Positions 1-64,000 of a stretch of 64,000 nt of DNA are shown here, piece after piece. Both the position numbers and the translations under genes were made by a program. The notes below the pieces were generated by a model. The model made no database searches. It was not told where the DNA came from and saw only the letters and a program-made list of their open reading frames with translations. How positions within the stretch are numbered: position 1 is the first letter of the stretch; the number at the start of each line of letters is the position of its first letter. This DNA comes from Roseibacillus sp. (GTDB taxonomy: Bacteria > Verrucomicrobiota > Verrucomicrobiia > Verrucomicrobiales > Akkermansiaceae). The stretch is from assembly GCA_051251855.1 (NCBI GenBank), contig JBPOGI010000001.1, forward strand, positions 1,120,001-1,184,000. Reading direction: 5' to 3'.

Positions 1-69
1 CAAGAAAAATCCTCCCGCGCCAGTCACAGCGGCGAAGACAACAGCAATCGCGATTCCAGTGTTGTTCAT
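1..69 (-). CDS. 5' end of a gene running off the window edge; N-terminal hydrophobic signal/anchor
   Basis: Manual translation from ATG at 69: MNNTGIAIAVVFAAVTGAGGFFL, open to the edge; divergent from moeB. Confidence 0.6.
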   Translation of the reverse strand, partial: MNNTGIAIAVVFAAVTGAGGFFL

Positions 70-199
70 AACCGTTCCACACTGCGCCAAACCCCACCAT
101 CTCGCCAATTCCAAAAAGAGACTGATTTCCCACTCCGCGCAGCCGCCTTCTTTCCGAGGGTTGTTTTAGGAGCAGTTCTAGTGTCCATTAAGGCCTTCG

Positions 200-1285
200 A
201 TGACCCCATCTCAGAAGCAACGTTACCTCCGCCACACCCTTCTCCCTCAAGTGGGAGAAGCCGGCCAAGAAAAGCTCTTGGATGCCTCCGTCCTTATTAT
301 TGGTTGCGGTGGGTTGGGCTCGCCTGCAGCTCTCTACCTCGCAGCTGGAGGGGTTGGGAAAATTGGGCTCGTAGATCCCGATCATGTCGACCGTTCCAAC
401 CTCCAGCGCCAAATTCTTTTCAACGAGACACAGGTTGATCATTCGAAGGTCAAAGCGGCCACCGCTCGGCTCAAGGAGCTCAATTCTGACCTCATTATCG
501 AGCAACACCCCGTCCGCTTCACAGTCGACAACGCCATGGACCTCGCTCGGTCCTACGACCTCATCCTCGATGGGTCCGATAATTTCCCCACCCGTTACCT
601 GACCAACGACTGCGCCTTTTTCCTGAAAAAGCCCCTCATCTACGGATCCATTTTTCAGTTTGATGGTCAGATTACCGTCTTCGATCCACATCGCGAAGGC
701 CCCTGTTATCGTTGCCTGCTCCCCGACGCTCCCGCCGCCAATGCGGTTCCCAATTGCGCTGAAGCAGGCGTCCTCGGAGCCCTCCCTGGGATCGTCGGAT
801 CTCTGCAAGCCATGGAAGCTCTCAAAGTGCTGTTAGACATCGGCGAATCACCACTTGGAAAACTGATCTGCTACGACGCTTTGCGCACCAGCTTTCGAAC
901 GATCAAGCTTCGCAAAAATCCTGATTGCATCCTCTGTGGAGACAACCCCAGCCTTGAAACTTTGCGGCACGAAGGCCATAGCTGCCCCGTGAACGCCCCT
1001 TACCAAGATGTCACCCCCGAGGAATTCCGTCAGATGCAGTCCCAAGGTTGGGACGGTATCCTTCTCGATGTGAGAACTCCTGAAGAATACGCTGCCCAGT
1101 CTATCGCAGGTTCACACTTTCTGCCCTTGCAGGAACTTCCCACTAGAATGAGCGAGCTTCCCAAGGACAAGCCCATCGTCATCCATTGCAAATCTGGAAT
1201 ACGCTCCGCCAATGCCTGCATGTTCTTAGCCGAGAACGGCTTCTCTGACCTCGCCAACTTGGCGGGTGGAATCGACGCTTGGTAG
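200..1285 (+). CDS. moeB: MoeB/ThiF-family adenylyltransferase with C-terminal rhodanese domain (MoeZ-type)
   Basis: RYLRH, GCGGLG, SNLQRQ, CYRC and CILC zinc motifs; rhodanese DVRTPEEY...HCKSGIRS. Confidence 0.93.
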   Translation: MTPSQKQRYLRHTLLPQVGEAGQEKLLDASVLIIGCGGLGSPAALYLAAGGVGKIGLVDPDHVDRSNLQRQILFNETQVDHSKVKAATARLKELNSDLIIEQHPVRFTVDNAMDLARSYDLILDGSDNFPTRYLTNDCAFFLKKPLIYGSIFQFDGQITVFDPHREGPCYRCLLPDAPAANAVPNCAEAGVLGALPGIVGSLQAMEALKVLLDIGESPLGKLICYDALRTSFRTIKLRKNPDCILCGDNPSLETLRHEGHSCPVNAPYQDVTPEEFRQMQSQGWDGILLDVRTPEEYAAQSIAGSHFLPLQELPTRMSELPKDKPIVIHCKSGIRSANACMFLAENGFSDLANLAGGIDAW

Positions 1286-1364
1286 TTGATCAAACTCTCG
1301 TTAATCGCAACTGATAAGGGGAGTGTGAAATTCTGGGGGCCCTCCTCTCTAAATACGGGCCCAT

Positions 1365-1392
1365 AAAAAAGCAGGGACATCGCTGCCCCTGC
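1365..1392 (-). terminator. Rho-independent terminator of sodA
   Basis: Minus strand GCAGGGGCA-GCGA-TGTCCCTGC then T6 (GNRA loop). Confidence 0.85.
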
Positions 1393-1442
1393 TCAAAAAA
1401 TTAAACAAGAAGCCACAAGGCCCCTGCTCAGCCCACAAATGA

Positions 1443-2075
1443 CTAGGCCTTACCAGCCGTGTAATTTGCAGCCACCACATCCCAGTTCACCACATTCCAA
1501 AATGCGTTGATGTAATCCGGACGGCGGTTCTGGTAGTTCAAATAGTAAGCGTGCTCCCAGACATCAAGTCCGAGCAAAGGAGTGCAACCGCAGGTGTCCG
1601 CAGCTTCTCCCATCAACATGCTATCTTGGTTAGGAGTTGAGGTCACACAGAGCTTGCCCTCGGGCTTCATACCCAACCATGCCCAGCCAGAGCCAAAGCG
1701 GGTCGCAGCAGCAGTCGCGAACTTCTCCTTCATCGCATCCAAGGACCCGAAGGCCTCATCGATAGCAGCGGCCAATTCGCCGCTGGGAGCATTCGCACCT
1801 CCAGGAGCGATCACTTTCCAAAAGAGACTGTGGTTCGCGTGTCCGCCACCATTGTTGCGCACCGCGCCACGGGCCGACTCCGGCACTGCGTCGAGGTTAG
1901 AAATCAACTCTTCAATGCTTTTGCTCTCCAAATCAGCGTTACCTGAAATGGCATCGTTCACCTTGGCAACATAAGCCGCGTGATGCTTGCTGTGGTGAAT
2001 TTCCATAGTGCGCGCGTCAATGTGCGGCTCCAATGCATCGTATCCGTATCCCAATTCGGGTAATTCGTAGGCCAT
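1443..2075 (-). CDS. sodA: Fe/Mn superoxide dismutase (Mn-type-like)
   Basis: [31 protein letters not shown] motifs. Confidence 0.96.
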
Positions 2076-2182
2076 GATCTGTTTTCTGTGTCAGTTTCGT
2101 TTTGCCAGCGTCCCGACGTTATGTCAGAAAGCTCTCCCGCAAAGCAAAGCACTTCCTTTGTTTTGCGCAAGTGACAAACACC

Positions 2183-3811
2183 ATGCCCTCTCTTTCTTTC
2201 GACATACTCCTCTTGTCCCAACTCACCCAAGCGGAAGCCGCTCGTTTCCAAGTATACTTCCAAATCGGTTGTGGAGTCTTTGGATTCCTCGCTGGGCTCT
2301 TCCTGATGTGGCTCATTTTACGGGCCAAATTCGCGACCTTAAAAGTCCGTCACGAAGAACAAGCACGCACCGCCGAGAAATCTATTGCCGCCCTCGAGGC
2401 CGGTTCCGCCAATCTTGAGTCCGACCTCGAGGAGCTTCGCAACACCGAGTCCATCCTCCTCAAGCGCCAAGGTGAGCTCGAAGCCAACCTCACGGGCCAC
2501 AAGCGTCGCCATGCTGAACAGCAGCAGCTTCTCAACGATATGGAGGCCCGCTTCACCAATACCTTCCGCACCCTCTCCAACGACGCCCTGCAGAATAGTC
2601 AGAAGCAGTTTGTCACTCTCGCCCAACAGGCCATGCGTGCCACCCAGGAGGAAGCGCAAGGCGTTTTCGACAAGCGCCATATCGCCGTCGAACAACTCAT
2701 CGCTCCCGTCGCTCAATCTCTCGAAAAAGTTCAGTCCCGCGTCGGTGAAATCGAACTCGCTCGCGAGAATGCCTACACCTCTCTCTTGGAGCAGGTGCGT
2801 CACCTCGCCGAGTCGCAGGCCTCCCTCAACCAAGAGACCCATCGTCTCGTCAAAGCACTTCGCCAACCTTCTGGCCGCGGCCAATGGGGCGAAATGCAGC
2901 TCAAGCGCTGCGTCGAAATGGCCGGAATGCAAGAGCACTGCGAGTTCCTCAATAATCCCGCCGCCAACGGCAACAAAGACGCTCTCATCACCAGCACCCA
3001 ACTGCGCCCCGATCTTCTCGTCAAACTTCCCGGCCAACAGCAGGTTGTCGTCGACGCCAAGGCCCCCATGGGAGCTTACCTCGATGCCCTCGAGGCAGAA
3101 GACGACCAAGAGCGAGATACTCTCCTCATCCGTCACGCCCAGCAAATCAGCGAGCACATTCAGAAGCTTGCCTCTCCCGACTACTTGGAACAGTTCGACA
3201 CCGCCCCCGAGTTCACCGTCCTCTTCCTTCCTTCCGAGTCCTTCTTCTCGGCGGCACTCAACCACGATCCCGCTCTCATTGAAAAGGGAGTCGACCAAGG
3301 CGTCATCCTTGCCACTCCCACAACCCTCATCGCTCTTCTTCGTGCCGTCTCCTATGGCTGGCGCCAAGAAGCGCTTGCCGAGAACGCTCGCCAGATCTGC
3401 ATCCTCGGCGGCGACCTCTACCAGCGCCTCACGACCCTCACTGAGCATTTCTCAAATATGGGCCAATCTCTCGACAATACTGTCAATGTCTACAATCAGG
3501 CAATGTCGTCTCTCGAGACAAAGGTTCTCCCTGGAGCTCGCAAGTTCGAAGAACTCGGTGCTGCCAATGCGAACCAGCCCATTGCCGAGCTTCCCCGCCT
3601 TCAAGTTCAAGCGCGCAACCTTACCATCTCCAACGAGCAAGAATTCAGCCCAGCTCTCGACAGCTTTGCCAGCGAATCCGTTAGCGAGGAACAGTTCGAG
3701 GGCTTCACTGCTGAAAAGCCAGAGCCCGAAATCGAGCAAGAAGCCGAGAAAGAAAGCAAGGCCAACGCTGCAGCCGACGACCTCCGTGCGGCGCTCGAAG
3801 GGTCCAAGTAA
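2183..3811 (+). CDS. rmuC: DNA recombination protein RmuC
   Basis: N-terminal TM, coiled coil, RGQWGEMQL, RPD..VKLP...VVDAK, ATPTTLIALL; start moved from TTG 2102 to ATG 2183. Confidence 0.92.
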   Translation: MPSLSFDILLLSQLTQAEAARFQVYFQIGCGVFGFLAGLFLMWLILRAKFATLKVRHEEQARTAEKSIAALEAGSANLESDLEELRNTESILLKRQGELEANLTGHKRRHAEQQQLLNDMEARFTNTFRTLSNDALQNSQKQFVTLAQQAMRATQEEAQGVFDKRHIAVEQLIAPVAQSLEKVQSRVGEIELARENAYTSLLEQVRHLAESQASLNQETHRLVKALRQPSGRGQWGEMQLKRCVEMAGMQEHCEFLNNPAANGNKDALITSTQLRPDLLVKLPGQQQVVVDAKAPMGAYLDALEAEDDQERDTLLIRHAQQISEHIQKLASPDYLEQFDTAPEFTVLFLPSESFFSAALNHDPALIEKGVDQGVILATPTTLIALLRAVSYGWRQEALAENARQICILGGDLYQRLTTLTEHFSNMGQSLDNTVNVYNQAMSSLETKVLPGARKFEELGAANANQPIAELPRLQVQARNLTISNEQEFSPALDSFASESVSEEQFEGFTAEKPEPEIEQEAEKESKANAAADDLRAALEGSK

Positions 3812-3850
3812 TCGAAGACAAGCAGATCGCCTGATGTCCACGGCGCTGCT

Positions 3851-4615
3851 CTATTCCTTCTCAAAGAGGTAACGCCTATTCTTCACCTTAACATTAGGCG
3901 GCACCTTCTTCTCCTCGAACCAATCATAGCCGACCTTCAGGTTCTTCCAAAAATCTTCCCACTTCTCCCCCTTACTCTGAGCCATTCTTTCGGATGTCAT
4001 CCGAAAGGGAAAGCAGTGGACACGAAAATAGGGCTGTCCGCCTGCCAACGCCGCATCACAAAGGGTATAAATTTCCTCAATTTTAGCGTCTGTCATAGCG
4101 AAACACCCAATCGACTGACGATCACCGTGCACCATAATAAAAGAGCCCGTCCGCCCATGAGAACGGTCATAGGAATTTGGGTAGCCAATATTAAAAGCGA
4201 GATGATAAAGACTCTTCGGGTTCATCATCGAGCGCGGCACGAAGTAGAATCCTTCTGGAGCTTGAAAATCCCCCTCTGCTAGCTTCGGCCCCAGTTTACC
4301 CGACATCGCCGCAATGGAATAGGTGCGGAATTTCACGAACCTGCTCCCTTCCAGAACCCAGAGCTCCAGCTCCAGCTCTTCCTTAAAGACTCGGATAAAA
4401 ACGGGTTCTCCCAAAGAAAGTCCTAACGATCCTAAATCCTTTTTCAACTTCGGATTGATTCGATCTGCAACCTTCTTAGCACGGTCACCCGACTCTTCAC
4501 TCTTCACCTCCGAAATACTTGCAAACCAAGCCAAAGAACCAAGTAAAACCATGAAAACGGCAAGAGTTCCCATTCCCCCGCTCAATCGACTCTTCTCTGA
4601 CTTCATCTTACCCAT
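3851..4615 (-). CDS. Murein L,D-transpeptidase family protein (YafK/DpaA-like)
   Basis: GPKLAEGDFQAPEGFY, IGYPN..D, HG..SIGCFAM catalytic motif. Confidence 0.9.
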   Translation of the reverse strand: MGKMKSEKSRLSGGMGTLAVFMVLLGSLAWFASISEVKSEESGDRAKKVADRINPKLKKDLGSLGLSLGEPVFIRVFKEELELELWVLEGSRFVKFRTYSIAAMSGKLGPKLAEGDFQAPEGFYFVPRSMMNPKSLYHLAFNIGYPNSYDRSHGRTGSFIMVHGDRQSIGCFAMTDAKIEEIYTLCDAALAGGQPYFRVHCFPFRMTSERMAQSKGEKWEDFWKNLKVGYDWFEEKKVPPNVKVKNRRYLFEKE

Positions 4616-4684
4616 CTAAACTAAGAGCTAACCTTTTCCGGCACAGTTCACAAAGCTTCAGTTCCAAGAAAGGCCTCACTTTTC

Positions 4685-5122
4685 TTAATTTCCACTCATC
4701 CCAGTAATCCCCACCTCATCCCAACCTTCACCTCGAAGACAATTTAAAACATCCATAAATCTCTGATAGCTGGCACCATCCGCCACATCTAATCGGACCC
4801 CTTTCCGACTCCCTCTCAACATTGCGAGCCGGTCTTTCAAACCCACAAGTCCATGATCTGCATTTGCCCCTGCGACTTCCTCTTCGAAGCTTTGCCTAGG
4901 ATGGAGCACCACACGATTATCTTCCTCAACCCGAATAACGATGGGCTTTAAGTCCCCAGGCATCCCTTCTCTCGGCACCGCCATCGGCATATCCTGCTCT
5001 TTCGCTAACAATGTTGTAGTCGCTAAAAAGAAGACTAACAGTAAGAAGCTCAAATCAACCAGTGAACTCATATCAACGTCCACCGAACCACCTGCTAACT
5101 TCCCGACACGTCTTTTCCTCAT
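4685..5122 (-). CDS. exbD: ExbD/TolR-family biopolymer transport protein
   Basis: DMSSLVDLSFLLLVFFL TM with conserved Asp; ADGASYQRFMDVLN; start taken at ATG 5122. Confidence 0.8.
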   Translation of the reverse strand: MRKRRVGKLAGGSVDVDMSSLVDLSFLLLVFFLATTTLLAKEQDMPMAVPREGMPGDLKPIVIRVEEDNRVVLHPRQSFEEEVAGANADHGLVGLKDRLAMLRGSRKGVRLDVADGASYQRFMDVLNCLRGEGWDEVGITGMSGN

Positions 5123-5311
5123 ACTCCTTATGAACGCGCTCAAACTTATTCTCTTAGAAAAACAATATCTCTTAGGAGCTCTCACGGATTTCTATTCATT
5201 AGGCATTCCAAAAATGCGTGAACTGCCGCAACCGTGTCATCCTGTTCCGATATGTCGTAAGATACTCTCGGTAATCAGACAAACAGATGGTTAAGGTTAA
5301 TTAACAACGCT

Positions 5312-6376
5312 ATGAATCCCAAATTCGCTATTGCAGCACTATATTTCCAGGGACAGATGTTCGCCTTTGACATCACCTTAGATTACTCACACGACAATTT
5401 TTTCACCAACATTGACAACCCATATGGAGCTGTGGGGCAGGCAGCAATCCAAGCGGCAGCCGACGAGATTTCAGGCCTGATTACGAACTCCTTGGCGCCC
5501 ATCACCAACGACGTCATCAGCGCTTCCTCGGGGGGAGCTACGGCCCAATTTACCATGACCTATAACTACGTCGACCCCAACACTGGCAGCACAACTAACC
5601 TACTGCAACGTTCCCCCACTGGTATTGGTGCCGACGAGATTGTGGTCTATGTCGGAGCTCGTAGTATGGATATCTCAACCTACGCGGAAGCGTCTCCCGG
5701 AACCCCTTCTGTATCGATTGGCGGTGGAGGTTCGGAGGCCGGTTGGGTCTCGGCGATGTCCCAAGCCAACACCGCAATGAATCTCATGTATGGCCGAGGA
5801 GGCTACGACATGCAACGAATCTCAGGCGGAGCCACTTTTGGTTCTACGACCGCTAACTACGACCTGAATTTTGGACCAGTGACTGGCAGCATGTGGTTCA
5901 ACGACTCTCTTGGAGACTCGTCCTCAGGACGAGAATCATGGGAGGAAAACAACGATTTTTGGCATTTCGATCACACCACGGAAGTAGACACTGGAAAAAT
6001 CGATATCTATAGCATTGCCCTACACGAGATACTCCACGTCCTTGGCTATGGAACGAGTGAGAGCTGGGATGATTACACCTCGGGTTCAGATTGGACAGGC
6101 CCTGAGGCAAGCGCGCTTTTGGGAACAGGCGAAGACGCGCTCCATTCCGATGGCTACCACATTGCGTCTGGTCTAGAGAGCCCAGGCTACGAGGATGGAG
6201 TTCTGCGCAACACAGTTATGAACCGCTCTCCGGTGGCGGGTGAACGAGATCAACTCACCCTGTTAGACCTCGCCTTCCTCCAGGACTCAGGATATGAAAT
6301 CGGGGCCATTCCTGAGCCGCAGAGTGCTATTCTAATCACCCTCACCTGCGGCCTTTTCCTAAAGCGCCGGCGGTAG
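5312..6376 (+). CDS. PEP-CTERM-sorted zinc metalloprotease-like surface protein
   Basis: Signal peptide, HEILHVLGY zincin motif, C-terminal IPEP + TM + KRRR. Confidence 0.85.
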   Translation: MNPKFAIAALYFQGQMFAFDITLDYSHDNFFTNIDNPYGAVGQAAIQAAADEISGLITNSLAPITNDVISASSGGATAQFTMTYNYVDPNTGSTTNLLQRSPTGIGADEIVVYVGARSMDISTYAEASPGTPSVSIGGGGSEAGWVSAMSQANTAMNLMYGRGGYDMQRISGGATFGSTTANYDLNFGPVTGSMWFNDSLGDSSSGRESWEENNDFWHFDHTTEVDTGKIDIYSIALHEILHVLGYGTSESWDDYTSGSDWTGPEASALLGTGEDALHSDGYHIASGLESPGYEDGVLRNTVMNRSPVAGERDQLTLLDLAFLQDSGYEIGAIPEPQSAILITLTCGLFLKRRR

Positions 6377-6387
6377 AGCTGCTTTCT

Positions 6388-7035
6388 CTACTGGCGGAAA
6401 AGACCTCCAAATTTGGAGTTCTTTCTCTTATCACTTGGTGCTGGTGGCTGCCAGCTTGTGACGACTGAAGGTTGAGCTTCTCCTGCTACGACCTCTTCGG
6501 GGACTGATTCTACAACCTCCTCGACGGCTTCCAGTTTTTGAAATGGATTAGGGCGTTCAGTCTGAACAGGCTCAGAGAATACTTCCAACTTGGTAGAAGG
6601 CTCCTCGACCTCTTCCTGCACTTGAACAATGGGATGTGAGTCCACAATTGTTTCAGCTGGTTCAACCAACTCGGCTTCAACAATTTTCCCAACGGGAGCT
6701 TCCTCCTCAAGTCGTTCAACTTCTTGGATAGTCTGAACAGGCTCTTGCTCTGGCATCACTTCATCAAAAATTGATGGAGAGACAGCTTCAGGAACTTCCA
6801 CTTCATTTACCACAATGGCATCCTCCTCCATTTCGGTAGCCATGAGAAAAGGACTCACCAATGGAGCTGTATCTTCTACCGCTGGAGCCTCAGACTCTGT
6901 CGTAACAGCCACAGGCTCAGCAACAGGAAGTGTCGTGACTTTGGACGCTTCCGGTAAAACCTGAAACTCAGGGATAGGAAACGGCTCAATCTGAAAGGCA
7001 ATTTTTCCGGGACGAGGAGCAACGGACTGGAACAT
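6388..7035 (-). CDS. Hypothetical Glu/Val/Pro-rich, probably disordered protein
   Basis: Open frame filling the gap, acidic low-complexity sequence, C-terminal KFGGLFRQ; start at ATG 7035. Confidence 0.65.
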   Translation of the reverse strand: MFQSVAPRPGKIAFQIEPFPIPEFQVLPEASKVTTLPVAEPVAVTTESEAPAVEDTAPLVSPFLMATEMEEDAIVVNEVEVPEAVSPSIFDEVMPEQEPVQTIQEVERLEEEAPVGKIVEAELVEPAETIVDSHPIVQVQEEVEEPSTKLEVFSEPVQTERPNPFQKLEAVEEVVESVPEEVVAGEAQPSVVTSWQPPAPSDKRKNSKFGGLFRQ

Positions 7036-7101
7036 GACAGTATAAAACCATAAAATGTCACACTTTGTCAACAATTTAGCATTTTTAACCATCTTCTTCG
7101 A

Positions 7102-7725
7102 ATGGTTCTTGTTTCCGAAGGCACCCCTATTGCACAAAGACCCGTGCTTACGTTGGGAATTCTCGGTTCTGGGTCTGGTTCGAATATGCAGGCAATTCTG
7201 GATGCTATCTCCTCAGGGCGCTTGAAGGCCCGCATAGCGCTAGTTCTGTCGGATCAACCTGAAGCATTCATTCTTGAACGGGCAAAGAACAACAATTTGC
7301 CAACAGGGCTGATTGACTGCCACGGCTACCAAACCCGTTTTCCGGAGTCAGCGCAACTCGCGACTGCGAAGATGCTCCAAGATGCGAAGGTAGACCTCGT
7401 GTGCCTCGCTGGATTCATGCGTCTGGTGAAGACTCCGCTCCTCGAAGCCTTTCCTAGCCGCATTCTCAATATCCATCCTTCCCTTCTCCCAGCCTATCCC
7501 GGCATGGCTGCTTGGGAGCAAGCCGTTGACGCTGGAGCCCAAGAAAGTGGTTGCACGGTCCATCTTGTTGACTCGGGAATGGACACTGGTCCGGTCCTAG
7601 GCCAAGCGCGCGTGCCGGTGCTTCCATCCGATACTGCAACTAGTCTGCATCAACGGATACAGGTTGAGGAACATCAACTCTATCCGGAGGTAATTGCGCG
7701 TTACGCCCAATCTCTTGCTGATTAG
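7102..7725 (+). CDS. purN: Phosphoribosylglycinamide formyltransferase
   Basis: GSGSGSNMQAI, LAGFMR, NIHPSLLP, GCTVH.V..GMDTGP. Confidence 0.96.
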   Translation: MVLVSEGTPIAQRPVLTLGILGSGSGSNMQAILDAISSGRLKARIALVLSDQPEAFILERAKNNNLPTGLIDCHGYQTRFPESAQLATAKMLQDAKVDLVCLAGFMRLVKTPLLEAFPSRILNIHPSLLPAYPGMAAWEQAVDAGAQESGCTVHLVDSGMDTGPVLGQARVPVLPSDTATSLHQRIQVEEHQLYPEVIARYAQSLAD

Positions 7726-8413
7726 ATTTCTCTAATGGGTGTCCCTCGACAGGCAAATACTCCCATTCTCCTAGGTGACGAGGTCTGGTGTCAAAGACCC
7801 TGACATCGAGCCACATTTTCACCCTCGCCGCGACTTCCCTGAGATTGGTCTTCAGCCCCACACCACTGGGAACATCTTGTGCATTGTAGCCCACAAACTC
7901 GAGTCCCTCATTCTGGGCAATGTAGGCAGCTCTCTCATTGTGAAATTTTTGCGAAATAAGAATCACCGAAGGGGCCCGAAAAACCTCCTTGGCCCTCACC
8001 ACGGTATCAAGCGTCCGCAGCCCTGCGAAGTCGCGAACGATGACCTCTTTAGGAACCCCTCTTTCAAGGAGAGCATCACGCATCTTGTTAGGTTCATTGT
8101 AATACTTCTCACGATTATCGCCTGACACCAAAAGACACTCCACTTTTCCCGCTTCCCAAAGGTCAACTGCAGCATCAATGCGGTGAGTGAAATAGAGATT
8201 ATCGCGCTCTCCAACCTTATCTGTAGTTCCGAAAAGAAGTCCTACCGGCTGGGCCGGTATCTCGCTCACTTGGTCGTAGAGACGCCCTTCTCCTGCCCTC
8301 GCTGCCGTCAAATTAGCATAGAAAATGAAAGCCACTGCAAGGAAGCCTGCAACGAAAGCAAACTTCACGAGATGGCGGAACCACTTCTTCAAATTGACGG
8401 ATTCTAAACTCAT
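7640..8413 (-). CDS. sanA: SanA/YdcF (DUF218) family membrane-anchored protein
   Basis: N-terminal TM, VSGDN, NEP..M, DFAGLRTLD, SQKFHNERA, REVAAR; ATG overlaps upstream TGA (ATGA). Confidence 0.85.
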   Translation of the reverse strand: MSLESVNLKKWFRHLVKFAFVAGFLAVAFIFYANLTAARAGEGRLYDQVSEIPAQPVGLLFGTTDKVGERDNLYFTHRIDAAVDLWEAGKVECLLVSGDNREKYYNEPNKMRDALLERGVPKEVIVRDFAGLRTLDTVVRAKEVFRAPSVILISQKFHNERAAYIAQNEGLEFVGYNAQDVPSGVGLKTNLREVAARVKMWLDVRVFDTRPRHLGEWEYLPVEGHPLEKSNQQEIGRNAQLPPDRVDVPQPVSVDAD

Positions 8414-9360
8414 TTGTTCGGGGTCCAGGGAGAAAGAGCCCTGAGCATTTCCTCCCACTTGGGCATTCCTGCATCCTCTGGCGCCAGGACTCTTAACTTC
8501 TCGGGGATATTTTTGAAAGTCGCCACCTGTGTTTTTCCCCAGAGCTCCCCATCCACTTCAACTGGAATCTCGCGGTCGCACTCGACTCTTAAACCACTCG
8601 ATTGATGGTAGGCAACCGTGTCCATTTTTTCGTCAAACCCTCCGCGAACTAAACCGCCCAACGAATCAGCTACCACCTTATACCCGGCTTCTTTAAAGAC
8701 CAGCACGTCGAGAAGGTCATCTGCATTGTTCGCCTTCCCGAAAAGACGAACCTGTCCTCCGTAGAGAGAGCCATTCCCGACCAATACGGCCACTCCTTCT
8801 TCAACCTGTCCTTCATCGAAGTGCACCGTCATTTTCGGAGGCTTATCCCCCAGAACCTTCATCGCCGAAATGAGGTAAGCCAAGGGCCCAAGAGCCTTCT
8901 TAGCCTCCCACTTCGTCTCCTCAATGACTTGAGCGTCAAATCCGACTCCCGCCATCTGAACGAAGGGAGCCCCATTCATGGTAAACAAGTCGACATCAAC
9001 TTGGTTCCCTTTGTCGATGACTTCAAAGGCCAACTTCAACTGATCAACGGGAAGACCGAGCTCACGGGCAAAGACGTTCATCGTTCCCGTCGGCAAGATT
9101 CCCAAAGCTGTCTTTTTCCCGGCCAGCCCTTTCACCACTGCATTCAAGGTTCCGTCGCCACCTGCCGCAATTACAATAGGTTCACCTGCGTCAGCAATGG
9201 TTGCGGCAAGTTCCTCAGCTTCTTCCCCCGAGTTCGAGGCATAGATCGCGAATCGCCCAGCATGGTCCATGATGAAGCGTCGTGCTCCATCCGCACGCTC
9301 GCTGCGCGCCTTTGGATTCATAATGAGGGGATATCGATTCCCGTGGCTTGTCTTAATCAT
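8410..9360 (-). CDS. Diacylglycerol/lipid kinase family protein (YegS/DagK-like)
   Basis: NPKA, AAGGDGT, LPTGTMNVFA, GVGFDA, VDGE. Confidence 0.92.
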   Translation of the reverse strand: MIKTSHGNRYPLIMNPKARSERADGARRFIMDHAGRFAIYASNSGEEAEELAATIADAGEPIVIAAGGDGTLNAVVKGLAGKKTALGILPTGTMNVFARELGLPVDQLKLAFEVIDKGNQVDVDLFTMNGAPFVQMAGVGFDAQVIEETKWEAKKALGPLAYLISAMKVLGDKPPKMTVHFDEGQVEEGVAVLVGNGSLYGGQVRLFGKANNADDLLDVLVFKEAGYKVVADSLGGLVRGGFDEKMDTVAYHQSSGLRVECDREIPVEVDGELWGKTQVATFKNIPEKLRVLAPEDAGMPKWEEMLRALSPWTPNK

Positions 9361-9913
9361 GTTGAAAATTCTTCAATTCAGTCACTACCCGCGTAACCGG
9401 CAGTCCCATCACATTGTCGCGGCAACCGTCCACTTCTGCAATGATCAGTTCGCCTCCGTCTTGAATAGCGTAGCCACCAGCCTTATCGAGGACATGAACT
9501 TTGGCATGGTAATCCTTAATATCTTGCTCGCTGAGTTCTTTGAAGCGGACTCGGGTGGCTTCATGGAAGACTTCCTCTCGCTCCCCTTTCAAAATCGCGA
9601 ATCCCGTCACGACCTCATGCCAGTTGCCCGCAAGCGAGCGCAACATCTCGGCACCCTCGTCTAGATCTTGCGGTTTTCCGAGGGTATGCCCGTCAATCAC
9701 AACCACCGTATCTGAACCCAGCACGATCGCCTCGGGATTCTTCGCGCTGATATCACGCGCCTTTAATAACGAATTCTCGCGAGCTAGCTCAACGGGTTCT
9801 CGAGAGTTAGCCGCCAATTCCTCCACTCCTGACGGCTGGACCAAAAAGTCAATCCCTTCGCGCGCAAGGAGCTCGCTGCGCCGAGGAGAACCAGAGGCCA
9901 AAATTAACTTCAC
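9353..9913 (-). CDS. maf: Maf-family nucleotide pyrophosphatase
   Basis: LILASGSPRR, GSDTVV, LGKP, DKAGGYAIQ, NVMGLP. Confidence 0.95.
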   Translation of the reverse strand: MKLILASGSPRRSELLAREGIDFLVQPSGVEELAANSREPVELARENSLLKARDISAKNPEAIVLGSDTVVVIDGHTLGKPQDLDEGAEMLRSLAGNWHEVVTGFAILKGEREEVFHEATRVRFKELSEQDIKDYHAKVHVLDKAGGYAIQDGGELIIAEVDGCRDNVMGLPVTRVVTELKNFQHD

Positions 9914-10111
9914 TCCCGACCTTAGGATTGAAAACTCGTCCCGTGCAAGAGGTCCTCGCGACTTGATAGCCCGTTTTCATCATTACTCCTCTTCTAGATG
10001 CCTAAAACCTCCAGTTCATGCCTGATTCACCTAGGAACTATAGGGAAAATCTATCTGTTGAGCTCTTTTCGCGGAATCCCCCTTCTACGAGGGCCTATCG
10101 ACCGAGTCGCA

Positions 10112-10140
10112 TTGACTCTTGCCCTCGTTCTGCTTAGTTT
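10112..10140 (+). promoter_or_regulatory. Putative sigma70 promoter of DUF1800/DUF1501 unit 1
   Basis: TTGACT-17 nt-TAGTTT; same arrangement upstream of copy 2. Confidence 0.7.
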
Positions 10141-10220
10141 TCGCGCATCAGCCTATCTCAGATAGCTGCACCCCTCAGGCCTGTTCTCCCCCCAGTGTTC
10201 AAAGCCCGATCTGTTCAAAA

Positions 10221-13200
10221 ATGAAAATCCCCCTTTCCGCTCTGGTTTTTGCTGGAATCTCATCGGCCGCGGCCAGTATTGAGACCGTTTTCGTTGTTGG
10301 TGAAAACGATGGGCAACATTTGCCTTTTGGCGCCGAAAACTCGATCACAGAGCCACCTCCTGGTTCTACCACCCAGATCGATGACCACTACTACGTATCC
10401 CTCGGAGAACCCGCCGCCAACTTCGAGCGCGCCCTCACCACATGGGACCCCTCTAATACCGTTCATTTTGACCTGACCGCAGCTCAGACTAATACCAATG
10501 GCGTTTTCAACTTCACTATCAACTTTCTGTGGTCCGGAAACAGCCAAGATACTACCACCGCAAACGTGGTTTCGTTTCGTTTGAATGGAGTTGAGTTTTT
10601 CCTCACCCCCTCTTTTGAAGCTTACGAAGAATTTAACATCGAGTTCGCTACTCTTCCGGGAATGGTTCAAACTGGAGCCAACACCCTCGAAATCCGCCGA
10701 ACTGGAGGAACGAACGACACCTGGTTGGGAATCGACTCCCTCCAATTGACCGTCGACCCCACTGCAAATCAAGATGAGGACTCAGACGGGCTCCCGCTGC
10801 GATGGGAAACCCTCTACCAACTCTCTGACAACGATGGTTCGGACGCGGGAATCAGCTCGGACGAAGACCTCCTCACCAACCTGCAAGAATTCCAAGCGGG
10901 AACCAATCCTCGCTCTGCAGATAGTGATAGCGACGGTCTCCCTGACCATTTGGAAACAGCCACCGACCCGCTCGATCCCGATAGTGATCATGACGGCCTG
11001 CTTGACGGTGAAGAAACGACCTCCAGTCCAGTCCTCGCCGACACCGACAGTGATGGAGCCCCCGATGCTTGGGAAATTCGCACCGGTTACGACCCGAGCA
11101 ATAATGCCTCAGCCCCTCCTTCTTTTTCGGGAGCCATCGGAGTCAATTTCCGTTCGGGTGTCGACTCCGGCGAAAAAGGTCTTTGGACTGCCATCACCCC
11201 CAACGGCTGGATTCCTCAAATCAATTGGAACCAGACCCAGCCCCTTCGTGAATGGGGAGTTCCCGATGAAACGGCACTTCTCACCGGCGACACCACCGAC
11301 ATCGAGCAGCCCGTAGCAGAAACGATTGTCGACTCTTCCGGGAGTCCGCTCGCTACCACGATCACCTTTAGCTATGATGGTTGCTGGACCAGCGCCAACT
11401 CAGGCACGGCGGCAGCTGAGCTTTTACACGGATTCTTAAGAAGCGACCCTACCTTCAACGCCTCCGTTTCGGTTGCCGATATTCCCTACAGCAACTACGA
11501 TCTCTATCTTTACCTGGGGGCCGAGTATGTCGCTCCTTCCGTAACGCTCAGACTGAATGGAGACCCCAGCAATGAGCAAACCCTCCGCGTGCAAGCCACC
11601 GCACCCACCAAAAACTTTCGGCCAGCCTATCAAGTCGCTGGACCTCTTTTACCGCGATACAACACCGTCCGGTTCGCGGACCTTACTGGCAGCAACCTCT
11701 CGCTAGAACTCATTCACGGGTCTGATATCACCGGAATCGCTGGCATCCAAATTGTAGATACTAATGCCGACTCCGATAGCGACCTTCTTCCCGACTACTG
11801 GGAACTTCAGCACCGCACTGACGCCGGAACCAGCAATGCAAATGCGGACCCAGACGGAGACTTGTTAGATAATGCCGCTGAGTTTGCTCTCGGAACCGAT
11901 CCCAACAATCCCGACTCCGACAACGACGGGCTGAGCGACCTTGTCGAGACCAACACCGGAACCTTCATCGATAGCAGCAATACCGGCACTAACCCTCTCT
12001 ATGGCGATACTGATGGCGACGGTTTAGGAGATAACGACGAACTTCAAAACGCCTTTCCAAGCAACCCTCTTTTAAGTGATACCGACAACGATGGCCAAAA
12101 TGACGCCGTCGAAATCGACAAAAAATCAGACCCCTCCAGCGCTGGCGAAAATCAGGTCCCCGTCCCAACCTTTCCTGCGCCAAACAGTTTCTCATGGGAA
12201 GTGAACAATGTTCAAATCGAGCAAAACCACGATACACCGGTGAACACTTCAGGAGCGGGAAGCCAACGTGACTTCCTTTCCCTTAACGTCAGTAATGCCC
12301 TCGCGCCCATCTATCGAGGCCTCGACTTTCGCATTGCTCAATCTGGCAATGAAATCGGCTACACTTTCGTCTCTCGCGGAACCGCTCTTTTTCAACACTC
12401 TGACAACTATGACCTCTACCACAGCGATTTCAGCAACGACTTGAGAGCGAGCTTTGGGCTTTCTGGTTACGGAAGCCACGACATCTCAGACCCACTCACC
12501 TTCCAAGTTCTGGCCTCTCCCAATCCAGCCCCTTCTACGAGTTGGAGTCTTACTTTCAACATCATCAATCAGAAGAGTTCAATCGTCGTCGCGACCCACA
12601 CCTTCTCCAACACCACTCCCAGCGCTAGCATTGCGGCTCAAACCGCCACTTGGGTAGACCAGAACGAAACTCCTGATCAGGCCTCTCTCATCACAGGTAT
12701 TGGCATCACTGCCTACCGTTCCTCGACTGCACTCGAGTCTCTACCTGCCTTCGCCCCCTACCTCGACTCCGACAACGACGGCATTTCCGATGCTTGGGAA
12801 GTCCTCCACAGCTTGGATCCAAACGATGCCTCTGACGCTCTGTTAGATTCTGACAACGATGACCTGACCAATCGCGACGAATACTTACGGGGAACTCTCC
12901 CTTCCAATCCGGACAGCGACAATGACGGCGCAAACGATGGTGAAGAACTCGCACAATGGAGCGACCCCTCAGACCCCACTTCAGAGCCACCCTACTTCCA
13001 CAACCCGCCCGTTTACGAACCAGACCTCGACAACAACGGACTTCCAGATGTTTGGGAAGCCGCCTTTCAAACATCAGGCCTCAACGCCTCCGATGACAAT
13101 GACGGTGATGGTTTTAGCAACTACCAAGAAGCCGTCGCCGGAACGGATCCTCTCGACGTGACTTCGATGCCCTTTTTCGAAGTGTCACCCGCCCCTACCG

Positions 13201-15173
13201 ACGGCATTCTTCGCGCCAGTTGGCCTGTCATTCCCGGCAAAGACCAAACCCTCCAATCCTCCCCCAATCTTTCGGATTGGAATTTAGTCGCTGGAGCAGC
13301 CACCACAGCCGACGACACCTCAACTCAGGATGTCGCAGCTGCTCTCAACCAACAATTTTTCCAAGTCGGCATCTCCGACCGCAATAGTGACGGTGACCCA
13401 CTTAATGATTGGACCGAACTTGCCCTCGGTCTTTCACCCACCAGCGCCCATTCCGTTTCTCGTCCAGTCGCGATCGATACCACGAGCGATGGTGAGGGTG
13501 ACTCGGAGATTTCGGGAGATCTCGCCTATTGGCAAAGCACCTTTGGAAACCTCACGGAGCTCAGTTCTGGTGGTTCGGTCAATACCCCTTCCCGCTATGA
13601 TGCCTCTCGCCTTCTGTTGCAGTCCACTTTTGGACCTACTTTGGAAGAAATTGATGACGTGCGCGCTTTGGGACTGGAAGGATGGATCGACGACCAAATC
13701 ACCGCTCAACCCCCAACCCGACACCGTGACTACATCGACGAAATCTACCGCGACTTCGATGGCCCGCGCACCAACATCGACTACTCCTACAATGACCTCG
13801 ATGACTTCTTAAACGACAACAACGTGAACACCTCGTTTGCTCGTGCTGCCATCTCCGGCCCAGATCAACTTCGCCAACGTGTCGCTTTCGCGCTCTCTCA
13901 AATCATCGTCGTTTCTCGCCGCGACGCTAACCTCAACAACCGGCTCATCGCAGTCACCGACTTCTACGACTTATTTGTCGAGCATGCCTTCGGGAACTAC
14001 CAGGACTTGCTCATGGAAGTCACGCTGCATCCCACCATGGGACGCTACCTTTCACACATCGGCAACCGACCTCCCGCGCCCGAAATCAACCGCTACCCTG
14101 ACGAGAACTACGCCCGAGAGTTGATGCAACTTTTCACCATAGGAATTTGGGAACTCGAACAAGACGGAAGCCGCAAGACGGACACCAGCGGAGCTTTCAT
14201 CCCCACCTACTCTAACGCAGAAATCACAGACCTAGCTCGGGTGATGACCGGGCTCTGGTTCGGAGACAACCTTTGGGGTGCGGGTGGTTGGCAGGATTTT
14301 GACTATGCGGTGCCCATGGACATGCATCCCAATTACCACGACTTCGAGCCCAAGACGCTCCTTGGAGGATTCACCATTCCGAAGCGAACTCCCAGTAAGG
14401 AAAATGCTCTCTTGGACGTTCAGGATGCCATTCGAAATCTCTTCGAGCATCCAAACTGCGCCCCTTTCATTAGTAAGGCTCTCATTCAATTTCTCGTCAC
14501 CTCTAATCCGACTCCGGCCTATGTCGGACGGATATCCTCCGTCTTCGCCGATGATGGCACTGGAGAACGCGGAAATCTCGCGGCAACCATCAAAGCTATC
14601 CTGATGGATCCCGAAGCGAGAGACCCCACCATCGCCAATAGACCGGAGTTCGGAATCTTCCGCGAGCCGGTCATTCGCACCATGCATTTAGCCAGGCTCA
14701 CGAACGTCAATCGCGATAACAACGTGCTGTGGTGGGACTATGGCGACTATTACGCCCAGTCGCTGCAACAAGCGACCTCCTCGCCCTCAGTTTTCAATTT
14801 CTTCCGCCCCGACTACAGGGCTCCCGGAATTCTTACCGAGAACAATTTGGTCGCACCTGCGCTTGAGATCACCAACTCCCACACAGCAGTCGCCTTCCCC
14901 GATGAGCTTTGGGGTCACGCTAACTTCGGATTCGCGCTTTATACCGACTACTCCTTCCCCGCCGATTACTCCCAACTCCTTCCTTACGCCAACGAGCACG
15001 AAGCCCTCCTTGATTATGTGAACCTAGTGGTTTGTGGCGGTAATATAAGCGCCCAAACCCGCTCCATCATTCTCAACGCCCTCAACACTACCGACCCAGG
15101 TGACGACTCTGGTCGTGTTCGTCTCGCCCTCTACCTCGCCTTCATGTGCCCTCAAGGGGCCGTGCAACGATAA
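10221..15173 (+). CDS. Large secreted protein: beta-domains, bacterial TSP3-like Ca-binding repeats, C-terminal DUF1800 (copy 1)
   Basis: Signal peptide from ATG 10221; repeated DSDxDGLxDxWE...TNP; DUF1800 motifs RLLLQSTFGP, DQLRQRVAFALSQI, PDENYARELMQLF, PSVFNFFRP. Confidence 0.9.
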   Translation: MKIPLSALVFAGISSAAASIETVFVVGENDGQHLPFGAENSITEPPPGSTTQIDDHYYVSLGEPAANFERALTTWDPSNTVHFDLTAAQTNTNGVFNFTINFLWSGNSQDTTTANVVSFRLNGVEFFLTPSFEAYEEFNIEFATLPGMVQTGANTLEIRRTGGTNDTWLGIDSLQLTVDPTANQDEDSDGLPLRWETLYQLSDNDGSDAGISSDEDLLTNLQEFQAGTNPRSADSDSDGLPDHLETATDPLDPDSDHDGLLDGEETTSSPVLADTDSDGAPDAWEIRTGYDPSNNASAPPSFSGAIGVNFRSGVDSGEKGLWTAITPNGWIPQINWNQTQPLREWGVPDETALLTGDTTDIEQPVAETIVDSSGSPLATTITFSYDGCWTSANSGTAAAELLHGFLRSDPTFNASVSVADIPYSNYDLYLYLGAEYVAPSVTLRLNGDPSNEQTLRVQATAPTKNFRPAYQVAGPLLPRYNTVRFADLTGSNLSLELIHGSDITGIAGIQIVDTNADSDSDLLPDYWELQHRTDAGTSNANADPDGDLLDNAAEFALGTDPNNPDSDNDGLSDLVETNTGTFIDSSNTGTNPLYGDTDGDGLGDNDELQNAFPSNPLLSDTDNDGQNDAVEIDKKSDPSSAGENQVPVPTFPAPNSFSWEVNNVQIEQNHDTPVNTSGAGSQRDFLSLNVSNALAPIYRGLDFRIAQSGNEIGYTFVSRGTALFQHSDNYDLYHSDFSNDLRASFGLSGYGSHDISDPLTFQVLASPNPAPSTSWSLTFNIINQKSSIVVATHTFSNTTPSASIAAQTATWVDQNETPDQASLITGIGITAYRSSTALESLPAFAPYLDSDNDGISDAWEVLHSLDPNDASDALLDSDNDDLTNRDEYLRGTLPSNPDSDNDGANDGEELAQWSDPSDPTSEPPYFHNPPVYEPDLDNNGLPDVWEAAFQTSGLNASDDNDGDGFSNYQEAVAGTDPLDVTSMPFFEVSPAPTDGILRASWPVIPGKDQTLQSSPNLSDWNLVAGAATTADDTSTQDVAAALNQQFFQVGISDRNSDGDPLNDWTELALGLSPTSAHSVSRPVAIDTTSDGEGDSEISGDLAYWQSTFGNLTELSSGGSVNTPSRYDASRLLLQSTFGPTLEEIDDVRALGLEGWIDDQITAQPPTRHRDYIDEIYRDFDGPRTNIDYSYNDLDDFLNDNNVNTSFARAAISGPDQLRQRVAFALSQIIVVSRRDANLNNRLIAVTDFYDLFVEHAFGNYQDLLMEVTLHPTMGRYLSHIGNRPPAPEINRYPDENYARELMQLFTIGIWELEQDGSRKTDTSGAFIPTYSNAEITDLARVMTGLWFGDNLWGAGGWQDFDYAVPMDMHPNYHDFEPKTLLGGFTIPKRTPSKENALLDVQDAIRNLFEHPNCAPFISKALIQFLVTSNPTPAYVGRISSVFADDGTGERGNLAATIKAILMDPEARDPTIANRPEFGIFREPVIRTMHLARLTNVNRDNNVLWWDYGDYYAQSLQQATSSPSVFNFFRPDYRAPGILTENNLVAPALEITNSHTAVAFPDELWGHANFGFALYTDYSFPADYSQLLPYANEHEALLDYVNLVVCGGNISAQTRSIILNALNTTDPGDDSGRVRLALYLAFMCPQGAVQR

Positions 15174-15194
15174 CTTTACTAGCCCCCTCAAACG

Positions 15195-16655
15195 ATGAAA
15201 CGACGTAAATTTCTTGGAGAGTCCGCCTGCGCCGCCTTGGGTTCGACTTCCATCATGTCTACCCTGCTCAACCTCAAGATGGCAGGACAGGCCGCCGCGG
15301 CGGGACTGCCCGCTGGAGGCACTGACAGAAAGACCCTCGTCTGTATCTTCCTTCACGGTGGCATCGACTCCTTTAACGTCTTGGTTCCTCGCGATGCCGC
15401 CCGTTACGCTGACTATGCAGCCTCGCGCACCAACCTCGCCTTGGACGACACCTCTCTCCTGACCCTTAATCAGTCTGGCGGCGACGGCCAACTCTACGGC
15501 CTTCACCCAGGCACGGGCGGAATTCAGGATCTCTTCAATGGTATCGGAGGCGACACCACCAAACGGCGACTTTCATTCGTATCCAATGTCGGAACCCTCA
15601 TTGAGCCCACTTCGATGACTGCTTATGAGAACGATACCGCCTCCCTGCCAGTCGCTCTCTTCTCACACATCGACCAGATCGAACAGTGGCAGACCTCTCT
15701 TCCCCAGGGCGGCAACAACCTTACAGGCTGGGCCGGACGTGCTGCCGACGTGCTCCATTGCACTCACAATCAAGACCAAGCCTCGATGTCGCTTTCCTTC
15801 TCGGGGAACAACATTTTTCAAGTCGGTCAGACCACTCAGCAATTCGTGATGACTCCCGAGGGCGCCCTTTCCTTCTCACAAGATGGAACCGACCCCACCA
15901 ACGCCACCGTGCAAAAGAACATTGCGGTCAAGTCTCTCGTCGACCAGCACTATACCAACTTGATGGAAACTGCTTTTGCTGAGCTCACCAAACAAGCTCT
16001 CGACCAACAGGAGTTCATCCAAGAGAAGTTCGATTCCCTCGCAGAGGATTACCTCACCACCACCTTTCCTAACAACTACCTCGCCCAGCAAATGCAAGGA
16101 GCCTTGCGCACTATTCATCTTCGCGAGCAGTTGGGATTACGCCGCCAAACCATCTTCCTCTCCTTCGGCGGCTGGGACCATCACGGCGAACTGTTAGACA
16201 CCCAAGATGGGATGCTACGTCAACTTTCCCCCGCCCTCGAAGCCTTCCAAGCAGGCCTTGAAGAACTCGGACTCGAAGATTCCGTCATCACCTTCACCGC
16301 CTCGGACTTCGGCAGAACTCTTCGCTCTAACGGTCGCGGCACCGACCATGCTTGGGGCGGAAACCAACTCGTCATGGGTGGCCCTATCGCCGGCGGCCAA
16401 GTCACGGGCACCTACCCCAACCTTGCCATCGATGGTCCTGACGACATCGGACGTGGCGGACGCCTGCTCCCCACCACTTCCGTTGACGAATTTTTCGCGG
16501 AACTACTGCTGTGGTTCGGCCTCTCCCCAGACGACTTTTCCGCAGTGCTCCCCAACCTCAGCAATTTTTACGATCCCAGCACCGCAGACCCCAGCGACCC
16601 GAGCACCTTCCCCATCGGTTTCCTCAAAGCCAATCAGTTCGACGCCTCTACCTAG
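15195..16655 (+). CDS. DUF1501-family protein with Tat signal (copy 1)
   Basis: KRRKFL Tat motif; LVCIFLHGGIDSFN, GWDHH, SDFGRT, GTDHAWG. Confidence 0.92.
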   Translation: MKRRKFLGESACAALGSTSIMSTLLNLKMAGQAAAAGLPAGGTDRKTLVCIFLHGGIDSFNVLVPRDAARYADYAASRTNLALDDTSLLTLNQSGGDGQLYGLHPGTGGIQDLFNGIGGDTTKRRLSFVSNVGTLIEPTSMTAYENDTASLPVALFSHIDQIEQWQTSLPQGGNNLTGWAGRAADVLHCTHNQDQASMSLSFSGNNIFQVGQTTQQFVMTPEGALSFSQDGTDPTNATVQKNIAVKSLVDQHYTNLMETAFAELTKQALDQQEFIQEKFDSLAEDYLTTTFPNNYLAQQMQGALRTIHLREQLGLRRQTIFLSFGGWDHHGELLDTQDGMLRQLSPALEAFQAGLEELGLEDSVITFTASDFGRTLRSNGRGTDHAWGGNQLVMGGPIAGGQVTGTYPNLAIDGPDDIGRGGRLLPTTSVDEFFAELLLWFGLSPDDFSAVLPNLSNFYDPSTADPSDPSTFPIGFLKANQFDAST

Positions 16656-16748
16656 CACAGCAATACCGTTCTCCTATTGCATGTGCTTTCTCATTTGCCT
16701 TCTCGATTCCAAATCCAGGTTCAAGAAGGCTAGTCAAACGGGGTCGCA

Positions 16749-16777
16749 TTGACTTTTAACCTCATTCTGTATAGCTT
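16749..16777 (+). promoter_or_regulatory. Putative sigma70 promoter of DUF1800/DUF1501 unit 2
   Basis: TTGACT-17 nt-TAGCTT, preceded by GTCGCA as in copy 1. Confidence 0.7.
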
Positions 16778-16847
16778 TATGAGGTTTAAATAGTTTATCC
16801 CCATGGGTCTGTTCTCCCATAGGGTTCAAATTCGGCCCTTTTCAAAA

Positions 16848-19800
16848 ATGAAGCACACCCTTTTCACTCTCGTTTTTGCTGGCTTCTCCCTTGCTCACGC
16901 CAACATCGAGACTCTCTTTCTTATTGGGGAAAAGGACGGGGACCACAGCCCTTTTGGACAGGAAACTCCGGATACTGAACCCGCCCCCGGGTCCCCCACC
17001 GAACTTGATGACCATTACTATGTCTCCAGCGGAGAGCCAGCCAGCAATTTTGAACGTTCGCTAACCACTTGGGATCCTTCGAACACAGTTCACTTTGAGC
17101 TCACGACCGCCCAGGCCAATCCTGACGGGCTTCTTTATTTTGACATTGGCTTTATCTGGTCAGGAAATTTGCAAGATGAAACCTCTGCAAACACCATCTC
17201 TTGCCGCCTCAATGGGGTTGAATTCTTACTCACTCCCTCATTTGTATCCTATCAAGATTTCAGCGCAGAAGTAAGTTCACTCGTGGGACTGCTTCAAACG
17301 GGAGCCAACACCCTCGAAATCGTTCGAACAGGAGGAACGAGCGACACCTGGTTGGGTATCGATTATCTGCAACTGACGGTCGATCCTACCGCCAATGAAG
17401 ATGCGGACGAAGACGGACTTCCGCTGCGATGGGAAGTTCTTTACCAATTGTCCGACGACGATTCTTCCGACGCCGGAATCAGCTCGGACGACGACCTGCT
17501 CACCAACCTGCAAGAATTCCAAGCGGGAACCAATCCACGCTCTGCGGATACCGACCATGATGCCCTCCCTGACCACTTGGAAACAGCCACCGACCCACTC
17601 AACCCTGATAGTGACGATGATGGCCTGCGCGACGGAGAAGAAACGACCTCCAACCCAGCCCTTGCCGATACGGACAACGATGGGGCCCCCGACGCTTGGG
17701 AAATCCGAACAGGCTTCGACCCTGCCAGCAACACCTCGACCCCACCCGTATTTTCGGGAGCCATCGGTATCAACTTTCGTTCCGAGGCATCGAGCGAGCA
17801 TGGACTTTGGAGCGACCTCGCGCCCAATGGTTTTGTTCCGCAGATTCATTGGAATCAAACTGAACTGCTTCGCGCTTGGGGAGTCTCCGATAGCGAACCC
17901 CTTCTCAATGGAGACACCAACGCCATTGCCTCGCCCAGCGAAAATTCACTCGTTAACGCTGCTGGCGCGACCATCGCAACGACCATCAACTTCGTTCACG
18001 ATGGCTGCCGCTCCAATCACAACAAAGGCAGCCGAGCCGCCGAACTACTCCAGGGAGGGCTCAGCACCGACACCAATCAAAGCCCCCGCGTAACTCTGTC
18101 AGGAATCCCTTTCACCAACTACGACCTCTATCTCTATGTCTCGTCCGCCCACCTAGGTCCTACTGGCACCGCTCGCTTGAACAATGATCCCGCTACCGAC
18201 ATTACGGTGCGCCCCATCAGCTCGGCACCGACGCAAAGCTTCATTACAAGCCATCAATCGGCCAGTCCCAATGTTCCCCTCTTTAACACTATTCGCTTCT
18301 CTGGACTGAGCGGAAGCTCTCAGATAGTAGGACTCTTCGAAGTAGATCAGAATATCGGAATCGCCGCTATTCAAGTCGTGGACATTGATGCTGATAGCGA
18401 TGGCGACTCTGTACCCGACTACTGGGAATTCCAACATGGAACCGATGCTAACACCTCCAACGCCAACTCCGATCCTGATGGAGACGGCCTGAACAACGTG
18501 GATGAATTCGCTCGCGGAACCGATCCCAACAACCCCGACAGCGACCACGACGGTCTTTCTGATTTCGTCGAGACAAACACCGGGACTTACCTTAATAGCA
18601 ACGACACCGGCAGTAATCCTCTTTATGGCGATAGTGATGGCGATGGGCTTTCCGATTCAGCAGAGCTCGCCCACGCATTCCCATCCAACCCCAACGAGAT
18701 CGACTCGGACTCCGACGGCAAAAATGACGACGTCGAGTTGGCTGAGGGCTCGAATCCAAACAACGCTCTCAACCAAGTCATACCTGTCCCTACCTTTCCT
18801 GCTCCCAACCGTCTTACTTGGACAGTCGACAATCTACAGCTCGTCAGAAATCATGAAACTCCGCTGACTTCTACTGACAATAATCAGCAGCTCGTTTTTT
18901 CTCTCGGCGTTATCAACGCAGCTCAACCAGCGTGGACCAACCTCGACTTCCGACTCGTCATGGCCAATGGAAAATTGGGCGAATACACCGTGGCTCAAGG
19001 AGACGGAGGCTTCCGTCATGTCGATGGCTGGGACCTATGGTATGGGGACTTGAACACCGATCTGACCGCAGCGTTTGGATTCTCAGGGAGCGGCACCTTT
19101 GACGCGTCAGACCCTTTTAGTTTCCATTTTACTGCTGAAAAGAATCCCGACCCCAACTCCAACTGGAGCCTCTCATACGTGGTCACTAACGAGGCTACCA
19201 ACACCATCATTCTATCCCGAACCATTGAGAACACGGTGGCCTCAACCACGATTGCAAACCAGACCGCAACTTGGCGCAATCAATCCGGAATCGCCAATCG
19301 TTGCAGTGTTTCCACTGGCCAAGGAATCACACTCTACCATCAAGAAGCTTCCTTGGAGACCATTCCAGCCTTCACCCTCCATCGCGATTCGGATGACGAC
19401 GGAATTCCTGACTGGTGGGAAAACCTCCACAGCCTCAACCCGAACAACTCCAATGACGCAATTTTTGATAGTGATAACGACCAGCTCAATAACTTAGCAG
19501 AATATCGTGCGGGCACCTTTCCTGACTCTGCCGATTCAGATAACGACGGCGTCAACGATGGTGAAGAATCCTATCATTTCACTCATCCTTCAGCACCAAA
19601 CTCAGAGCCTGCTTACTTTAAAACAGGCCTCGCCTTCAATGCCGACCGCAACGGCAACAACCTCCCCGACATTTGGGAGGCCGCCTTCCGCACTTCTGGC
19701 CTATCAGCCTCTGGTGACGACGATGGTGACGGGTCTCTCAACTCAGAAGAAGCCCTTGCGGGCACCGATCCTCTCGATGCCACCTCGAAGCCCAGCCTCG

Positions 19801-21797
19801 AATTCAGGGACTCCTCCTCCGAACCACCCGCAGTCTTCTGGCCTACCATCCCGGGAAAAGAACAGACACTCCTAAGCTCTTCCTCGCTGGTTCTTCCCTT
19901 CGAACCCGAACTCACCTCAGCCTCCTATTTTGAGGGAGGTAATACGGTTCAAGAAGTCTCCACCGCTGCTATCCGCCGATTTTTCAGAGTAACCACCACA
20001 GACCAAAATTCTGACAGCGACCCTCTCAACGACTGGAGCGAACTGGCCCTTGGTTCATCACCCGTCTCAGCCAACTCCACCGCGCGCCCTGGCCGCTACG
20101 ATAGCAATGGTGACGGCGAGGGAGAAAGCGAGATTGCGGGAGACCTACTAACTTGGCAAAAGACTTTCGCGAATCAGGAGCAGCTGTCCACTGGCGGCAC
20201 AGTTTCCACTCCCACCTCTTACGATGCGGCCCGCCTTCTGATGCAAGGCAGCTTTGGTCCCACTATAGCTTCGATTGAAGAAGTGCGTTCGATGGGATTA
20301 GAGGCTTGGATCGATGATCAGATCATGGGCCAGCCCCCGACTCACCATCGCGATTATGTTGATGAAATCTCGCAAGATTTCCATGGTCCGCGCACCGACC
20401 TCACTTATTCCTACAATGTCGGGAGCGACTTCATCGACGGCAACAACGTCCAAACGGCCTTCGCCCGAGCCGCCATTTCAGGCCCCGATCAACTTCGTCA
20501 ACGGGTCGCTTTCGCCCTTTCTCAAATCCTCGTAATTTCACGTCGCGACGCGAACCTTGCTCACAACATCTACGCACTCTCGACCTACTACGACCTCCTC
20601 GTTGAGCACGCCTTCGGCGACTATGAGGAACTCCTTCTGGAGGTCACCCTCAATCCCGCGATGGGCCGCTACCTTTCCCATCTCGGCAACCAACCTGCAG
20701 ACCCATCCATCAATCGCTATCCCGACGAAAACTACGCTCGCGAGGTCATGCAACTATTTTCCATTGGTCTTTGGGAACTCCAACCAAACGGTGAACGCAA
20801 GACCGACGCCAATGGCGACTTTATCCCAACCTACGGGAACGCTGAAGTCACTGAACTCGCCCGCGTGATGACTGGTCTCTGGTATGGCGACCAAAGTTAT
20901 GGCTACGGAGGCTGGCAGGATACGCACTATGCGATTCCAATGAACCTCTTTCCAGATCATCACGACTTTGGAAGCAAGACTTTGCTCAACGGCTTCACCA
21001 TTCCAGCTCGCCCACCCAGTGAGGAGAACGGCCTTTTGGATATTCAAGACGCCATTGAACATCTCGTGCAGCATGAAAACTGTGCCCCCTTCATCTGCAA
21101 AAGCCTGATTCAATTCCTCGTCACTTCCAACCCGTCTCCTGAATACGTCGCGCGAGTCTCAGCCGTCTTTGCCGACGACGGAACAGGCCAAAGGGGCAAT
21201 CTCGGAGCGGTCGTCAAAGCTCTTCTCCTTGACCCCGAGGCCCGCGATCCTGTGGTGGCCAATTCTGCGACCTTCGGTCTTCTTCGCGAGCCCGTCATTC
21301 GCACCATGCATTTGGCACGCCTCACTCAGCTGAATCGTGATCAAGACCTCGTCTGGTGGGACTATAACAATTACAACGACGCGGCCTTCCAAGCCCCCCT
21401 CTTCTCGCCCTCAGTTTTCAACTTCTATCGCCCCGACTATCAGCCGCCTCAGACCCTGACCGACAATGGACTCTTGGCCCCCGCTTTCGAAATTACGAAT
21501 TCCTACAGTGCCGTCTCTTTTCCCAATCATCTTTGGCAAACAATCGACGATGGCTTCTCTCACTACGAATTTTATCACGTCCCGCCCGACTACTCACTTC
21601 TCCGTCCCTATGCTGACGACTCAGAAGCACTCCTCGACTACGTGAACCTAGTGATCTGTTCAGGTCATATGACAGCCAAGACTCGAGACCTTATCCGAAC
21701 AGGGCTCAATCAACTCGATGCTTCCGACCATTCCGGTCGCATGAAGCTCGCTCTTTACTCCGCCTTGATGAGTCCACAAGGAGCCATCCAACGTTAA
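16848..21797 (+). CDS. Large secreted TSP3-repeat/DUF1800 protein (copy 2)
   Basis: Colinear paralogue of 10221..15173; signal peptide from ATG 16848. Confidence 0.9.
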   Translation: MKHTLFTLVFAGFSLAHANIETLFLIGEKDGDHSPFGQETPDTEPAPGSPTELDDHYYVSSGEPASNFERSLTTWDPSNTVHFELTTAQANPDGLLYFDIGFIWSGNLQDETSANTISCRLNGVEFLLTPSFVSYQDFSAEVSSLVGLLQTGANTLEIVRTGGTSDTWLGIDYLQLTVDPTANEDADEDGLPLRWEVLYQLSDDDSSDAGISSDDDLLTNLQEFQAGTNPRSADTDHDALPDHLETATDPLNPDSDDDGLRDGEETTSNPALADTDNDGAPDAWEIRTGFDPASNTSTPPVFSGAIGINFRSEASSEHGLWSDLAPNGFVPQIHWNQTELLRAWGVSDSEPLLNGDTNAIASPSENSLVNAAGATIATTINFVHDGCRSNHNKGSRAAELLQGGLSTDTNQSPRVTLSGIPFTNYDLYLYVSSAHLGPTGTARLNNDPATDITVRPISSAPTQSFITSHQSASPNVPLFNTIRFSGLSGSSQIVGLFEVDQNIGIAAIQVVDIDADSDGDSVPDYWEFQHGTDANTSNANSDPDGDGLNNVDEFARGTDPNNPDSDHDGLSDFVETNTGTYLNSNDTGSNPLYGDSDGDGLSDSAELAHAFPSNPNEIDSDSDGKNDDVELAEGSNPNNALNQVIPVPTFPAPNRLTWTVDNLQLVRNHETPLTSTDNNQQLVFSLGVINAAQPAWTNLDFRLVMANGKLGEYTVAQGDGGFRHVDGWDLWYGDLNTDLTAAFGFSGSGTFDASDPFSFHFTAEKNPDPNSNWSLSYVVTNEATNTIILSRTIENTVASTTIANQTATWRNQSGIANRCSVSTGQGITLYHQEASLETIPAFTLHRDSDDDGIPDWWENLHSLNPNNSNDAIFDSDNDQLNNLAEYRAGTFPDSADSDNDGVNDGEESYHFTHPSAPNSEPAYFKTGLAFNADRNGNNLPDIWEAAFRTSGLSASGDDDGDGSLNSEEALAGTDPLDATSKPSLEFRDSSSEPPAVFWPTIPGKEQTLLSSSSLVLPFEPELTSASYFEGGNTVQEVSTAAIRRFFRVTTTDQNSDSDPLNDWSELALGSSPVSANSTARPGRYDSNGDGEGESEIAGDLLTWQKTFANQEQLSTGGTVSTPTSYDAARLLMQGSFGPTIASIEEVRSMGLEAWIDDQIMGQPPTHHRDYVDEISQDFHGPRTDLTYSYNVGSDFIDGNNVQTAFARAAISGPDQLRQRVAFALSQILVISRRDANLAHNIYALSTYYDLLVEHAFGDYEELLLEVTLNPAMGRYLSHLGNQPADPSINRYPDENYAREVMQLFSIGLWELQPNGERKTDANGDFIPTYGNAEVTELARVMTGLWYGDQSYGYGGWQDTHYAIPMNLFPDHHDFGSKTLLNGFTIPARPPSEENGLLDIQDAIEHLVQHENCAPFICKSLIQFLVTSNPSPEYVARVSAVFADDGTGQRGNLGAVVKALLLDPEARDPVVANSATFGLLREPVIRTMHLARLTQLNRDQDLVWWDYNNYNDAAFQAPLFSPSVFNFYRPDYQPPQTLTDNGLLAPAFEITNSYSAVSFPNHLWQTIDDGFSHYEFYHVPPDYSLLRPYADDSEALLDYVNLVICSGHMTAKTRDLIRTGLNQLDASDHSGRMKLALYSALMSPQGAIQR

Positions 21798-21809
21798 CTG
21801 ACCCATTTC

Positions 21810-23270
21810 ATGAACCGTCGTAAATTTTTCGGAGAGTCCGCCTGTGCCGCCTTGGGCTCGACTTCCATCATGTCCACCTTGCTCAATCTTAAGATGGCCG
21901 GACAAGCCGCTGCAGCAGGCCTGCCCTCAGGAGGAGATGATTGTAAAACTCTCGTCTGCATCTTCCTGCACGGAGGCATTGATTCCTTCAATGTCTTGGT
22001 TCCTCGTGATGCGACTCGCTATGCCGAATACGCGGCTTCGCGCACCAATCTCGCGCTAGACGACACCGCTCTCTTGACCTTGAACCAAGCAGGAGGAGAC
22101 GGACAGCTTTACGGACTCCACCCTGGCACGACTGGCCTTCAAGAACTCTTCAACGGTATCGGAGGAGACCCCACCAAGCGGCGTCTTTCCTTCGTTTCCA
22201 ATGTCGGAACCCTAGTGGAACCCACTTCGATGACGGCTTACCAAAACGACTCCGTTTCCCTACCGATTGCGCTCTTTTCTCACATCGACCAAATTGAACA
22301 GTGGCAAACCTCTCTTCCTCAAGGCGGCAATAATCTCACCGGCTGGGCGGGGCGTGCGGCCGATGTCCTACACAGCACCCTCAATCAGGACCAAGCTTCG
22401 ATGTCGCTGTCATTCGCGGGAAACAACATCTTCCAAGTGGGCAACACCACCCAACAGTTCGTAATGACGCCGCAGGGTGCCCTCTCCTTTTCTCAACAAG
22501 GAACGGACCTCAACAACGTCACCGTACAGAAGAACATCGTGGTCAAATCCATGGTAGACCAGCACTACACCAACCTGATGGAAACTGCCTTTGCTGAACT
22601 CACCAAGCAATCCGTCGACCAGCAGGAGTTCGTCCAAGAGCAGTTTGATTCTGTTTCTCCGGACTACATTAACACCGGCTTTCCTGACAACCCCATCGCC
22701 CAACAATTGCAAGGTGCCCTGCGCATGATTCACCTTCGCGAAGAACTGGGGCTTCGTCGCCAAACAATCTTCTTGTCCTTCGGAGGCTGGGATCATCACG
22801 GTGAACTGTTAGAATCCCAAGACGGGCTACTTCGTCAACTCTCCCCCGCGCTAGAGGCCTTCCAAGCAGCTCTGGAGGAGCTCGAACTTGAAGACTCGGT
22901 CATCACCTTCACCGCTTCGGACTTCGGTCGAACTCTGCGTTCCAACGGACGAGGCACCGACCATGCTTGGGGAGGGAACCAACTCGTCATGGGAGGCCCC
23001 GTGGCAGGAGGCCAAGTCACCGGCGACTACCCTAGCCTCGCCCTCGATGGTCCTAACGATGTCGGTCGCGGCGGACGTCTTCTTCCCACCACTTCCGTTG
23101 ACGAGTTTTTTGGAGAGCTTCTTCTTTGGTTTGGTCTTTCGCCTGATGACTTTTCAGCAGTGCTTCCCAATCTCAGCAACTTCTACGATCCCGGAACAGC
23201 AGACCCCAGCGATCCGAGCACTTTTCCCATCGGATTTCTTAAGGCCGACCAGTTCCAGAACCCAACCTAG
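21810..23270 (+). CDS. DUF1501-family protein with Tat signal (copy 2)
   Basis: NRRKFF Tat motif; same 486-aa length and motifs as copy 1. Confidence 0.92.
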   Translation: MNRRKFFGESACAALGSTSIMSTLLNLKMAGQAAAAGLPSGGDDCKTLVCIFLHGGIDSFNVLVPRDATRYAEYAASRTNLALDDTALLTLNQAGGDGQLYGLHPGTTGLQELFNGIGGDPTKRRLSFVSNVGTLVEPTSMTAYQNDSVSLPIALFSHIDQIEQWQTSLPQGGNNLTGWAGRAADVLHSTLNQDQASMSLSFAGNNIFQVGNTTQQFVMTPQGALSFSQQGTDLNNVTVQKNIVVKSMVDQHYTNLMETAFAELTKQSVDQQEFVQEQFDSVSPDYINTGFPDNPIAQQLQGALRMIHLREELGLRRQTIFLSFGGWDHHGELLESQDGLLRQLSPALEAFQAALEELELEDSVITFTASDFGRTLRSNGRGTDHAWGGNQLVMGGPVAGGQVTGDYPSLALDGPNDVGRGGRLLPTTSVDEFFGELLLWFGLSPDDFSAVLPNLSNFYDPGTADPSDPSTFPIGFLKADQFQNPT

Positions 23271-23281
23271 CTGAAGCAACG

Positions 23282-23812
23282 ATGCAAAGTTCCGCTCGCC
23301 GCCTTATATTCTCTCTGGGAATCGCCACTCTTTTGATTGGATTGATACTCCACTACACCCGCCAGGAATCGCCCCAAGAGGAGAAGCCCCCACTGAAACC
23401 GGGACCGCCTCAAGTATCCCAGCCGCCCGCGTTGGAGGAAAAGCCGCCCACTACCTTTTCACAGCCTTTGCTTGGTGACCAACTTCTCTCTCAATACCGA
23501 AAACCGACTGGCAGCTTGGCCAGCGACATGGAACTTTTCGAACGTTATCTCAGCAACGTCTTCATTCTCGCCAAGCAACGGGACCCTCGTCACTACGCCA
23601 CCAACGAAGATCTCGTTCTCTTTCTTACCGGTCAAAAGGGCAATCTCACGCCCTACCTGTCTCCTGATTCCTCGATCTTGAACGAAAAAGGCCAACTCGT
23701 TGACCGCTTCGATAGCCCGCTCATCATCCATCCCTTCTCACGAGACCAAATCGAGATCCGATCCGCAGGGCCAGACCGTGTTCCCTACACCGAAGACGAT
23801 GTCGTTCCCTAA
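23282..23812 (+). CDS. Membrane-anchored protein with GspG/pseudopilin-like C-terminus
   Basis: N-terminal TM, Pro-rich linker, ends EIRSAGPDRVPYTEDD, resembling the GspG SxGPDG..gtxDD motif. Confidence 0.65.
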   Translation: MQSSARRLIFSLGIATLLIGLILHYTRQESPQEEKPPLKPGPPQVSQPPALEEKPPTTFSQPLLGDQLLSQYRKPTGSLASDMELFERYLSNVFILAKQRDPRHYATNEDLVLFLTGQKGNLTPYLSPDSSILNEKGQLVDRFDSPLIIHPFSRDQIEIRSAGPDRVPYTEDDVVP

Positions 23813-23884
23813 TTCATTCGATCCCATTCGGCAGCAAGACCGAAAGCTTGCCTTCACCGAGCCATCAGTTCACCTTTTCTCCAG

Positions 23885-24820
23885 ATGATTCAGGTCGAGA
23901 ACCTCACCAAAAGCTACGGACGCCACACCGCCGTCGACTCCATTTCCTTCGAAGTGAAGACCGGAGACGTGGTTGGCTTCCTTGGACCCAATGGTGCGGG
24001 AAAGACATCCACTATTCGCGTTCTCACCGGATACCATCCCCCAACCTCAGGAGCCGCCAGCGTGGCAGGCTTCGATATTTTCCGCCAATCCATCGAGGCC
24101 CGCCGTCAAATCGGCTACATGCCCGAGAACGTTCCCCTTTACCGCGAAATGCGGGTCCGCGAATTCCTCAAGCATCGTGGAATTCTCAAGGGACTGCGAG
24201 GTAAAGAGCTTGGCAAACGCCTCGACACCGTAGTTGAAGAATGCGGTCTCGGCGATGTGCGCCGCAAGATGATCAAAACCCTCTCCAAAGGATACCGTCA
24301 ACGCGTGGGATTAGCTGACGCCCTAGTGCACGACCCACCACTTCTTGTTCTCGACGAGCCCACCAACGGCCTCGATCCCAATCAAATTCGAGCTATCCGC
24401 AACCTCATCAAGAACCTCGCAGCGGACCGAACCATCTTCCTCTCCTCGCATATTCTCTCTGAAGTCGAGATGATCTGCAAAAAAGTCATCATCCTCGAAG
24501 GAGGCCACATCCGAGCCAACGACACACCGGCCAACCTCGTGAAAGACATGCGCTCCGCTGGAAATATTTCGCTCGAAATCCAAGCACCCAAGGACGCCCT
24601 TGTTGAAGCTGTTGAAGCATTGCCTCACATCAAGAAAGTCACTGTCAACAAGTCTACTAAAGACAGCTGGCAGAACCTCACCATTCTCGTCGATTCGAAC
24701 ACCGAGACCCGCCCTCGCCTCTCTAAGCTCGCCGAAGAAAAGAAGTGGCCCTTGCGAACTCTACATCGCCATGTCGGAACTCTAGAAGACGTCTTCGTTG
24801 AGCTCACTCGCAAGAACTGA
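23885..24820 (+). CDS. ABC-2 type transporter ATP-binding protein (GldA-like)
   Basis: GPNGAGKTS, LSKGYRQR, LVLDEPT, SSH. Confidence 0.93.
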   Translation: MIQVENLTKSYGRHTAVDSISFEVKTGDVVGFLGPNGAGKTSTIRVLTGYHPPTSGAASVAGFDIFRQSIEARRQIGYMPENVPLYREMRVREFLKHRGILKGLRGKELGKRLDTVVEECGLGDVRRKMIKTLSKGYRQRVGLADALVHDPPLLVLDEPTNGLDPNQIRAIRNLIKNLAADRTIFLSSHILSEVEMICKKVIILEGGHIRANDTPANLVKDMRSAGNISLEIQAPKDALVEAVEALPHIKKVTVNKSTKDSWQNLTILVDSNTETRPRLSKLAEEKKWPLRTLHRHVGTLEDVFVELTRKN

Positions 24821-24847
24821 GACTCCCACTCCGTAACGGAGCTACCA

Positions 24848-25912
24848 ATGCTTCTTCTTCGCCAACTGACCTACCTCTTCGTCGGATCCTGCTCTCTTCT
24901 GAATGCGGAGACTACTGCTGACGACCTGAAGCTCGTCGAGAAGATCCGTGCAAAGATCGTCACTAACCTTGGCGAGATGGAGGCCGAAGCGATGAAGTCC
25001 TATCAAAGCAAGGTGCCCGAAACCGGAGCCCCGTATGCGATGGTCAACATCCCTGGTGGTCAATTCCTCATGGGAAGCCCAAGTAATGAAAAAGATCGTC
25101 TTGAAGACGAAGGGCCTCAACGACAAGTGGCGATTGCCCCATTTTGGATGGGGAAGCATGAGGTCACATGGGATGAATACGAGCCCTTCATGATTACCAA
25201 CGTCTCAAGGAACAAGGATGGCTCTCCTTCCAAAATTCCCGAAGGCGCGAATATCCCTGACGCCATTTCAAAGCCTACAACCCCCTATACCGAAATGAGT
25301 TTCGGCATGGGCACCAAGGGGTTTCCTGCCATTAGCATGACTCAACATGCCGCGCTCAAATACTGCCAATGGCTCTCCGCGCAAACTGGTCACTTCTATC
25401 GCCTTCCCACCGAAGCAGAATGGGAATACGCCTGCCGAGCAGGAACAACAACCGCTTACAGCTGGGGAGATGACGCCAGCAATGCGGGCGACTACGCATG
25501 GTACTGGGACAATAGTGATGGCAAGTATCAGCCGATTGGGAAAAAGAAGCCGAACCCTTGGGGACTGCACGACATACACGGCAACGTTATCGAATGGGTT
25601 CTCGACGGTTACGAACCTTATCCTGCTAGCAAAGTGCTCCTCGAAAACCCTCTCACCAATCCATCCGAAAACATCTATCCCCGCACCGCCCGAGGGGGCA
25701 GCTGGTATGACGGTCCTGAGTTCTTGCGCAGTGCCGCCCGCTTCAAATCTGCTTCCGCTTGGAAAATCGCAGACCCACAATTGCCTAAGTCTATCTGGTA
25801 TCACACCAACGCCATGTGGCTCGGTTTTCGACTCGTGCGACCACTGGAAATCCCTTCTGCCGAAGAAATGCATCGCATTTGGAACTCAGGCCGTGGCATC
25901 GAGAACGAATAG
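24848..25912 (+). CDS. FGE-sulfatase (SUMF1-fold) domain protein, secreted
   Basis: GGQFLMGS, HEVT, RLPTEAEWEYACRAG, NPWGLHDIHGNV.EW, RGGSW, GFRLV. Confidence 0.9.
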   Translation: MLLLRQLTYLFVGSCSLLNAETTADDLKLVEKIRAKIVTNLGEMEAEAMKSYQSKVPETGAPYAMVNIPGGQFLMGSPSNEKDRLEDEGPQRQVAIAPFWMGKHEVTWDEYEPFMITNVSRNKDGSPSKIPEGANIPDAISKPTTPYTEMSFGMGTKGFPAISMTQHAALKYCQWLSAQTGHFYRLPTEAEWEYACRAGTTTAYSWGDDASNAGDYAWYWDNSDGKYQPIGKKKPNPWGLHDIHGNVIEWVLDGYEPYPASKVLLENPLTNPSENIYPRTARGGSWYDGPEFLRSAARFKSASAWKIADPQLPKSIWYHTNAMWLGFRLVRPLEIPSAEEMHRIWNSGRGIENE

Positions 25913-25953
25913 ACGTGAAAGCATTACCCTCGTTTCACCGTAAACTGAGGACG

Positions 25954-27354
<1,401 letters not shown>

Positions 27355-27386
27355 CGGTCAGTCTTCTCAGACATGGCTTACAGCTG

Positions 27387-27926
27387 CTACCGAGAGTAAA
27401 CCTTTTCCTTCAACACTCCTACGAAGGGAAGATTTCGGTAACGGCCTTGATAATCGAGGCCGTAGCCAACGACGAACTCATCCGCAATCTCAAATCCAAT
27501 GTAGTCAGCCTCCACCTCTTCGGCTCTCTCCTTTTCCTTCGAGAGTAACACGGAAGTCTTTACCACCTCCGCACCCATTTCTAAAAGTCTCTCTTTCACT
27601 GCCTTCAAAGTCCGGCCCGTATCCAAAATATCGTCAATCAGCAAAATCCGCCGCCCTTTGACTTCCGGCAACTTGGCATCCAAGAACTCAACGACCCCGC
27701 TACTCTCCGTTCCTCCATGGTAACTCGCTACACTCAAAGTTTCGATTTGAAGCGGTACCGGAAGCCTCCGACAGAGATCAGCCATAAAAACCAAAGCTCC
27801 CGTTAAAATCCCGACCACGAGAATTTCTTCCCCTTGGAAATCTGCGAGCACCTTATCGGCCACCGTATCCAAGCGACGGAGAATGACTTCTTCATCAATG
27901 AGAACCTTAGCAATATCGTCGTTCAT
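27387..27926 (-). CDS. hpt: Hypoxanthine phosphoribosyltransferase
   Basis: LLIDDILDTGRTL PRPP motif, FVVGYGLDY...RNLP. Confidence 0.95.
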   Translation of the reverse strand: MNDDIAKVLIDEEVILRRLDTVADKVLADFQGEEILVVGILTGALVFMADLCRRLPVPLQIETLSVASYHGGTESSGVVEFLDAKLPEVKGRRILLIDDILDTGRTLKAVKERLLEMGAEVVKTSVLLSKEKERAEEVEADYIGFEIADEFVVGYGLDYQGRYRNLPFVGVLKEKVYSR

Positions 27927-28082
27927 GAACCAAGCAATCAGAGAGCAACGTGCGAGGAAACCCGAAAGTCTCAAGAAGACCAAAATCTACCGACTTCATG
28001 TCATTTTCACTAATTCCTGAAAAAACGATTGCGCGACAGCGGACTTTGTGAAAAGTTTCACAAGCCATCCGGAACTTTCAAT

Positions 28083-29093
28083 ATGAACCGAAAATTACAA
28101 ACACCCGGCCGAGCCAATTTGATGGCGCCGTTCGATTTGGTAAGACCTCACCTCAAAAAAGTAGAGTCCTTGCTCAGCGAACAGGTCAACGACTTCGATC
28201 CAGGCGTCGAACCCTACGTAGACTACGTTTGTAATACCTCCGGCAAGCGTCTGCGACCAGCCCTTGCCATTCTTACCGGTGGAGCCTTAGGACCAGTAAG
28301 TGACGACCACGTAAAACTCGGCAGTATCCTAGAGCTGATTCACGTCGCCAGTCTCGTACACGACGACATTATCGACGGCGCAGATATTCGGCGTAAAGTC
28401 GCCACCCCCAATGCTAAGTGGGGTGAAGGTTTAGCTGTTCTATTAGGAGACGCTCTCTTCTCACATGCTCTGATGCTCAGCACCGATTTTGATGATTTGC
28501 ATCTCAGCCGAGAGATCGCCAAGGCCGCTCGCGAAGTCTGCCAAGGAGAAATCCTCCAGACCCAACGCCGCTTTGACCTCACCATGACCCGGAAGGAGTA
28601 TTTCCGTCTTTTGGAGATGAAGACTGGAGCCCTTTTCGCCGCCGCAACAGGACTTTCTGCCTACATTAGCGGTGCAGATAAAGAGACACAGGAAGACCTC
28701 TATCAGTTCGGCCTCAAGCTTGGTACCGCCTATCAACTTTATGACGACTGCCTTGACCTTGTCGGCGAAGAAGAAGAGTTCGGTAAGACCCTGCGTACCG
28801 ACTTGGAGAAGGGGAAGCTCACCCTCCCCATCTTACGCCTATTGGAGAAGGCGAACCCAGCTCAGCGGGATAAGTTACAGGCGCGCATCATCAAGCAAGA
28901 GCCCCTTGATCTAACTATTCTCAGCGGCATCGCTGACTATGAAGGCGCGATCGACTACTCGATAGAAACTGCAATCAAGCTAGTCGATGATGCTCGTGAC
29001 CCACTGCACTTCCTCCCCGACAACAAGCATCGGGCAGCGCTTTTCACCTTGGCAGACTACCTTTTAGATCTCCTTCACAAACTTCGGAAGTAA
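28083..29093 (+). CDS. Long-chain polyprenyl diphosphate synthase (IspB/HepT-like)
   Basis: GKRLRP, SLVHDDIIDG, KTGALF, YQLYDDCLD; start uncertain (28083 or 28122). Confidence 0.92.
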   Translation: MNRKLQTPGRANLMAPFDLVRPHLKKVESLLSEQVNDFDPGVEPYVDYVCNTSGKRLRPALAILTGGALGPVSDDHVKLGSILELIHVASLVHDDIIDGADIRRKVATPNAKWGEGLAVLLGDALFSHALMLSTDFDDLHLSREIAKAAREVCQGEILQTQRRFDLTMTRKEYFRLLEMKTGALFAAATGLSAYISGADKETQEDLYQFGLKLGTAYQLYDDCLDLVGEEEEFGKTLRTDLEKGKLTLPILRLLEKANPAQRDKLQARIIKQEPLDLTILSGIADYEGAIDYSIETAIKLVDDARDPLHFLPDNKHRAALFTLADYLLDLLHKLRK

Positions 29094-29137
29094 GAGCCCC
29101 AAAGAAGAGCTCAAATTCTTAAGCGTTTTGATACCAG

Positions 29138-29163
29138 ACCGAGTCTTCTGACTCGGTTTTTTT
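29138..29163 (+). terminator. Rho-independent terminator
   Basis: ACCGAGTC-TTCT-GACTCGGT followed by T run. Confidence 0.85.
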
Positions 29164-29452
29164 CTGCCTATTCATCTCACCGATCCCGTCGCCCTCTTTG
29201 GTAAGGGCAAGCTCCCCTCTCGGTCTTTTGGAAACTTACTTCACCAAACTGGACTACTCGGGCCACTCGACTCTTTTGAACGAGCCTCTGTTTTATCGCT
29301 AGTAATTTGAGACCGGACGCTATCACAAGGGATTCCCGCAGTTCGTTTTCAAAAACTTTCCCCACTTGAGTCATAACGTCGTGATAGCACGATTTTCTCT
29401 TTCGTGGGTCCCGATAGTGCAAAGACTGGGCTTCGCCTTCGGGCGATTCTCA

Positions 29453-29971
29453 ATGCGATGCGTTCAATGCGGTTCTCTCAAAGACAAAGTCCTCGACTCT
29501 CGAATGTCGAAGGATGGCACCTCGATCCGTCGAAGGCGCATGTGCGAGAACTGCGACTACCGCTACACCACCTACGAGACGATCGAGCGAACCGAACTAC
29601 AAGTCGTCAAGAAGGATGGCACACGGCAACCTCTCAACCGCGAGAAGCTCACTCGGGGACTGACCAAGGCTTGCGAAAAGAGACCCGTCCCCCTCAATCG
29701 CATCGACCGAGCCGTCGAAGAGATTCTTACCGAACTTCACCACGACAACGTTCCAGAGATCCCTTCCGCAGCCATTGGCGCAAAGGTCATGGACAAGCTC
29801 CACCAAATCGATCCTGTCGCCTATGTGCGCTATGTCTCGGTCTATCGGGAGTTCGACGATGTCGGCGAGTTCATTGCCGAGATTCAGAACCTTTCCAAGC
29901 GAGCCCTGCGCGACCCTATGCAGCGCGAGCTTCTTCCTTCCAACACCAAACCCAAGAAGCAACTGAAGTAG
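29453..29971 (+). CDS. nrdR: Transcriptional repressor NrdR
   Basis: CVQC...DSR...IRRRRMCENC zinc ribbon, ATP cone, VAYVRYVSVY. Confidence 0.96.
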   Translation: MRCVQCGSLKDKVLDSRMSKDGTSIRRRRMCENCDYRYTTYETIERTELQVVKKDGTRQPLNREKLTRGLTKACEKRPVPLNRIDRAVEEILTELHHDNVPEIPSAAIGAKVMDKLHQIDPVAYVRYVSVYREFDDVGEFIAEIQNLSKRALRDPMQRELLPSNTKPKKQLK

Positions 29972-29975
29972 CCTC

Positions 29976-30545
29976 ATGATTTGTCTCGTTGGTAATCGTC
30001 CTGTCTTGCAAGTTGGCAATCATCAGATTGTTGGCTACGGCGTGGACTGGATCGAGACCGCGCTCAATCGGGCTTCAGTCGCTGCCGACCGTGACGATTT
30101 TCCGTTCATCGATGATATTCGCGACGGCATCATCCACTATCTGGAGAATAAGTGTCCACTACGCCTCCTTCCCATCGAGGATCTTTATGCGCGAATGAGC
30201 CGAATGCTAGAGCGGATTGGATGCTCCGCCATCAGCGACCACCTCAAGATTCTCACCCCTCCAGTAACCCTCTCACTAGCTCGAACTGCTAGAGAAATGG
30301 AGCCAGGATTCGAGTTAGGATTTTTCCAAACCCTTCGCGCGGAAGTCGATGCTCTCCATCACTTGGGCACCGAAGAGGTTCACTTCACGGAAATTAGAGA
30401 AGCGGCCCTGCTCCTGGTCGGGACTAAACGCTGGAATCCTGCTTGCGAAGTCTTTCAGCATGACATCCTTGCCTTCTTGGAGAAAACTGCCGAAAGGAAC
30501 TCGACCCCGCAAAGTCAATTGCTCCTTACGCTCGATGCGGCCTGA
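29976..30545 (+). CDS. Hypothetical protein cotranscribed with nrdR
   Basis: ATG 4 nt after nrdR stop, 189-aa globular-looking ORF. Confidence 0.7.
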   Translation: MICLVGNRPVLQVGNHQIVGYGVDWIETALNRASVAADRDDFPFIDDIRDGIIHYLENKCPLRLLPIEDLYARMSRMLERIGCSAISDHLKILTPPVTLSLARTAREMEPGFELGFFQTLRAEVDALHHLGTEEVHFTEIREAALLLVGTKRWNPACEVFQHDILAFLEKTAERNSTPQSQLLLTLDAA

Positions 30546-30599
30546 GGGGAAACCCCGCAGACCGCATCACGATTGAAATTTAGTGCAATTTGAGAGACC

Positions 30600-30929
30600 C
30601 TACTTAATCTTCTTTTTAAGTTCGCTATATTCACTCTCCATACGCTCAAGCTCGTCACGCTTGGACTCAATTGAAGAATGAAGATCCGCCAGTCGCTGAA
30701 AAATTTCCACAGCACTGGCATTTTTAGGAAGTGGCAAAGTTGGACCAGACTCCTTTTGATTCCGCAGCCAACCGTTTACAGTTATTGGTGAGATACCAAA
30801 TTCTCTGACTGCAGCAGATACGCCACCCCTCCCTTTGTCTTGGTTGACTTGTTGAACAAAGCGCAAAATCTTGGCCTTTTCGTCGTCAGTGTAACGTTTC
30901 GCTGTCTTCTTTCTAAGTTCGTCCGTCAT
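30600..30929 (-). CDS. Small helix-turn-helix protein with C-terminal coiled coil
   Basis: KRYTDDEK...GVSAAVREFGISPITVNGWL HTH pattern; heptad-like C-terminus. Confidence 0.75.
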   Translation of the reverse strand: MTDELRKKTAKRYTDDEKAKILRFVQQVNQDKGRGGVSAAVREFGISPITVNGWLRNQKESGPTLPLPKNASAVEIFQRLADLHSSIESKRDELERMESEYSELKKKIK

Positions 30930-31105
30930 GTTGATAAAAAATATGCATTATGATTTTATAAAAATCAAGAATTAAGTAAGCACTTCTTAATAGTCGTCTT
31001 TTGTTTGAAATCGACACTCTAGAAAACCCTCTATCTCCCCAGATACAAACAAACAGACACTTTTGGCGGCTGCAAAGTCACATTCCCTACCAGAAGATTC
31101 CTTAG

Positions 31106-31453
31106 ATGCATGACAAAACCTTATTCGAGAAAATCGTAGCTCGAGAGATTCCTAGTGAGATTATTTACGAGGATGACCTCGTTCTCTGCTTTCGTGATGT
31201 CGAGCCTCAAGCTCCAGTCCACCTTTTATTAATTCCCAAGAAGCCAATTCCCCGCATTGCAGCGACAACCGAGCAAGACGCCGAGCTTCTGGGACATCTC
31301 TTTACCCGAGTCCCACTCATTGCCAAGCAAGAGGGCTTCGAAGAGTCTGGATTCCGCGTAGTCGTCAACAATGGTCCTGACGGCGGCGAGACCGTCCCCC
31401 ACATGCATGTTCACATTCTCGCGGGGCGTCCTCTCTCTTGGCCTCCTGGTTAG
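31106..31453 (+). CDS. hinT: HIT-family nucleotide-binding protein (HinT-like)
   Basis: PQAPVHLLLIPK, HMHVHIL triad, WPPG end. Confidence 0.93.
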   Translation: MHDKTLFEKIVAREIPSEIIYEDDLVLCFRDVEPQAPVHLLLIPKKPIPRIAATTEQDAELLGHLFTRVPLIAKQEGFEESGFRVVVNNGPDGGETVPHMHVHILAGRPLSWPPG

Positions 31454-31547
31454 ACAAGTTGCGGTAAAACCCAATCTGTGATGCAACAGGAATTCCGGTA
31501 AAAACCTTGCTTGCAAGGGAGGAATCTGGAACCTCAGCCCCCGACAG

Positions 31548-33923
31548 ATGAACACCTCACTTTCTTGGCTCAATGACCACATCGACCTCGCGGGACTTTC
31601 CACTGCTGAGCTTTCAGATTTGCTCACCTTCTCTGGGATCGAAGTCGAGGGTATTGATTCCAAGGGAATCCCTTCCGAACTCATCGTCGTGGCCCAGATC
31701 AAAGAAGCGAACCCACATCCCGATGCAGACAAACTGAAAGTCTGTATGGTCGATGCAGGAGAAGCCGAACTTCGTCAAATCGTCTGTGGAGCCAAGAACT
31801 ACTCCGTTGGTGACAAGGTTCCCTGCGCTTTACCTGGCGCTGACCTCGGAGGCGGCTTCGTTATCAAAGAAGGTAAGCTCCGAGGAGTCCCTTCTTTGGG
31901 GATGCTTTGCGGTGCTTCAGAAATTGGAATGCCAGATGCCGAAGACGGCCTCATGATTTTACCGTCCGATTTCACTATCGGAGCCAAATTAGTCGATCTC
32001 TATCCTTCCGATACCGTCTTCGAGCTCGAGGTCACCCCCAACCGTCCCGACTCTCTTTCTCATCGAGGCGTCGCACGCGAGCTCTCTGTTCTTTCTAAGC
32101 GCGAACTCAAAAGCCCCGCCCCATCTCAAATTCAAACCCAATCCGCAGCGGTCTCTCTGCAGTCAGGCACTTGCCCCTATTACACTGCCACTCGCATCAG
32201 CGGCGTTCAGGTGACCGATTCTCCTGCTTGGCTCAAGTCCAAGCTCGAAGCCATTGGTCTTCGCCCCATCAACAACGTCGTTGATATCACCAACTACATT
32301 CTCCACGACCTCGGCCAACCCCTACACGCCTTCGACGCTGCCAAGGTCACTGGTAATCTCGTCATTCGCAATTCAACCGGAGGCGAAGTCTTCAAAGCGC
32401 TCGACGAAGCCGACTACACCCTCCTCACCGAAGATTGCGTGATTTCCGACGAGAGCAACGCCCTTCTTGCCCTCGCCGGCGTCATGGGAGGACTCGATTC
32501 CGGAGTCACCGAGTCCACCACCGACCTCATTCTCGAGTCCGCTTGGTTCACTCCCTCTGAGATTCGCAGCACCTCCCGTCGTCTCATTCTCACCTCGGAC
32601 TCGTCGTATCGCTTCGAACGCCAAGCCGATCCCGCCATGGTTCTTCCTGCCGCTGCTCGAGCCATCGAGCTCATCCTCGAACTCGCAGGAGGCACGGCCG
32701 AGCCAGTCAGCGTAGCGGGAGAAATCCCAGCTCGCTTTCCCTCCGTCGCCTTCCTCCCCGAGCAACTTACCCAAGTCAGCGCCGACAGTATCTCCGTTGA
32801 AGAAGCCAGCGCCTGTCTCACTCGACTCGGCCTCATCGACAACGGCGATGGCACTTGGAACATCCCCTCCAACCGTCCCGACCTCACTCGACCTATCGAC
32901 CTCATCGAAGAAGTAGTGCGCGTCATTGGCTTCGACCGCATCCCTGTTTCCACCCTCGCCCACACCGTCCCCAGCTCCGAAAGCGACCGATTTTACGATG
33001 CAGAGATTTCCGTAAAAAAACAACTCAGCTCATTGGGTTTCTATGAGTGCCAGACCATCAAGCTCATTTCCGAGAGTCAACTCGCAGATTTGCTCCCACT
33101 CAAGCCGTTGCAAGAAGCCGACTTCATTCGGGTCGCCCTTCCTCTCTCCGAAGATCACTCCGTGATGCGTCCGTCGATGGCACCCGGCCTCATCGCCTCC
33201 GCCGCCAACAACGCGCGCCAAGGCTCCAAAGCCATTCGTCTCTTCGAGGCCGGCCAATGCTTCCGCCACTTCGGCGGTGGAAAGAAAAAGGACAACGAGT
33301 TCCCTGTTCTCGGAATTCTCCAAACCGGTCAACTCACTCCTCCCACCTGGGCTCAGACAAATCCTGCCGAAAGCGACATCTTTGACCTCAAGGCCGTCCT
33401 TCAATCACTCGCCCCCAACGAGCCTCTCAGCTTCAAACCCAAGGACCTCGGCAACGACTATCTTCTCACCGCCACCATTCATCTCGGCGAAGCGAATGTC
33501 GGCGTGATTGGACGGCTTGCTCCTGCCCGATGCCGCGAACTCGACCTCCCTCTCGAAACCCACATTGCCGAACTTGATTTGGCAAAAGTAGTCAAGCTGG
33601 TCCAACAAGAGACCCCCGTCACCGACCTTCCGCAATTCCCTGGTTCCAGCCGTGATATTGCGATGGAGCTCCCTCTTGAACTACCGGCCGCAGACGTTGA
33701 GAACGCTCTCGCTAAATTCAAGGAACCGCTTTTGGTCTCCAGTCGCTGCGTGAGCCTATTCAGCGATGCTTCAGGCGAAAAAATCGCTGCTGACAAGAAG
33801 TCAGTCGCTTACAGTTTCCTCTATCGCTCCCCCGACAAAACCCTCAAGACCAAGGATGTCGATAAAGCACACCAAGCCCTGTTAGAGCATTTACAAAAGA
33901 GCCTCCCCGTCACCTTCCGTTAA
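31548..33923 (+). CDS. pheT: Phenylalanine--tRNA ligase beta subunit
   Basis: HPDADKL, IVCGA, TPNRPD, INNVVDITNY, SYRFER, DLIEEV, C-terminal anticodon-binding domain. Confidence 0.97.
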   Translation: MNTSLSWLNDHIDLAGLSTAELSDLLTFSGIEVEGIDSKGIPSELIVVAQIKEANPHPDADKLKVCMVDAGEAELRQIVCGAKNYSVGDKVPCALPGADLGGGFVIKEGKLRGVPSLGMLCGASEIGMPDAEDGLMILPSDFTIGAKLVDLYPSDTVFELEVTPNRPDSLSHRGVARELSVLSKRELKSPAPSQIQTQSAAVSLQSGTCPYYTATRISGVQVTDSPAWLKSKLEAIGLRPINNVVDITNYILHDLGQPLHAFDAAKVTGNLVIRNSTGGEVFKALDEADYTLLTEDCVISDESNALLALAGVMGGLDSGVTESTTDLILESAWFTPSEIRSTSRRLILTSDSSYRFERQADPAMVLPAAARAIELILELAGGTAEPVSVAGEIPARFPSVAFLPEQLTQVSADSISVEEASACLTRLGLIDNGDGTWNIPSNRPDLTRPIDLIEEVVRVIGFDRIPVSTLAHTVPSSESDRFYDAEISVKKQLSSLGFYECQTIKLISESQLADLLPLKPLQEADFIRVALPLSEDHSVMRPSMAPGLIASAANNARQGSKAIRLFEAGQCFRHFGGGKKKDNEFPVLGILQTGQLTPPTWAQTNPAESDIFDLKAVLQSLAPNEPLSFKPKDLGNDYLLTATIHLGEANVGVIGRLAPARCRELDLPLETHIAELDLAKVVKLVQQETPVTDLPQFPGSSRDIAMELPLELPAADVENALAKFKEPLLVSSRCVSLFSDASGEKIAADKKSVAYSFLYRSPDKTLKTKDVDKAHQALLEHLQKSLPVTFR

Positions 33924-33964
33924 AGGGAGTGAGTGACCTCTTCATTCTTTAAAAGGGACTGACC

Positions 33965-33998
33965 AAAAAGCCCCACCACTTCGTAAAGTGGCAGGGCT
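33965..33998 (-). terminator. Rho-independent terminator
   Basis: Minus strand AGCCCTGCCACTT-TACG-AAGTGGTGGGGCT then T run (UNCG loop). Confidence 0.8.
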
Positions 33999-34032
33999 AG
34001 AAATTGCTCTGAAAGCTTATCAGGGTTGAAGC

Positions 34033-34449
34033 TTACTCTCCCTCCTCAATATACTCTTCGTGACCGTCCTTGCGGGATTTCTTCACGAGGTCCATCGCAT
34101 CGTCAATCTTATCCTGGTCCTCAGAAAGATAGGCTATCTCTAAACCACAGAGGGTCTGGTAAGAAGCCGCGAGGGTCTTCTTGTAATTCGCTAAAGCAAC
34201 TTGCTTCTCTTTTCCATCCGGCATCTTTTCAATCAGAGCAGGGACAAAAGCAAAGGTCTCCAGCAACTGCGTCTGCGCTTGGCGCACGAGTTCCAAGCAT
34301 TTGGCAAAGTCACCATCGGCGCGGCGTAGCATCTTCAATGAGCCACTCACTTCGTCCATTTTCTCAGCAAGAGGGGTATCGTCAGCCGAGCCCACTCCGG
34401 TTGCGAGAAACGAACTAGCTACAATTGCGTAAAAGTATTTTTTCATCAT
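34033..34449 (-). CDS. Cytochrome b562-like periplasmic four-helix protein
   Basis: Signal peptide; LAEKMDEV near mature N-terminus and RKDGHEEY at C-terminus match the Met/His haem ligand positions of b562. Confidence 0.7.
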   Translation of the reverse strand: MMKKYFYAIVASSFLATGVGSADDTPLAEKMDEVSGSLKMLRRADGDFAKCLELVRQAQTQLLETFAFVPALIEKMPDGKEKQVALANYKKTLAASYQTLCGLEIAYLSEDQDKIDDAMDLVKKSRKDGHEEYIEEGE

Positions 34450-34485
34450 CGAGGTGCATATACGAAGCCATCGCACATCGATCTG

Positions 34486-35466
34486 TCAACCTTGTCGCAA
34501 GAAAAGCCAGACAAAATAGATAAGGTAGCCCGTCACAAGAATTCCCCCCTCCAATCGCGAAAGAGACTTACGGGAAAGCATAAGAGGAAAGGCCAGAAGA
34601 GTCACCCCACCCATGACAGCCAAATCAACATTCTGCAGCGAACCCGCATCCAAGGGAGCAATCGTCGCTGTAATACCAACCACTGCCAAAATATTGAAAA
34701 TACAGGACCCTACCACGTTGCCCGTAACCAAATCTCCCTCCCCCTTGAGCGAAGCGACCGTTACCGTCGCAACCTCAGGCAAAGAGGTTCCGAAGGAAAC
34801 CAAGGTCAGCGCGATCACTGCCGGCGGAATTCCCATCACCATCGCAATCTCACTTCCTCCAAAAACCAATCGATCGGCACCAAATCCCAGCGCTGCCAGC
34901 CCCAACAAAATAAAAGCCAAGTCCTTCAAGAAGAGTCCCGGACCAGCCTTCTTCAGGGCCGCAATTTCTTCCTCAGTGATATCGAGGTCAATTTCCACCT
35001 CTTCACCCTTTTTTCCCCGTCGTATGCTACTCACCGTATAAAGCACGACCCCTGCAGCCAGAAGCGCTCCTTCCCAGCGAGCAATCGCTCCGTCCAAGAG
35101 CATCACGACAAAAACAATCGACGCGCCAATCAAAATCGGCATCTCACGCTTCAACACCTGACGATGAATCCCCAACGGCTTAATCAGAGCGGCAATTCCC
35201 AGCACCAAGGCAAGGTTGCAGATATTAGAGCCCACCACATTTCCCAGCGCAAAATCCCCTTGTGGAGGAGTTTTCATATTCGCGCTCACACTCACTAACA
35301 GCTCAGGAGCACTTGTCCCAAAGGCCACTACTGTGAGTCCCACAACAAGTGGGGAGATACCCACTCGTAGCGCCAACTCGCTACTGCCCTTCACCAGCCA
35401 TTCTGCCCCGTAATACAAAAGAACGAGTCCCAAAATAACCCAGCCACTATAGACAAGAATTTCCAC
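34486..35466 (-). CDS. Calcium/sodium antiporter (CaCA, YrbG-like)
   Basis: Two alpha repeats GTSAPE/GNVVGSNICN and GTSLPE/GNVVGS; GTG start. Confidence 0.93.
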   Translation of the reverse strand: MEILVYSGWVILGLVLLYYGAEWLVKGSSELALRVGISPLVVGLTVVAFGTSAPELLVSVSANMKTPPQGDFALGNVVGSNICNLALVLGIAALIKPLGIHRQVLKREMPILIGASIVFVVMLLDGAIARWEGALLAAGVVLYTVSSIRRGKKGEEVEIDLDITEEEIAALKKAGPGLFLKDLAFILLGLAALGFGADRLVFGGSEIAMVMGIPPAVIALTLVSFGTSLPEVATVTVASLKGEGDLVTGNVVGSCIFNILAVVGITATIAPLDAGSLQNVDLAVMGGVTLLAFPLMLSRKSLSRLEGGILVTGYLIYFVWLFLRQG

Positions 35467-35526
35467 GGCAGTAGTCTTCGCACCCTTTCTACTGCTCGCA
35501 ATGGTAAAGGATGGCAAAGCGAAAAA

Positions 35527-36438
35527 TCACCGCGCCGAATCCAGCACTACAATCTTCTCATACAAAGCCCTCATCCGAGGCACCTCCACACCTGCAGCCT
35601 CCGCCCGTCGAACAGGCTCTCCCCAAATCGCCTCCACCTCCAGCGGCAATTCCCTCACGTAATCCAACATACTTGACGGCTTGTAGGGCCCCATCGGGCG
35701 CGTGATTTCAATCTGATTCACCAAAAAATCATCTGAAATCTCGTGACCCAGCGCCGAAGCTGCGGCCTGCACCTCCTTCATCAACATCATCACCTCATCC
35801 TCTTTCCCCGGCAGCGATAAGAGCTTTTCGGTGTCAATCCCCCCTTCGGCCACGCAAAGACCATTGAAGGGGATATTCCACACGAGCTTTCGCCATTGCG
35901 CTTCTGACAAATCAGCGGCCAACCGCACCTCGACCTTTTCCCCAAAAAGATCCGGCATTTCATCCAGTATTCCCGTTGGCGAAGGTTCTCCAATCGACAC
36001 CATTCCCCCGCCACTATGAACAATCGTCCCAGCTGCAGTCCGATTAATACAGACAAAACAAAGCCCACCCAGCACGCGCCCCCTTCCAAAGAGATTCTCC
36101 AGAAGCTCCACGTTACCCAGCCCATTTTGCAACGTCAGGATCCGACTCTCTTCGTGTAACAATGGAGCGATTACCGCCTCTGCATTCTCATTGGCCGTCG
36201 CCTTCCAAGCTAACACCACCAAATCAACGGGCCCCATCTCTTCCGCACTTTGAAAAATCTGAGGCGACTCCACTACAAAGTCCCCCGCCACACTCTGAAT
36301 CTCAAACCCCTTTCTCTTTACCTCCTCAAAATCGCTTCTCAGCAAAAACCGCACATCATACCCCGCCTGCACCATTCGGCAGCCATAGTAGCTTCCCACC
36401 GCGCCAGCGCCCACAATTGCAATAGATCCAATCCCCAT
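35527..36438 (-). CDS. panE: 2-dehydropantoate 2-reductase (ApbA/PanE family)
   Basis: GAGAVG, LQNGLG, WRKLVWNIPFN, SSMLD, LEVEAI. Confidence 0.9.
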   Translation of the reverse strand: MGIGSIAIVGAGAVGSYYGCRMVQAGYDVRFLLRSDFEEVKRKGFEIQSVAGDFVVESPQIFQSAEEMGPVDLVVLAWKATANENAEAVIAPLLHEESRILTLQNGLGNVELLENLFGRGRVLGGLCFVCINRTAAGTIVHSGGGMVSIGEPSPTGILDEMPDLFGEKVEVRLAADLSEAQWRKLVWNIPFNGLCVAEGGIDTEKLLSLPGKEDEVMMLMKEVQAAASALGHEISDDFLVNQIEITRPMGPYKPSSMLDYVRELPLEVEAIWGEPVRRAEAAGVEVPRMRALYEKIVVLDSAR

Positions 36439-36550
36439 CCCCGAAGAAGAACCAATCCCCTTCGAAAATCAACCACCCTAACCCCAAAATTTTCAGATCG
36501 AGAGTAGACGTGCCCTCTCTCCTATTCAAAATTCCCTTCACTCCCGAATC

Positions 36551-37774
36551 ATGACCTATTCCGAAGCAATCGACTGGCTCTACTCCACCCAGAGCTTCGG
36601 CATTAAACTCGGGCTCGATAACCCCACTCGCCTTCTCCGCGAATTTCTCGCCTTCCCCAAGCACACCACCAAGGTCATTCAAGTCGCCGGTACCAACGGC
36701 AAAGGCTCCACCTGCGCCTTTATCGATTCTCTCGCCCGAGCCACCAGCGCGCGCACCGGTCTCTTCACCTCTCCTCATCTCGTCAGCTATCGCGAGCGCA
36801 TCCAAGTCATCGGCCAACAAATGCCCGAAGAAGAGATCGCAAAGGGCCTCACCGAGCTCAAAGAACTGGTCAAGGGCTGGAAGCATCATCCCACCTTTTT
36901 CGAACTCACCCTTGCCCTCGCCATGCGCTACTTCCGTGAGCAGGACTGCGAGCTCATCATTCTCGAAGTAGGCATGGGAGGCCGCTTTGACGCCACCTCC
37001 GCCGTTCCTGCCGACGTCACCGTCCTGACGCCCATCGACCTCGATCACCAGCAATGGCTCGGTGACACTCTCGCAAAAATCGCCTCTGAAAAGTCCGCCA
37101 TCTTCCGCGAGGGCAAGCCAGCTGTCACTTCCTCACAAGCTCCCGAAGCCACCACCGTCATCGAGCAAACCGCTAATCAAACTCGTGCACCACTTACATG
37201 GGTGCATAAACCTCTCCTAGGCTATCCTCTCGGAATCCTAGGCGAGCACCAAGCGCACAACGCCGCCCTCGCCCTCGAGGCCCTGCACCGTGCCGGTTAT
37301 CAGCTCAACTACGACACCGTCCTCACCGGAGTCTCCAAAGCCACTCATCCCGGACGCTTCGAAGTCGTAAAAACTGTCGAAAACCAGACCTTCATCTTCG
37401 ACATTGCTCACAATCCTCATGCTATTAGGAGTCTCGTCTCAAGTCTGAGGCAGCTCTATCCACAATCGAACCCTACTCTCATCTTCGGAGCCGCCGGTTC
37501 CAAAGAAATCGCACCCATGCTCGGAATGCTTTCCGAAGTCGTCGGCGACATTCACTTCACTCCCATCAACTCCCCTCGCAGCACACCTACCGAGGAACTT
37601 CTCGCCGCCCTACCTGAAAATCCTCAAGCAGAAGCAACTCAGCATACTTCTCTAAAACAGGCGCTCGAAGCATGCTCGCAAAAGCCTCTCATCCTCATCA
37701 CCGGCTCCGCCTTCCTCGTAGGCGAAGCCAAAGCAAGTCTCTCATCCGAACCACACCATGCATCAAGCCAATAG
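36551..37774 (+). CDS. folC: Folylpolyglutamate synthase/dihydrofolate synthase
   Basis: VAGTNGKGS, FTSPHL, EVGMGGRFDAT, PGRFE, DIAHNP. Confidence 0.96.
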   Translation: MTYSEAIDWLYSTQSFGIKLGLDNPTRLLREFLAFPKHTTKVIQVAGTNGKGSTCAFIDSLARATSARTGLFTSPHLVSYRERIQVIGQQMPEEEIAKGLTELKELVKGWKHHPTFFELTLALAMRYFREQDCELIILEVGMGGRFDATSAVPADVTVLTPIDLDHQQWLGDTLAKIASEKSAIFREGKPAVTSSQAPEATTVIEQTANQTRAPLTWVHKPLLGYPLGILGEHQAHNAALALEALHRAGYQLNYDTVLTGVSKATHPGRFEVVKTVENQTFIFDIAHNPHAIRSLVSSLRQLYPQSNPTLIFGAAGSKEIAPMLGMLSEVVGDIHFTPINSPRSTPTEELLAALPENPQAEATQHTSLKQALEACSQKPLILITGSAFLVGEAKASLSSEPHHASSQ

Positions 37775-37813
37775 CGAACGAAAGTTTTCTAGGGAGCGTC
37801 GATTTCGACAGCG

Positions 37814-39436
37814 CTACTCCGCCTGATGAATTGTCACCTGGGTGAACGGAATGCCCCATTCCTTCTCATTACACACCTCAACACAAATCCGCTGAATCGC
37901 TCTCTTCAGCTTCTCATAGCGGTCCGCAGCCTCTCCTTTAAAGTCCGCCATAATGGCGTAATCCAGCGATGATGCCCCAGCAGACGCAAATTCAACATTC
38001 ACCGAGTTCAACTGCTCGCGGTCTGCTAATACCTCAACCAACCCTGCCGCTAACTTAGCCTTAAAAATCGCCGCGACCTCCGTCGTCGCGATTGCTTGAT
38101 GCGCATAGTCGATCCCGAATATCGCTTTCACTCGAAAACTCTTCGAAAGATTGGCCGGCGCCAGCGCCAGAAAGTCGGGAGTAAGATACGTCTCCCGCGT
38201 TCCTCCCAGTCGCACCAGCTGCACATACTCCGGAGTCTGCGTCACCACCTTACCCATCGCATCATTCGCCAGAACCCAATCTCCCGTCTTCGTCGGAAAC
38301 CACGATTCAGAAGGATCATGCGGACGGGAGCGAAGCGTGCTCAACCTCTTAATCGACATCCGAATCAATCCCCCCGTGAGTTCACAATTTCTCAACTCCG
38401 TATAAATCCCTATTGTTCCCACCTCCCACGGAACTCCCTCAAAGGTCAGTCGCTCTCCTTTTCTAACAGGACCCAAATTCAAGAGCATCTTCGTCTGCTC
38501 AAACGTCTTCGGAATCGTGCTCTTCGCCGTCCATCCCAGTCCCACTAGCAAGACGATCGCCAGAGTCAGCAGCAGCCAATCACCACTAAAATAGAGCACA
38601 AACAGAGCCGCTACCGCCGCCAGACCCCCCGAAATCACCACCGCGCTCAATTCCAGCAATCGCCAACCAAAGGCCCCATGATTCTGCTTTCGAACCAGAG
38701 GCAGCTTGCCAATCATACGCCACAACCAACGCAAGAAGAGCCAAGTTCCCGCCAAGGCGCCCACCGCCTTCAGAAGATTCAACCCTCGCCCTTTAAAGAA
38801 ACTCTCAAAAGCATCACTGACGGGCTTCAACACCGGCTCCTTCTCTGCCTCCTGCTGCTCCATCTGAACCGCCAAGGCTTCTAACTGCCCCTCGGCATCG
38901 TTCTGTCGTCCCTTCCACAATTCCCTCAACTCCTCGATCCGCTGCCCCGTTGACGACTCCGTGCCCCCGTTCCATCGAGAAAGACGTTCTAGGGCATTCT
39001 TGGCTAATTCAGCCTGTTCGCTCAGCCTTTGTTCGCGTGCCCTGAGCATCTCTGTTTCGCGTGGACGCTCAGTAGCCTTCTTCATCGCCCTCACCCCGGG
39101 TCGCAGAATTTCCTTCACCTCTTCTGCCAAATCTAAATTGGCCTCTTCCGCTGTTTTTAAGTCCTCACCCCGCACCCCCGTTGCCAGCTCATCGAATTGA
39201 TTCTTCAGCTCGTCGAGCCGGGCCGCCAACTCCGTCTCTCGCCCTTGGGCCGTTTCCACATCTTCCTGAGTGGTCTTCCCTCCCAACTTCACATCCCTTA
39301 CCAACGAAAGAGCGCTACTCGTGTCATCGATTACTCCCGCGAGTTTCACCAATGTCTCCGCCGTCTTATCATCAACCTCACTATCCGCCCATAGGAGCGC
39401 AAAGCTGAGAAACCAAAGGAAAAAAGGGACACGCAT
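37814..39436 (-). CDS. MscS-family mechanosensitive channel-like protein with periplasmic coiled coil
   Basis: Signal peptide, coiled coil, 3 TMs, GPVRKGER beta domain, GIPFTQVTIH end; start moved to 39436 because a terminator occupies 39484-39521. Confidence 0.8.
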   Translation of the reverse strand: MRVPFFLWFLSFALLWADSEVDDKTAETLVKLAGVIDDTSSALSLVRDVKLGGKTTQEDVETAQGRETELAARLDELKNQFDELATGVRGEDLKTAEEANLDLAEEVKEILRPGVRAMKKATERPRETEMLRAREQRLSEQAELAKNALERLSRWNGGTESSTGQRIEELRELWKGRQNDAEGQLEALAVQMEQQEAEKEPVLKPVSDAFESFFKGRGLNLLKAVGALAGTWLFLRWLWRMIGKLPLVRKQNHGAFGWRLLELSAVVISGGLAAVAALFVLYFSGDWLLLTLAIVLLVGLGWTAKSTIPKTFEQTKMLLNLGPVRKGERLTFEGVPWEVGTIGIYTELRNCELTGGLIRMSIKRLSTLRSRPHDPSESWFPTKTGDWVLANDAMGKVVTQTPEYVQLVRLGGTRETYLTPDFLALAPANLSKSFRVKAIFGIDYAHQAIATTEVAAIFKAKLAAGLVEVLADREQLNSVNVEFASAGASSLDYAIMADFKGEAADRYEKLKRAIQRICVEVCNEKEWGIPFTQVTIHQAE

Positions 39437-39483
39437 CAGCAGAAGAATAGAACCGAGCTCAATCAGCAACAAGACCCCAACCG

Positions 39484-39521
39484 AAAAAAAAGAGGCCGTC
39501 CTCCAACCGGAAGACGACCTC
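39484..39521 (-). terminator. Rho-independent terminator of the ylbF-like gene
   Basis: Minus strand GAGGTCGTCTTCC-GGTT-GGAGGACGGCCTC then T8. Confidence 0.9.
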
Positions 39522-39532
39522 AGAAATTTAAA

Positions 39533-39555
39533 CACTGGCCGACCGGCCAGAAGTG
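39533..39555 (-). promoter_or_regulatory. Candidate bacterial SECIS element
   Basis: CTGGCC-GGTC-GGCCAG hairpin, loop starts 22 nt after the UGA at 39566-39568. Confidence 0.7.
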
Positions 39556-39556
39556 A

Positions 39557-39997
39557 TTAGCAGCCTCATCCGCCGCCGCCGCCTTCGGCATCACCGCCAC
39601 CGCAGCAGCCGTCATCTTGAGAAGCAAAGTCCTCACTTGTCGGAACCCGCCCAAGCTCAAGAGTCATCCCCACATACTTGCCAATACTTCCCTGCAAAGT
39701 CTGCAGCGCCTGCTGAGCGTTCAAAAAGCTGGTCGCTACCGGATTTTGGAAAAGAGCTTCGCGAGCGGTCTCGAACTCCTTAATCTCAGTCTCTGCTAAC
39801 TGAAGACCAGCCTGCTGCTTCTGATTGAGTTCGTCGCCCCACTCCTGCACTTTGCGAAAGCCGTCACGAGCCGTATCATCCGCAAAAAATGCCTCTACAT
39901 CCTTCTGCAAAGCACTGAATTCGGCATCTCCAGCAATCGCCGCGCAAAGCTCGCGCGTCTTCTCCATAACAGGTGAACTGTCTTCCAAGATATTCAT
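39557..39997 (-). CDS. YlbF/YmcA (RicF/RicA) family protein, predicted selenoprotein ending GGG-U-GC
   Basis: All-helical YlbF-like body (KTRELCAAI, NPVATSFLNAQ); tail CCGGGDAEGGGGG-TGA-GGC-TGC-TAA; SECIS-like hairpin follows. Confidence 0.78.
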
Positions 39998-40127
39998 CGG
40001 GCGGGACGCTAACGGGCATCCTCGCCCCCCGCAACCCGCGATTTCGCCAATTTCTGACCATTTTGAGGCAAACTTTTCGGATGCGAAACCGAGAAGAAAC
40101 GCTATTCTTTGCGCGTAGGACTATATC

Positions 40128-41438
40128 ATGAACTCGAAGCCCATCGCCATCGCCTCAGTTTGGGGAATCTCCGTCGCCGCCGCTTTCTTTGCTGGCAAAG
40201 CCATTTCTCCCTCTGCCAACGAGTCCGTCGAGACCATTCAGGCGGCAAAATCTACTGCCAGCATCGGCAATGAAGGTTCATCCAACCTCGTCTCCACAGG
40301 AGGAAGCACCACCAGTATGGCTTCCGCCCGAGCCCGTCTCGACGCCGCTCCCATGATTGAGCGCGGCTCGACTCCCGAGCAAATGATTGAGGACATCGCC
40401 CGTTTTGATGATGCCATCGAGCGTAATAACGCCCTCCTCGCCCTCATCGATAGTCTCTCTCCCGACGAATTTCTCTCTGTTGTCGACTCCTTCAGACAGT
40501 TAGGCATCACCGACGAGCGAAGAGGCGAATACGAGATGCTCCTAACCGCATGGGCTAAGGTCAATCCTTCCGAAGCACTCGCCTACGCCTCCGAGAACAC
40601 CCGTGGTGGTTTCGCGCGCAACACCATTCTTTCCACTTGGGCAGCCACCAATCCTGACGCTGCCATTGCTTGGGCAGAATCCAACCACGACAATCCCGAC
40701 CGCGCAAATCCTTGGCTTGTAGGAGTCATCGAAGGCATCGCTCCCTACGATATCAGCCGGGCAACCGATCTCATGGAGACCCTTCCCCGTTCTGAGCAAC
40801 GAGGTGAAGCCCTCCGCAGTGTCCTCTCTCAACTCATGTCCAAGGACCCCGAAGATGCCAAAAACTGGACCTCCACCATTGAAGACGACTACCTTCGCTC
40901 TGGTGCCGCAGCCTACACCGCCGAAGCCATTGCTCGCAAAGACCCCGCCGATGCAGCCCAGTGGCTCGCAAGTCTTGGCGATGTCGATGCCCTTAATCGC
41001 GCTGGTGAGGACATTACCGAGGATTGGTATCGCGACAATCCGGAGGAAGCTACCGCATGGATCAGCACGCTGCCCCCCGAAGCCATGAGCGAAGCAGCCG
41101 AAGGAGTCGTAAGTAATATTGTTCGCGAAAATCCTGTCGAAGCTGCCGAGTATCTTTCTCAACTGGCTACTTCCAACCCCGATGCCAACTTCGACAGCGC
41201 CATCCGCGACCTCGTGCGCGGAGCTGGCCGCAGCGATCCAGAACTCGCCGCCATTTGGGTAGGTGGTCTCAGCAACAGCGACGACCAGAGCCGATACTAC
41301 CACCGCGTCTTGGGTGATTGGAAAAATAGGGACTCCGGAGCGGCCGAACAATGGATGATACAAAATGAAGCCAGCCTTCCCGAATCCATCGGACGCCGCT
41401 TCCTTGGCCGCCCTGACCAAAACAACGGAGGCCAGTAG
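40128..41438 (+). CDS. Membrane-anchored alpha-helical repeat protein
   Basis: N-terminal TM; repeated W-x-x-x-[DN]P-x-x-A-x-x-W units. Confidence 0.8.
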   Translation: MNSKPIAIASVWGISVAAAFFAGKAISPSANESVETIQAAKSTASIGNEGSSNLVSTGGSTTSMASARARLDAAPMIERGSTPEQMIEDIARFDDAIERNNALLALIDSLSPDEFLSVVDSFRQLGITDERRGEYEMLLTAWAKVNPSEALAYASENTRGGFARNTILSTWAATNPDAAIAWAESNHDNPDRANPWLVGVIEGIAPYDISRATDLMETLPRSEQRGEALRSVLSQLMSKDPEDAKNWTSTIEDDYLRSGAAAYTAEAIARKDPADAAQWLASLGDVDALNRAGEDITEDWYRDNPEEATAWISTLPPEAMSEAAEGVVSNIVRENPVEAAEYLSQLATSNPDANFDSAIRDLVRGAGRSDPELAAIWVGGLSNSDDQSRYYHRVLGDWKNRDSGAAEQWMIQNEASLPESIGRRFLGRPDQNNGGQ

Positions 41439-41563
41439 CCGCTTGTTGGGGACCGTCTTCCACGGTAAGTATCAAAAAAAGAGGTCATCACTCGACCTCC
41501 GCTTGCCAGAACTCCTCTTGCCCATCATCTCTCTTCAGTTCCTAGTTGTTCTTCTCATCAAAA

Positions 41564-43057
41564 ATGAAAATCCTTTCGCTCTCCGCCCTCACTCTTGCCG
41601 TCCTCTCTCTTCCCCTTGTCGCTCAAGACAAAGATAAGAAAAAAGAAGAGAAGGGCGACAAAGAAGCTATCAGTCTCGAAACAGTCGAAGCCGAAGTCAC
41701 CATCGACGGCCAGACTATTAACTACACCGTCACCGCCGACACTCTCATGCTCAAGGCCGATGATGGCAAAGAGCGCGCCTCCGTCTTTCACGTCTCCTAT
41801 CTCAAAAAAGATACCGAGGCCAAAGACCGTCCTGTGATGTTCGCCTTCAACGGGGGGCCCGGTTCTTCCGCCGTTTGGCTTCACCTTGGCGCCCTTGGCC
41901 CCAAGCTCGTCCCAACCACCACCGATGGCACCGAGACTCTGCCCCCACCCATCACTCTCATCGACAATCCCCACTCCATTCTCGATGTCACTGACCTCGT
42001 TTTCATCGATCCAGTATCTACCGGCTACTCACGTGTCGAAGGCGACGCCAAAGGTGCCGAGTTCCACGGGCTCAACGGCGACATCGAGTCGGTTGGAGAC
42101 TTCATCCGCCGCTGGGCCACCGAACACAAGCGCTGGAGCTCGCCCAAGTATCTTCTTGGCGAATCCTACGGCGGCATCCGAGCAGCCGGCTTAGCGGAAG
42201 AGCTCCAGTCCTCTTACGGCATGAGCCTCAATGGCGTCGTCATGCTGTCCTCCCTTCTCGACTTTCGCACCCTACGCGGGAGCCAAGGCGACTACCTTGT
42301 CAACCAAGTCTACCTCCCAGTCATGGCGGCGGTGGCTCATTACCATGGGAAAATCGACCGCAATCGCGACGAACTCCTCACCGAGGCCCAACTCTTCGCC
42401 AACGGCCCCTACACCAGAGCCCTCTTTGCGGGAGCCTCTCTCACCAAAGCCGAAATCCAAACCCTTGCCAACAAACTCGCAGAGCTTACCGGCGTCTCTT
42501 CCGAACTGTGGGTCGAGACCAGCCTCCGCCTTTCACCCACTCGATTTCGCCGCGAACTTTTGCGCGACGAAAATAAAGTGCTCGGGCGCTTCGATGCACG
42601 TGTCGCTTGGCCAGCTCAATCAAAAGACAGCGACTACCCTTCCTACGACCCATCCTACGCCGTCGCTTACGGAGCCTTCTCCACCGCCATGCTCGCCTAC
42701 CTCACCGACGACTTAGGTGGCAACGAGATTCATCATCCCTATCGCATTCTTACCGGTAAGGTTCACCCTTGGAAATGGAACTCCGAGAACCGCGTCGTCA
42801 ACGTCTCTGGCCGCCTTCAAAGCGCCATGACCGACAACCCCAATTTGCGTGTCCTCATCATGGGTGGCTACACTGACTTCGCTACCCCGCCGAGCGGCAT
42901 CGAATACACCCTCAACCAACTCATCGACCTCCCCAAGCAAAGCCGTGATCGCATTAGCTACGTCTACTATGAAGCCGGCCACATGTTCTACCTCAACGAA
43001 CCCGACATCATCAAGATGCGCGTAGACCTCGTCGATTTTCTTAAAGCCGGCGAATAG
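41564..43057 (+). CDS. Peptidase S10 family serine carboxypeptidase
   Basis: Signal peptide, FNGGPGSS, FIDPVSTGYS, GESYGG, AGHMFY. Confidence 0.93.
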   Translation: MKILSLSALTLAVLSLPLVAQDKDKKKEEKGDKEAISLETVEAEVTIDGQTINYTVTADTLMLKADDGKERASVFHVSYLKKDTEAKDRPVMFAFNGGPGSSAVWLHLGALGPKLVPTTTDGTETLPPPITLIDNPHSILDVTDLVFIDPVSTGYSRVEGDAKGAEFHGLNGDIESVGDFIRRWATEHKRWSSPKYLLGESYGGIRAAGLAEELQSSYGMSLNGVVMLSSLLDFRTLRGSQGDYLVNQVYLPVMAAVAHYHGKIDRNRDELLTEAQLFANGPYTRALFAGASLTKAEIQTLANKLAELTGVSSELWVETSLRLSPTRFRRELLRDENKVLGRFDARVAWPAQSKDSDYPSYDPSYAVAYGAFSTAMLAYLTDDLGGNEIHHPYRILTGKVHPWKWNSENRVVNVSGRLQSAMTDNPNLRVLIMGGYTDFATPPSGIEYTLNQLIDLPKQSRDRISYVYYEAGHMFYLNEPDIIKMRVDLVDFLKAGE

Positions 43058-43152
43058 TTTTCACCGGTTCTCTCCTTTACCTTTACGGGGGTAGAAGCCC
43101 CTTCGAAATCAACTTCGGAGTCCACGAAAAGCTAAGAGTTTCTGCAACTAGC

Positions 43153-43419
43153 TCAGCGCAGTAAGATGCCGACAACTACCAGAGTCGCCCCAAATAGAGT
43201 GAGAACAACTTGAGGGAACTGAGACATTCTAGGTCCCTTGATACCCGCAAGAAACCCAAGGAAGAATCCTCTGAGAAGCCCCCAAAACCCTTGGGTGATT
43301 CCATCTGCGATTCGGTCTCCTGTATTCTCAGAGTCAGGACTAGAGAGAGCTAAGGCAAAGGCTCCAGCAAAGAAAAACACCCCACCAAACGCCAGCAGGA
43401 TTATTCCAATGATTTCCAT
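43153..43419 (-). CDS. Small hydrophobic membrane protein
   Basis: 88 aa with 2-3 hydrophobic segments, follows HAD gene in same orientation. Confidence 0.65.
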   Translation of the reverse strand: MEIIGIILLAFGGVFFFAGAFALALSSPDSENTGDRIADGITQGFWGLLRGFFLGFLAGIKGPRMSQFPQVVLTLFGATLVVVGILLR

Positions 43420-43477
43420 CTCAAAACTTGGACTCTATCGACACGAAAAGTAGCTATGAGCCTCGGGAACCCTGAGA

Positions 43478-44356
43478 CTAAAACTCCGGAGCCGCCACTC
43501 GTGAGTTCTCGCGTTCCTCACTCCGTCTTTGCAAAATCGAATCAGCAATTTTCAATACCGTCTCTTCCAAAATCAATCGTAAGTGACTCCCTGGCCGGTA
43601 GTCGGCCGGAGCAATGTGCTTCACTCGATCTGCGCCTGCAGAAAGCTGGAAACACTTCCGAAAGCTCCTCCGAGTATCATCATTGGGATTATAGACTGCC
43701 ACTGCATGGCCTCCATTCTTCTTCATCACCGTGAAGCAAGGAACGTCTGTAGGTCCATCGCCAATGTAAGTCATATTATGAAAGGGAATCGGACGCTGCT
43801 CCGGCGGCATGTGATCGTTCACATCCTGATCGTAGCCCAACATTCCCTTGTTAATCCTAAAGAGGAACTGCGTCTTTGTGGTGTGTGATATCGTCCGCTT
43901 GGGAAAAGAAATGCACCCATCGCTATTTTCTCCAAACTCACATCCGAAAATCGCCTTCACCTTCCCCTTGAGGCTGCTGCCGTCCAACAACGCCTTCAAA
44001 CCTGAAGAAATGATGTAGTGCTCGACCTTGATTCCCGCCGCTTCATGCTCTGGACGCAAAATTGTATTCAGTTGGTCAAAAAGCTCATCCACTCCCGGAA
44101 AGTAGTGTAGATCCTTTCCCAAGTTCGAAAGATCCGCGTTACTCACATTATCCATCCCCAAATAATCCAGTAAACACTTCATATAAGCCAGCTCCCCATC
44201 CCAGCTCTGCTCCTTCACCAGCGCATTACACTTCTTCCAAAACTGCTCCGGATCGATGCCAAAGCGCGGAAAAAGAACATCATCCTGCATATAGCTCGGA
44301 CTCAGTGTTTGGTCGTAATCGTAAACGAGGGCAATGGTATTTTGGGGTGCAGCCAC
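43478..44356 (-). CDS. HAD-superfamily hydrolase
   Basis: YDYDQTL motif I, ISSG motif [11 protein letters not shown] motif IV. Confidence 0.9.
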
Positions 44357-44470
44357 GCAAGGAGAGTCTCATTTTGCCTCCTTGCGAGCAAGAGAAAGCA
44401 ACAGGCCGAATTGCAGGACATTCTCCCTGCTCTTCAATTCTCCTGAAATCCCCTAAACTCTGGCATTCTC

Positions 44471-44992
44471 ATGACCGAACTCCTCCTCAACGAGCAAATC
44501 TATCACCGCGTGATTGAGGAGTTGGTGCCCGATACCCAGCGCTATCTCTGGATTGTTACCGCAGACCTCAAAGACCTTCATGTCAAAAAGGGCCGCCGCT
44601 ATGTCCCCTTCCTCGCAGTCCTCTCTGACCTCGTGGAATCGGGCGTCGCCGTCCGCCTCTTCCACGCCAAGGAACCAGGGCCTCGCTTCCGCAAAGACTT
44701 CGATCGCTACCCCGCTCTTTTAGAGAGCGAACTTTTCGAGCGTATCCTCTGCCCGCGTATCCACACCAAAGCCATCATCATCGACGGCAAAACCGCCTTC
44801 ATCACCTCCGCCAACCTCACCGGAGCCGGAATGGGCGCCAAGGGTCCGACTAAGCGTAACTTCGAAGCCGGTATCCTCACCGACGAGAAAGCTCACCTCA
44901 CCCCCCTCATCGAGTGGATCGACGAACTCTACTTGGGAGAACCCTGCCTCAAATGTGGCCGCCGTGACTACTGCCCTGATCCCATTGCTTAG
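44471..44992 (+). CDS. Single-domain phospholipase D/nuclease family protein with Cys-rich tail
   Basis: HTKAIIIDG..FITSANLT HKD motif, NFEAG, C-terminal CLKCGRRDYCPDP. Confidence 0.88.
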   Translation: MTELLLNEQIYHRVIEELVPDTQRYLWIVTADLKDLHVKKGRRYVPFLAVLSDLVESGVAVRLFHAKEPGPRFRKDFDRYPALLESELFERILCPRIHTKAIIIDGKTAFITSANLTGAGMGAKGPTKRNFEAGILTDEKAHLTPLIEWIDELYLGEPCLKCGRRDYCPDPIA

Positions 44993-45065
44993 AAACACCC
45001 CGAGTCGGATTTACCGCCTTCCCACTTGATTCTTCTGCCCTCTTACGCCATTCCTCCCGCCTCCG

Positions 45066-46082
45066 ATGAACTCTGATCTCGCCGAAATCCAAACTGCTGC
45101 CCTTGCTGCTATCGCGTCTGCCTCCGATGGTCAAAGCCTCGAACAGGCCAAGATCGATTTTCTCGGTAAAAAGGGTCGTCTCACTGCCGCCTCGGCTTTG
45201 ATGAAGAGCCTTCCCAATGAGGAGAAACCCGCTTTCGGGCAATCCCTCAACGCCGTGCGCGGTGCCATCTCCGGTGCGTTGGATGAAAAGCAGTCCGCCC
45301 TTCAGAACATCGCCGACCGCGAAGCCATTGCCGGCATCGACATCACTCTCCCTGGCCGCGAGATCCACACCGGAGGCCTACACCCTCTCACCCGCATCAA
45401 AGACGACGCCATTCAGATTCTTCGTCGCATGGGCTTCGCCCTCGCCGAAGGCCCCGAAATCGAGGACGAATTCCATTGCTTCGATGCCCTCAATACTCCT
45501 ACCGATCACCCCGCTCGGAACGAGAAAGACACCTTCTACTTCGACTCCGGCAAACTCCTCCGCACTCACACCTCGTCTGTACAAGTGCGCACCATGGAGA
45601 ACCAGACCCCACCCGTTCGTATCATCGCCCCCGGCTCCGCTTACCGTCGCGACGAAATTGACGCCACTCACCTCTCTGTCTTCAACCAGTTGGAAGGCCT
45701 CTATGTTGCCGAAAACGTGTCCCTAGCCGACCTGAAAGGCACCCTTATCTACTTCTTCCAAGAACTCTTCGGCGCTGAGACCGAACTCCAATTTCGCCCT
45801 CACTTCTTTCCTTTCACCGAGCCCTCCTTCGAGATCGATATCAAGCTTCACATCGCAGGCCGCGCGCCCAAGTGGATCGAGGTTGCCGGTTGCGGCATCG
45901 TAGACCCCGCCGTTTTCGCCGCGATCAGCAAGTCACGTGGAGACGATGCCTTCGACCCAGCCAAAGTCACCGGTTTTGCCTTTGGGATGGGTCTCGACCG
46001 TCTCGCGATGATTAAGTGGGGAATCAAAGACATTCGTCTTCTTATTGAAAACGACACCCGCTTCCTCAAGCAATTCGCCTAG
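45066..46082 (+). CDS. pheS: Phenylalanine--tRNA ligase alpha subunit
   Basis: HPAR..DTFY, LRTHTS, FPFTEPS, GFAFGMGLDR. Confidence 0.97.
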   Translation: MNSDLAEIQTAALAAIASASDGQSLEQAKIDFLGKKGRLTAASALMKSLPNEEKPAFGQSLNAVRGAISGALDEKQSALQNIADREAIAGIDITLPGREIHTGGLHPLTRIKDDAIQILRRMGFALAEGPEIEDEFHCFDALNTPTDHPARNEKDTFYFDSGKLLRTHTSSVQVRTMENQTPPVRIIAPGSAYRRDEIDATHLSVFNQLEGLYVAENVSLADLKGTLIYFFQELFGAETELQFRPHFFPFTEPSFEIDIKLHIAGRAPKWIEVAGCGIVDPAVFAAISKSRGDDAFDPAKVTGFAFGMGLDRLAMIKWGIKDIRLLIENDTRFLKQFA

Positions 46083-46083
46083 G

Positions 46084-46197
46084 CTAATACCCTTGCGTCT
46101 TCATCACGACGAATGCCGCCACAGCTAAGAGAGTTATCACAATCAGGCCAATTCGACCCGACCGGGTCTTGGCTGCTTTACATACCATTCAAATCAT
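46084..46197 (-). CDS. Predicted 37-aa membrane selenopeptide MIUMVCKAAKTRSGRIGLIVITLLAVAAFVVMKTQGY
   Basis: ATG ATT TGA ATG GTA TGT gives UxxC; one TM helix; TAG stop; SECIS-like hairpin within the CDS; absent from ORF track. Confidence 0.62.
46147..46173 (-). promoter_or_regulatory. Candidate bacterial SECIS element
   Basis: GCCAA-GACCC-GGTC-GGGTC-GAA-TTGGC; loop starts 26 nt after the UGA at 46189-46191. Confidence 0.65.
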
Positions 46198-46279
46198 ATT
46201 GGTAGTTTCGCCTGAATCTCAGAAAACTCAACAGAAGATAATCTGTCCTGTCGCTTGAAACTGTGGCTCAATACTTCAC

Positions 46280-46762
46280 GTGAAAACTGCCGTCTACGCA
46301 GGATCCTTCGATCCCCCCACCAATGGCCACCTCTGGATGATCGAACAAGGCCTCGCTCTTTTCGACCGACTCATCGTCGCCATTGGCAATAATCCCTCCA
46401 AAAGCTACACCTTCAGCGTCCCCGAGCGCCTCGAACTCCTGCGTGAGTCCACCGCCCAAAACGATAACCTTCTTATTGAGCATTTCGACAATCGCTACCT
46501 CGTCGACTACGCCAAGGAACAGGACGCCAAATACATCCTCCGCGGCATCCGCTCACCTGGTGACTACGAGTATGAGCGCGTCATGCGACACATCAACAAC
46601 GACCTCGCTCCCACCGTCACGACCTGCTTCCTGATGCCACCCCGCGAACTCGCGCAAGTTTCTTCCAGCATGGTCGAATCCCTCATCGGACCCAAAGGTT
46701 GGGAAGAAACCGTCGAGCGCTACGTCCCCCCACCGGTCTTCCGAGCTCTCAAGGCAAAGTGA
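46280..46762 (+). CDS. coaD: Pantetheine-phosphate adenylyltransferase
   Basis: [29 protein letters not shown]. Confidence 0.95.
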
Positions 46763-46846
46763 GACGAAAGAACATTTCTGCCTCTAGTGAGGAAGACTCA
46801 CGGACCAGTACAATCTCACTTCTCAGTTTCCATTTAAGGCCCTCCC

Positions 46847-47305
46847 ATGAAACTTGAAGAAACGACTTATCCCGAGGCAGTTAAGACCCACAGACCAGAG
46901 GTTTTCGAAAAACTGAAAACGAACACTCCCCGACATGTCGTAGCCATTCTCGAAAAGAAAGGTTGGTCCCGCGAGTGGGCGTGTCAAATTGTGGCTGGCA
47001 TCGAGCGGAAACGCAATCCCGCTGGCTTGATGAATGGCTCTGATGAGAACCAGAGGCTCCGAAAAAAATACGTCTTGAGAGCAATGCTTGGTGGGGTGTT
47101 TTTCTTGATTGGCTTGCTTGTGACTATTGGGACTCTCGTGATTTCCTTCGCTCAAGGCGGAATTGCCATCATTGCTTACGGAGCGATTATCTGGGGAGGA
47201 ATCACATTCTGGAGCGCATACCCGAACATTTCCCGTTACCCTGATCGGGAAATACCCGTCTATCATCCTCCCAAAGCGAAGGGTCATAATCCTCAAGACT
47301 ACTAG
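46847..47305 (+). CDS. Hypothetical membrane protein
   Basis: 152 aa, two TM segments, IAYGAIIWG. Confidence 0.7.
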   Translation: MKLEETTYPEAVKTHRPEVFEKLKTNTPRHVVAILEKKGWSREWACQIVAGIERKRNPAGLMNGSDENQRLRKKYVLRAMLGGVFFLIGLLVTIGTLVISFAQGGIAIIAYGAIIWGGITFWSAYPNISRYPDREIPVYHPPKAKGHNPQDY

Positions 47306-47359
47306 AAGAGCCGTCCGTTTGTTAGAAGGACAGTCTCTCTTCCAAGGGTAGCTCCAACC

Positions 47360-49129
47360 CTAAAGCTTCTCAACCTCCGCAAAATAGGCGCTCACCTTTT
47401 CTCCACCTTCGAGAACAAAGGTAGTCTCAAGCTCGACCTCGCCCTTCGTTAACTCGACTTCAAAGCTCACTCCGGCGTCATCGGCAGTCACTTCTTGCTC
47501 GCCAGAAAAGCCACCTATCTTCAAGAGAGCTTTTTTGACCGGAAGCGCTTTCCCCGGTGTTTCACGGAACGCCTTCAATCCAGGAACTGGTGCTCCCGGC
47601 TCCATGCCCGAAACAATCTTTGCTCCCGTTGACATCGGCCAACGACGAAGAGTAATACGATACTTTGCAGTCTCGGTCACATTGAGAGCCCACCATCCCT
47701 CTGTCAAAGGAGCGGCCCGCAACATCGAGTGATTCCATGGCACCATATTTGCCTTCGTTAACCAGTCATGCGAAGTCAGCACAGTTGGATTTTCAAACTC
47801 GGTTCCCACTTGAATACGAGCAAAGCGCTTGAACGCAGGCTGCAAACTCTCCCACCAAGCATCGTAGTCAGCACGTAACTTCTCGACCACTTCGGGATGC
47901 TCCTCGGCGATGTTCTTTGCCTGACCGGGGTCAGCCTCGATATCATAAAGTTCCTTTCCGTTCAGCAAGCGCCAACGCTCAGTCATCGTGCTCGAATTAC
48001 GCCACTTTTTAGGATCAACCACTCGTTGTGAGTCAGTAATGATCGTTCTTTCCTCCCACTCCGCATCCTCTGATTTCAAGAGAGGAACCAAAGAGCGCCC
48101 ATCCAAAGGGTAGTCTTCAGGAATCTCAGGCAGCTCGCACAATTCAACCAAAGTCGGCAGAACATCAATGTGCGCCGTCAGGGTGTCAATATCGCGCCCT
48201 CCGTCCAGCCCACCATTGGGCCAATGCATGAAAAACGGAACGCGATGTCCGCCATCGAAGTTAGAGCCTTTGCCCTTCTTCATGCCGCTGTTGTGAATAT
48301 TCACTCCGCGTGCACTTCCATTGTCGGTCATGAAAATGAAGAGGGTATCTTTCGCCAACCCTTCCTCTTCTAACCAACCCCGCAACTTAGCAACATTCTC
48401 GTCAATGTTCGCAATCATACCGAAAAAGATGGCCTGTTCCTGGCTCTTTTGGTCCTTCATTTTCTCGTCGTAAGGCTTCCAATACTTGTCTGGACAATGA
48501 TAGGGGCCGTGAGGTGCGTTAGGTGAAATGTAGGCGAAGAACGGCTTTTCCTCTTTCACGCTTTCTCCGATGAAGCGCTTGGCCTCTTGGAAGTAGACAT
48601 CCGTGCAATAGCCCTCGTATTTCTTGGGCTCACTATTGTGCATGTAGGTGTCATCAAAGTAGGCATTGTCCCAATGGTCAGGAGCTTGCCCCACCCCACC
48701 GGCAGCATGGCGCACCACCTCTTGAAAACCACGGTCTTCCGGACGGAAAGGATAGTTGTCACCCAGATGCCATTTACCGAACATCCCGGTGGAATATCCG
48801 CCATCTTCAAAGGCATCCCCCAAGGTCATCTCTCCCTCGAACAAGAAACAGCGCCCCATAATGGTGTGCCAAGGTCCAGCCCGGTTCGTGAAGTGACCGC
48901 TCATCAAGGCACCTCGGGTCGGAGCGCAAGTAGGGCTCACATGAAAGTCAGTCAAACGAACACTTTCCCCGTGGAGCTTATCAAGCGCGGGAGTCTCTAG
49001 GATTGGATTCCCGTGACAGGAGAGATCGCCATATCCTTGATCATCAGTAATCACTAGCACCACATTCGGGTGCGCGTTCGCCACGACAGCGAGTCCAACA
49101 AGGGCAAAAGTAGTTCGTATCAACGACAT
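47360..49129 (-). CDS. Arylsulfatase (S1, Cys-type)
   Basis: Signal peptide, TDDQGYGD, CAPTRGALMSG (CxPxR), GKWHLG, TDNG. Confidence 0.95.
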   Translation of the reverse strand: MSLIRTTFALVGLAVVANAHPNVVLVITDDQGYGDLSCHGNPILETPALDKLHGESVRLTDFHVSPTCAPTRGALMSGHFTNRAGPWHTIMGRCFLFEGEMTLGDAFEDGGYSTGMFGKWHLGDNYPFRPEDRGFQEVVRHAAGGVGQAPDHWDNAYFDDTYMHNSEPKKYEGYCTDVYFQEAKRFIGESVKEEKPFFAYISPNAPHGPYHCPDKYWKPYDEKMKDQKSQEQAIFFGMIANIDENVAKLRGWLEEEGLAKDTLFIFMTDNGSARGVNIHNSGMKKGKGSNFDGGHRVPFFMHWPNGGLDGGRDIDTLTAHIDVLPTLVELCELPEIPEDYPLDGRSLVPLLKSEDAEWEERTIITDSQRVVDPKKWRNSSTMTERWRLLNGKELYDIEADPGQAKNIAEEHPEVVEKLRADYDAWWESLQPAFKRFARIQVGTEFENPTVLTSHDWLTKANMVPWNHSMLRAAPLTEGWWALNVTETAKYRITLRRWPMSTGAKIVSGMEPGAPVPGLKAFRETPGKALPVKKALLKIGGFSGEQEVTADDAGVSFEVELTKGEVELETTFVLEGGEKVSAYFAEVEKL

Positions 49130-49278
49130 GTGTGCAGAACGCTACCGAACTTCCCCTTCTTTCGGTAGCAAATATTTCTGCTCAATTGTCTCTCATCGCT
49201 CACAGACAGATCCGTCAACATCACTAGGCGCTTCAAAAGGGCCTCGTAACCCGCAACATCTTGTCTCCAAAGAGCTTC

Positions 49279-50142
49279 CTACCGAATCTCCATCCCCGTC
49301 TTGGAGTGAATCCATTTATCCAGCTTGCCTTGCTTAAACATGGCCTTCGCTTGCAGAGTCTTTTCTCCCAAAATAGTCATCTCTTTGTAAGTCGCCACTC
49401 CTACTTGGAAATCTTGCCCATCGAAAGACTCATCACCGATAGCCTCCCAATTGATGACCTTGGAGGCGTCTAGCTCCTTAATTTTTCCTCCTTCTAAACT
49501 CTCCTTCATTGCCGCGATAATTTGCTCGTTGCTCAGGCTTGCAGGAGTTTCCGGCACTGGCGCTGGCTCAGGTTCTTCAGCTGGTTCAACGGGAGTATCT
49601 CCGGCCATGCCGCCACCCATTCCAGAATCAGGAGTGGGAGCTGCAACCGCAACCTCTGGCTTCGGTGGAGTTGGCTCTGATGGAGTCGCCACCGGTGGTT
49701 TCGCGCCTCCGCTCGCGGCATCAGCCATCGCCACTCGGCGTTCCATGCGCTTCATCGCAACGCCGTGGGCAAAATCGGTATCAAGAACTGAAATCTCGCC
49801 AGTCAAGTGGCTTGCCAAGGGCGAAGTGACCTCCAGAACCATCTCAGTAAGGAGGAGAGGCTTCGCAGGGCTCCCTGGATCAAGCTTTAGCGGGCTCAAA
49901 CCGTTTTTATCGGTAAGAACTGTCGCGTCAGACAAAGTCACCTTCTCAGGGTAGTCCTTAGGATCGATATCATGATAGTCGATCGTCTCTGTAATGGTTC
50001 CCATGGGAGACCTCACCTTAATCTCGACCACAGTCTCAGAAGTTGCACTTCCTGACTCTTCCTCCCCAAACAAGGGCGAATAAAGAACCTTCCCCAGAAA
50101 AAAAGCGGCAGGGATCATGAGAACGTAAAAGATAAATTTCAT
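49279..50142 (-). CDS. Hypothetical membrane-anchored protein with Pro/Glu-rich linker
   Basis: N-terminal TM, two domains separated by PE-rich segment. Confidence 0.7.
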   Translation of the reverse strand: MKFIFYVLMIPAAFFLGKVLYSPLFGEEESGSATSETVVEIKVRSPMGTITETIDYHDIDPKDYPEKVTLSDATVLTDKNGLSPLKLDPGSPAKPLLLTEMVLEVTSPLASHLTGEISVLDTDFAHGVAMKRMERRVAMADAASGGAKPPVATPSEPTPPKPEVAVAAPTPDSGMGGGMAGDTPVEPAEEPEPAPVPETPASLSNEQIIAAMKESLEGGKIKELDASKVINWEAIGDESFDGQDFQVGVATYKEMTILGEKTLQAKAMFKQGKLDKWIHSKTGMEIR

Positions 50143-50301
50143 AGAAAATCAGGTGGTTGCTCTTCTTAGAACGCCACAAAACGTCCTTTCTTCGCAATAC
50201 TTCCCGAAAATTTCCCCGTCAGCCACTCTCAAAACCAACAAAGTGCGCCTCCCGCAGAATTCGGTCTTCATACTTGGCTCGCCTTCCCCAATCCTCGCGC
50301 C

Positions 50302-53139
50302 ATGACCGAAGCACCCGAGCCCAACCGCCTCTTTCTCCTCGATGGTATGGCCCTCGTCTACCGCGCCCACTTTGCCCTCATTCGCAACCCCATCATGAAC
50401 TCCAAGGGCGTAAACACCTCCGCCCTCTTCGGATTCACCAATACTCTTCTCTCCATTATCCAAAACGAGAAGCCCACCCACCTCGCGGTTGCATGGGACA
50501 CCTCAGCCCCCACTCCTCGTCACGTAAAGTATCCCGAATACAAAGCCAACCGCGACGAGATGCCGGACGAGCTCCGCACCGCCATCCCTGCCTGCAAAGA
50601 ACTCTGCAAAGCCTTCGCCATCCCACTGCTCGAAATCGATGGCTACGAAGCAGACGACCTCATCGGAACCCTCGCCAAGACAGCAGACGACAAAGGCGAC
50701 TACCACACCTTCATGGTCACCCCCGACAAAGATTTTGCCCAGCTCATCTCTCCCAGAGCCACCATGTGGAAGCCCGGCCGCAAAGGCTCCGAATTCGAAG
50801 CCATCACACCCAAGCAGCTCCCCGAAATCTGGGGCGTGGAAGAGCCGCACCAAATCATCGACCTCCTCGGCCTCATGGGGGACGCCTCCGACAACATCCC
50901 CGGAGTCCCTGGCATCGGTCCCAAGACCGCAGTCAAACTCATCGCACAATTTGGTTCCATCGAGGAACTCCTCCAAAACACCGACAAGCTCAAAGGAAAG
51001 CAGAAGGAAAACGTCGAGAACAACAAAGAGAACGCGATCCTCTCCAAAGACCTCGCCACCATCATCCGCGACGCTCCCCTCGACGTCACTTTCGAAGACC
51101 TCGTCCTCAGTCCCTACAACGAAGAAGCCATTCAGAAAATTTTCGCCGAATACGAATTCCGCACCCTCGCCACCCGCCTCTTCGGCAAAGGAGCGCGGAG
51201 CACCAGCTCCGCCCCAGCAGAAACGTCCTCCTCCGAAGAACTCCCCACCCTCAAAACCCTCGCCGACACCAAGGCCAACTACATCCTCGTCAATTCCCCC
51301 GCCCTCGAAAAAGACCTCTTCGCCGCCCTCGAATCCGCCGACAGCTACTGCTTCGACCTCGAAACAACCTCCCTCGACCGCTTCGAGTCCAAAATCCTCG
51401 GCATCGCTTTCGCCCTCGAAACCGGCACCGCCTACTACCTTCCCTACAACCGCGTCCATCACGCGCGCCTGCAGGAACTTTTCTCCCAGCCCACCCAAAA
51501 GATCGGCCACAACCTCAAGTTCGATCTCCACATTCTCAACAGTCACGGCTTTACCGTCGCCGGTCCCTTCTTCGACACCATGATAGTCCACGCCTTGCTC
51601 TACCCCGAGCAGCGTCACACCATGGACCGCCTCGCCGAGAATCTTCTCAGCTATCAAACCATCAAGCTCACCGACCTCGCGGCCAAAGCCCAGGAAGAAG
51701 CCGAGGCCAAGAAAGCCAAAGAAGCAGCCGAAGAGGATCTCTTCTCTCTCGCCGCCACGAAGGAAAAGAAAAAGCCAGCCTCCAAGAAAGTCGAGATCGA
51801 CATGAAGGCCATCCCTCTGGAAGACCTCGCCGAATACGCCGCTGAGGATGCCGACATCACCCTTCAACTCGCTCATCTCCTCCGCCCACTGTTAGAAGAA
51901 AACAAACTCACCGAAGTCTACCAAACCATCGAAGCCCCTCTTCTCCCTGTCCTGGTGCAAATGGAAGCCGAAGGCATCGCCCTCGCGCCTGACCTCCTCG
52001 CCGAAGTCGGAGTCGACCTGACCAACCGCATCGACAATCTTTCCCAAACCATCACCGCCGCCGCAGGGCAAGAGTTTAACCTCAACTCCCCCAAGCAACT
52101 GGGCGAAATCCTCTTTGAAAAACTCAAACTGGTCGATAAACCTAAGAAGACCAAGACCGGTCAATACAGCACCAACGAGCAAACCCTTTCCCTCCTCGCC
52201 GTAGAGCACCCCATCGCCGCCGATATCCTCCTTTACCGTCAAGCCACCAAGCTCAAGTCCACCTACGTCGATGCCCTCCCCAACGACATCGCCCCCCACG
52301 ACAACCGCATCCACACCCACCTCCACCAACACGTCGCCGCCACCGGTCGCCTCGCCTCCAGCGACCCCAATCTGCAGAACATCCCCGTCCGTAGCGACCT
52401 CGGCCGCGAAATCCGCAAAGCCTTCGTCCCTCGCGACACCTTCACCCTCCTCGCCGCCGACTACTCCCAAATCGAGCTCCGCATCATGGCCGCCCTCTCT
52501 GGCGACCCCTCCATGATTGCCGCTTTCCAAAACGACCGCGACATCCACACCGAGACCGCCGCCAAGGTTTTCGGAGTTTCCAGCGAAGAAGTCACTAGCG
52601 ACCAACGCCGCACCGCCAAGATGGTCAACTTCGGCATCATCTACGGCATCTCTGCCTTCGGACTCTCCCAACGCCTCGCCATTCCCCGCGCTGAAGCCTC
52701 CGAAATCATCGAAGCCTACTGGAAAGAGTATCCCAGAATCAAAGACTTCATGAACGCCACCATCGAGTCGGCCAAAGAACTGGGCTACACCGAGACCATC
52801 AGCGGACGCCGCCGCTACTTCCCCGAAATCAACTCCGGCAACGGCACCGTGCGCGCCAATGCCGAACGCGCCGCCATCAACACTCCCATTCAAGGAACCG
52901 CCGCCGACATGATCAAGCTCGCCATGATCGAAACCGCCGAACTGCTCACCAAGCAAGAGACCCAATCAAAAATGCTCCTCCAAGTGCACGACGAACTCCT
53001 CTTCGACCTTCACGACAGCGAAGCCGAAACCCTCCCCGCCCAAATCGTCACCACCATGGAAGAAGCCCTCGTCCTCCCCAACGACGTCCCAATCAAAGTC
53101 GAAGTCGGCACCGGCCAAACATGGCTCGAAGCCCACTAA
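50302..53139 (+). CDS. polA: DNA polymerase I
   Basis: 5'-3' exo (YEADD, GDASDNIPG), 3'-5' exo (DLETT, NLKFD, YAAED), polymerase motifs ADYSQIELR, KMVNFGIIYG, QVHDE. Confidence 0.98.
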   Translation: MTEAPEPNRLFLLDGMALVYRAHFALIRNPIMNSKGVNTSALFGFTNTLLSIIQNEKPTHLAVAWDTSAPTPRHVKYPEYKANRDEMPDELRTAIPACKELCKAFAIPLLEIDGYEADDLIGTLAKTADDKGDYHTFMVTPDKDFAQLISPRATMWKPGRKGSEFEAITPKQLPEIWGVEEPHQIIDLLGLMGDASDNIPGVPGIGPKTAVKLIAQFGSIEELLQNTDKLKGKQKENVENNKENAILSKDLATIIRDAPLDVTFEDLVLSPYNEEAIQKIFAEYEFRTLATRLFGKGARSTSSAPAETSSSEELPTLKTLADTKANYILVNSPALEKDLFAALESADSYCFDLETTSLDRFESKILGIAFALETGTAYYLPYNRVHHARLQELFSQPTQKIGHNLKFDLHILNSHGFTVAGPFFDTMIVHALLYPEQRHTMDRLAENLLSYQTIKLTDLAAKAQEEAEAKKAKEAAEEDLFSLAATKEKKKPASKKVEIDMKAIPLEDLAEYAAEDADITLQLAHLLRPLLEENKLTEVYQTIEAPLLPVLVQMEAEGIALAPDLLAEVGVDLTNRIDNLSQTITAAAGQEFNLNSPKQLGEILFEKLKLVDKPKKTKTGQYSTNEQTLSLLAVEHPIAADILLYRQATKLKSTYVDALPNDIAPHDNRIHTHLHQHVAATGRLASSDPNLQNIPVRSDLGREIRKAFVPRDTFTLLAADYSQIELRIMAALSGDPSMIAAFQNDRDIHTETAAKVFGVSSEEVTSDQRRTAKMVNFGIIYGISAFGLSQRLAIPRAEASEIIEAYWKEYPRIKDFMNATIESAKELGYTETISGRRRYFPEINSGNGTVRANAERAAINTPIQGTAADMIKLAMIETAELLTKQETQSKMLLQVHDELLFDLHDSEAETLPAQIVTTMEEALVLPNDVPIKVEVGTGQTWLEAH

Positions 53140-53226
53140 AAGAAGGACCTCAAATGCCCACACTCGCCGCTACGTCATGCCCCACAGCCTTCTGGACTTC
53201 AAATCCCGAAATGCCATCCTCGCGGA

Positions 53227-55386
53227 ATGACTCTCCGCAACATCCTCCCAACCATCACTCTCATAGTCGGGATTGCTTTGGGACTCATGGGAGCAAGGAC
53301 CTTCCCTTCCTCCGGACAAACCTCCAACACCTCCGCTCACACCAAATCTAACGCACAAAACTCCTCGAGATTCAGAAATCCTTCTCACGCCCAAGCCAAC
53401 AAAACCTCCCCTTCAAGCAATATCTTTACCGGTTCCGCAGAAGATCTTCTCGCCCTCCTTCCAGCCAACAACACGTGGATTCCGACTGTTCGGTTTCTCT
53501 CCACCGTCGAAAGACTGCCCCAAGAACAGGTCGAAACTTTGTTAGAGGAACTGCAAAGCGCCTCCCGTTCGGAGGGGGTTAGGATGGCTGAAAACACCCT
53601 CATCCGTCGCTGGGCTCAACTTGATCCCGAAGGGGCATTTACTGCTACCCAAAGCTTTGACCCTAAAAAAATCAGATTCGATCTCATTGCGACCGTCACG
53701 ACAGAGATGGCTTCACAGAATCTCGAACGATCCATTTCCTATGCGGACACTCTCACCAACAAGCTTGAGAAAAAACTCTTTTTGGAGGGGATAGCAAAGG
53801 CCATCACCGAGCAAGACGCTGAACGGGCCCTTAAACTTTTCGCGCAGGCAATCAAAGAAGATTCATCTACCGGAACCATGTCTCAGTCCTCTTCGCACTA
53901 CTCTAACATGACCTATTTAGCTTGGCTAAAACAGGACCCAAACGCCGCTATCGCAGCAGTCGCAGGAATTGAAGACCCTGCCAAACGTTTTCAAAATCAG
54001 AAGAATTTTGCACGCGCACTTGCAACAAGAGATCCGGAGAAAGCTCTCTCTTTAGCTTTGAGTTTGAAAGGAACTGAGCGACTTGAATTGCTGGATGGTG
54101 TGATTACAAATACGGCCCGTAAGGACCCTCAGAAAGCTCTCACTTTTCTCAAGGAAATTCCTGACGGCCCGAAGAGAGACGACGCTCTCAACAGTCTGTA
54201 TAATAGTTGGTTAAAAAAAGATCCCGAACAGGCCCAGGCTTGGATGCAAGCGCTCCCAAAAAAGGAACAAGCAAAGGTTCTTCGAGAAAGTATCAATCAT
54301 CTGGCCAAGCACGATATCGAAGGAGCGCTCGACCTCTTGGATAGCTTTCCTCCCAGCGCTGATACTCCGGGCCATTATTCAAGTCTCATTGACCGCTGGG
54401 CTGATTCTGATCCTGTGGCAGCTCAAGCATGGGTTGAGCAACTGCCTCCCGGGCCGGCCCGAGAATCAGCCTTGGATGAACTCGTAGAGCACCTCACGAT
54501 AAAGAAGCCTTCTCAAGCCGCCTCTCTCCTCGCGGGAGAACTCATCAATAGCGGGAATAGCCGCGATGTCTCCCAAATCGCCGAGAAGTGGGTTCTCACC
54601 GATCCAGACGCCACCTTAGCTTGGTTAGGCTCTCTGAAAGCCTCCGGAACGACCCGACAAACCTTCATTGCAGAAACCATCTATCACCTCGCTGAGAAAG
54701 AACCCGCAAAAGCCGCGGCCTATACCCTCGACATCGAGGATCCTAAAGTCCGTGAAGGAGCAATCAAGTCACTTGTCTTTGGATGGGGGGAGCAAGATTT
54801 GGAAAGCGCCAAAACTTGGATCAAAGCCCATCTCACAAAATCCGAACAAGCGAGCGCTCATAGCTCCTTGATCAGAAAACTCAGTTACAAGGAACCAGCC
54901 AAAGCCCTCGCGCTTCTCGAAGAAGCATCTCGAGGGCTCGCCCCTGAGGAAATTAGAACGCATTTCAGTCGTAACATGAGTGCTATTGCCACTTCTTGGG
55001 CCGGGACCGATCCTGCCGCTGCAGCCTCATGGGCACAGGGCCAAACTGACCCCAAGGACCGGCAAACATTGATAGCCAAGGTGGTCGACAAGTGGGCTCG
55101 ATATGACACCACTAGCGCCGCCAATTTTGTGCTCACTCTCGACGAAGGCGGGGAACGCGATTCCGCGATCAAGAACTTAGCTAAGGATCTCGCTCGGTGG
55201 GATCCCGAGTCAGCCTTCCTCTGGGCGGATAGTGCCGCAGATGAGAAAGCCCGCGAAAGCATCATCCGTTCCACTATCAACACTTGGAAGCAATCCAATC
55301 CCGAAGCCGCCCGAGAGGCCGTTCTCGGAGCCAACATCACCGAGGAGCAAAGAGCCAGCATCCTCAAAGGATTCAAATCGAACTAA
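53227..55386 (+). CDS. Membrane-anchored alpha-helical repeat protein
   Basis: N-terminal TM, S/T linker, many WAxxDPxAAxxW repeats; same type as 40128..41438. Confidence 0.82.
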   Translation: MTLRNILPTITLIVGIALGLMGARTFPSSGQTSNTSAHTKSNAQNSSRFRNPSHAQANKTSPSSNIFTGSAEDLLALLPANNTWIPTVRFLSTVERLPQEQVETLLEELQSASRSEGVRMAENTLIRRWAQLDPEGAFTATQSFDPKKIRFDLIATVTTEMASQNLERSISYADTLTNKLEKKLFLEGIAKAITEQDAERALKLFAQAIKEDSSTGTMSQSSSHYSNMTYLAWLKQDPNAAIAAVAGIEDPAKRFQNQKNFARALATRDPEKALSLALSLKGTERLELLDGVITNTARKDPQKALTFLKEIPDGPKRDDALNSLYNSWLKKDPEQAQAWMQALPKKEQAKVLRESINHLAKHDIEGALDLLDSFPPSADTPGHYSSLIDRWADSDPVAAQAWVEQLPPGPARESALDELVEHLTIKKPSQAASLLAGELINSGNSRDVSQIAEKWVLTDPDATLAWLGSLKASGTTRQTFIAETIYHLAEKEPAKAAAYTLDIEDPKVREGAIKSLVFGWGEQDLESAKTWIKAHLTKSEQASAHSSLIRKLSYKEPAKALALLEEASRGLAPEEIRTHFSRNMSAIATSWAGTDPAAAASWAQGQTDPKDRQTLIAKVVDKWARYDTTSAANFVLTLDEGGERDSAIKNLAKDLARWDPESAFLWADSAADEKARESIIRSTINTWKQSNPEAAREAVLGANITEEQRASILKGFKSN

Positions 55387-55388
55387 GG

Positions 55389-55513
55389 CGAGCTCTTTCG
55401 TAGTTGAATTGGCCGCAAACTCAGCAGCCCTTGCTAACGCTCAACTTCCAAGAAGGCATTTACGATAGAAAGAAGCCACAAGTAAGGAACTTGTCCCAAC
55501 TACGAACAGCTCG
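55389..55513. repeat. 125-bp element bounded by imperfect 17-18 bp inverted repeats
   Basis: CGAGCTCTTTCGTAGTTG (55389-55406) and CAACTACGAACAGCTCG (55497-55513). Confidence 0.55.
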
Positions 55514-55681
55514 ACTGAACCCACGAAAATCACAACTTGCTAGTTTCGCAAAGGGGTCAGATCTAACATTTCTAGAAATGCTGAGCTCTATATCATGATC
55601 GAAATGCGTTACGAAAACCATGCTGACAAAGCTTGAAAAGGCGGCTTGTTTGGGGGGGGGAATACTTGATATGAATCAGCC

Positions 55682-56986
55682 ATGACCTCATTCCAATTTC
55701 TACGCTCATTGTGCACTCTCTGTAGCATAGGCCTCGCCACCCAATTGACCCTTCTTGCCGCAGATCCTACTCCAGAGCGGGACTGGAACTCCAAGGCTGG
55801 CACGACGATCAAAGCGGTAGCTCAGACGGTTGAAAAGAAGACTGTTTCTTTGGTTACCACTGATGGCCGGACTCTGAAGGTCCCACTCGACAAGCTTACC
55901 AATGAGGACCAAGCGTTCCTCATTGAGCACTTTTCCATTGCGATGCCCAAGCCAGGTGAAGCCTTTGGCAGTGATTTAGCCCCAGCCAGTGGACTCCCGC
56001 AAGATTTGGGTGAATCGGCAGCTCCGATTGTCGCGAGCAGCACTTCCAAATACCTTATTTATTTACCGACTACTCTTAAGGAAGGCCGCTCTGCGCCTCT
56101 CCTCTTTTGGACTCATTCTGGCGGTGGCAGCCCCAAAATCTTGAACCACATGAAGCGCGGTGCAGAGTTCAATGGTTGGATCGTCGCCTGTTCAATGGAG
56201 TCTCGAAATAACAATGGTTTCGAGCAGAACCACGAGAACACGAAAGACTGTCTCAAGCACATCAAAGAGAACTTCCCCATCGATCCAGACCGCATCTATT
56301 TCACGGGATCGTCGGGTGGTGCCGCAACCGCGTTCTACAACGCAGTTCATCTTCCCCATGCCGGAGTCCTTTCCTCTGTCGGCTATCTCAATGGAGGAAC
56401 CCCTTCCGGCGGCGACTACTTCATTTCGGGAGGAGCTTATGACTTTAACCGCTATATTTCTGCACGTGCCGGGAAAATGGTCGGAGAAAGAAAGAGCACT
56501 CTTCGCTATCACCCAAAAGGACACGGTGTCGTTCCCGATTGGCTCATCAACGACGGAATGCTCTGGCTCAATCTTCGCTATCTTGAGGGCAAAGAGAAGA
56601 AGATGACCGCCGAGTGCCAAGACTTTGAGTTCCAAACCTTAGCTTGGCTTAACGAGCGCCGCGCCGAACACCCTCACCGAGCATACCATGCCGCCTTACA
56701 AATAACTCAGGCGCTTGAGATTTCGGACCACAACGCCCCCTTCTTCGAAAAGATGATGTCTGAGCTAGGGACGGAGCTGAATAAACGCTACGTTGAGGGC
56801 CTTGAAGAAATGGAAGATTTTGGACGTTCCAAGTTAGAACCTTATGGGGATTCATCTCAGATGAAGCATACCACTCCTCAGCTAGAAGCTGCTGCTCAGA
56901 AACTCTCCACAAAATACGCAGGCGTCCCCGAGATCGAAGAGCTCGCCCTCTTGCTAGGCCGGATCACTGATAAGCTTGGGAAGTAA
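55682..56986 (+). CDS. Secreted SHD1-like domain + alpha/beta-hydrolase-fold protein
   Basis: Signal peptide; RDW...VPLDKLTNEDQAFL SHD1-like pattern; IDPDRIYFTGSSGGA nucleophile elbow; KGHG. Confidence 0.78.
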   Translation: MTSFQFLRSLCTLCSIGLATQLTLLAADPTPERDWNSKAGTTIKAVAQTVEKKTVSLVTTDGRTLKVPLDKLTNEDQAFLIEHFSIAMPKPGEAFGSDLAPASGLPQDLGESAAPIVASSTSKYLIYLPTTLKEGRSAPLLFWTHSGGGSPKILNHMKRGAEFNGWIVACSMESRNNNGFEQNHENTKDCLKHIKENFPIDPDRIYFTGSSGGAATAFYNAVHLPHAGVLSSVGYLNGGTPSGGDYFISGGAYDFNRYISARAGKMVGERKSTLRYHPKGHGVVPDWLINDGMLWLNLRYLEGKEKKMTAECQDFEFQTLAWLNERRAEHPHRAYHAALQITQALEISDHNAPFFEKMMSELGTELNKRYVEGLEEMEDFGRSKLEPYGDSSQMKHTTPQLEAAAQKLSTKYAGVPEIEELALLLGRITDKLGK

Positions 56987-57046
56987 GCCGTAAGCTCAAA
57001 GTGAATCTACTCCCCTTGACGACGTAACTCGGTGAGGGACAACCCC

Positions 57047-57077
57047 AAAAAAACCGACTCCACAAATCGTGGGTCGG
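57047..57077 (-). terminator. Rho-independent terminator of the redoxin gene
   Basis: Minus strand CCGACCCAC-GATTT-GTGGAGTCGG then T7. Confidence 0.7.
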
Positions 57078-57125
57078 CTCCCCTTCTTCTCCTCAATGAG
57101 GCCGGAGAGACCGGTTACCTCTGGG

Positions 57126-57629
57126 TCACTTCTTGCCAGAAGTAGCCGCTTTTAGAGCTTTATCGAAAGCTCGATCCATAATCCCTTGGAAGATTAAAAC
57201 TCCTGCTTCGTCGATGATCATGACCTTAGGTGACTTTCCTCCATCCAGAAATTCTCCAAACTTCTCTTTGTCGTATTTAATCCCTTTTTCGTGATAGACG
57301 GGGAGCCTCAAGTCTAAGGCTTCAGCGGTAGCCTTTCCCTTGGCTGGCTTGTCTGCTTTGTGAGCGACAAGAAAGGTCGCGCCACTGCTCTTCTTCCGAC
57401 GGGCCAGTTTCTCAAACTGAGGAAGGCCCGCGTTGCATGCTTGTCAGTGCGAAGGCCATGAGGCCAACACGACGACTTTCCCGTCAATATCCGAACGCTC
57501 CAACTCAGGGCCAAACAGGTGCTGCTTAAGAGTAATATAGGAATTCTTCCCTTCGACATTTTCCTCTGCTGAAATCGAAGCAGATAGAAATGCGAATACG
57601 AAGATGGGTAACAATTTCATTAACTTCAT
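57126..57629 (-). CDS. Secreted TlpA/ResA-like redoxin, predicted selenoprotein (UxxC)
   Basis: ORFs 57444..57650 and 57126..57311 are one frame joined through TGA 57444-57446: GKVVVLASWPSH-U-QAC-NAGLPQFEKL...SPKVMIIDEAG; start 57629 or 57620. Confidence 0.85.
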
Positions 57630-57847
57630 CTTCTTTAAAATAGGCCGCATCCCCCTACTGAAAAGCTTAAAATGAGTTCAACCTCGATACCTAGACCACC
57701 ATCCGTATTCGAATTTGGCGTAGCGCCAATTTCAAAGTGACGATAGTTCGATCTTCGACGAAACCAACCCTCGCTTTCTCACCAATTCCAAAATGCGTTC
57801 TCGATTCTCATTGCGAAAATACGGGAAGGGCTGACTCTGTGGACATC

Positions 57848-58855
57848 GTGAAAGACGTCGTCGACATCAACCGCCCTTCCCCGCAGGCCCTTCTGCAGAA
57901 AATTGCCCGATTCGGGTTCATTCCCGTGGCCATCATCCTTCTTGGCCTTATCGCCATTTTCACCTCCATTTACCAAGTTCCGGCCGACTCCAATGCGGTC
58001 ATCCTTCGTTTTGGAAAGTATACCAAGACCGTCGACCGCGGACTCCATTTCAAGATGCCCTTCGGCATCGACCGTAAATACGTCATTCCCGTCCGCCGCC
58101 AGCTTAAGATGGAATTCGGATTCGGCACCGCAGGTTCAACGAATCGCTACCAATGGGCTTCGCGTCAGGTGCAGGCCGAAGAAATGTCCATGATCACCGG
58201 CGACCGCAACGCCGCCCTCGTCGAATGGGTAGTGCAATACCGCATCGATGACGCTCAGAGTTACCTCTTCCGGGTCCGCAATCCTGAAATGACCTTGCGA
58301 CATGCTTCTGAATCCGTGATGCGTGAAGTAGTCGGCGACCGCACCGTCGACGAAGTCATCACCATCGGCCGCCAAGGCATCGAAGTTGAAGCAGTGGAAA
58401 AACTACAAGCCCTCGTCAACGATTACGGACTCGGCTTCGGCATCACCCAAGTGCAGCTCAAAAACATCAACCCTCCCCGCGCCGTTCAAGCCTCCTTCAA
58501 CGAAGTCAACCAAGCGCAGCAAGAACGAGACCGCATGGTCAACATTGCTCGTGGTGAATACAACAAGAAGGTCCCCCGCGCCAAGGGTGTGGCCGACCAA
58601 AAGGTGGCCGAAGCCGAGGGCCAAGCCACCCAGCGAATCAACGAAGCTACCGGTGATGCCGAGCGCTTCCTCGCTCTCTTTACCGAATACGAAAAGGCCC
58701 CCGACATTACCCGCGAGCGCCTTTACCTAGAACGCATGAAAGAAGTGCTTCCCAATATCAAAAGCAAAATCATTATCGACGGAGAAACCGGCAACGCCCC
58801 TCTCCCTCTTCTCCACCTCGGCGGAGAAGCAACTCAACTGAAAGGAAATCAATAG
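57848..58855 (+). CDS. hflK: FtsH protease modulator HflK
   Basis: TM, LRFGK, GLHFKMPFGID, MITGD, PDITRERLYLE; exact start uncertain. Confidence 0.93.
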   Translation: MKDVVDINRPSPQALLQKIARFGFIPVAIILLGLIAIFTSIYQVPADSNAVILRFGKYTKTVDRGLHFKMPFGIDRKYVIPVRRQLKMEFGFGTAGSTNRYQWASRQVQAEEMSMITGDRNAALVEWVVQYRIDDAQSYLFRVRNPEMTLRHASESVMREVVGDRTVDEVITIGRQGIEVEAVEKLQALVNDYGLGFGITQVQLKNINPPRAVQASFNEVNQAQQERDRMVNIARGEYNKKVPRAKGVADQKVAEAEGQATQRINEATGDAERFLALFTEYEKAPDITRERLYLERMKEVLPNIKSKIIIDGETGNAPLPLLHLGGEATQLKGNQ

Positions 58856-58856
58856 A

Positions 58857-59933
58857 ATGAAACGAGGACTCTACGCCTTCATCGGCCTCATTGTTGTGCT
58901 GGTGCTCTTAGTCGCAACTGGCTCCTTCTTTACTGTTCGAGAAGACCGTCAGGTCATCCTGACTCAGTTTGGAAAACCCATGGGCGATCCTATCGTCGAG
59001 CCTGGGCTCAAATTCAAGCTCCCCTTCATTCAGGTCGCCAACCAAATGGAAAAGCGCGTGCTCGAGTGGGACGGTCAAAGCACCCAGATGCCCACTCGGG
59101 ACAAACTGTATATCAAGGTCGACACCTTCGCTCGTTGGGAGATTGAAAACCCGCTCGAATACTTTGAGAAACTGCGAGACGAGCGAAGCGCCAAGTCTCG
59201 TCTTGATGACATTTTGGGAAGTGAAACTCGCAACATGGTCGCCAAACACGACCTCATCGAAATCATCCGAAGCACCAAAGGTCGCGAACCTCAGCAGCAA
59301 GAGGACATCGGGGAAATTCTTGGCGAGCAAGGAACTCTCGAGCCCATTCGGATCGGCCGCAGTGCCATCGAAAAAGAAATTCATACCGCAGCGAAGGGGA
59401 AGCTCGAAGACTTCGGCATCCGCTTGTTAGATGTTCGCTTCAAGCGCATCAACTACACCTCTGCCGTGGAGAGCCGCATCTTCGAGCGCATGATTTCTGA
59501 GCGTCAGCAAATCGCGGAGCGCTTCCGCTCCGAGGGAGCTGGTGAAGCCGCCCGTATTCTCGGAAACATGGAAAAAGAAGTTCGCACCATCGACTCCGAA
59601 GCTTACAAGCGCATTCAAACCGAACTCGGTCGTGCTGATGCCGAGTCCACCCGCATCTATGCCGAAGCCTATGGCGCCACTTCCCAGCAGGAAGAATTCT
59701 ACAGCTTCACCAAAACCCTGGAAGCCTATCAGGAAATTCTTGGTAAAGATACTTCGCTCATTCTCTCCACAGACAGCGACCTTTTCCAAATGCTCAAAGG
59801 GCATTCGAAGAAGCCCGAGGTCAAAGCGGTTTCTGCCCCCGCCCCTGTGAAAAAGAAAGCTCCGCGACCTCCAGCGGTTGTTCCTCAGCCCCAAGTGGAA
59901 GACACACCTCCACTATCGATTAGCGAAGAGTAA
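58857..59933 (+). CDS. hflC: FtsH protease modulator HflC
   Basis: QFGKP, PGLKFKLPF, RMISER...RSEG, FYSFTKTLEAY. Confidence 0.94.
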   Translation: MKRGLYAFIGLIVVLVLLVATGSFFTVREDRQVILTQFGKPMGDPIVEPGLKFKLPFIQVANQMEKRVLEWDGQSTQMPTRDKLYIKVDTFARWEIENPLEYFEKLRDERSAKSRLDDILGSETRNMVAKHDLIEIIRSTKGREPQQQEDIGEILGEQGTLEPIRIGRSAIEKEIHTAAKGKLEDFGIRLLDVRFKRINYTSAVESRIFERMISERQQIAERFRSEGAGEAARILGNMEKEVRTIDSEAYKRIQTELGRADAESTRIYAEAYGATSQQEEFYSFTKTLEAYQEILGKDTSLILSTDSDLFQMLKGHSKKPEVKAVSAPAPVKKKAPRPPAVVPQPQVEDTPPLSISEE

Positions 59934-59973
59934 TTCAATTGAACGTAAGTCAGGCCTCCGGCCAACAAGTATG

Positions 59974-60001
59974 AATCCGGTCGTCCTCGACCGGATTTTT
60001 T
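59974..60001 (+). terminator. Rho-independent terminator of hflKC
   Basis: AATCCGGTCG-TCCT-CGACCGGATT then T run. Confidence 0.85.
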
Positions 60002-60047
60002 ATGAGCGGCTATTCGCCTCCCCCCCCAGGCAGCCTAGAGAGCAGCG

Positions 60048-61418
60048 CTACTCCTCGTCGTCCAACCGAATCTGAAGATCCGAGAGAGCATTCATAAAAT
60101 ACAGATAAGCATCGTAAGGAGTCTCGTAAGGACGAAGTCGATCGTGAACTTTGCCAGCCTCCCCTTCAATGGTGCTCATGTAGTAGAAATGCTCCGCGGT
60201 CTGCATCTTCCGCCATTGGTGTAATAGTTCGGGATTGTTCTTCGACTTCACCAAATCTTCGATCACGAGAATCTTACGCCGGGCTTCCTCCTGCATCGCA
60301 TTCCCCTTCCATGCGGAAAGGTCCTTGGCTTCATGAGCCCAAGAGGTCGGTTCGTGGCAATCATACTCTCCCACTACCGGAAACTCCTCAGCAGCTTCCG
60401 AGACAGTCAAAAAGCGGCCTCCCAAGTCTTCCCATGCTCCTGGGAAGGCTTTGAAGAAATCGAAAATGCCCGTATCAACATCCTGATGCTGCCCAATGCT
60501 CTCGTAATCCATGAACAGATTGATCACTGCGCCACCGTTATCGTGGCACCAGCTCGCAAAAGTTTCTGCCATCAGCGGATGCTGCGGCCAAGCGTGGTTA
60601 CCAAATCGGAAAGCGAGATCATCAGTAAGGATTCCATTGCGGAGATGAGCCTTAATGGTTTCGCAGTTGGGCGAACGGTAAAGATAGTTTGCTTCGCGAC
60701 CACCAAGAACACGACCAACAGCCTCACCTAACATAGACTCGAACCCAAGACCTTCAACGTAAGCGGCCAACTCGTTATAATAAACACAGGCGGTGTGGCG
60801 GAAGGCTTTGGGAGTCGCTCCAAAAACCTCTTTCAGTTTCTCCATCTGCTTCTCAACTTGAGCAGCAAATTCCTTCTTGCTGCGGTGAAAACCAAGAGAG
60901 TGATAGTAGGTCTCCGCTACCATCTCAACGCCTCCCGTGGCATGGAGTTTTTGGAAACTTTCTAGAACATCGGGGCGCATCACCTCCAGTTGTTCAAGGA
61001 GCACCCCACTGACCGATAACGAAATCTTAAACTGTCCTCTTCCTTCTTCGATGAGCTGGGTCATCATTTTGTTTGCAGGAAGATAACACTTCTCGCAGGC
61101 CTCATCGAGAAGACGGCGATTGAGTTCGCCGTCCTCATAGAAAGGATCGTTGCCGATATCGAAGAAACTATATTCCTTGAGACGATTTGGCTGGTGGGCC
61201 TCAAAGAAGAAACAAATGGGCTGTAAATCTGGATTTGCTTTCACTGGTGTTTTTCTCTTTGAAGCTGACTGAGACTCTTTCTTTTCTGTAAAAGAGTCTT
61301 TTGATAACGAGGCTGGCTTGGTTGCCACCTTGTCCTTAGATGATGTCGAAACCTCTTCTGAAGAGGAGGAGCCTTGAGCAATGACCTTGCTCAGTCGTTT
61401 AATAAAACTTTTCATCAT
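60048..61418 (-). CDS. Glycoside hydrolase family 57 protein
   Basis: FEAHQP, CYLPAN, ETYYHSL, FMDYE, MQTAEHFYYM. Confidence 0.88.
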   Translation of the reverse strand: MMKSFIKRLSKVIAQGSSSSEEVSTSSKDKVATKPASLSKDSFTEKKESQSASKRKTPVKANPDLQPICFFFEAHQPNRLKEYSFFDIGNDPFYEDGELNRRLLDEACEKCYLPANKMMTQLIEEGRGQFKISLSVSGVLLEQLEVMRPDVLESFQKLHATGGVEMVAETYYHSLGFHRSKKEFAAQVEKQMEKLKEVFGATPKAFRHTACVYYNELAAYVEGLGFESMLGEAVGRVLGGREANYLYRSPNCETIKAHLRNGILTDDLAFRFGNHAWPQHPLMAETFASWCHDNGGAVINLFMDYESIGQHQDVDTGIFDFFKAFPGAWEDLGGRFLTVSEAAEEFPVVGEYDCHEPTSWAHEAKDLSAWKGNAMQEEARRKILVIEDLVKSKNNPELLHQWRKMQTAEHFYYMSTIEGEAGKVHDRLRPYETPYDAYLYFMNALSDLQIRLDDEE

Positions 61419-61422
61419 GGTT

Positions 61423-62775
61423 CTAGTTGTTGATTCCAAGTTGGTCACGATAGAGTTCAATAATACGCTCCGTGGCCGCTTCCCAAGTGCAGTTCTTTTG
61501 ATCCTCTAACGAGTGCTGAATCGCTTCTTCCCTCGCTTTAGGATCTGTCAAAAGCTCGTTAATATGGTCGGCCATCATGTTGACGTCCCAAAAATCAGCG
61601 TGACGTGCATGGGTCATCACTTCCGCAACTCCGGACTGTTTGGAAATTACCGCCGGGATGCCATATTGAGCCGCCTCAATGGCAGAAAGACCAAAAGGCT
61701 CACTCACTGAGGGCATACAATAAACATCCGTCATCGAGAGGAGTTTGTTCACCTTCTCTTTATTAAGGAAGCCCGTGAAATGAAGCCGATCACCCACATC
61801 TTTGAACGCTCCGTATTCGATAAGTTCCTTCATCCTCTCCCCTGTTCCCGCCATCACGAAATAAACTTCAGGATTCTTCTCGATCACCTTCGCCGCAATC
61901 TCGAGGAAGAATTTCGGCCCTTTCTGCCCAGTCAAACGACCGAGAAAGAGGACCAAACCATGCTTGAAGGGACTCTCACTTCGGAACGTATCTACCGGAT
62001 CCGCGCCATTGTGAACGAAGTGAACCTTCGCGGGGTCAATGCCGTAGTGCCCGGTGCAAATGGTTCCTGTATAGCGACTCACCGGAATCACGAGGTCGGC
62101 AGCTTCCATGGCGCTCTTTTCAATATCAAAAATCCATCCCCGAGCATCCGGGCCGCCACGGTCATAGTTGAGAGAATGAACATGAAGCACGAGCGGTTTA
62201 CCGGTGCGCTTCTTAATTTCCATTCCCGCCACAAAGGTCATCCAGTCGTGGGCATGAACAATATCGAAGTCCATATCTTCAGCGAGTGATGCTGCCACCT
62301 GCGCATAGGCCCAAACTCGCTCCCCCACATCTTCCCCATAAAGAGTGTCCTCACGGAACATCGCCAGACGCTCGTCGAGCCCCACAGCCTTGAGTCGGTC
62401 GATGACCTTTTCTCCTGCCAGCGTCTTCTTGGTCTTTTCAACCGTTTCCTTCGAGACCTCATCGCGTCCAACCGCTTTCTCAACCTCTTCCAATTGATAA
62501 GGCAAAAGTCGCGAAGCAACCTCCCCTTCGATCCACTTTACGTTAGCGACATCGGCGAGACTCTTTTCAACGCGGTCTCGATCCACCGAGCGATCATCGA
62601 GATGATTCAGACCAATGAGTTCCAGTTGATCCACTAGAAAAGCCGGGTCCACTTTTGGCAAAATAAAGCTGAGTTCCACCTGCTGTGCCATCGCTCGACC
62701 AAGCCCTAAACAAGCAATGCCAAGACCTCCGTTAATCAATGGGGGGAATTCCCAACCCAACATTAGTACTTTCAT
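61423..62775 (-). CDS. GT4 glycosyltransferase (glycogen synthase-like)
   Basis: MLGWEFPP..GGLG, HAHDW, PSVSEPFGLSAIEA. Confidence 0.92.
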   Translation of the reverse strand: MKVLMLGWEFPPLINGGLGIACLGLGRAMAQQVELSFILPKVDPAFLVDQLELIGLNHLDDRSVDRDRVEKSLADVANVKWIEGEVASRLLPYQLEEVEKAVGRDEVSKETVEKTKKTLAGEKVIDRLKAVGLDERLAMFREDTLYGEDVGERVWAYAQVAASLAEDMDFDIVHAHDWMTFVAGMEIKKRTGKPLVLHVHSLNYDRGGPDARGWIFDIEKSAMEAADLVIPVSRYTGTICTGHYGIDPAKVHFVHNGADPVDTFRSESPFKHGLVLFLGRLTGQKGPKFFLEIAAKVIEKNPEVYFVMAGTGERMKELIEYGAFKDVGDRLHFTGFLNKEKVNKLLSMTDVYCMPSVSEPFGLSAIEAAQYGIPAVISKQSGVAEVMTHARHADFWDVNMMADHINELLTDPKAREEAIQHSLEDQKNCTWEAATERIIELYRDQLGINN

Positions 62776-62941
62776 AGTTCCTTTGCGCTTAGTGCGTCGC
62801 TGCACTGTCGTCGTCCAACGCAGTTTCCGCGCCAGCCGCTTGATCCTATGTCAAAATATTTGCAAACCTTTTTCGAGATTTATTACGTTCGCATGTCTCG
62901 ACACTGGCCTAGCTCATGCTAATGCCTTCTCCAGAAACTGT

Positions 62942-64000
62942 ATGAGCGACAATTACGAAGCAGAGCAGGAAGAGCCCCAAGCCTTCGAAAAGGAGAACTA
63001 CATGGACTCCGCCAAGAAGGAAGAAGCGAGAGATCTCTTTCCTGGCGAGGTGCTTGAAGTTGCCCAGAGTGAAGGTCGCACGATCCTTTCCTGTGACAAC
63101 AAAGTGAAGATGTCGGTCAGTGCTTTCACCGACGAAATTCTTCACTTTAAATTCGCTCCCGATGGTCATCTCGGCGACGGCTTTTCCTATGCAGCCTTGC
63201 CCGAAAATTTCCCGAAAAAAACAGCTCCCGAATTGTCAAAGAAGGATGACTTTTTCCATCTTTCAACCAAGTCTCTCCAAGCCAAAATTTCACAGAAAGG
63301 ACTCCTCTTAACTATTTCCGATTCCGAAGGAAATGTCATGAGTGAGGATGATGAAAAAGGATTCCATTGGGAGCCTAATCAAGCCTTCGGAGGCAACATC
63401 GTGCAATGCTCTCGCCGCATCCAGCCTCGTGAGCATTTCTATGGCTTGGGCGACAAGTCTTGCCACCCCGAAATTCGCGGACGTCGCTTCGAGCTCTGGG
63501 GCTCGGACACCTACGCCTACGGCTCCGAAACAGACCCTCTCTATAAGAATGTCCCCTTCTTCATCGGCATTCACCATGGCCGCGCATACGGTATCTTTTT
63601 TGACAATACCCACCGCTCCTTTTTTGACTTTGGTAAGGAGCGTAAGGACACCTCCACCTTTTGGGCTCAAGGAGGCATGATGGACTACTACTATCTCCAT
63701 GGACCCACCGTCGCGGACGTGGTGCGTAATTTCGCCAAACTCACAGGTGTTCCCGAGCTGCCACCGCTTTGGTCCCTAGGCTTCCACCAATGCAAGTGGT
63801 CTTACAAAACGGAGAAGGAGTTCACCGAACTCGCCAAAGGGTTCCTCGACAACAAGATCCCCTGCGATGCCCTCTATGTCGACATCGACTACATGGACGG
63901 CTTCCGCTGCTTCACATGGAACCTCGAGTCCTTCCCTAAGCCCGGAGAAATGATTCGCGACTTAGAAGAAAAAGGCTTCAAAACCGTCGCCATCATCGAC
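62942..64000 (+). CDS. Glycoside hydrolase family 31 alpha-glucosidase (truncated by window end)
   Basis: Manual translation from ATG 62942: FYGLGDK, DPLYKNVPFF, PPLWSLGFHQCKWSY, IPCDALYVDIDYMDGFRCFTW. Confidence 0.9.
   Translation, partial: MSDNYEAEQEEPQAFEKENYMDSAKKEEARDLFPGEVLEVAQSEGRTILSCDNKVKMSVSAFTDEILHFKFAPDGHLGDGFSYAALPENFPKKTAPELSKKDDFFHLSTKSLQAKISQKGLLLTISDSEGNVMSEDDEKGFHWEPNQAFGGNIVQCSRRIQPREHFYGLGDKSCHPEIRGRRFELWGSDTYAYGSETDPLYKNVPFFIGIHHGRAYGIFFDNTHRSFFDFGKERKDTSTFWAQGGMMDYYYLHGPTVADVVRNFAKLTGVPELPPLWSLGFHQCKWSYKTEKEFTELAKGFLDNKIPCDALYVDIDYMDGFRCFTWNLESFPKPGEMIRDLEEKGFKTVAIID

Follow-up and report, generated by a model that had tools for sequence, protein, structure and literature searches.

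A probable YlbF-family selenoprotein gene in Roseibacillus with a SECIS-type hairpin beyond its stop codon

Background

RicF (YlbF) of Bacillus subtilis and Bacillus anthracis is a small helical protein of the Com_YlbF family that pairs with a like subunit. According to the accessible text of PMC6751060, its Gly/Cys-rich C-terminal tail ends in C-G-C; C134 and C146 of Bacillus RicF, together with C167 of RicT and C141 of RicA, hold [4Fe-4S] cluster 2, and C138 and C144 do not ligate the cluster. The Roseibacillus protein described here likewise belongs to Com_YlbF, is predicted to be small and helical and to pair with a like subunit, and has a tail of the same kind; however, it differs from RicF in that selenium would occupy the first position of C-G-C, in having C-C rather than C-x3-C, and in an extra invariant cysteine, Cys18.

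The SelB/SECIS system of the Escherichia coli fdhF type combines a UGA codon with a short GC-rich hairpin bearing a G-U apical loop, and selA, selB, selC and selD are present. The loop of the fdhF SECIS is GGUC, as in the hairpin of Roseibacillus ylbF, where the other elements of the system also recur. In contrast to the E. coli fdhF type, the ylbF hairpin lies entirely beyond the true stop.

Reviews describe the bacterial SECIS as lying within the coding region (PMC13188914 and PMC10778597, in their accessible parts). The accessible part of PMC10778597 also reports that an engineered bacterial SECIS in the 3' UTR was used to produce mammalian thioredoxin reductase in E. coli (Arner et al. 1999), and that a SECIS placed after the stop works. 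That construct resembles ylbF in having Sec within the last few residues, near a Cys and in a flexible tail; however, the ylbF arrangement is natural, its end is U-G-C rather than C-U-G, and the fold and function are unrelated. The motif itself appears in the table of a 2026 review, which, in its accessible part, names the DUF1573 protein and the UGC-containing TlpA family among U-G-C selenoproteins (PMC13188914). These share the Sec-Gly-Cys motif, but theirs is internal and stands in thioredoxin-like or DUF1573 folds.

A UGA codon in the tail of a Com_YlbF gene

The window, that is, the whole 64,000-nucleotide stretch of Roseibacillus DNA to which all positions refer, contains an open reading frame on the minus strand that starts at ATG 39997 and is called to end at TGA 39568-39566, giving 143 amino acids. 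Directly behind this TGA, and in the same frame, stand GGC (39565-39563), TGC (39562-39560) and TAA (39559-39557), which would encode Gly, Cys and the true stop (39557..39565, minus strand). With the last Gly run in protein letters, the 3' end of the gene reads ...GGGGG-TGA-GGC-TGC-TAA. When the TGA is translated as U, the protein has 146 residues and ends in ...DDGCCGGGDAEGGGGG-U-G-C; on this reading, which draws on the sequence, its translation and a Pfam match, the coding sequence with its TAA stop occupies 39557..39997 (minus strand). The UGA (39566..39568, minus strand) is codon 144 and aligns with Cys codons of relatives. The preliminary description of this locus had given the tail and its coordinates correctly, as the minus-strand sequence and translation confirmed.

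The protein matched Pfam Com_YlbF (PF06133) with an E-value of 1.8e-15 and 57.7 bits against a cut-off of 23.9; the match aligns residues 10-112 with profile positions 1-103 out of 105. The N-terminus is in accord with those of the homologues. By sequence, the nearest solved structure was B. subtilis YheA (UPF0342; PDB 2OEE; E-value 4.6e-5, residues 16-114), which belongs to the same Pfam family; the match covers the helical core only and none of the Cys/Sec tail. The YlbF/YmcA equivalog models of NCBIfam (release 20) gave weak matches only, at approximately 20 bits against cut-offs of 130-200.

Alignment with 41-42 relatives placed Cys18, the C-C pair and the terminal C/U-G-C among the invariant or nearly invariant residues. 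The cysteine at residue 18, in helix 1 (approximately 39944-39946, minus strand), was the same in 42/42 aligned relatives. The tails of more distant relatives retain four Cys, and His is often added (CGCH, CGCSH, GHGHSH).

Alternation of TGA and Cys codons among relatives

Of 401 sampled genomes from the same GTDB family, 390 contained the gene. Among the best 30 family loci, 16 had TGA-GGY-TGY-stop and 14 had TGC or TGT at the same codon. The preliminary description had proposed that TGA replaces the first Cys of C-G-C and that TGA and TGY should alternate at the DNA level; both were borne out, since the relatives carry TGY at exactly that codon. Sixteen extra family matches flagged as containing one TGA all ended in U-G-C-stop (16/16). 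The forms with TGA at this codon (Sec forms) thus came to 32 genomes from four genera of one verrucomicrobial family: three in the genus of the window (g1), 26 in g11, one in g9 and two in g12. Further loci from the selA-positive genera g15, g20, g9 and g12 were Cys forms in 10/10 cases.

The coding signal beyond the UGA is short, two codons only, and across it Gly-Cys-stop followed in frame in 32/32 Sec forms, with synonymous third-base variation (GGT in 4, TGT in 2). All three stop codons served as the true stop among these forms (TAA in 22, TAG in 7 and TGA in 3). The in-frame conservation together with the synonymous changes indicates that both codons are under protein-level selection. Since the same arrangement recurs in 32 genomes, the TGA is not peculiar to one assembly; this point, like the conservation of Gly-Cys-stop, is one on which the preliminary description had made its reading depend.

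The Gly codon before the UGA (39569-39571, minus strand) was GGA in 29/32 Sec forms (GGG in one, GGC in two); at the equivalent codon, just 1/14 Cys forms of the same family had GGA. This skew suggests that A is the favoured base directly in front of the Sec codon. Between C-C and U-G-C, the Gly linker (approximately 39575-39610, minus strand) holds acidic, Ala or Ser inserts in most Sec forms (DAE, EGE, EKS and others); in most Cys forms the Gly run is unbroken.

Most of the 120 database homologues listed end in ...GGGGCGC, with or without one or two extra residues, and about a fifth end in ...GGGGG, precisely where the first Cys would stand. A phylum-level sample of 401 genomes contained the gene in 59, and 28 new loci (L060-L087) were listed from it; no Sec form occurred among their 23 readable tails (L082-L084, L086 and L087 were left out). 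A locus flagged as containing two TGA codons, in a genome of another family (G764), proved to be a plain double stop, TGA TGA, and was rejected as a Sec form.

Scanning one genome per species across GTDB for the exact pattern gave 58 matches, 25 of which had a YlbF frame upstream; the other 33, without YlbF, are about the number expected by chance. All 25 YlbF-bearing matches came from records titled Akkermansiaceae, Verrucomicrobiales, Verrucomicrobiia, Verrucomicrobiota or Roseibacillus. Judged by their titles, these 25 records are all metagenome-assembled genomes, and the homologues named after cultured Roseibacillus species (P0009, P0018 and P0020) are Cys forms. No cultured strain with a Sec form turned up among the database homologues and the 25 pattern-scan records.

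Selenium machinery

The genome of the window, in an assembly that is 95.4% complete, contains selA (376 bits), selB (331 bits, above the cut-off), a tRNA-SeC and a selD gene that has one in-frame TGA itself. The machinery on which the preliminary description had staked its reading, namely selA, selB, selD and tRNA-Sec, is therefore all present. Across the family sample, selA occurred in 124/401 genomes, and all 32 Sec-form genomes were among these. The genera g3 and g5 lacked selA (0/102 in each), and no flag for a single TGA appeared there among the matches listed.

The selD gene (L010, contig 7) reads ...CAG-U-ASK... around its TGA, which is preceded by GGA. Approximately 27 nt past this TGA lies a hairpin with the stem ACGCA/UGCGU and the loop GGUCU, the core of which is the same as that of the ylbF hairpin.

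A SECIS-type hairpin in the 3' UTR

Folding and comparison identified a SECIS-type hairpin at 39535..39550 (minus strand), in which a 6-bp stem formed by CUGGCC (39550-39545) and GGCCAG (39540-39535) encloses the loop GGUC (39544-39541). The hairpin begins 15 nt past the TGA and, because no more than two sense codons are left after the UGA, falls completely within the 3' UTR, beyond the TAA. The first nucleotide of its loop is the 22nd after the UGA, inside the UGA-to-loop distance of 16-37 nt that the accessible part of PMC10778597 gives for the bacterial SECIS.

The hairpin test was fixed before counting. It required that the stem have 5 pairs or more, that the loop measure 3-7 nt and include GU, and that the loop begin 19-34 nt from the TGA, counted from its first base. 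The test was passed by 31/32 Sec forms, by 6/35 Cys forms and by 878/6400 shuffles (13.7%); these shuffle controls overstate independence, because the 32 Sec forms are related (26 in one genus-level clade) and 16 of them had been picked for their TGA. Thus the hairpin goes with the TGA forms, as the preliminary description had supposed, and occurs in Cys forms at approximately the chance level. The single Sec form that failed was L058 (genome G128, genus g12). A comparable hairpin with the loop AGUU is present in L058, approximately 15 nt further from the UGA than in the other 31 and near or beyond the usual distance range.

The stems of the Sec forms vary (CUGGCC, CACCAGCC, GAGCA, CGGCA, CGCUCC, GUGAGCA, UCCUGA, GCCUGC and UCAGUG). 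The loop is kept as GGUC, (A)GUU(U/C) or GUC while the stems differ by lineage. In the MAFFT alignments A1 and A2 of the post-TGA region, the hairpins fell out of a common register because the loops have 3, 4 or 5 nt; a covariance model was therefore built on the majority register of A1, giving alignment A4 of the 32 Sec forms. In A4, which is fitted to the model's own structure, compensatory changes with both sides altered were found at 6/6 stem pairs, 85.7% of the cells were paired compared with 21-44% when the partner was slid by 1-3 columns, and the covariation score was 0.462 against 0.176 for shuffled alignments, with 0/500 shuffles as high. Under the model, the scores of the Sec forms ranged from 32.6 to 74 bits, and the highest score of any Cys form was 23.4 bits.

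A tree was built from the core sequences of 32 Sec forms and 16 Cys forms (48 in total), in which 16 of the Sec rows had been picked for their TGA; it required at least five Sec/Cys changes, at least four of them forced by well-supported branches. The protein of the window was sister to a Cys form (support 98/84). With at least four to five changes of label on the tree, TGA and TGY have been swapped repeatedly, and the hairpin has been gained or lost along with the TGA.

Recoding or termination at the UGA

An intrinsic terminator lies at 39484..39521 (minus strand), with a 13-bp stem (39521-39492), the loop GGUU and a run of 8 T (39491-39484). The preliminary description had set the first hairpin apart from a separate strong terminator, and 39484-39521 is where that terminator was found. 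A terminator-consensus scan also flags the first hairpin, with 6 pairs and 5 T in the next 8 bases. Since both hairpins are terminator-like, one sequence alone cannot separate their roles, but comparison with relatives does. T runs are missing after the hairpin in several relatives.

These observations bear on the reading that the UGA is an ordinary stop, that the protein ends in ...GGGGG without C-G-C, and that the hairpin serves RNA stability or termination. Public records and gene callers do end the protein at the UGA, still under the name 'YlbF family regulator', and the hairpin does pass the terminator scan, which is a loose one. To our knowledge, Sec insertion in bacteria is never complete, so that some truncated product is to be expected. 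However, an ordinary stop does not fit with the in-frame GGY-TGY-stop and its synonymous changes in all 32 TGA forms, nor with a hairpin that 31 of them carry and that Cys forms show at the chance rate. The separate strong terminator, the missing T runs and the confinement of the TGA forms to selA-positive genomes (32/32, when 124/401 is the rate in the sample) also speak against this reading. Termination at the UGA is therefore very improbable, and the comparative sequence evidence indicates that ylbF is very probably a genuine Com_YlbF-family selenoprotein gene in which the UGA is recoded as selenocysteine.

In such recoding, the hairpin 15 nt downstream would recruit SelB and Sec-tRNA(Sec) while the ribosome holds UGA 144 in its A site. 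Sec would be inserted in place of termination, Gly and Cys would follow, and the ribosome would stop at the UAA. The separate terminator begins 14 nt beyond the hairpin, which means that the hairpin stays on the transcript.

Comparison with the RicAFT complex

The preliminary description went on to picture the protein as an RNA-maturation regulator acting with RNase Y. Its Bacillus background was right, in that C-terminal cysteines of RicF help to hold cluster 2 of RicAFT (PMC6751060, accessible text); the proposed role did not hold up, since the RicT, RicA-paralogue and RNase Y genes, including the yaaT/PSP1 and rny genes that it had suggested looking for, were not found in the genome of the window. 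RicT/PSP1 (PF04468) was not found in that genome or in any of 41 genomes (40 relatives and the genome itself), and the B. subtilis control was positive. A second YlbF/YmcA gene was not found either: the one PF06133 match in the genome of the window is the gene itself. With one Com_YlbF gene only, there is no RicA partner. RNase Y (TIGR03319) had no match in the genome of the window and none above the cut-off in the 41 genomes, in which the search returned only weak matches of approximately 20 bits to one domain.

A RicF subunit in a RicAFT-type complex with RNase Y, with Sec as a ligand of the shared [4Fe-4S] cluster, would be in keeping with the common Pfam family, the similar Gly/Cys tail and the ligation of cluster 2 by RicF C134 and C146 in Bacillus (PMC6751060, accessible text). 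However, neither PSP1/RicT nor a second Com_YlbF gene was found in a genome that is 95.4% complete, RicT and RNase Y were likewise missing across the 41 genomes (RicT in 0/41, RNase Y above the cut-off in 0/41), and the Bacillus cysteine that aligns with the UGA, C144, is a non-ligand according to the same source. We regard this reading as scarcely tenable. Roseibacillus thus differs from the RicF system in that searches detected none of RicT/PSP1, a RicA paralogue and RNase Y in its genome, and neither RicT nor RNase Y in the relatives covered. The selenoprotein would instead act alone or with unknown partners, outside any Bacillus-type RicAFT/RNase Y complex.

Neighbouring genes

A divergent gene of 436 amino acids (40128-41438, plus strand) encodes a protein that has a hydrophobic segment at its N-terminus and 'DP..A..W'-like repeats. 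Pfam gave no match for this gene or for the other flanking genes in the Roseibacillus family. In another genus, too, the 436-aa gene lies next to ylbF (44% identity, E-value 2e-87), and it is a possible functional partner of ylbF. On the other side, a mechanically called open reading frame of 573 amino acids (37814-39535, minus strand) has its GTG start codon within the SECIS hairpin and extends across the terminator; the true start of the downstream gene probably lies beyond this, for example at the ATG near 39436. This downstream gene had no Pfam match and was not conserved beside ylbF in another genus. Outside the family, the context of ylbF differs (CTP synthase, RF, HflX and others) and gave no functional lead.

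A modelled homodimer and the role of the tail

A natural Cys orthologue was modelled as a homodimer from a 41-row alignment of database proteins. The ipSAE was 0.73 against 0.00 for the best control, which may reflect likeness to the solved RicA/RicAF structures; the ipSAE mark was reached by 20/30 proteins solved as same-chain pairs and by 1/23 proteins solved as single chains. The runs agreed in at least 94% of contacts, with a pLDDT of at least 84. In the model, the subunits meet through helix 1 and the last helix, with Cys18 of helix 1 in the interface near the two-fold axis; the tail lies outside the confident interface. On this model, Cys18 could add to the thiols of the tail.

The product may thus be pictured as a small helical bundle, paired as in the modelled homodimer, with a flexible Gly-rich C-terminal tail bearing C-C ... 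U-G-C. The two tails of the dimer, possibly with Cys18, may bind an Fe-S or other metal centre between them, or a selenenylsulfide may form; replacement of sulfur by selenium at the first residue of the terminal C-x-C would make that position more reactive. A metal or Fe-S centre between the tails of the homodimer is a tentative reading, to which we give close to an even chance. The four cysteines and frequent histidines in the tails of distant relatives look more like a metal site than like a redox switch or shuttle.

In a switch or shuttle, Sec144 and Cys146 would form a reversible selenenylsulfide on a mobile arm, perhaps exchanging with the C-C pair, much as at the Cys-Sec end of mammalian thioredoxin reductase; the recoding would be unchanged and the chemistry alone would differ. 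Many selenoproteins have homologues among the thiol oxidoreductases or contain redox motifs, and other families with a U-G-C motif stand in the same review's table (PMC13188914, accessible part). The Sec would also sit in a Gly-rich and presumably flexible tail outside the confident interface of the model, and the aligned Bacillus cysteine, C144, is not a cluster ligand (PMC6751060, accessible text). Apart from the metal-like tails of the distant relatives, what counts against a redox switch is that no thioredoxin-type partner or domain was seen beside the gene. Its chance appears somewhat below even.

The correspondence with Bacillus also bears on the metal-centre reading. If the two terminal C-x-C motifs are equivalent, Sec takes the place of C144, which does not ligate the cluster, and this counts against Sec as a simple Fe-S ligand; these low-complexity tails give no confident alignment of Bacillus C144 with Sec144 across phyla. 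With neither RicT nor RicA found, the set of ligands must in any case differ here from that in Bacillus.

Incomplete insertion of Sec would also yield a product without the tail end, and selenium supply could then, as a speculation, set the ratio of the two forms. A fuller version of this idea, which we consider unlikely, is that of a stand-alone YlbF homodimer with an Fe-S or other metal centre between its tails and Sec as a direct ligand, in which selenium supply picks the ...U-G-C or the ...GGGGG form and the protein works as a selenium- and redox-responsive switch without RicT or RNase Y. If true, it would provide a naturally selenium-ligated cluster in a regulator-type protein that is not an enzyme.

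Implications

Full-text literature searches did not find YlbF described as a selenoprotein; the BSepDB family table lay outside their coverage. PF06133 and YlbF are absent from the family table of the May 2026 review PMC13188914 as far as its accessible part goes. The four deep-Sep supplements contain no YlbF, PF06133, YmcA or verrucomicrobial names, and no selenoprotein model of NCBIfam release 20 was found to match the Roseibacillus protein. The statement in the preliminary description that this family was not known as a described selenoprotein therefore stands across the searchable papers, family tables and NCBIfam. Because these proteins are truncated at the UGA in public records and bear the name of ordinary YlbF regulators there, annotation pipelines miss them.

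With this gene, the bacterial selenoproteome would gain YlbF, a family without known enzyme activity, the members of which are adaptors or regulators whose tail binds Fe-S. Selenium placed in the very tail that carries the chemistry of the family would mark the first residue of the terminal C-x-C as reactive, and would offer a handle on the role of YlbF outside the Firmicutes, where searches detected neither RicT nor RNase Y. The gene would also provide a natural bacterial insertion hairpin that lies wholly behind the stop, an arrangement so far described as an engineering device in the accessible part of PMC10778597. Finally, the repeated switching between Sec and Cys among close marine relatives would make this family a small and clean system for asking when selenium pays.

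Follow-up and report, generated by a model that had tools for sequence, protein, structure and literature searches.

Two RNA hairpins encoded in the window, a 64,000-nucleotide stretch of a Roseibacillus sp. genome, very probably act as SelB-binding SECIS elements of the ordinary kind that recode an upstream UGA, and the second of them falls within a conserved gene of 37 codons whose predicted product is a single-pass membrane microprotein with Sec at residue 3. In comparative tests, all three UGAs followed up in the window behave as Sec codons (Table 1).

Table 1. Features of the three candidate selenoprotein genes; positions are those of the window.
Feature	Position	Strand	Evidence or remark
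YlbF/Com_YlbF-family protein (146 aa if the UGA is read through) with tail C-C-G(n)-U-G-C-stop	39557..39997	-	PF06133 E=1.8e-15
UGA, predicted Sec, three residues from the C terminus	39566..39568	-	Cys orthologs have the first Cys of C-G-C here
SECIS-type hairpin CUGGCC-GGUC-GGCCAG, all in the 3' UTR	39535..39550	-	ortholog comparison
Unannotated 37-codon gene: Met-Ile-Sec, basic stretch to S-G-R, one hydrophobic helix (~16-33)	46084..46197	-	
UGA at codon 3, predicted Sec	46189..46191	-	TGA in 25/25 full-length family matches
SECIS-type hairpin GACCC-GGUC-GGGUC within the coding region, loop 25 nt past UGA	46155..46168	-	
Predicted promoter TTGAGT, 16 nt, GAAACT; end 6 nt before ATG	46204..46231	-	pattern conservation
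TlpA/ResA-like thioredoxin-fold protein, signal-like N terminus, H-U-Q-A-C	57126..57629	-	PF00578 E=1.1e-10, ResA-like E=4e-8
UGA of the thioredoxin-like gene, predicted Sec	57444-57446	-	both homologs found are H-C-G-A-C
SECIS-type hairpin for the thioredoxin-like gene, with an AGUUU loop 25 nt past UGA	57398..57431	-	

The preliminary description had drawn attention to one 8-mer, CCGGTCGG, at the apex of differing stems on two genes, and this is borne out: the copies lie at 39539-39546 and 46158-46165, both on the minus strand and 6.6 kb apart, and the loops start at +22 and +26, that is, 21 and 25 nt past the last UGA base. The UGA also shortly precedes a Cys at all three genes (U-G-C-stop, U-M-V-C and U-Q-A-C). 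The exact 8-mer is by itself at chance level in the window, with two copies against 2.54 expected and at least two in 68 of 100 shuffles; for this, and for its low recall, it was rejected as a selenoprotein probe. Among its 80 copies genome-wide, seven have at least three further stem pairs, and a candidate Sec codon lies upstream of three of these seven. Nor does the density of three UGA-at-Cys genes in 18 kb exceed chance (P ~0.13), since random placement of 30 genes, as simulated, put three inside 18 kb in 13% of runs.

In the published bacterial SECIS model (PMC13188914 Fig. 2 and 2A), a stem of 4-16 bp carries a loop of 4-6 nt that lies 16-37 nt from the UGA and has G, then G or U, as its first two bases. 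The three window sites present loops GGUC, GGUC and AGUUU at 21, 25 and 25 nt, on stems that pair perfectly over 6 and 5 bp and, at the third site, on a bulged stem. Genome-wide, this general model was matched behind 33 of the 34 candidate Sec codons, where the loops start with GGUC (13), AGUU (10), CGUG (3), GGUU (2) or other sequences (5), one codon having no hairpin. The elements described here share with this consensus, and with the E. coli fdhF SECIS, a short stem, a loop with G at position 1-2 and then U or G, a spacing of 16-33 nt from the UGA and the accompanying selA/B/C/D genes; the fdhF element likewise has GGUC at its apex. Nothing categorical separates the window elements from the consensus: the YlbF element lies entirely beyond the true stop, and that of the microgene is found in either of two registers that differ by 5 nt. 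Of 15 candidate UGAs, 10 are followed at 16-37 nt by a hairpin with an N-G-U loop, above chance (18/707 ordinary TGA stops, 12/1330 TAA, 15/1309 TAG and 49/3000 Cys codons), for a loop pattern picked after seeing the same candidates.

The earlier proposal was a lineage-specific CC-GGUC-GG SECIS; a SelB whose specificity has changed would read it. This view draws on GGUC being the most frequent loop start and on the CCGGUCGG core, which both registers of the microgene retain and which turns up again downstream of a third gene. However, the motif is neither placed behind most Sec codons nor fixed among orthologs: CCGGUCGG stands behind only 3 of the 34, loops interchange among GGUC, AGUUY/AGUCU and CGUGY in orthologous YlbF elements, the third window gene has AGUUU, and every loop fits the general model. 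E. coli SelB, moreover, recognizes loop bases G23/U24, according to an excerpt of PMC8659212. We consider such a dedicated element very improbable; both hairpins are very likely ordinary bacterial SECIS elements, judged by their sequences, with no lineage-specific code. Because 33 of 34 UGAs have a general-model hairpin and only three have CCGGUCGG, the 'lineage SECIS' half of the preliminary description falls and its 'hidden selenoproteome' half holds. The suggestion that the hairpin could serve as a probe is supported, though not for the exact 8-mer: a hairpin search does uncover unannotated candidate selenoproteins, R-G-U-Y loops following 79 of 8016 TGA frames versus 60 of 10196 TAA/TAG frames (P=0.003).

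The genome is equipped for Sec insertion. Both selB and selC, on whose presence the preliminary description had made its interpretation depend, were found, the tRNA-Sec gene at 63.9 bits, above the cut-off; selA and selD are present as well, with profile scores over cut-off, and selD itself carries one in-frame TGA. A selenoprotein-rich genome had been anticipated, and we count about 30 candidate genes with 34 UGA codons, mostly of thioredoxin type; one candidate (C7:85221) was dropped from the count as it sits upstream of a normal start codon. Numerous in-frame UGAs might also be expected were UGA read as Trp genome-wide, a reassignment reported for some Verrucomicrobiota (PMC13462651). This has a negligible chance of being right here: TGA terminates 717 of 3356 called genes, tRNA-Sec is the sole tRNA with a UCA anticodon, and the in-frame UGAs fall at catalytic Cys positions, which already contradicts a Trp reading. 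In our literature search no title dealt with this selenoproteome, and no entry joined a selenoprotein with ASPIC/UnbV; subscription papers or the supplements of prediction studies could list these families.

The first gene encodes a Com_YlbF protein (PF06133, 57.7 bits against a gathering cut-off of 23.9), whose relatives have a C-G-C tail or a gene call cut at the glycine run. Among 77 parsed orthologs, 18 are of the U-x-C form, all in selA+ genomes, and the hairpin is found in 17 of these 18 versus 2 of the 59 others. Three further UGA forms were found, two of them at other tail cysteines, and UGA forms are confined to selA+ genomes. The ortholog alignments demonstrate that predicted Sec and Cys interchange in the YlbF tail. 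Bacillus RicF (YlbF) and RicA (YmcA) share the Com_YlbF domain and a flexible Cys-rich tail, and an excerpt of PMC6751060 describes the RicF tail cysteines as ligands of a 4Fe-4S cluster. By analogy with RicF, from which the present protein differs in having Sec in place of a tail Cys, the Sec most likely stands in for a cysteine that ligates a metal or an Fe-S cluster. The analogy to RicAFT, or the Y-complex, is incomplete, because the 95%-complete genome has no PF04468 match for the partner RicT (YaaT, PSP1 domain; control: 6/14). YlbF is absent from a 119-family selenoprotein table (PMC13188914), and our literature search returned no paper linking a selenoprotein with YlbF.

The third gene is, as predicted from its sequence, an ordinary U-x-x-C thioredoxin-fold selenoprotein and a new member of that group. 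It shares with U-x-x-C thioredoxin-like, TlpA and Redoxin selenoproteins the fold signature, matched at profile level, and predicted Sec at the first Cys, where its homologs have Cys; it differs in scoring below every curated NCBIfam cut-off.

The microgene lies antisense between pheS and coaD, and gene callers reduce its locus to a two-codon frame. Its loop stands 25 nt past the UGA here and 30 nt past it in most other genera. Of 63 upstream regions from the family, 60 carry the promoter pattern, which was fitted after viewing the sequences; the comparison sets gave 123 of 2763 called genes that start with ATG and 181 of 20000 sites taken at random, and a generic consensus scan did not call it. 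We infer that the microgene is transcribed from a promoter of its own into a leaderless mRNA. No conserved neighbour hinting at a partner was found around the microgene copies.

The microgene is present in all nine genus genomes examined, and cultured Roseibacillus strains carry its pattern. Across the family, full-length copies occur in 25 of 121 genomes, each with exactly one TGA (E<=5.5e-10), and the next match is partial and frameshifted, the one frameshifted remnant lying in genome G042. Intact copies were found in 25 of 59 selA+ versus 0 of 62 selA- family genomes, related genomes not being independent, and were not detected in the remaining 34 selA+ genomes. Two further copies, both in selA+ genomes, come from other families, and 50 of 51 metagenomic pattern matches (35 distinct) combine the TGA and an open frame with a hydrophobic helix and the hairpin. 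A 400-genome phylum sample, with at most 19 candidates scored per genome, added no full-length copy, and viral contigs gave no match.

Several features point to translation past the UGA. Codon-position entropies are 0.81/0.52/1.45, single-base codon differences comprise 1287 synonymous versus 630 non-synonymous changes, and S-G-R is retained although the SECIS is shifted by 5 nt and the Ser codon changes between TCC and TCG. On the reverse strand, one frame is also stop-free across the 63 nt tested. Covariation was weak and did not yield proof of the hairpin: no pair changed on both sides in the codon alignment, and among 46 copies in the 30-nt register only pair 5 beat shuffles (22 of 1000). 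Whole-region folding z-scores were unremarkable (-0.46 to -1.33). The microgene has a conserved in-frame UGA, a coding signature and a SECIS, and is confined to Sec-using genomes. Were the UGA instead a true stop, the locus would yield a dipeptide, a truncated peptide initiated anew at codon 4-5, or a SelB-binding small RNA. Codon 4 is indeed ATG, TTG, GTG or CTG in 7 of 24 copies, the window copy included, and gene callers do call such shorter forms; the only three database proteins matching the microprotein all begin just past the UGA. Yet 17 of 24 copies have a codon 4 unable to initiate translation, the synonymous bias and the hydrophobic helix continue past the UGA, the gene follows selA, and the spacing from UGA to hairpin suits a SECIS, all of which makes termination at the UGA very unlikely.

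A Cys form of the microprotein was found neither among 1.84 billion representatives at E<=0.001 nor in the genome samples. The partial matches in genomes G190 and G152 were rejected as Cys orthologs, being without start codon and helix, or antisense, as was the sole metagenomic TGC match, an 11-codon frame without the hairpin; the metagenomic pattern is biased against Cys forms because the hairpin core is part of it. The microprotein matched 0 families in NCBIfam and Pfam at E<=0.01, and no row of the 119-family table combines Met-x-Sec with one transmembrane helix (PMC13188914). Our literature search on small, leaderless or N-terminal Sec proteins, and on Roseibacillus, turned up nothing relevant. 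Small selenoproteins of that table (KCU-star, UXX-star, SaoC, selenobacteriocin and a dual-CXXC small protein) likewise come from short frames that gene callers overlook or truncate, with Sec near a terminus; the microprotein differs in having no family match and no Cys form found.

Recoding of the microgene would bring the ribosome to the UGA two codons past the start, so that only a dipeptide would be released without Sec-tRNA and the 37-mer made with it. With 3-5 Lys/Arg in residues 1-15, the microprotein would insert N-terminus-in, and its selenol would lie at the inner membrane surface; in many copies a Cys follows three residues later. There the microprotein might serve as a small regulator gated by selenium, binding a partner in the membrane and having the selenol as its redox switch, a guess that we offer tentatively. 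MgrB, KdpF and AcrZ are small single-pass regulatory membrane proteins, similar in length (30-50 residues), single helix and stand-alone gene, but without a sequence match to the microprotein; none of them is known to contain Sec. It is possible, though doubtful, that the microprotein is no regulator and instead catalyses redox reactions or scavenges lipid peroxides at the membrane surface, using U-x-x-C or an intermolecular diselenide. The thioredoxin-type character of most other selenoproteins of the genome suits such catalysis, as do the 18 of 24 genome copies that have Cys at U+3 and the three more that have it at residue 8 or 9 alone. U-x-x-C chemistry is nevertheless not universal, because the U+3 Cys is missing from 6/24 genome and 12/35 metagenomic copies, and residues 4-10 have no Cys at all in 3/24; redox selenoproteins, including this genome's thioredoxin, also usually have the Cys ortholog that was not found here. 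Returning to the regulator, a more specific and rather unlikely version makes it a dedicated selenium sensor: the leaderless UGA-at-codon-3 mRNA would convert Sec-tRNA supply into the amount of a membrane regulator, as the control element of an unusually large selenoproteome of ~30 genes, and this would account for the microprotein having no form other than the Sec one. The same low likelihood covers this sensor jointly with a marine Verrucomicrobiales selenoproteome that holds several uncatalogued families.

Selenoproteomes of 57-63 have been reported elsewhere, and about 30 selenoproteins in Roseibacillus, presumably an aerobic, marine genus, argue against rarity in aerobic bacteria. Such bacteria seldom retain selenoproteins according to a 2026 review (PMC13188914 section 10). 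The microgene is the chief finding, the hairpin itself being ordinary. Because gene callers report only two codons at this locus and a search dependent on cysteine homologs would overlook it, Sec-only microproteins may be a blind spot when selenoproteomes are catalogued. With Sec at the third codon of an mRNA predicted to be leaderless, the microgene would be an unusual case of SelB recoding right after initiation, and a plausible route for selenium sensing.

The genome that holds the window (G000; 4.96 Mb, 95% complete) carries selA, selB, a selD gene with an in-frame TGA and the tRNA-Sec gene for which the preliminary description had proposed a search. UGA remains a normal stop here: TGA ends 717 of 3356 genes called by a dicodon model. 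An array of ten tRNA genes, in part a duplication of the core set, lies within 1.6 kb (Table).

Features of the window and of other places in G000
Feature	Position	Strand	Remark
Site 1, YlbF gene	39557-39997	minus	
UGA of site 1	39566-39568	minus	
CCGGTCGG, first copy	39539-39546	minus	
Site 2, microgene	46197-46084	minus	flanked by pheS and coaD, on the strand opposite to theirs
UGA of site 2	46189-46191	minus	
CCGGTCGG, second copy	46158-46165	minus	
Site 3, TlpA/ResA-like gene	57126-57629	minus	
UGA of site 3	57444-57446	minus	
Double-UGA membrane protein	C6:322640-322903 (L130:641-904)	minus	87 codons
FG-GAP/ASPIC-UnbV genes	C6:415249-426860 (L124-L126)		three neighbours; CRTAC1-like
UGA in Gly/Gln-rich linker	C1:1073659 (L128)		GGUC hairpin
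tRNA genes	C10:114076-115599		

The preliminary description had suspected a larger hidden selenoproteome, and the genome indeed contains 30 candidate genes with 34 UGA codons. Fourteen match a family with U (predicted Sec) at the expected Cys, several scoring under curated cut-offs: FdhA, SelD, SelW, MsrA, ArsC, Bcp/Prx, VPGUxxT, DUF3179, five thioredoxin-like proteins and one weak U-x-x-U protein. TGA is retained in tested relatives for 10 more, namely YlbF, the microgene, three ASPIC/UnbV proteins, the double-UGA small membrane protein (4/5 genomes), two thioredoxin-like proteins (2/5 and 3/5) and two proteins conserving it solely in the closest relative. For the other six (two more thioredoxin-like proteins, a U-x4-U protein, a tandem HMA protein, a Bat-like protein and MiaB) the evidence consists of reading frame and hairpin, one having no hairpin. 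Three UGA genes do lie within 18 kb, as had been pointed out, but such clustering arises in 13% of random placements of 30 genes. Roseibacillus is aerobic. Selenoprotein retention in aerobic bacteria is called rare in a 2026 review cataloguing 119 families (PMC13188914).

Each ASPIC/UnbV gene has a D-L-UGA-S-V-Y-W motif and a SECIS-type hairpin. In a related genome, G027, six or more paralogs of this kind have the UGA site, and a hairpin was found in each of six examined; the 119-family table has no such entry, and a literature search joining both terms returned none. The 87-codon membrane protein, with a separate hairpin for each UGA, is conserved in four of five relatives, one apparently with a third UGA repeat. 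The linker UGA is kept in genome G071, and neither of the two selA-negative homologs read has a Cys at that position. In-frame UGAs also occur in predicted exported proteins at C8:392858, C1:1392626, C11:155879, C7:209945 and C10:209784, none with an NCBIfam match at E<=0.01; TGA is kept in relatives for the first three.

The two window copies of CCGGTCGG have the stems and spacings first described for them, and two is the chance level (mean 2.54). Of 80 copies genome-wide, seven have at least three additional stem pairs, and a candidate Sec codon precedes three of these; the second hairpin of the 87-codon protein is the genome's third CC-GGUC-GG. We examined 15 candidate Sec codons (13 chosen by coding score and protein motif, site 3 included, plus the two hairpin sites) for an N-G-U-N(N) loop closed by 4 or more base pairs and lying 16-37 nt downstream; the loop pattern was picked once the candidates had been viewed. 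Such hairpins follow 10/15 candidates versus 18/707 ordinary TGA stops, 12/1330 TAA, 15/1309 TAG and 49/3000 Cys codons. As a genome-wide probe, a use that had been suggested for the shared motif, an R-G-U-Y loop is enriched after TGA (79/8016 frames versus 28/5057 for TAG and 32/5139 for TAA; P=0.003), but modestly, and is useful only in combination with coding evidence. Over the 34 UGA codons, loops start with GGUC (13), AGUU (10), CGUG (3), GGUU (2) or other bases (5), and one codon has no hairpin. The proposed lineage-specific SECIS is rejected, since the exact 8-mer stands behind only 3/34 codons and the loops fit the general bacterial model (PMC13188914); the E. coli SelB is described as recognising loop bases G23/U24 (PMC8659212). 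The window element is very likely an ordinary bacterial SECIS.

The site 3 protein, TlpA/ResA-like, adds an ordinary member to a known class. It reads H-U-Q-A-C where its two homologs among 120 relatives both read H-C-G-A-C, and its hairpin loop is AGUUU.

The site 1 protein, Com_YlbF, ends in C-C-G(n)-U-G-C-stop, and its named top homologs are from Roseibacillus, to which G000 therefore probably belongs. Among the matches listed, about 25 of 120, counted by eye, end at the glycine run, the others mostly in C-G-C or C-C-S. Tails were taken from 90/120 family genomes with a match, and 77 of these were parsed: 18 have U-x-C, every one from a genome with selA, and 17 of these carry a strict hairpin beyond the true stop, versus a weak one in 2/59 others. 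The 13 unparsed loci gave one additional U-G-C, accompanied by a hairpin, and five could not be read. Stem sequence varies freely, and the loop alternates between GGUC, AGUUY/AGUCU and CGUGY. In two parsed genomes the UGA takes the place of a Cys in the upstream C-C pair, the second in one (L151 of G059) and the first in the other (L158 of G120), with a hairpin in both, which suggests that Cys changed to Sec more than once, at different tail positions. The tail cysteines of the Bacillus protein RicF serve, with RicT, as ligands of a 4Fe-4S cluster (PMC6751060), whereas no PSP1/RicT match was found in G000; by analogy, the tail Sec may be a metal or Fe-S ligand. Neither this Sec form nor the site 2 microprotein appears in the 119-family catalogue or the open literature searched.

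The site 2 microgene is conserved and Sec-dependent, bears a coding signature and has its hairpin at SECIS distance. Its frame reads Met-Ile-UGA-Met-Val-Cys, a basic stretch closing with S-G-R, and a hydrophobic helix. It occurs in 9/9 genus genomes and, full-length with exactly one TGA, in 25/121 family genomes, where a profile search set it clearly apart from background. With selA present in 59/121 (60 matches, one of which, at 18 bits, was discounted), this amounts to 25/59 versus 0/62 genomes lacking selA, related genomes not being independent; an intact copy is missing from 34 genomes with selA. Two copies outside the family are also in selA-bearing genomes, and outside the genus the neighbours differ. 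A metagenome pattern permitting TGA, TGC or TGT and requiring the hairpin core found 51 stretches. TGA stands in 50 of them (35 distinct), and each of these has the helix and the hairpin; the remaining TGC match, considered as a Cys form, is an unrelated short frame. The sole Cys-like trace seen is a frameshifted remnant with a broken hairpin in one more family genome (L103 of G042). Pfam and NCBIfam gave no match, and among 1.84 billion protein representatives the three matches, all unnamed, begin directly past the UGA.

In 24 aligned copies, codon-position entropy is 0.81/0.52/1.45, and single-base differences comprise 1287 synonymous versus 630 non-synonymous. The frame has no stop, whereas the other two are stopped in 15/24 and 13/24; one reverse-strand frame is likewise open. 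Codon 4 is a non-start in 17/24, and Cys stands at U+3 in 18/24. The hairpin loop lies 25 nt (10 copies) or 30 nt (14) past the UGA; S-G-R is preserved across both registers with a TCG/TCC switch, and formal covariation is weak.

The upstream region has TTG-N3, then a 16-18-nt spacer, then N-A-N-N-N-T with its last base 5-7 nt ahead of the ATG, so transcription would start at the ATG. This pattern, fitted once the sequences had been inspected, occurs in 60/63 distinct copies versus 123/2763 called ATG genes and 181/20000 random sites; a generic promoter scan did not call it. Genome-wide, TTG peaks at -35 and A-N-N-N-T at -11 upstream of called ATG starts, which suggests that leaderless genes make up a few percent of G000 (123/2763).

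The mRNA would be initiated leaderless, SelB would recode codon 3, and the product would be inserted into the membrane N-in. No Cys form, a variable second Cys and a stand-alone promoter lead us to favour, tentatively and by a narrow margin, a membrane regulator that is gated by selenium and has a redox-active selenol; a plain membrane redox catalyst is almost as likely, and each of the two stands below even odds. Failed Sec insertion would cost a mere dipeptide, and microprotein output would therefore track Sec-tRNA supply.

Follow-up and report, generated by a model that had tools for sequence, protein, structure and literature searches.

An unannotated gene of 37 codons on the minus strand of a Roseibacillus genome very probably encodes a single-helix membrane peptide whose residue 3 is selenocysteine (Sec). 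It is found in the window, the whole stretch of 64,000 nucleotides which we have analyzed, as an antisense ORF within the 197-nt gap separating the co-directional genes pheS and coaD. From sequence comparisons we have considerable confidence in this reading: a free-standing gene for a single-pass membrane selenoprotein of about 37 amino acids, Sec being decoded through a SECIS element inside the ORF. The original prediction had proposed such a tiny membrane selenoprotein, and it is largely supported by the conserved UGA, the coding signature, the hairpin and the co-occurrence with selB; none of the refuting conditions which it had named, as far as they can be checked by computation, went against it. 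The features of the locus are as follows.

46084..46197, minus strand: entire ORF, 37 codons with the in-frame TGA counted, followed by TAG as stop
45066..46082, plus strand: pheS, confirmed by Pfam
46280..46762, plus strand: coaD, confirmed by Pfam
46195..46197, minus strand: ATG start codon, the same in all 23 members obtained by DNA homology and the profile search
46189..46191, minus strand: in-frame TGA at codon 3, proposed selenocysteine, TGA in all family members
46180..46182, minus strand: TGT for Cys6, which completes U-x-x-C, Cys6 in 63 of 82 unique members
46147..46173, minus strand: SECIS-like hairpin, which encodes A9-K-T-R-S-G-R-I-G17
46168-46164 and 46159-46155, minus strand: core stem GACCC/GGGUC of the hairpin, inner 5 pairs kept across the family
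46163-46160, minus strand: GGUC loop of the hairpin, invariant in the family
46102..46152, minus strand: coding region of the predicted single TM helix, residues 16-32 (IGLIVITLLAVAAFVVM), 17-residue Kyte-Doolittle mean 2.98
46084..46086, minus strand: TAG, the stop codon, 1 nt away from that of the convergent pheS
46226..46231, minus strand: TTGAGT, -35-like box 34 nt upstream of the ATG, putative promoter role
46203..46208, minus strand: AAACTA, possible weak -10-like element at -11 to -6
46034..46054, minus strand: terminator-like hairpin and T-rich tail, 30 nt downstream of the stop, from a consensus scan only

The minus strand, 46197..46084, reads ATG ATT TGA ATG GTA TGT AAA GCA GCC AAG ACC CGG TCG GGT CGA ATT GGC ... 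TAT TAG, exactly as first described. When the TGA is conceptually read as U, the predicted peptide is M-I-U-M-V-C-KAAKTRSGR-IGLIVITLLAVAAFVVM-KTQGY. Two other details of that description are also correct: the TAG at 46086-46084 lies 1 nt from the end of pheS at 46082, and there is one clean TM helix. The gene had been said to be invisible to gene callers. In fact, the ORF listing (table 11) only gives the part after the TGA, as an ORF of 34 amino acids (46084..46188, minus strand), and the databases searched yielded just three entries, all of them truncated calls without a name.

The gene belongs to a family with a shared architecture: an ATG and a hydrophobic codon precede the TGA, xxC usually comes next, and a basic linker, a single TM helix and the stop complete the ORF. 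Most members have a length of 32-41 amino acids. The ORF, the UGA and the hairpin were expected to be conserved in relatives, and this is the case: orthologues are present in all nine same-genus genomes examined and in one genome of another family, and the family extends to other genera and families. An exact or one-mismatch 16-mer search of the order gave many one-mismatch hits, a reversed-pattern control was about as frequent, so this search was dropped in favor of a profile search; on inspection, the 16-mer hits showed the architecture only in the same genus and in genome G051. In 401 genomes of the order, the six-frame profile search yielded 20 hits (E <= 1.3e-5), distributed over 19 genomes; each hit begins at the first position of the model and contains a single in-frame TGA. 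Independent lineages are few: the carriers in the order sample span 5 genera. A hit in genome G322 is a decayed relic. The wider phylum gave no further hits in 400 sampled genomes.

A second search was carried out with a DNA pattern allowing TGA, TGC or TGT at codon 3. In species-representative genomes 50 of the 56 hits were family-like, in metagenome contigs 60 of the 69, and all 110 have TGA at codon 3; part of their apparent conservation is due to the pattern, which itself imposes ATG, T at position 2 of codons 2, 4 and 5, and TCS GGT CG, so that only the 23 members from DNA homology and the profile search are free of this bias. The 8 TGY hits of the pattern search are unrelated to the family. 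Two of the carriers are cultured strains, Roseibacillus persicicus KCTC 12988 and R. ishigakijimensis KCTC 12986, which makes the family directly testable.

According to the original prediction, relatives should have either TGA or Cys at position 3. TGA is found in all members, but no Cys form was found: there is no Cys at codon 3 in the six-frame searches of 401 + 400 genomes, nor any Cys-form homologue in an exhaustive HMM search of 1.84 billion protein representatives. Two candidates, in G116 and G236 (27.6 and 20.6 bits), were rejected as Cys forms, they correspond to a non-TM stretch just upstream of the ATG of another gene. Cys forms exist for most selenoprotein families, they are usual and not obligatory. 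As none were found, the usual criterion of a Sec/Cys pair is not applicable here.

Neighboring genes differ from genus to genus, and outside the genus the element adjoins neither pheS nor coaD. The conservation therefore does not derive from an adjacent gene or from the plus strand. An explanation without any gene, in which a non-coding RNA or a plus-strand signal (a pheS terminator or a coaD leader) happens to contain a fortuitous ORF, is extremely unlikely. The hairpin does lie downstream of pheS, and the gap, when folded as the plus strand, is slightly more stable than shuffled sequences (z = -2.0). This explanation is opposed by the changing position of the element, by the lack of a plus-strand T-run after the hairpin and by Rfam, which gives no family on either strand of 45900-46450, only two sub-threshold noise hits. 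It is also opposed by the strong periodicity of the codons. In the TM codons, the entropy values for codon positions 1/2/3 are 1.46/0.74/1.70, with T at the second position in 573 of 750 (76%). Codons 6-9, which are outside the constraint of the pattern, wobble chiefly at position 3, and other frames hit stops in 21-39 of 50 members. By comparison, these codon-position statistics show that the candidate frame is translated.

Coding conservation is found on both sides of the conserved in-frame UGA, although this is a weak test by construction, since the upstream side is only ATG and a hydrophobic codon. UGA is the terminal stop of 14 of 50 members, which means that it is still a stop codon in these organisms. 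The UGA at codon 3 might be a true stop, with an AUG-NUN-UGA mini-ORF, a hairpin acting as a SelB-binding or regulatory RNA and a downstream frame used only where a start follows. The E. coli selAB leader has a SECIS-like element of this kind, which regulates and does not recode. In the window an AUG immediately follows the UGA, and a canonical start is present at codon 4 or 5 in 14 of 50 members. On the other hand, 36 of 50 members have no ATG, GTG or TTG at codons 4-15, and in them the upstream ATG is the sole start able to yield these conserved codons; 16 of 50 have no such triplet anywhere after the TGA. Yet codons 4-9 and the TM region are constrained as protein, the frame is open for 32-41 codons and the conserved start is the upstream ATG, so we regard a true stop as very unlikely. 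The AUG directly after the UGA, which had been offered as a second start, exists in the window but is found in only 5 of 50 members of the family. Initiation only at this second AUG, which would have contradicted a selenoprotein, is untenable for the family.

The hairpin is GCCAA/GACCC-GGUC-GGGUC/UUGGC, with 25 nt between the UGA and the loop; the loop begins at the 26th nt, as predicted. In a 36-nt window its MFE is -14.1 kcal/mol, with GGUC as the apical loop. The 177-nt fold of the region is by itself unexceptional (z = -0.49). It is the comparison which points to more than chance: the exact hairpin 14-mer occurs only once in the genome, no more than 240 hairpins of 5 bp or longer are capped by GGUC in 9.9 Mb of both strands, and the architecture is conserved in many genomes. 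All 50 members have the GGUC loop, which in each of them is also the apical loop of the MFE fold. Among 43 distinct sequences, the five inner pairs are retained in 43, 43, 43, 42 and 40, respectively. Compensatory changes in the stem, which the original prediction had proposed to look for, were found: there are double changes between C-G and U-A and between A-U and G-C, and the C-G/U-A switch at pair 3 largely splits two clades. Paired cells amount to 81.4%, compared with 75.5 +/- 1.2 in shuffles (none of 500 is as high) and with 30-57% once the partners are slid, a covariation which rests on few independent lineages (5 genera in the order sample). Synonymous sites are invariant in TCC GGT CGG or ACC CGG TCG GGT, and base pairing makes residue 12 (K/R) vary together with residue 17 (F/V/W). 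These comparisons show that the putative SECIS hairpin is under selection at the RNA level. The hairpin of the original prediction is thus recovered in relatives as regards the 5-bp core and the GGUC loop, but its lower stem, GCCAA/UUGGC, is not conserved: it is specific to the window genome and its close kin.

The legend of Fig. 2 in PMC13188914 gives a consensus model for bacterial SECIS elements: the apical loop has 3-9 nt and the upper stem 4-16 bp, one or both of the first two loop positions are G (usually G[G|U]), the UGA-loop spacing is 16-37 nt and the MFE is <= -7.5 kcal/mol. The window hairpin agrees with all four constraints as given there, with a loop of 4 nt and a core stem of 5 bp. 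In the 50 members, contiguous stems have 3-8 bp (one with 3 bp, three with 4 bp, the rest with at least 5 bp). The spacing is 25 nt in 11 unique members, the window included, and 30 nt in 39, all inside the range of the model. The threshold of -7.5 kcal/mol is reached by 43 of 50 members; the other 7 are weaker (-3.4 to -6.3, 36-nt window). We have rejected an intrinsic terminator as an explanation of the hairpin: A/U-rich flanks are only present in one clade, and the clade of the window does not have them.

The original prediction depended on the presence of Sec machinery in the genome. We have detected the complete set: selA (456 bits), selB (331 bits), a selD with its own in-frame TGA, and a tRNA-Sec with anticodon TCA. 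A GGUC-capped hairpin follows the Sec-UGA in five genes of this genome: at 32 nt in selD, 18 nt in fdhA, 19 nt in a VPGUxxT thioredoxin-like selenoprotein (NF041383, 314.8 bits), 23 nt in an ArsC-family protein and 33 nt in a redoxin-like UxxC protein. By this comparison, the candidate hairpin equals the SECIS of the lineage itself, and the identical loop at these five sites indirectly supports its putative role in binding SelB and directing Sec insertion. The GGUC-capped hairpin is in fact a simple lineage-specific SECIS detector, which has flagged further candidate selenoproteins in the genome. The distribution of the family points in the same direction: selB is found in each of the 19 carriers from the order sample, compared with 124 of 401 genomes overall, a co-occurrence which again rests on few independent lineages (the same 5 genera). 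It is also present in 11 of 11 carriers checked separately. The putative gene is thus shown by comparison to occur only in selB-positive genomes.

These results also bear on a different way of passing the UGA, readthrough by a near-cognate tRNA (Trp or Cys) at a leaky UGA-C helped by the hairpin, without any Sec. UGA-C is the weakest termination context in E. coli, and 34 of 50 members have a C immediately behind the UGA. Nevertheless, the GGUC loop and the spacing range are shared with the five bona fide Sec sites of the genome, the gene is restricted to selB-positive genomes, and the TGG or TGY variants expected from readthrough are absent among the 110 + 20 hits. Readthrough without Sec is accordingly highly improbable.

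The upstream region has a recognizable geometry. In 78 of 79 distinct upstream regions, TTG begins at -36 to -33 from the ATG; A is found at -10 in 67% and T at -6 in 65%. Only 10 of 50 members have an SD-like 4-mer. If the -10-like element AAACTA is real, transcription would start at or beside the AUG. This promoter geometry suggests that the 5' leader may be very short or absent. Downstream, the terminator-like hairpin sits in the antisense of the pheS 3' end; the consensus scan found 1, compared with 0.4 expected.

In the mechanism which we propose, translation would initiate at AUG 46197, and the codon-3 UGA would be decoded as selenocysteine by SelB-GTP-Sec-tRNA(Sec). SelB would be recruited by the SECIS hairpin inside the ORF through its GGUC loop, and the same hairpin would also encode the linker K-x-[KR]-S-G-R, which is conserved. 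The product would consist of a short hydrophobic head (fMet-Leu/Ile-Sec-x-x-Cys), the basic linker and the TM helix. The best TM window begins at residue 16 in 76 of 82 members. Net charge is +3 in the N-flank and +1 in the C-flank, the N-flank being the more positive in 74 of 82 members. By the positive-inside rule, the N-terminus would be cytoplasmic and the Sec/Cys pair would lie at the inner membrane surface, an argument which is not fully independent, as the basic linker is partly dictated by the hairpin.

The U-x-x-C motif of the original prediction is present in the window and in most members, but it is not universal: residue 6 may also be G, Y, L, S, H, N or F, and 13 of 82 unique members have no Cys at all, which weakens the reading as a redox pair. 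As the most plausible function, although a tentative one, the peptide may provide a membrane-anchored selenol/thiol group, able to form a selenenylsulfide, for redox reactions or for binding soft metals. It is also possible, although we consider it rather doubtful, that Sec is inserted and the peptide is a sensor or regulator of selenium status (Sec-tRNA/SelB availability) or an accessory subunit similar to CydX or KdpF. That UxxC is dispensable in those 13 members would agree with such a role, as would the TM helix, which is kept mainly as hydrophobicity, as in accessory subunits; with Sec at codon 3, output would depend almost entirely on Sec decoding. Against it, Sec and the surrounding hydrophobic residues are the best-conserved protein features outside the hairpin. 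We have also looked for a conserved gene neighborhood as a clue to function and found none, neither a conserved neighbor or downstream gene for regulation in cis nor an identifiable partner.

The family had not been recognized in the original prediction, and our searches agree. Pfam-A and NCBIfam give no match above the curated cut-off for the 23 members, only scattered TM-like noise (best E 5e-4 to 4e-3) in 1-7 of them, the peptide of the window not being among these. The families of Haft & Tolstoy 2025 are reportedly contained in the NCBIfam release scanned. CydX, KdpF, AcrZ, MgtS and type I toxins are free-standing peptides of 30-40 amino acids with one TM helix, routinely missed by gene callers. 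The candidate resembles them in size, in its single TM helix and in being a free-standing small gene; the Pfam/NCBIfam searches detect no sequence similarity to them, and none of them is known to have Sec. SELENOK and SELENOS are eukaryotic small single-TM selenoproteins (94 and 189 amino acids) whose Sec lies close to the C-terminus, in a short tail facing the cytosol, and whose SECIS is in the 3' UTR. The design is similar (small, a single TM, Sec in a short tail), which we take as analogy: the Pfam search of the 23 members (E <= 10) gives no family at all beyond TM-like noise. The L-U-L-x-C of the family recalls the LULAxC motif of TsoA (NF045695), but TsoA is a family of 144 positions with a cut-off of 170 bits, and its HMM gives no match at E <= 10 in the 23 peptides or in the whole genome.

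The closest comparison is with the bacterial genes which have a SECIS inside the ORF (fdhF/fdhA, selD). In these, as in the candidate, an in-frame UGA is followed by a stem-loop within the coding region. The candidate shares the G at loop positions 1-2 (GGUC), and its spacing of 25-30 nt is within the 16-37 nt range given in PMC13188914; its loop is identical to that of the selD and fdhA of its own genome. It differs in that no Cys forms have been found, in having no recognizable fold or domain, and in the position of the UGA, which is codon 3 of an ORF of 32-41 codons, so that about one third of the gene is SECIS, which also determines a conserved motif of the peptide. There is nothing similar among the 119 selenoprotein families listed in a 2026 review, and such a protein was not found described in our literature searches or in passages of PMC13188914, PMC12013277 and PMC13326102. 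We have found no tested precedent in the literature for Sec decoding two codons after initiation.

It is a possible but rather unlikely extension of these results that this is the shortest natural selenoprotein family yet (32-41 amino acids), with a leaderless or nearly leaderless mRNA, Sec at the second elongation step and a strictly selenium-dependent job. If this is true, the SECIS which guides a just-initiated ribosome doubles as a third of the coding sequence, and the absence of Cys forms would mean that the job of the peptide strictly requires selenium chemistry at the inner membrane surface. The peptide might for example serve as a selenol relay, to quinones or to lipid peroxides, or carry selenium or soft metals, and not act as a "better cysteine".

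In summary, the candidate would be a new selenoprotein family, missed by selenoprotein finders and by small-ORF callers alike: the former need homology flanking the UGA or Cys homologues, the latter stop at the UGA or call a truncated ORF of 33-34 amino acids. It would be a bacterial membrane microprotein with Sec, its Sec codon two codons from the start. As such, it would provide a natural test case of how near to initiation SelB-dependent recoding works, of the constraint which a SECIS imposes on the peptide it encodes, and of the role of selenium at the membrane surface.

The minus strand of the window between pheS and coaD reads ATG ATT TGA ATG GTA TGT AAA GCA GCC AAG ACC CGG TCG GGT CGA ATT GGC ... 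TAT TAG, which bears out the frame described in the original prediction. The features of this region are the following:

45066..46082, plus strand: pheS (Pfam)
46280..46762, plus strand: coaD (Pfam)
46197..46084, minus strand: candidate microprotein ORF, with an in-frame TGA at codon 3
46173..46147, minus strand: hairpin GCCAA/GACCC-GGUC-GGGUC/UUGGC, with a GGUC apical loop and an MFE of -14.1 kcal/mol (36-nt window)

The candidate ORF is antisense within the 197-nt gap which separates the co-directional pheS and coaD genes, and there is 1 nt between its stop and the pheS stop, as had been claimed. Table 11 only recognises the 34-codon portion after the TGA as an ORF (46084..46188, minus strand).

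In a DNA search of 61 relatives, the pheS-gap-coaD arrangement is retained in the same genus only. All nine Roseibacillus genomes examined (G000, the window's own, to G008) contain the minus-strand frame M-[IL]-TGA-[LM]-x-[CIF]-x-x-x-KTRSGR, which leads into a hydrophobic stretch of about 18 residues and ends, after a short tail, with a stop. It is also found in G051, a genome from another family. The distance from the TGA to the invariant AAGACCCGGTCGGGTCG is 18 nt in all ten. In G007 the microprotein gene adjoins coaD, not pheS. A profile of ten peptides (A1), with U written as C, was used for a six-frame search of 401 genomes of the order, with stops read through. There are 20 matches at E <= 1.3e-5, in 19 genomes, including the genera g11 (6 of 6 sampled), g22 and g42. 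All of them start at model position 1 and have exactly one in-frame TGA; their sequence type is ML-U-LLC-[KN]A[AT]-[EK][KST][KR]-SGR-I..., then a TM helix. A further 400 sampled genomes of the wider phylum gave no match at E <= 0.001. The ORF, the codon-3 TGA and the hairpin, whose conservation had been proposed as a check, are conserved in these relatives.

We have also used a degenerate pattern which fits both forms of the hairpin and accepts any of TGA, TGC and TGT as codon 3. It finds 56 sites in 185,579 species-representative genomes, 50 of them family-like, nearly all from Verrucomicrobiales, Akkermansiaceae or Roseibacillus. Cultured carriers are R. ishigakijimensis KCTC 12986 and R. 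persicicus KCTC 12988. The remaining six sites (three TGY, three TGA), in other phyla, have neither the family sequence nor the TM tail. Metagenome contigs contain 69 sites: 60 are family-like, and the other nine (five TGY, four TGA) are unrelated. All 50 genome and all 60 metagenome family-like matches have TGA, none has Cys at codon 3. As the pattern itself prescribes TCS-GGT-CG, the ATG and a T in the middle of codons 2, 4 and 5, the conservation of these positions in pattern-derived members is circular. The 23 members (A2) which came from DNA homology and from the profile search are free of this constraint, and they have the same features.

Some genomes have two paralogous microprotein genes: G280:C40:60697-60792 and G280:C72:4546-4638, and also L149 and L167, on two contigs of one MAG. 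A sub-clade (L134, L152, L160 and L162 in genomes; L190, L195, L245 and L246 in metagenomes) has Gly in place of Cys6 (U-x-x-G) and is extended C-terminally by about 30 residues past the TM helix; the genome copies have 66 aa, and the metagenome copies extend to the end of the available sequence. Another set of mutually similar pattern matches, from other phyla (L132 and L139 in genomes; L203, L211, L220 and L238 in metagenomes), reads ML*-[LF]-[LF]-V/I-L...N-N/D-N/Q-SGR... and is probably an off-frame view of a widely conserved gene, outside the microprotein family.

The variation among the 50 unique members from the genome collection indicates translation of the frame, starting at the first ATG. 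Within TM codons 16-30, mean entropy is 1.46 at the first position, 0.74 at the second, where 573 of 750 bases are T, and 1.70 at the third. Outside the pattern constraint, codons 6-9 vary mostly at position 3 (codon 7: 0.38/0.38/1.70), and stops in the other frames are found in 21-39 members. Past the TGA, 14 members have their first ATG, GTG or TTG at codon 4 or 5 and 20 only from codon 16 onwards; 16 have none. No canonical start is therefore found at codons 4-15 in 36 of the 50, where the conserved residues 4-15 can only be made from the upstream ATG with decoding of the UGA. A selenium-free form starting at the AUG directly after the UGA had also been suggested: this AUG is present in the window, but only five of the 50 members have it. 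The base following the internal UGA is C in 34/50. Since TGA is the terminal stop of 14 members, UGA is not reassigned in the carrier organisms. Apart from four 66-aa forms, which carry a C-terminal extension, the members are 32-41 aa long.

The hairpin has the predicted sequence, and its loop begins at the 26th nucleotide after the UGA, with 25 nt in between. The fold of the 177-nt region is not unusual (z = -0.49), so the case rests on comparative evidence. The GGUC loop is present in 50 of 50 members. It comes after 25 nt in 11 of them, the window's clade, with a GACCC/GGGUC stem, and after 30 nt in the other 39, with (A)GAUCC/GGAUU(U)-type stems. Relative to the peptide alignment, the hairpin is thus displaced by 5 nt between clades; nonetheless, the S-G-R motif is kept. 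Synonymous sites are invariant in ACC CGG TCG GGT, or TCC GGT CGG. Pairs were counted in a loop-anchored alignment (A3) of 43 distinct 28-mers. The five inner pairs are standard in 43, 43, 43, 42 and 40 of the 43. Pair 3 is U-A in 32, C-G in 10 and U-G in one, a switch which largely divides the two clades and so represents few independent events; at pair 5, 20 sequences have A-U, 14 have G-C and 6 have G-U. Farther out, pairs 6-8 form in 20-26 of the 43 sequences, with A-U/C-G and A-U/U-A exchanges. Paired cells amount to 81.4%, versus 75.5 +/- 1.2 in shuffles (0 of 500 as high) and 30-57% with partners slid by 1-3 columns. Because of this pairing, K/R/T at residues 11-12 covaries with F/V/W at residue 17 (AAA...UUU, CGA...GUU, ACC...UGG). 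These comparisons indicate that the hairpin is under selection at the RNA level.

The published bSECIS model (PMC13188914) gives a loop of 3-9 nt with a G among its first two bases, a stem of 4-16 bp, a spacing of 16-37 nt and an MFE <= -7.5 kcal/mol. The window copy, predicted to be SECIS-like, agrees with all four of its constraints; 43 of the 50 members have the required MFE.

The window's genome (4.96 Mb, 13 contigs) contains the full Sec machinery, whose presence had been proposed as a check:

selB: 331.1 bits (cut-off 242.25)
selA: 455.6 bits
selD: 375.9 bits, one in-frame TGA
tRNA-Sec: 63.9 bits, anticodon TCA (ARAGORN)

Like selD, fdhA has a single in-frame TGA. The Sec-UGA is followed by a hairpin ACGCA-GGUCU-UGCGU after 32 nt in selD and by GUCGCC-GGUCU-GGCGGC after 18 nt in fdhA, and the microprotein hairpin looks like these SECIS elements of the same lineage. 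Across both strands of this genome, no more than 240 hairpins of 5 bp or longer with three or more G-C pairs are capped by GGUC. Some of these follow a TGA within a long open frame, for example at 19 nt in a VPGUxxT thioredoxin-like (seleno)protein (NF041383, 314.8 bits against a cut-off of 275), at 33 nt in a redoxin-like UxxC protein and at 23 nt in an ArsC-family protein, there at its UxxS site. The thioredoxin-like protein, of type 2 (L182, G000:C1:1811910-1812782), lies directly downstream of selA (C1:1810543-1811745). Two paralogous ORFs in tandem, one of 1,286 codons (L177, G000:C6:418951-422808) and one of 1,265 (L178, C6:423063-426857), with FG-GAP, ASPIC/UnbV, AhpC/TSA-like and TPR domains, have one in-frame TGA each (...TGDL-U-SVYW...) and a GGUC-capped hairpin 17 nt later; they are probably large selenoproteins. 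Three other long open frames with an internal TGA and such a hairpin at 18-31 nt (L179, G000:C1:1073305-1074693; L180, C8:391946-393121; L181, C1:1055326-1056138) match no Pfam/NCBIfam family above cut-off and are candidates for additional selenoproteins without a known family.

selB is found in 124 of the 401 genomes of the order (E <= 1e-60). All 19 carriers from the A1 search have it, none of the 277 selB-negative genomes contains the gene, and 11 of 11 separately tested carriers also have selB. Carriers span five genera in three families. In g22, selB is found in 36 of 53 genomes, which include its six carriers. The association is consistent among these genomes, yet phylogenetically confounded. 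A selB-positive genome (G322) has a decayed copy (L110, C49, ~173543-173640) in which the ATG has been lost, sequence has been inserted close to where the TGA was, a deletion of 1 nt shifts the frame, and the loop is GGUA, not GGUC. This relic supports a link between the parts of the gene.

A single TM helix and a basic patch, both predicted, are general features of the 82 unique members of the wider set. The most hydrophobic 17-residue window begins at residue 16 in 76 of them (Kyte-Doolittle mean: median 2.88, minimum 2.05). Net charge has a median of +3 (range 2-5) in the N-terminal flank and +1 (range -1 to 2) in the 8 residues past the helix; it is higher on the N-terminal side in 74 members and equal in 8. 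By the positive-inside rule, the N-terminus, with Sec3 and usually Cys6, would be cytoplasmic, at the membrane surface; this topology is weakened by the fact that the hairpin partly dictates the basic linker. The UxxC motif is present in the window, and Cys6 in 63 members, but 13 have no Cys whatever, so a selenenylsulfide couple is not a universal mechanism. The constant protein features are Sec itself and the surrounding hydrophobic residues. Our best guess, a tentative one, is that a membrane-anchored selenol would take part in redox chemistry or bind soft metals or selenium. The main rival is a regulatory or accessory-subunit role, which we consider only slightly less likely. Neighbours differ by genus (pheS/coaD, ROK, ThuA, sulfatase, DeoC, DNA ligase, PLD), so the gene is free-standing and they give no clue to its function.

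Of the 79 distinct upstream regions, 78 have a TTG(C) box which starts 33-36 nt before the ATG; position -10 is A in 67% and position -6 is T in 65%. Given sigma-70-type spacing, such a geometry would have transcription begin on the AUG or right beside it, so the mRNA may be leaderless; only 10 of 50 members have an SD-like 4-mer. A terminator-like hairpin, a consensus match only, lies 30 nt beyond the stop. In the upstream region shared with the divergent coaD, an inverted repeat ACAGA-N6-TCTGT (46231-46246, minus strand) abuts the -35-like TTG box. It is kept in G000, G001, G003 and G006, is weaker in G004 and G005, and may act as an operator or form a small hairpin.

The original prediction did not recognise the family, and we have found no Rfam match and, scattered TM-like noise aside, no Pfam/NCBIfam match to the peptides. 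The TsoA ('LULAXC') family, a model of 144 positions, has no match in the peptides or the genome. Among 1.84 billion protein representatives searched with an HMM, there are three matches, unnamed singletons of 33-34 aa; they begin at profile position 4, so these calls are truncated just past the TGA. The available part of a table of 119 prokaryotic selenoprotein families in a 2026 review (PMC13188914) contains nothing comparable, the accessible portions of deep-Sep (PMC12013277) and BSepDB (PMC13326102) mention no membrane or Verrucomicrobial selenoproteins, and our literature searches gave no description of a comparable protein.

In summary, the comparative evidence supports the reading as a tiny membrane selenoprotein, very likely from a genuine, previously undescribed family in Verrucomicrobiales. 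Its gene would be a variant of the bacterial selenoprotein genes with an intragenic SECIS. The notable features of the family are Sec at codon 3, a SECIS within the ORF which shapes a third of the peptide, the absence of Cys forms, and its invisibility to standard annotation.
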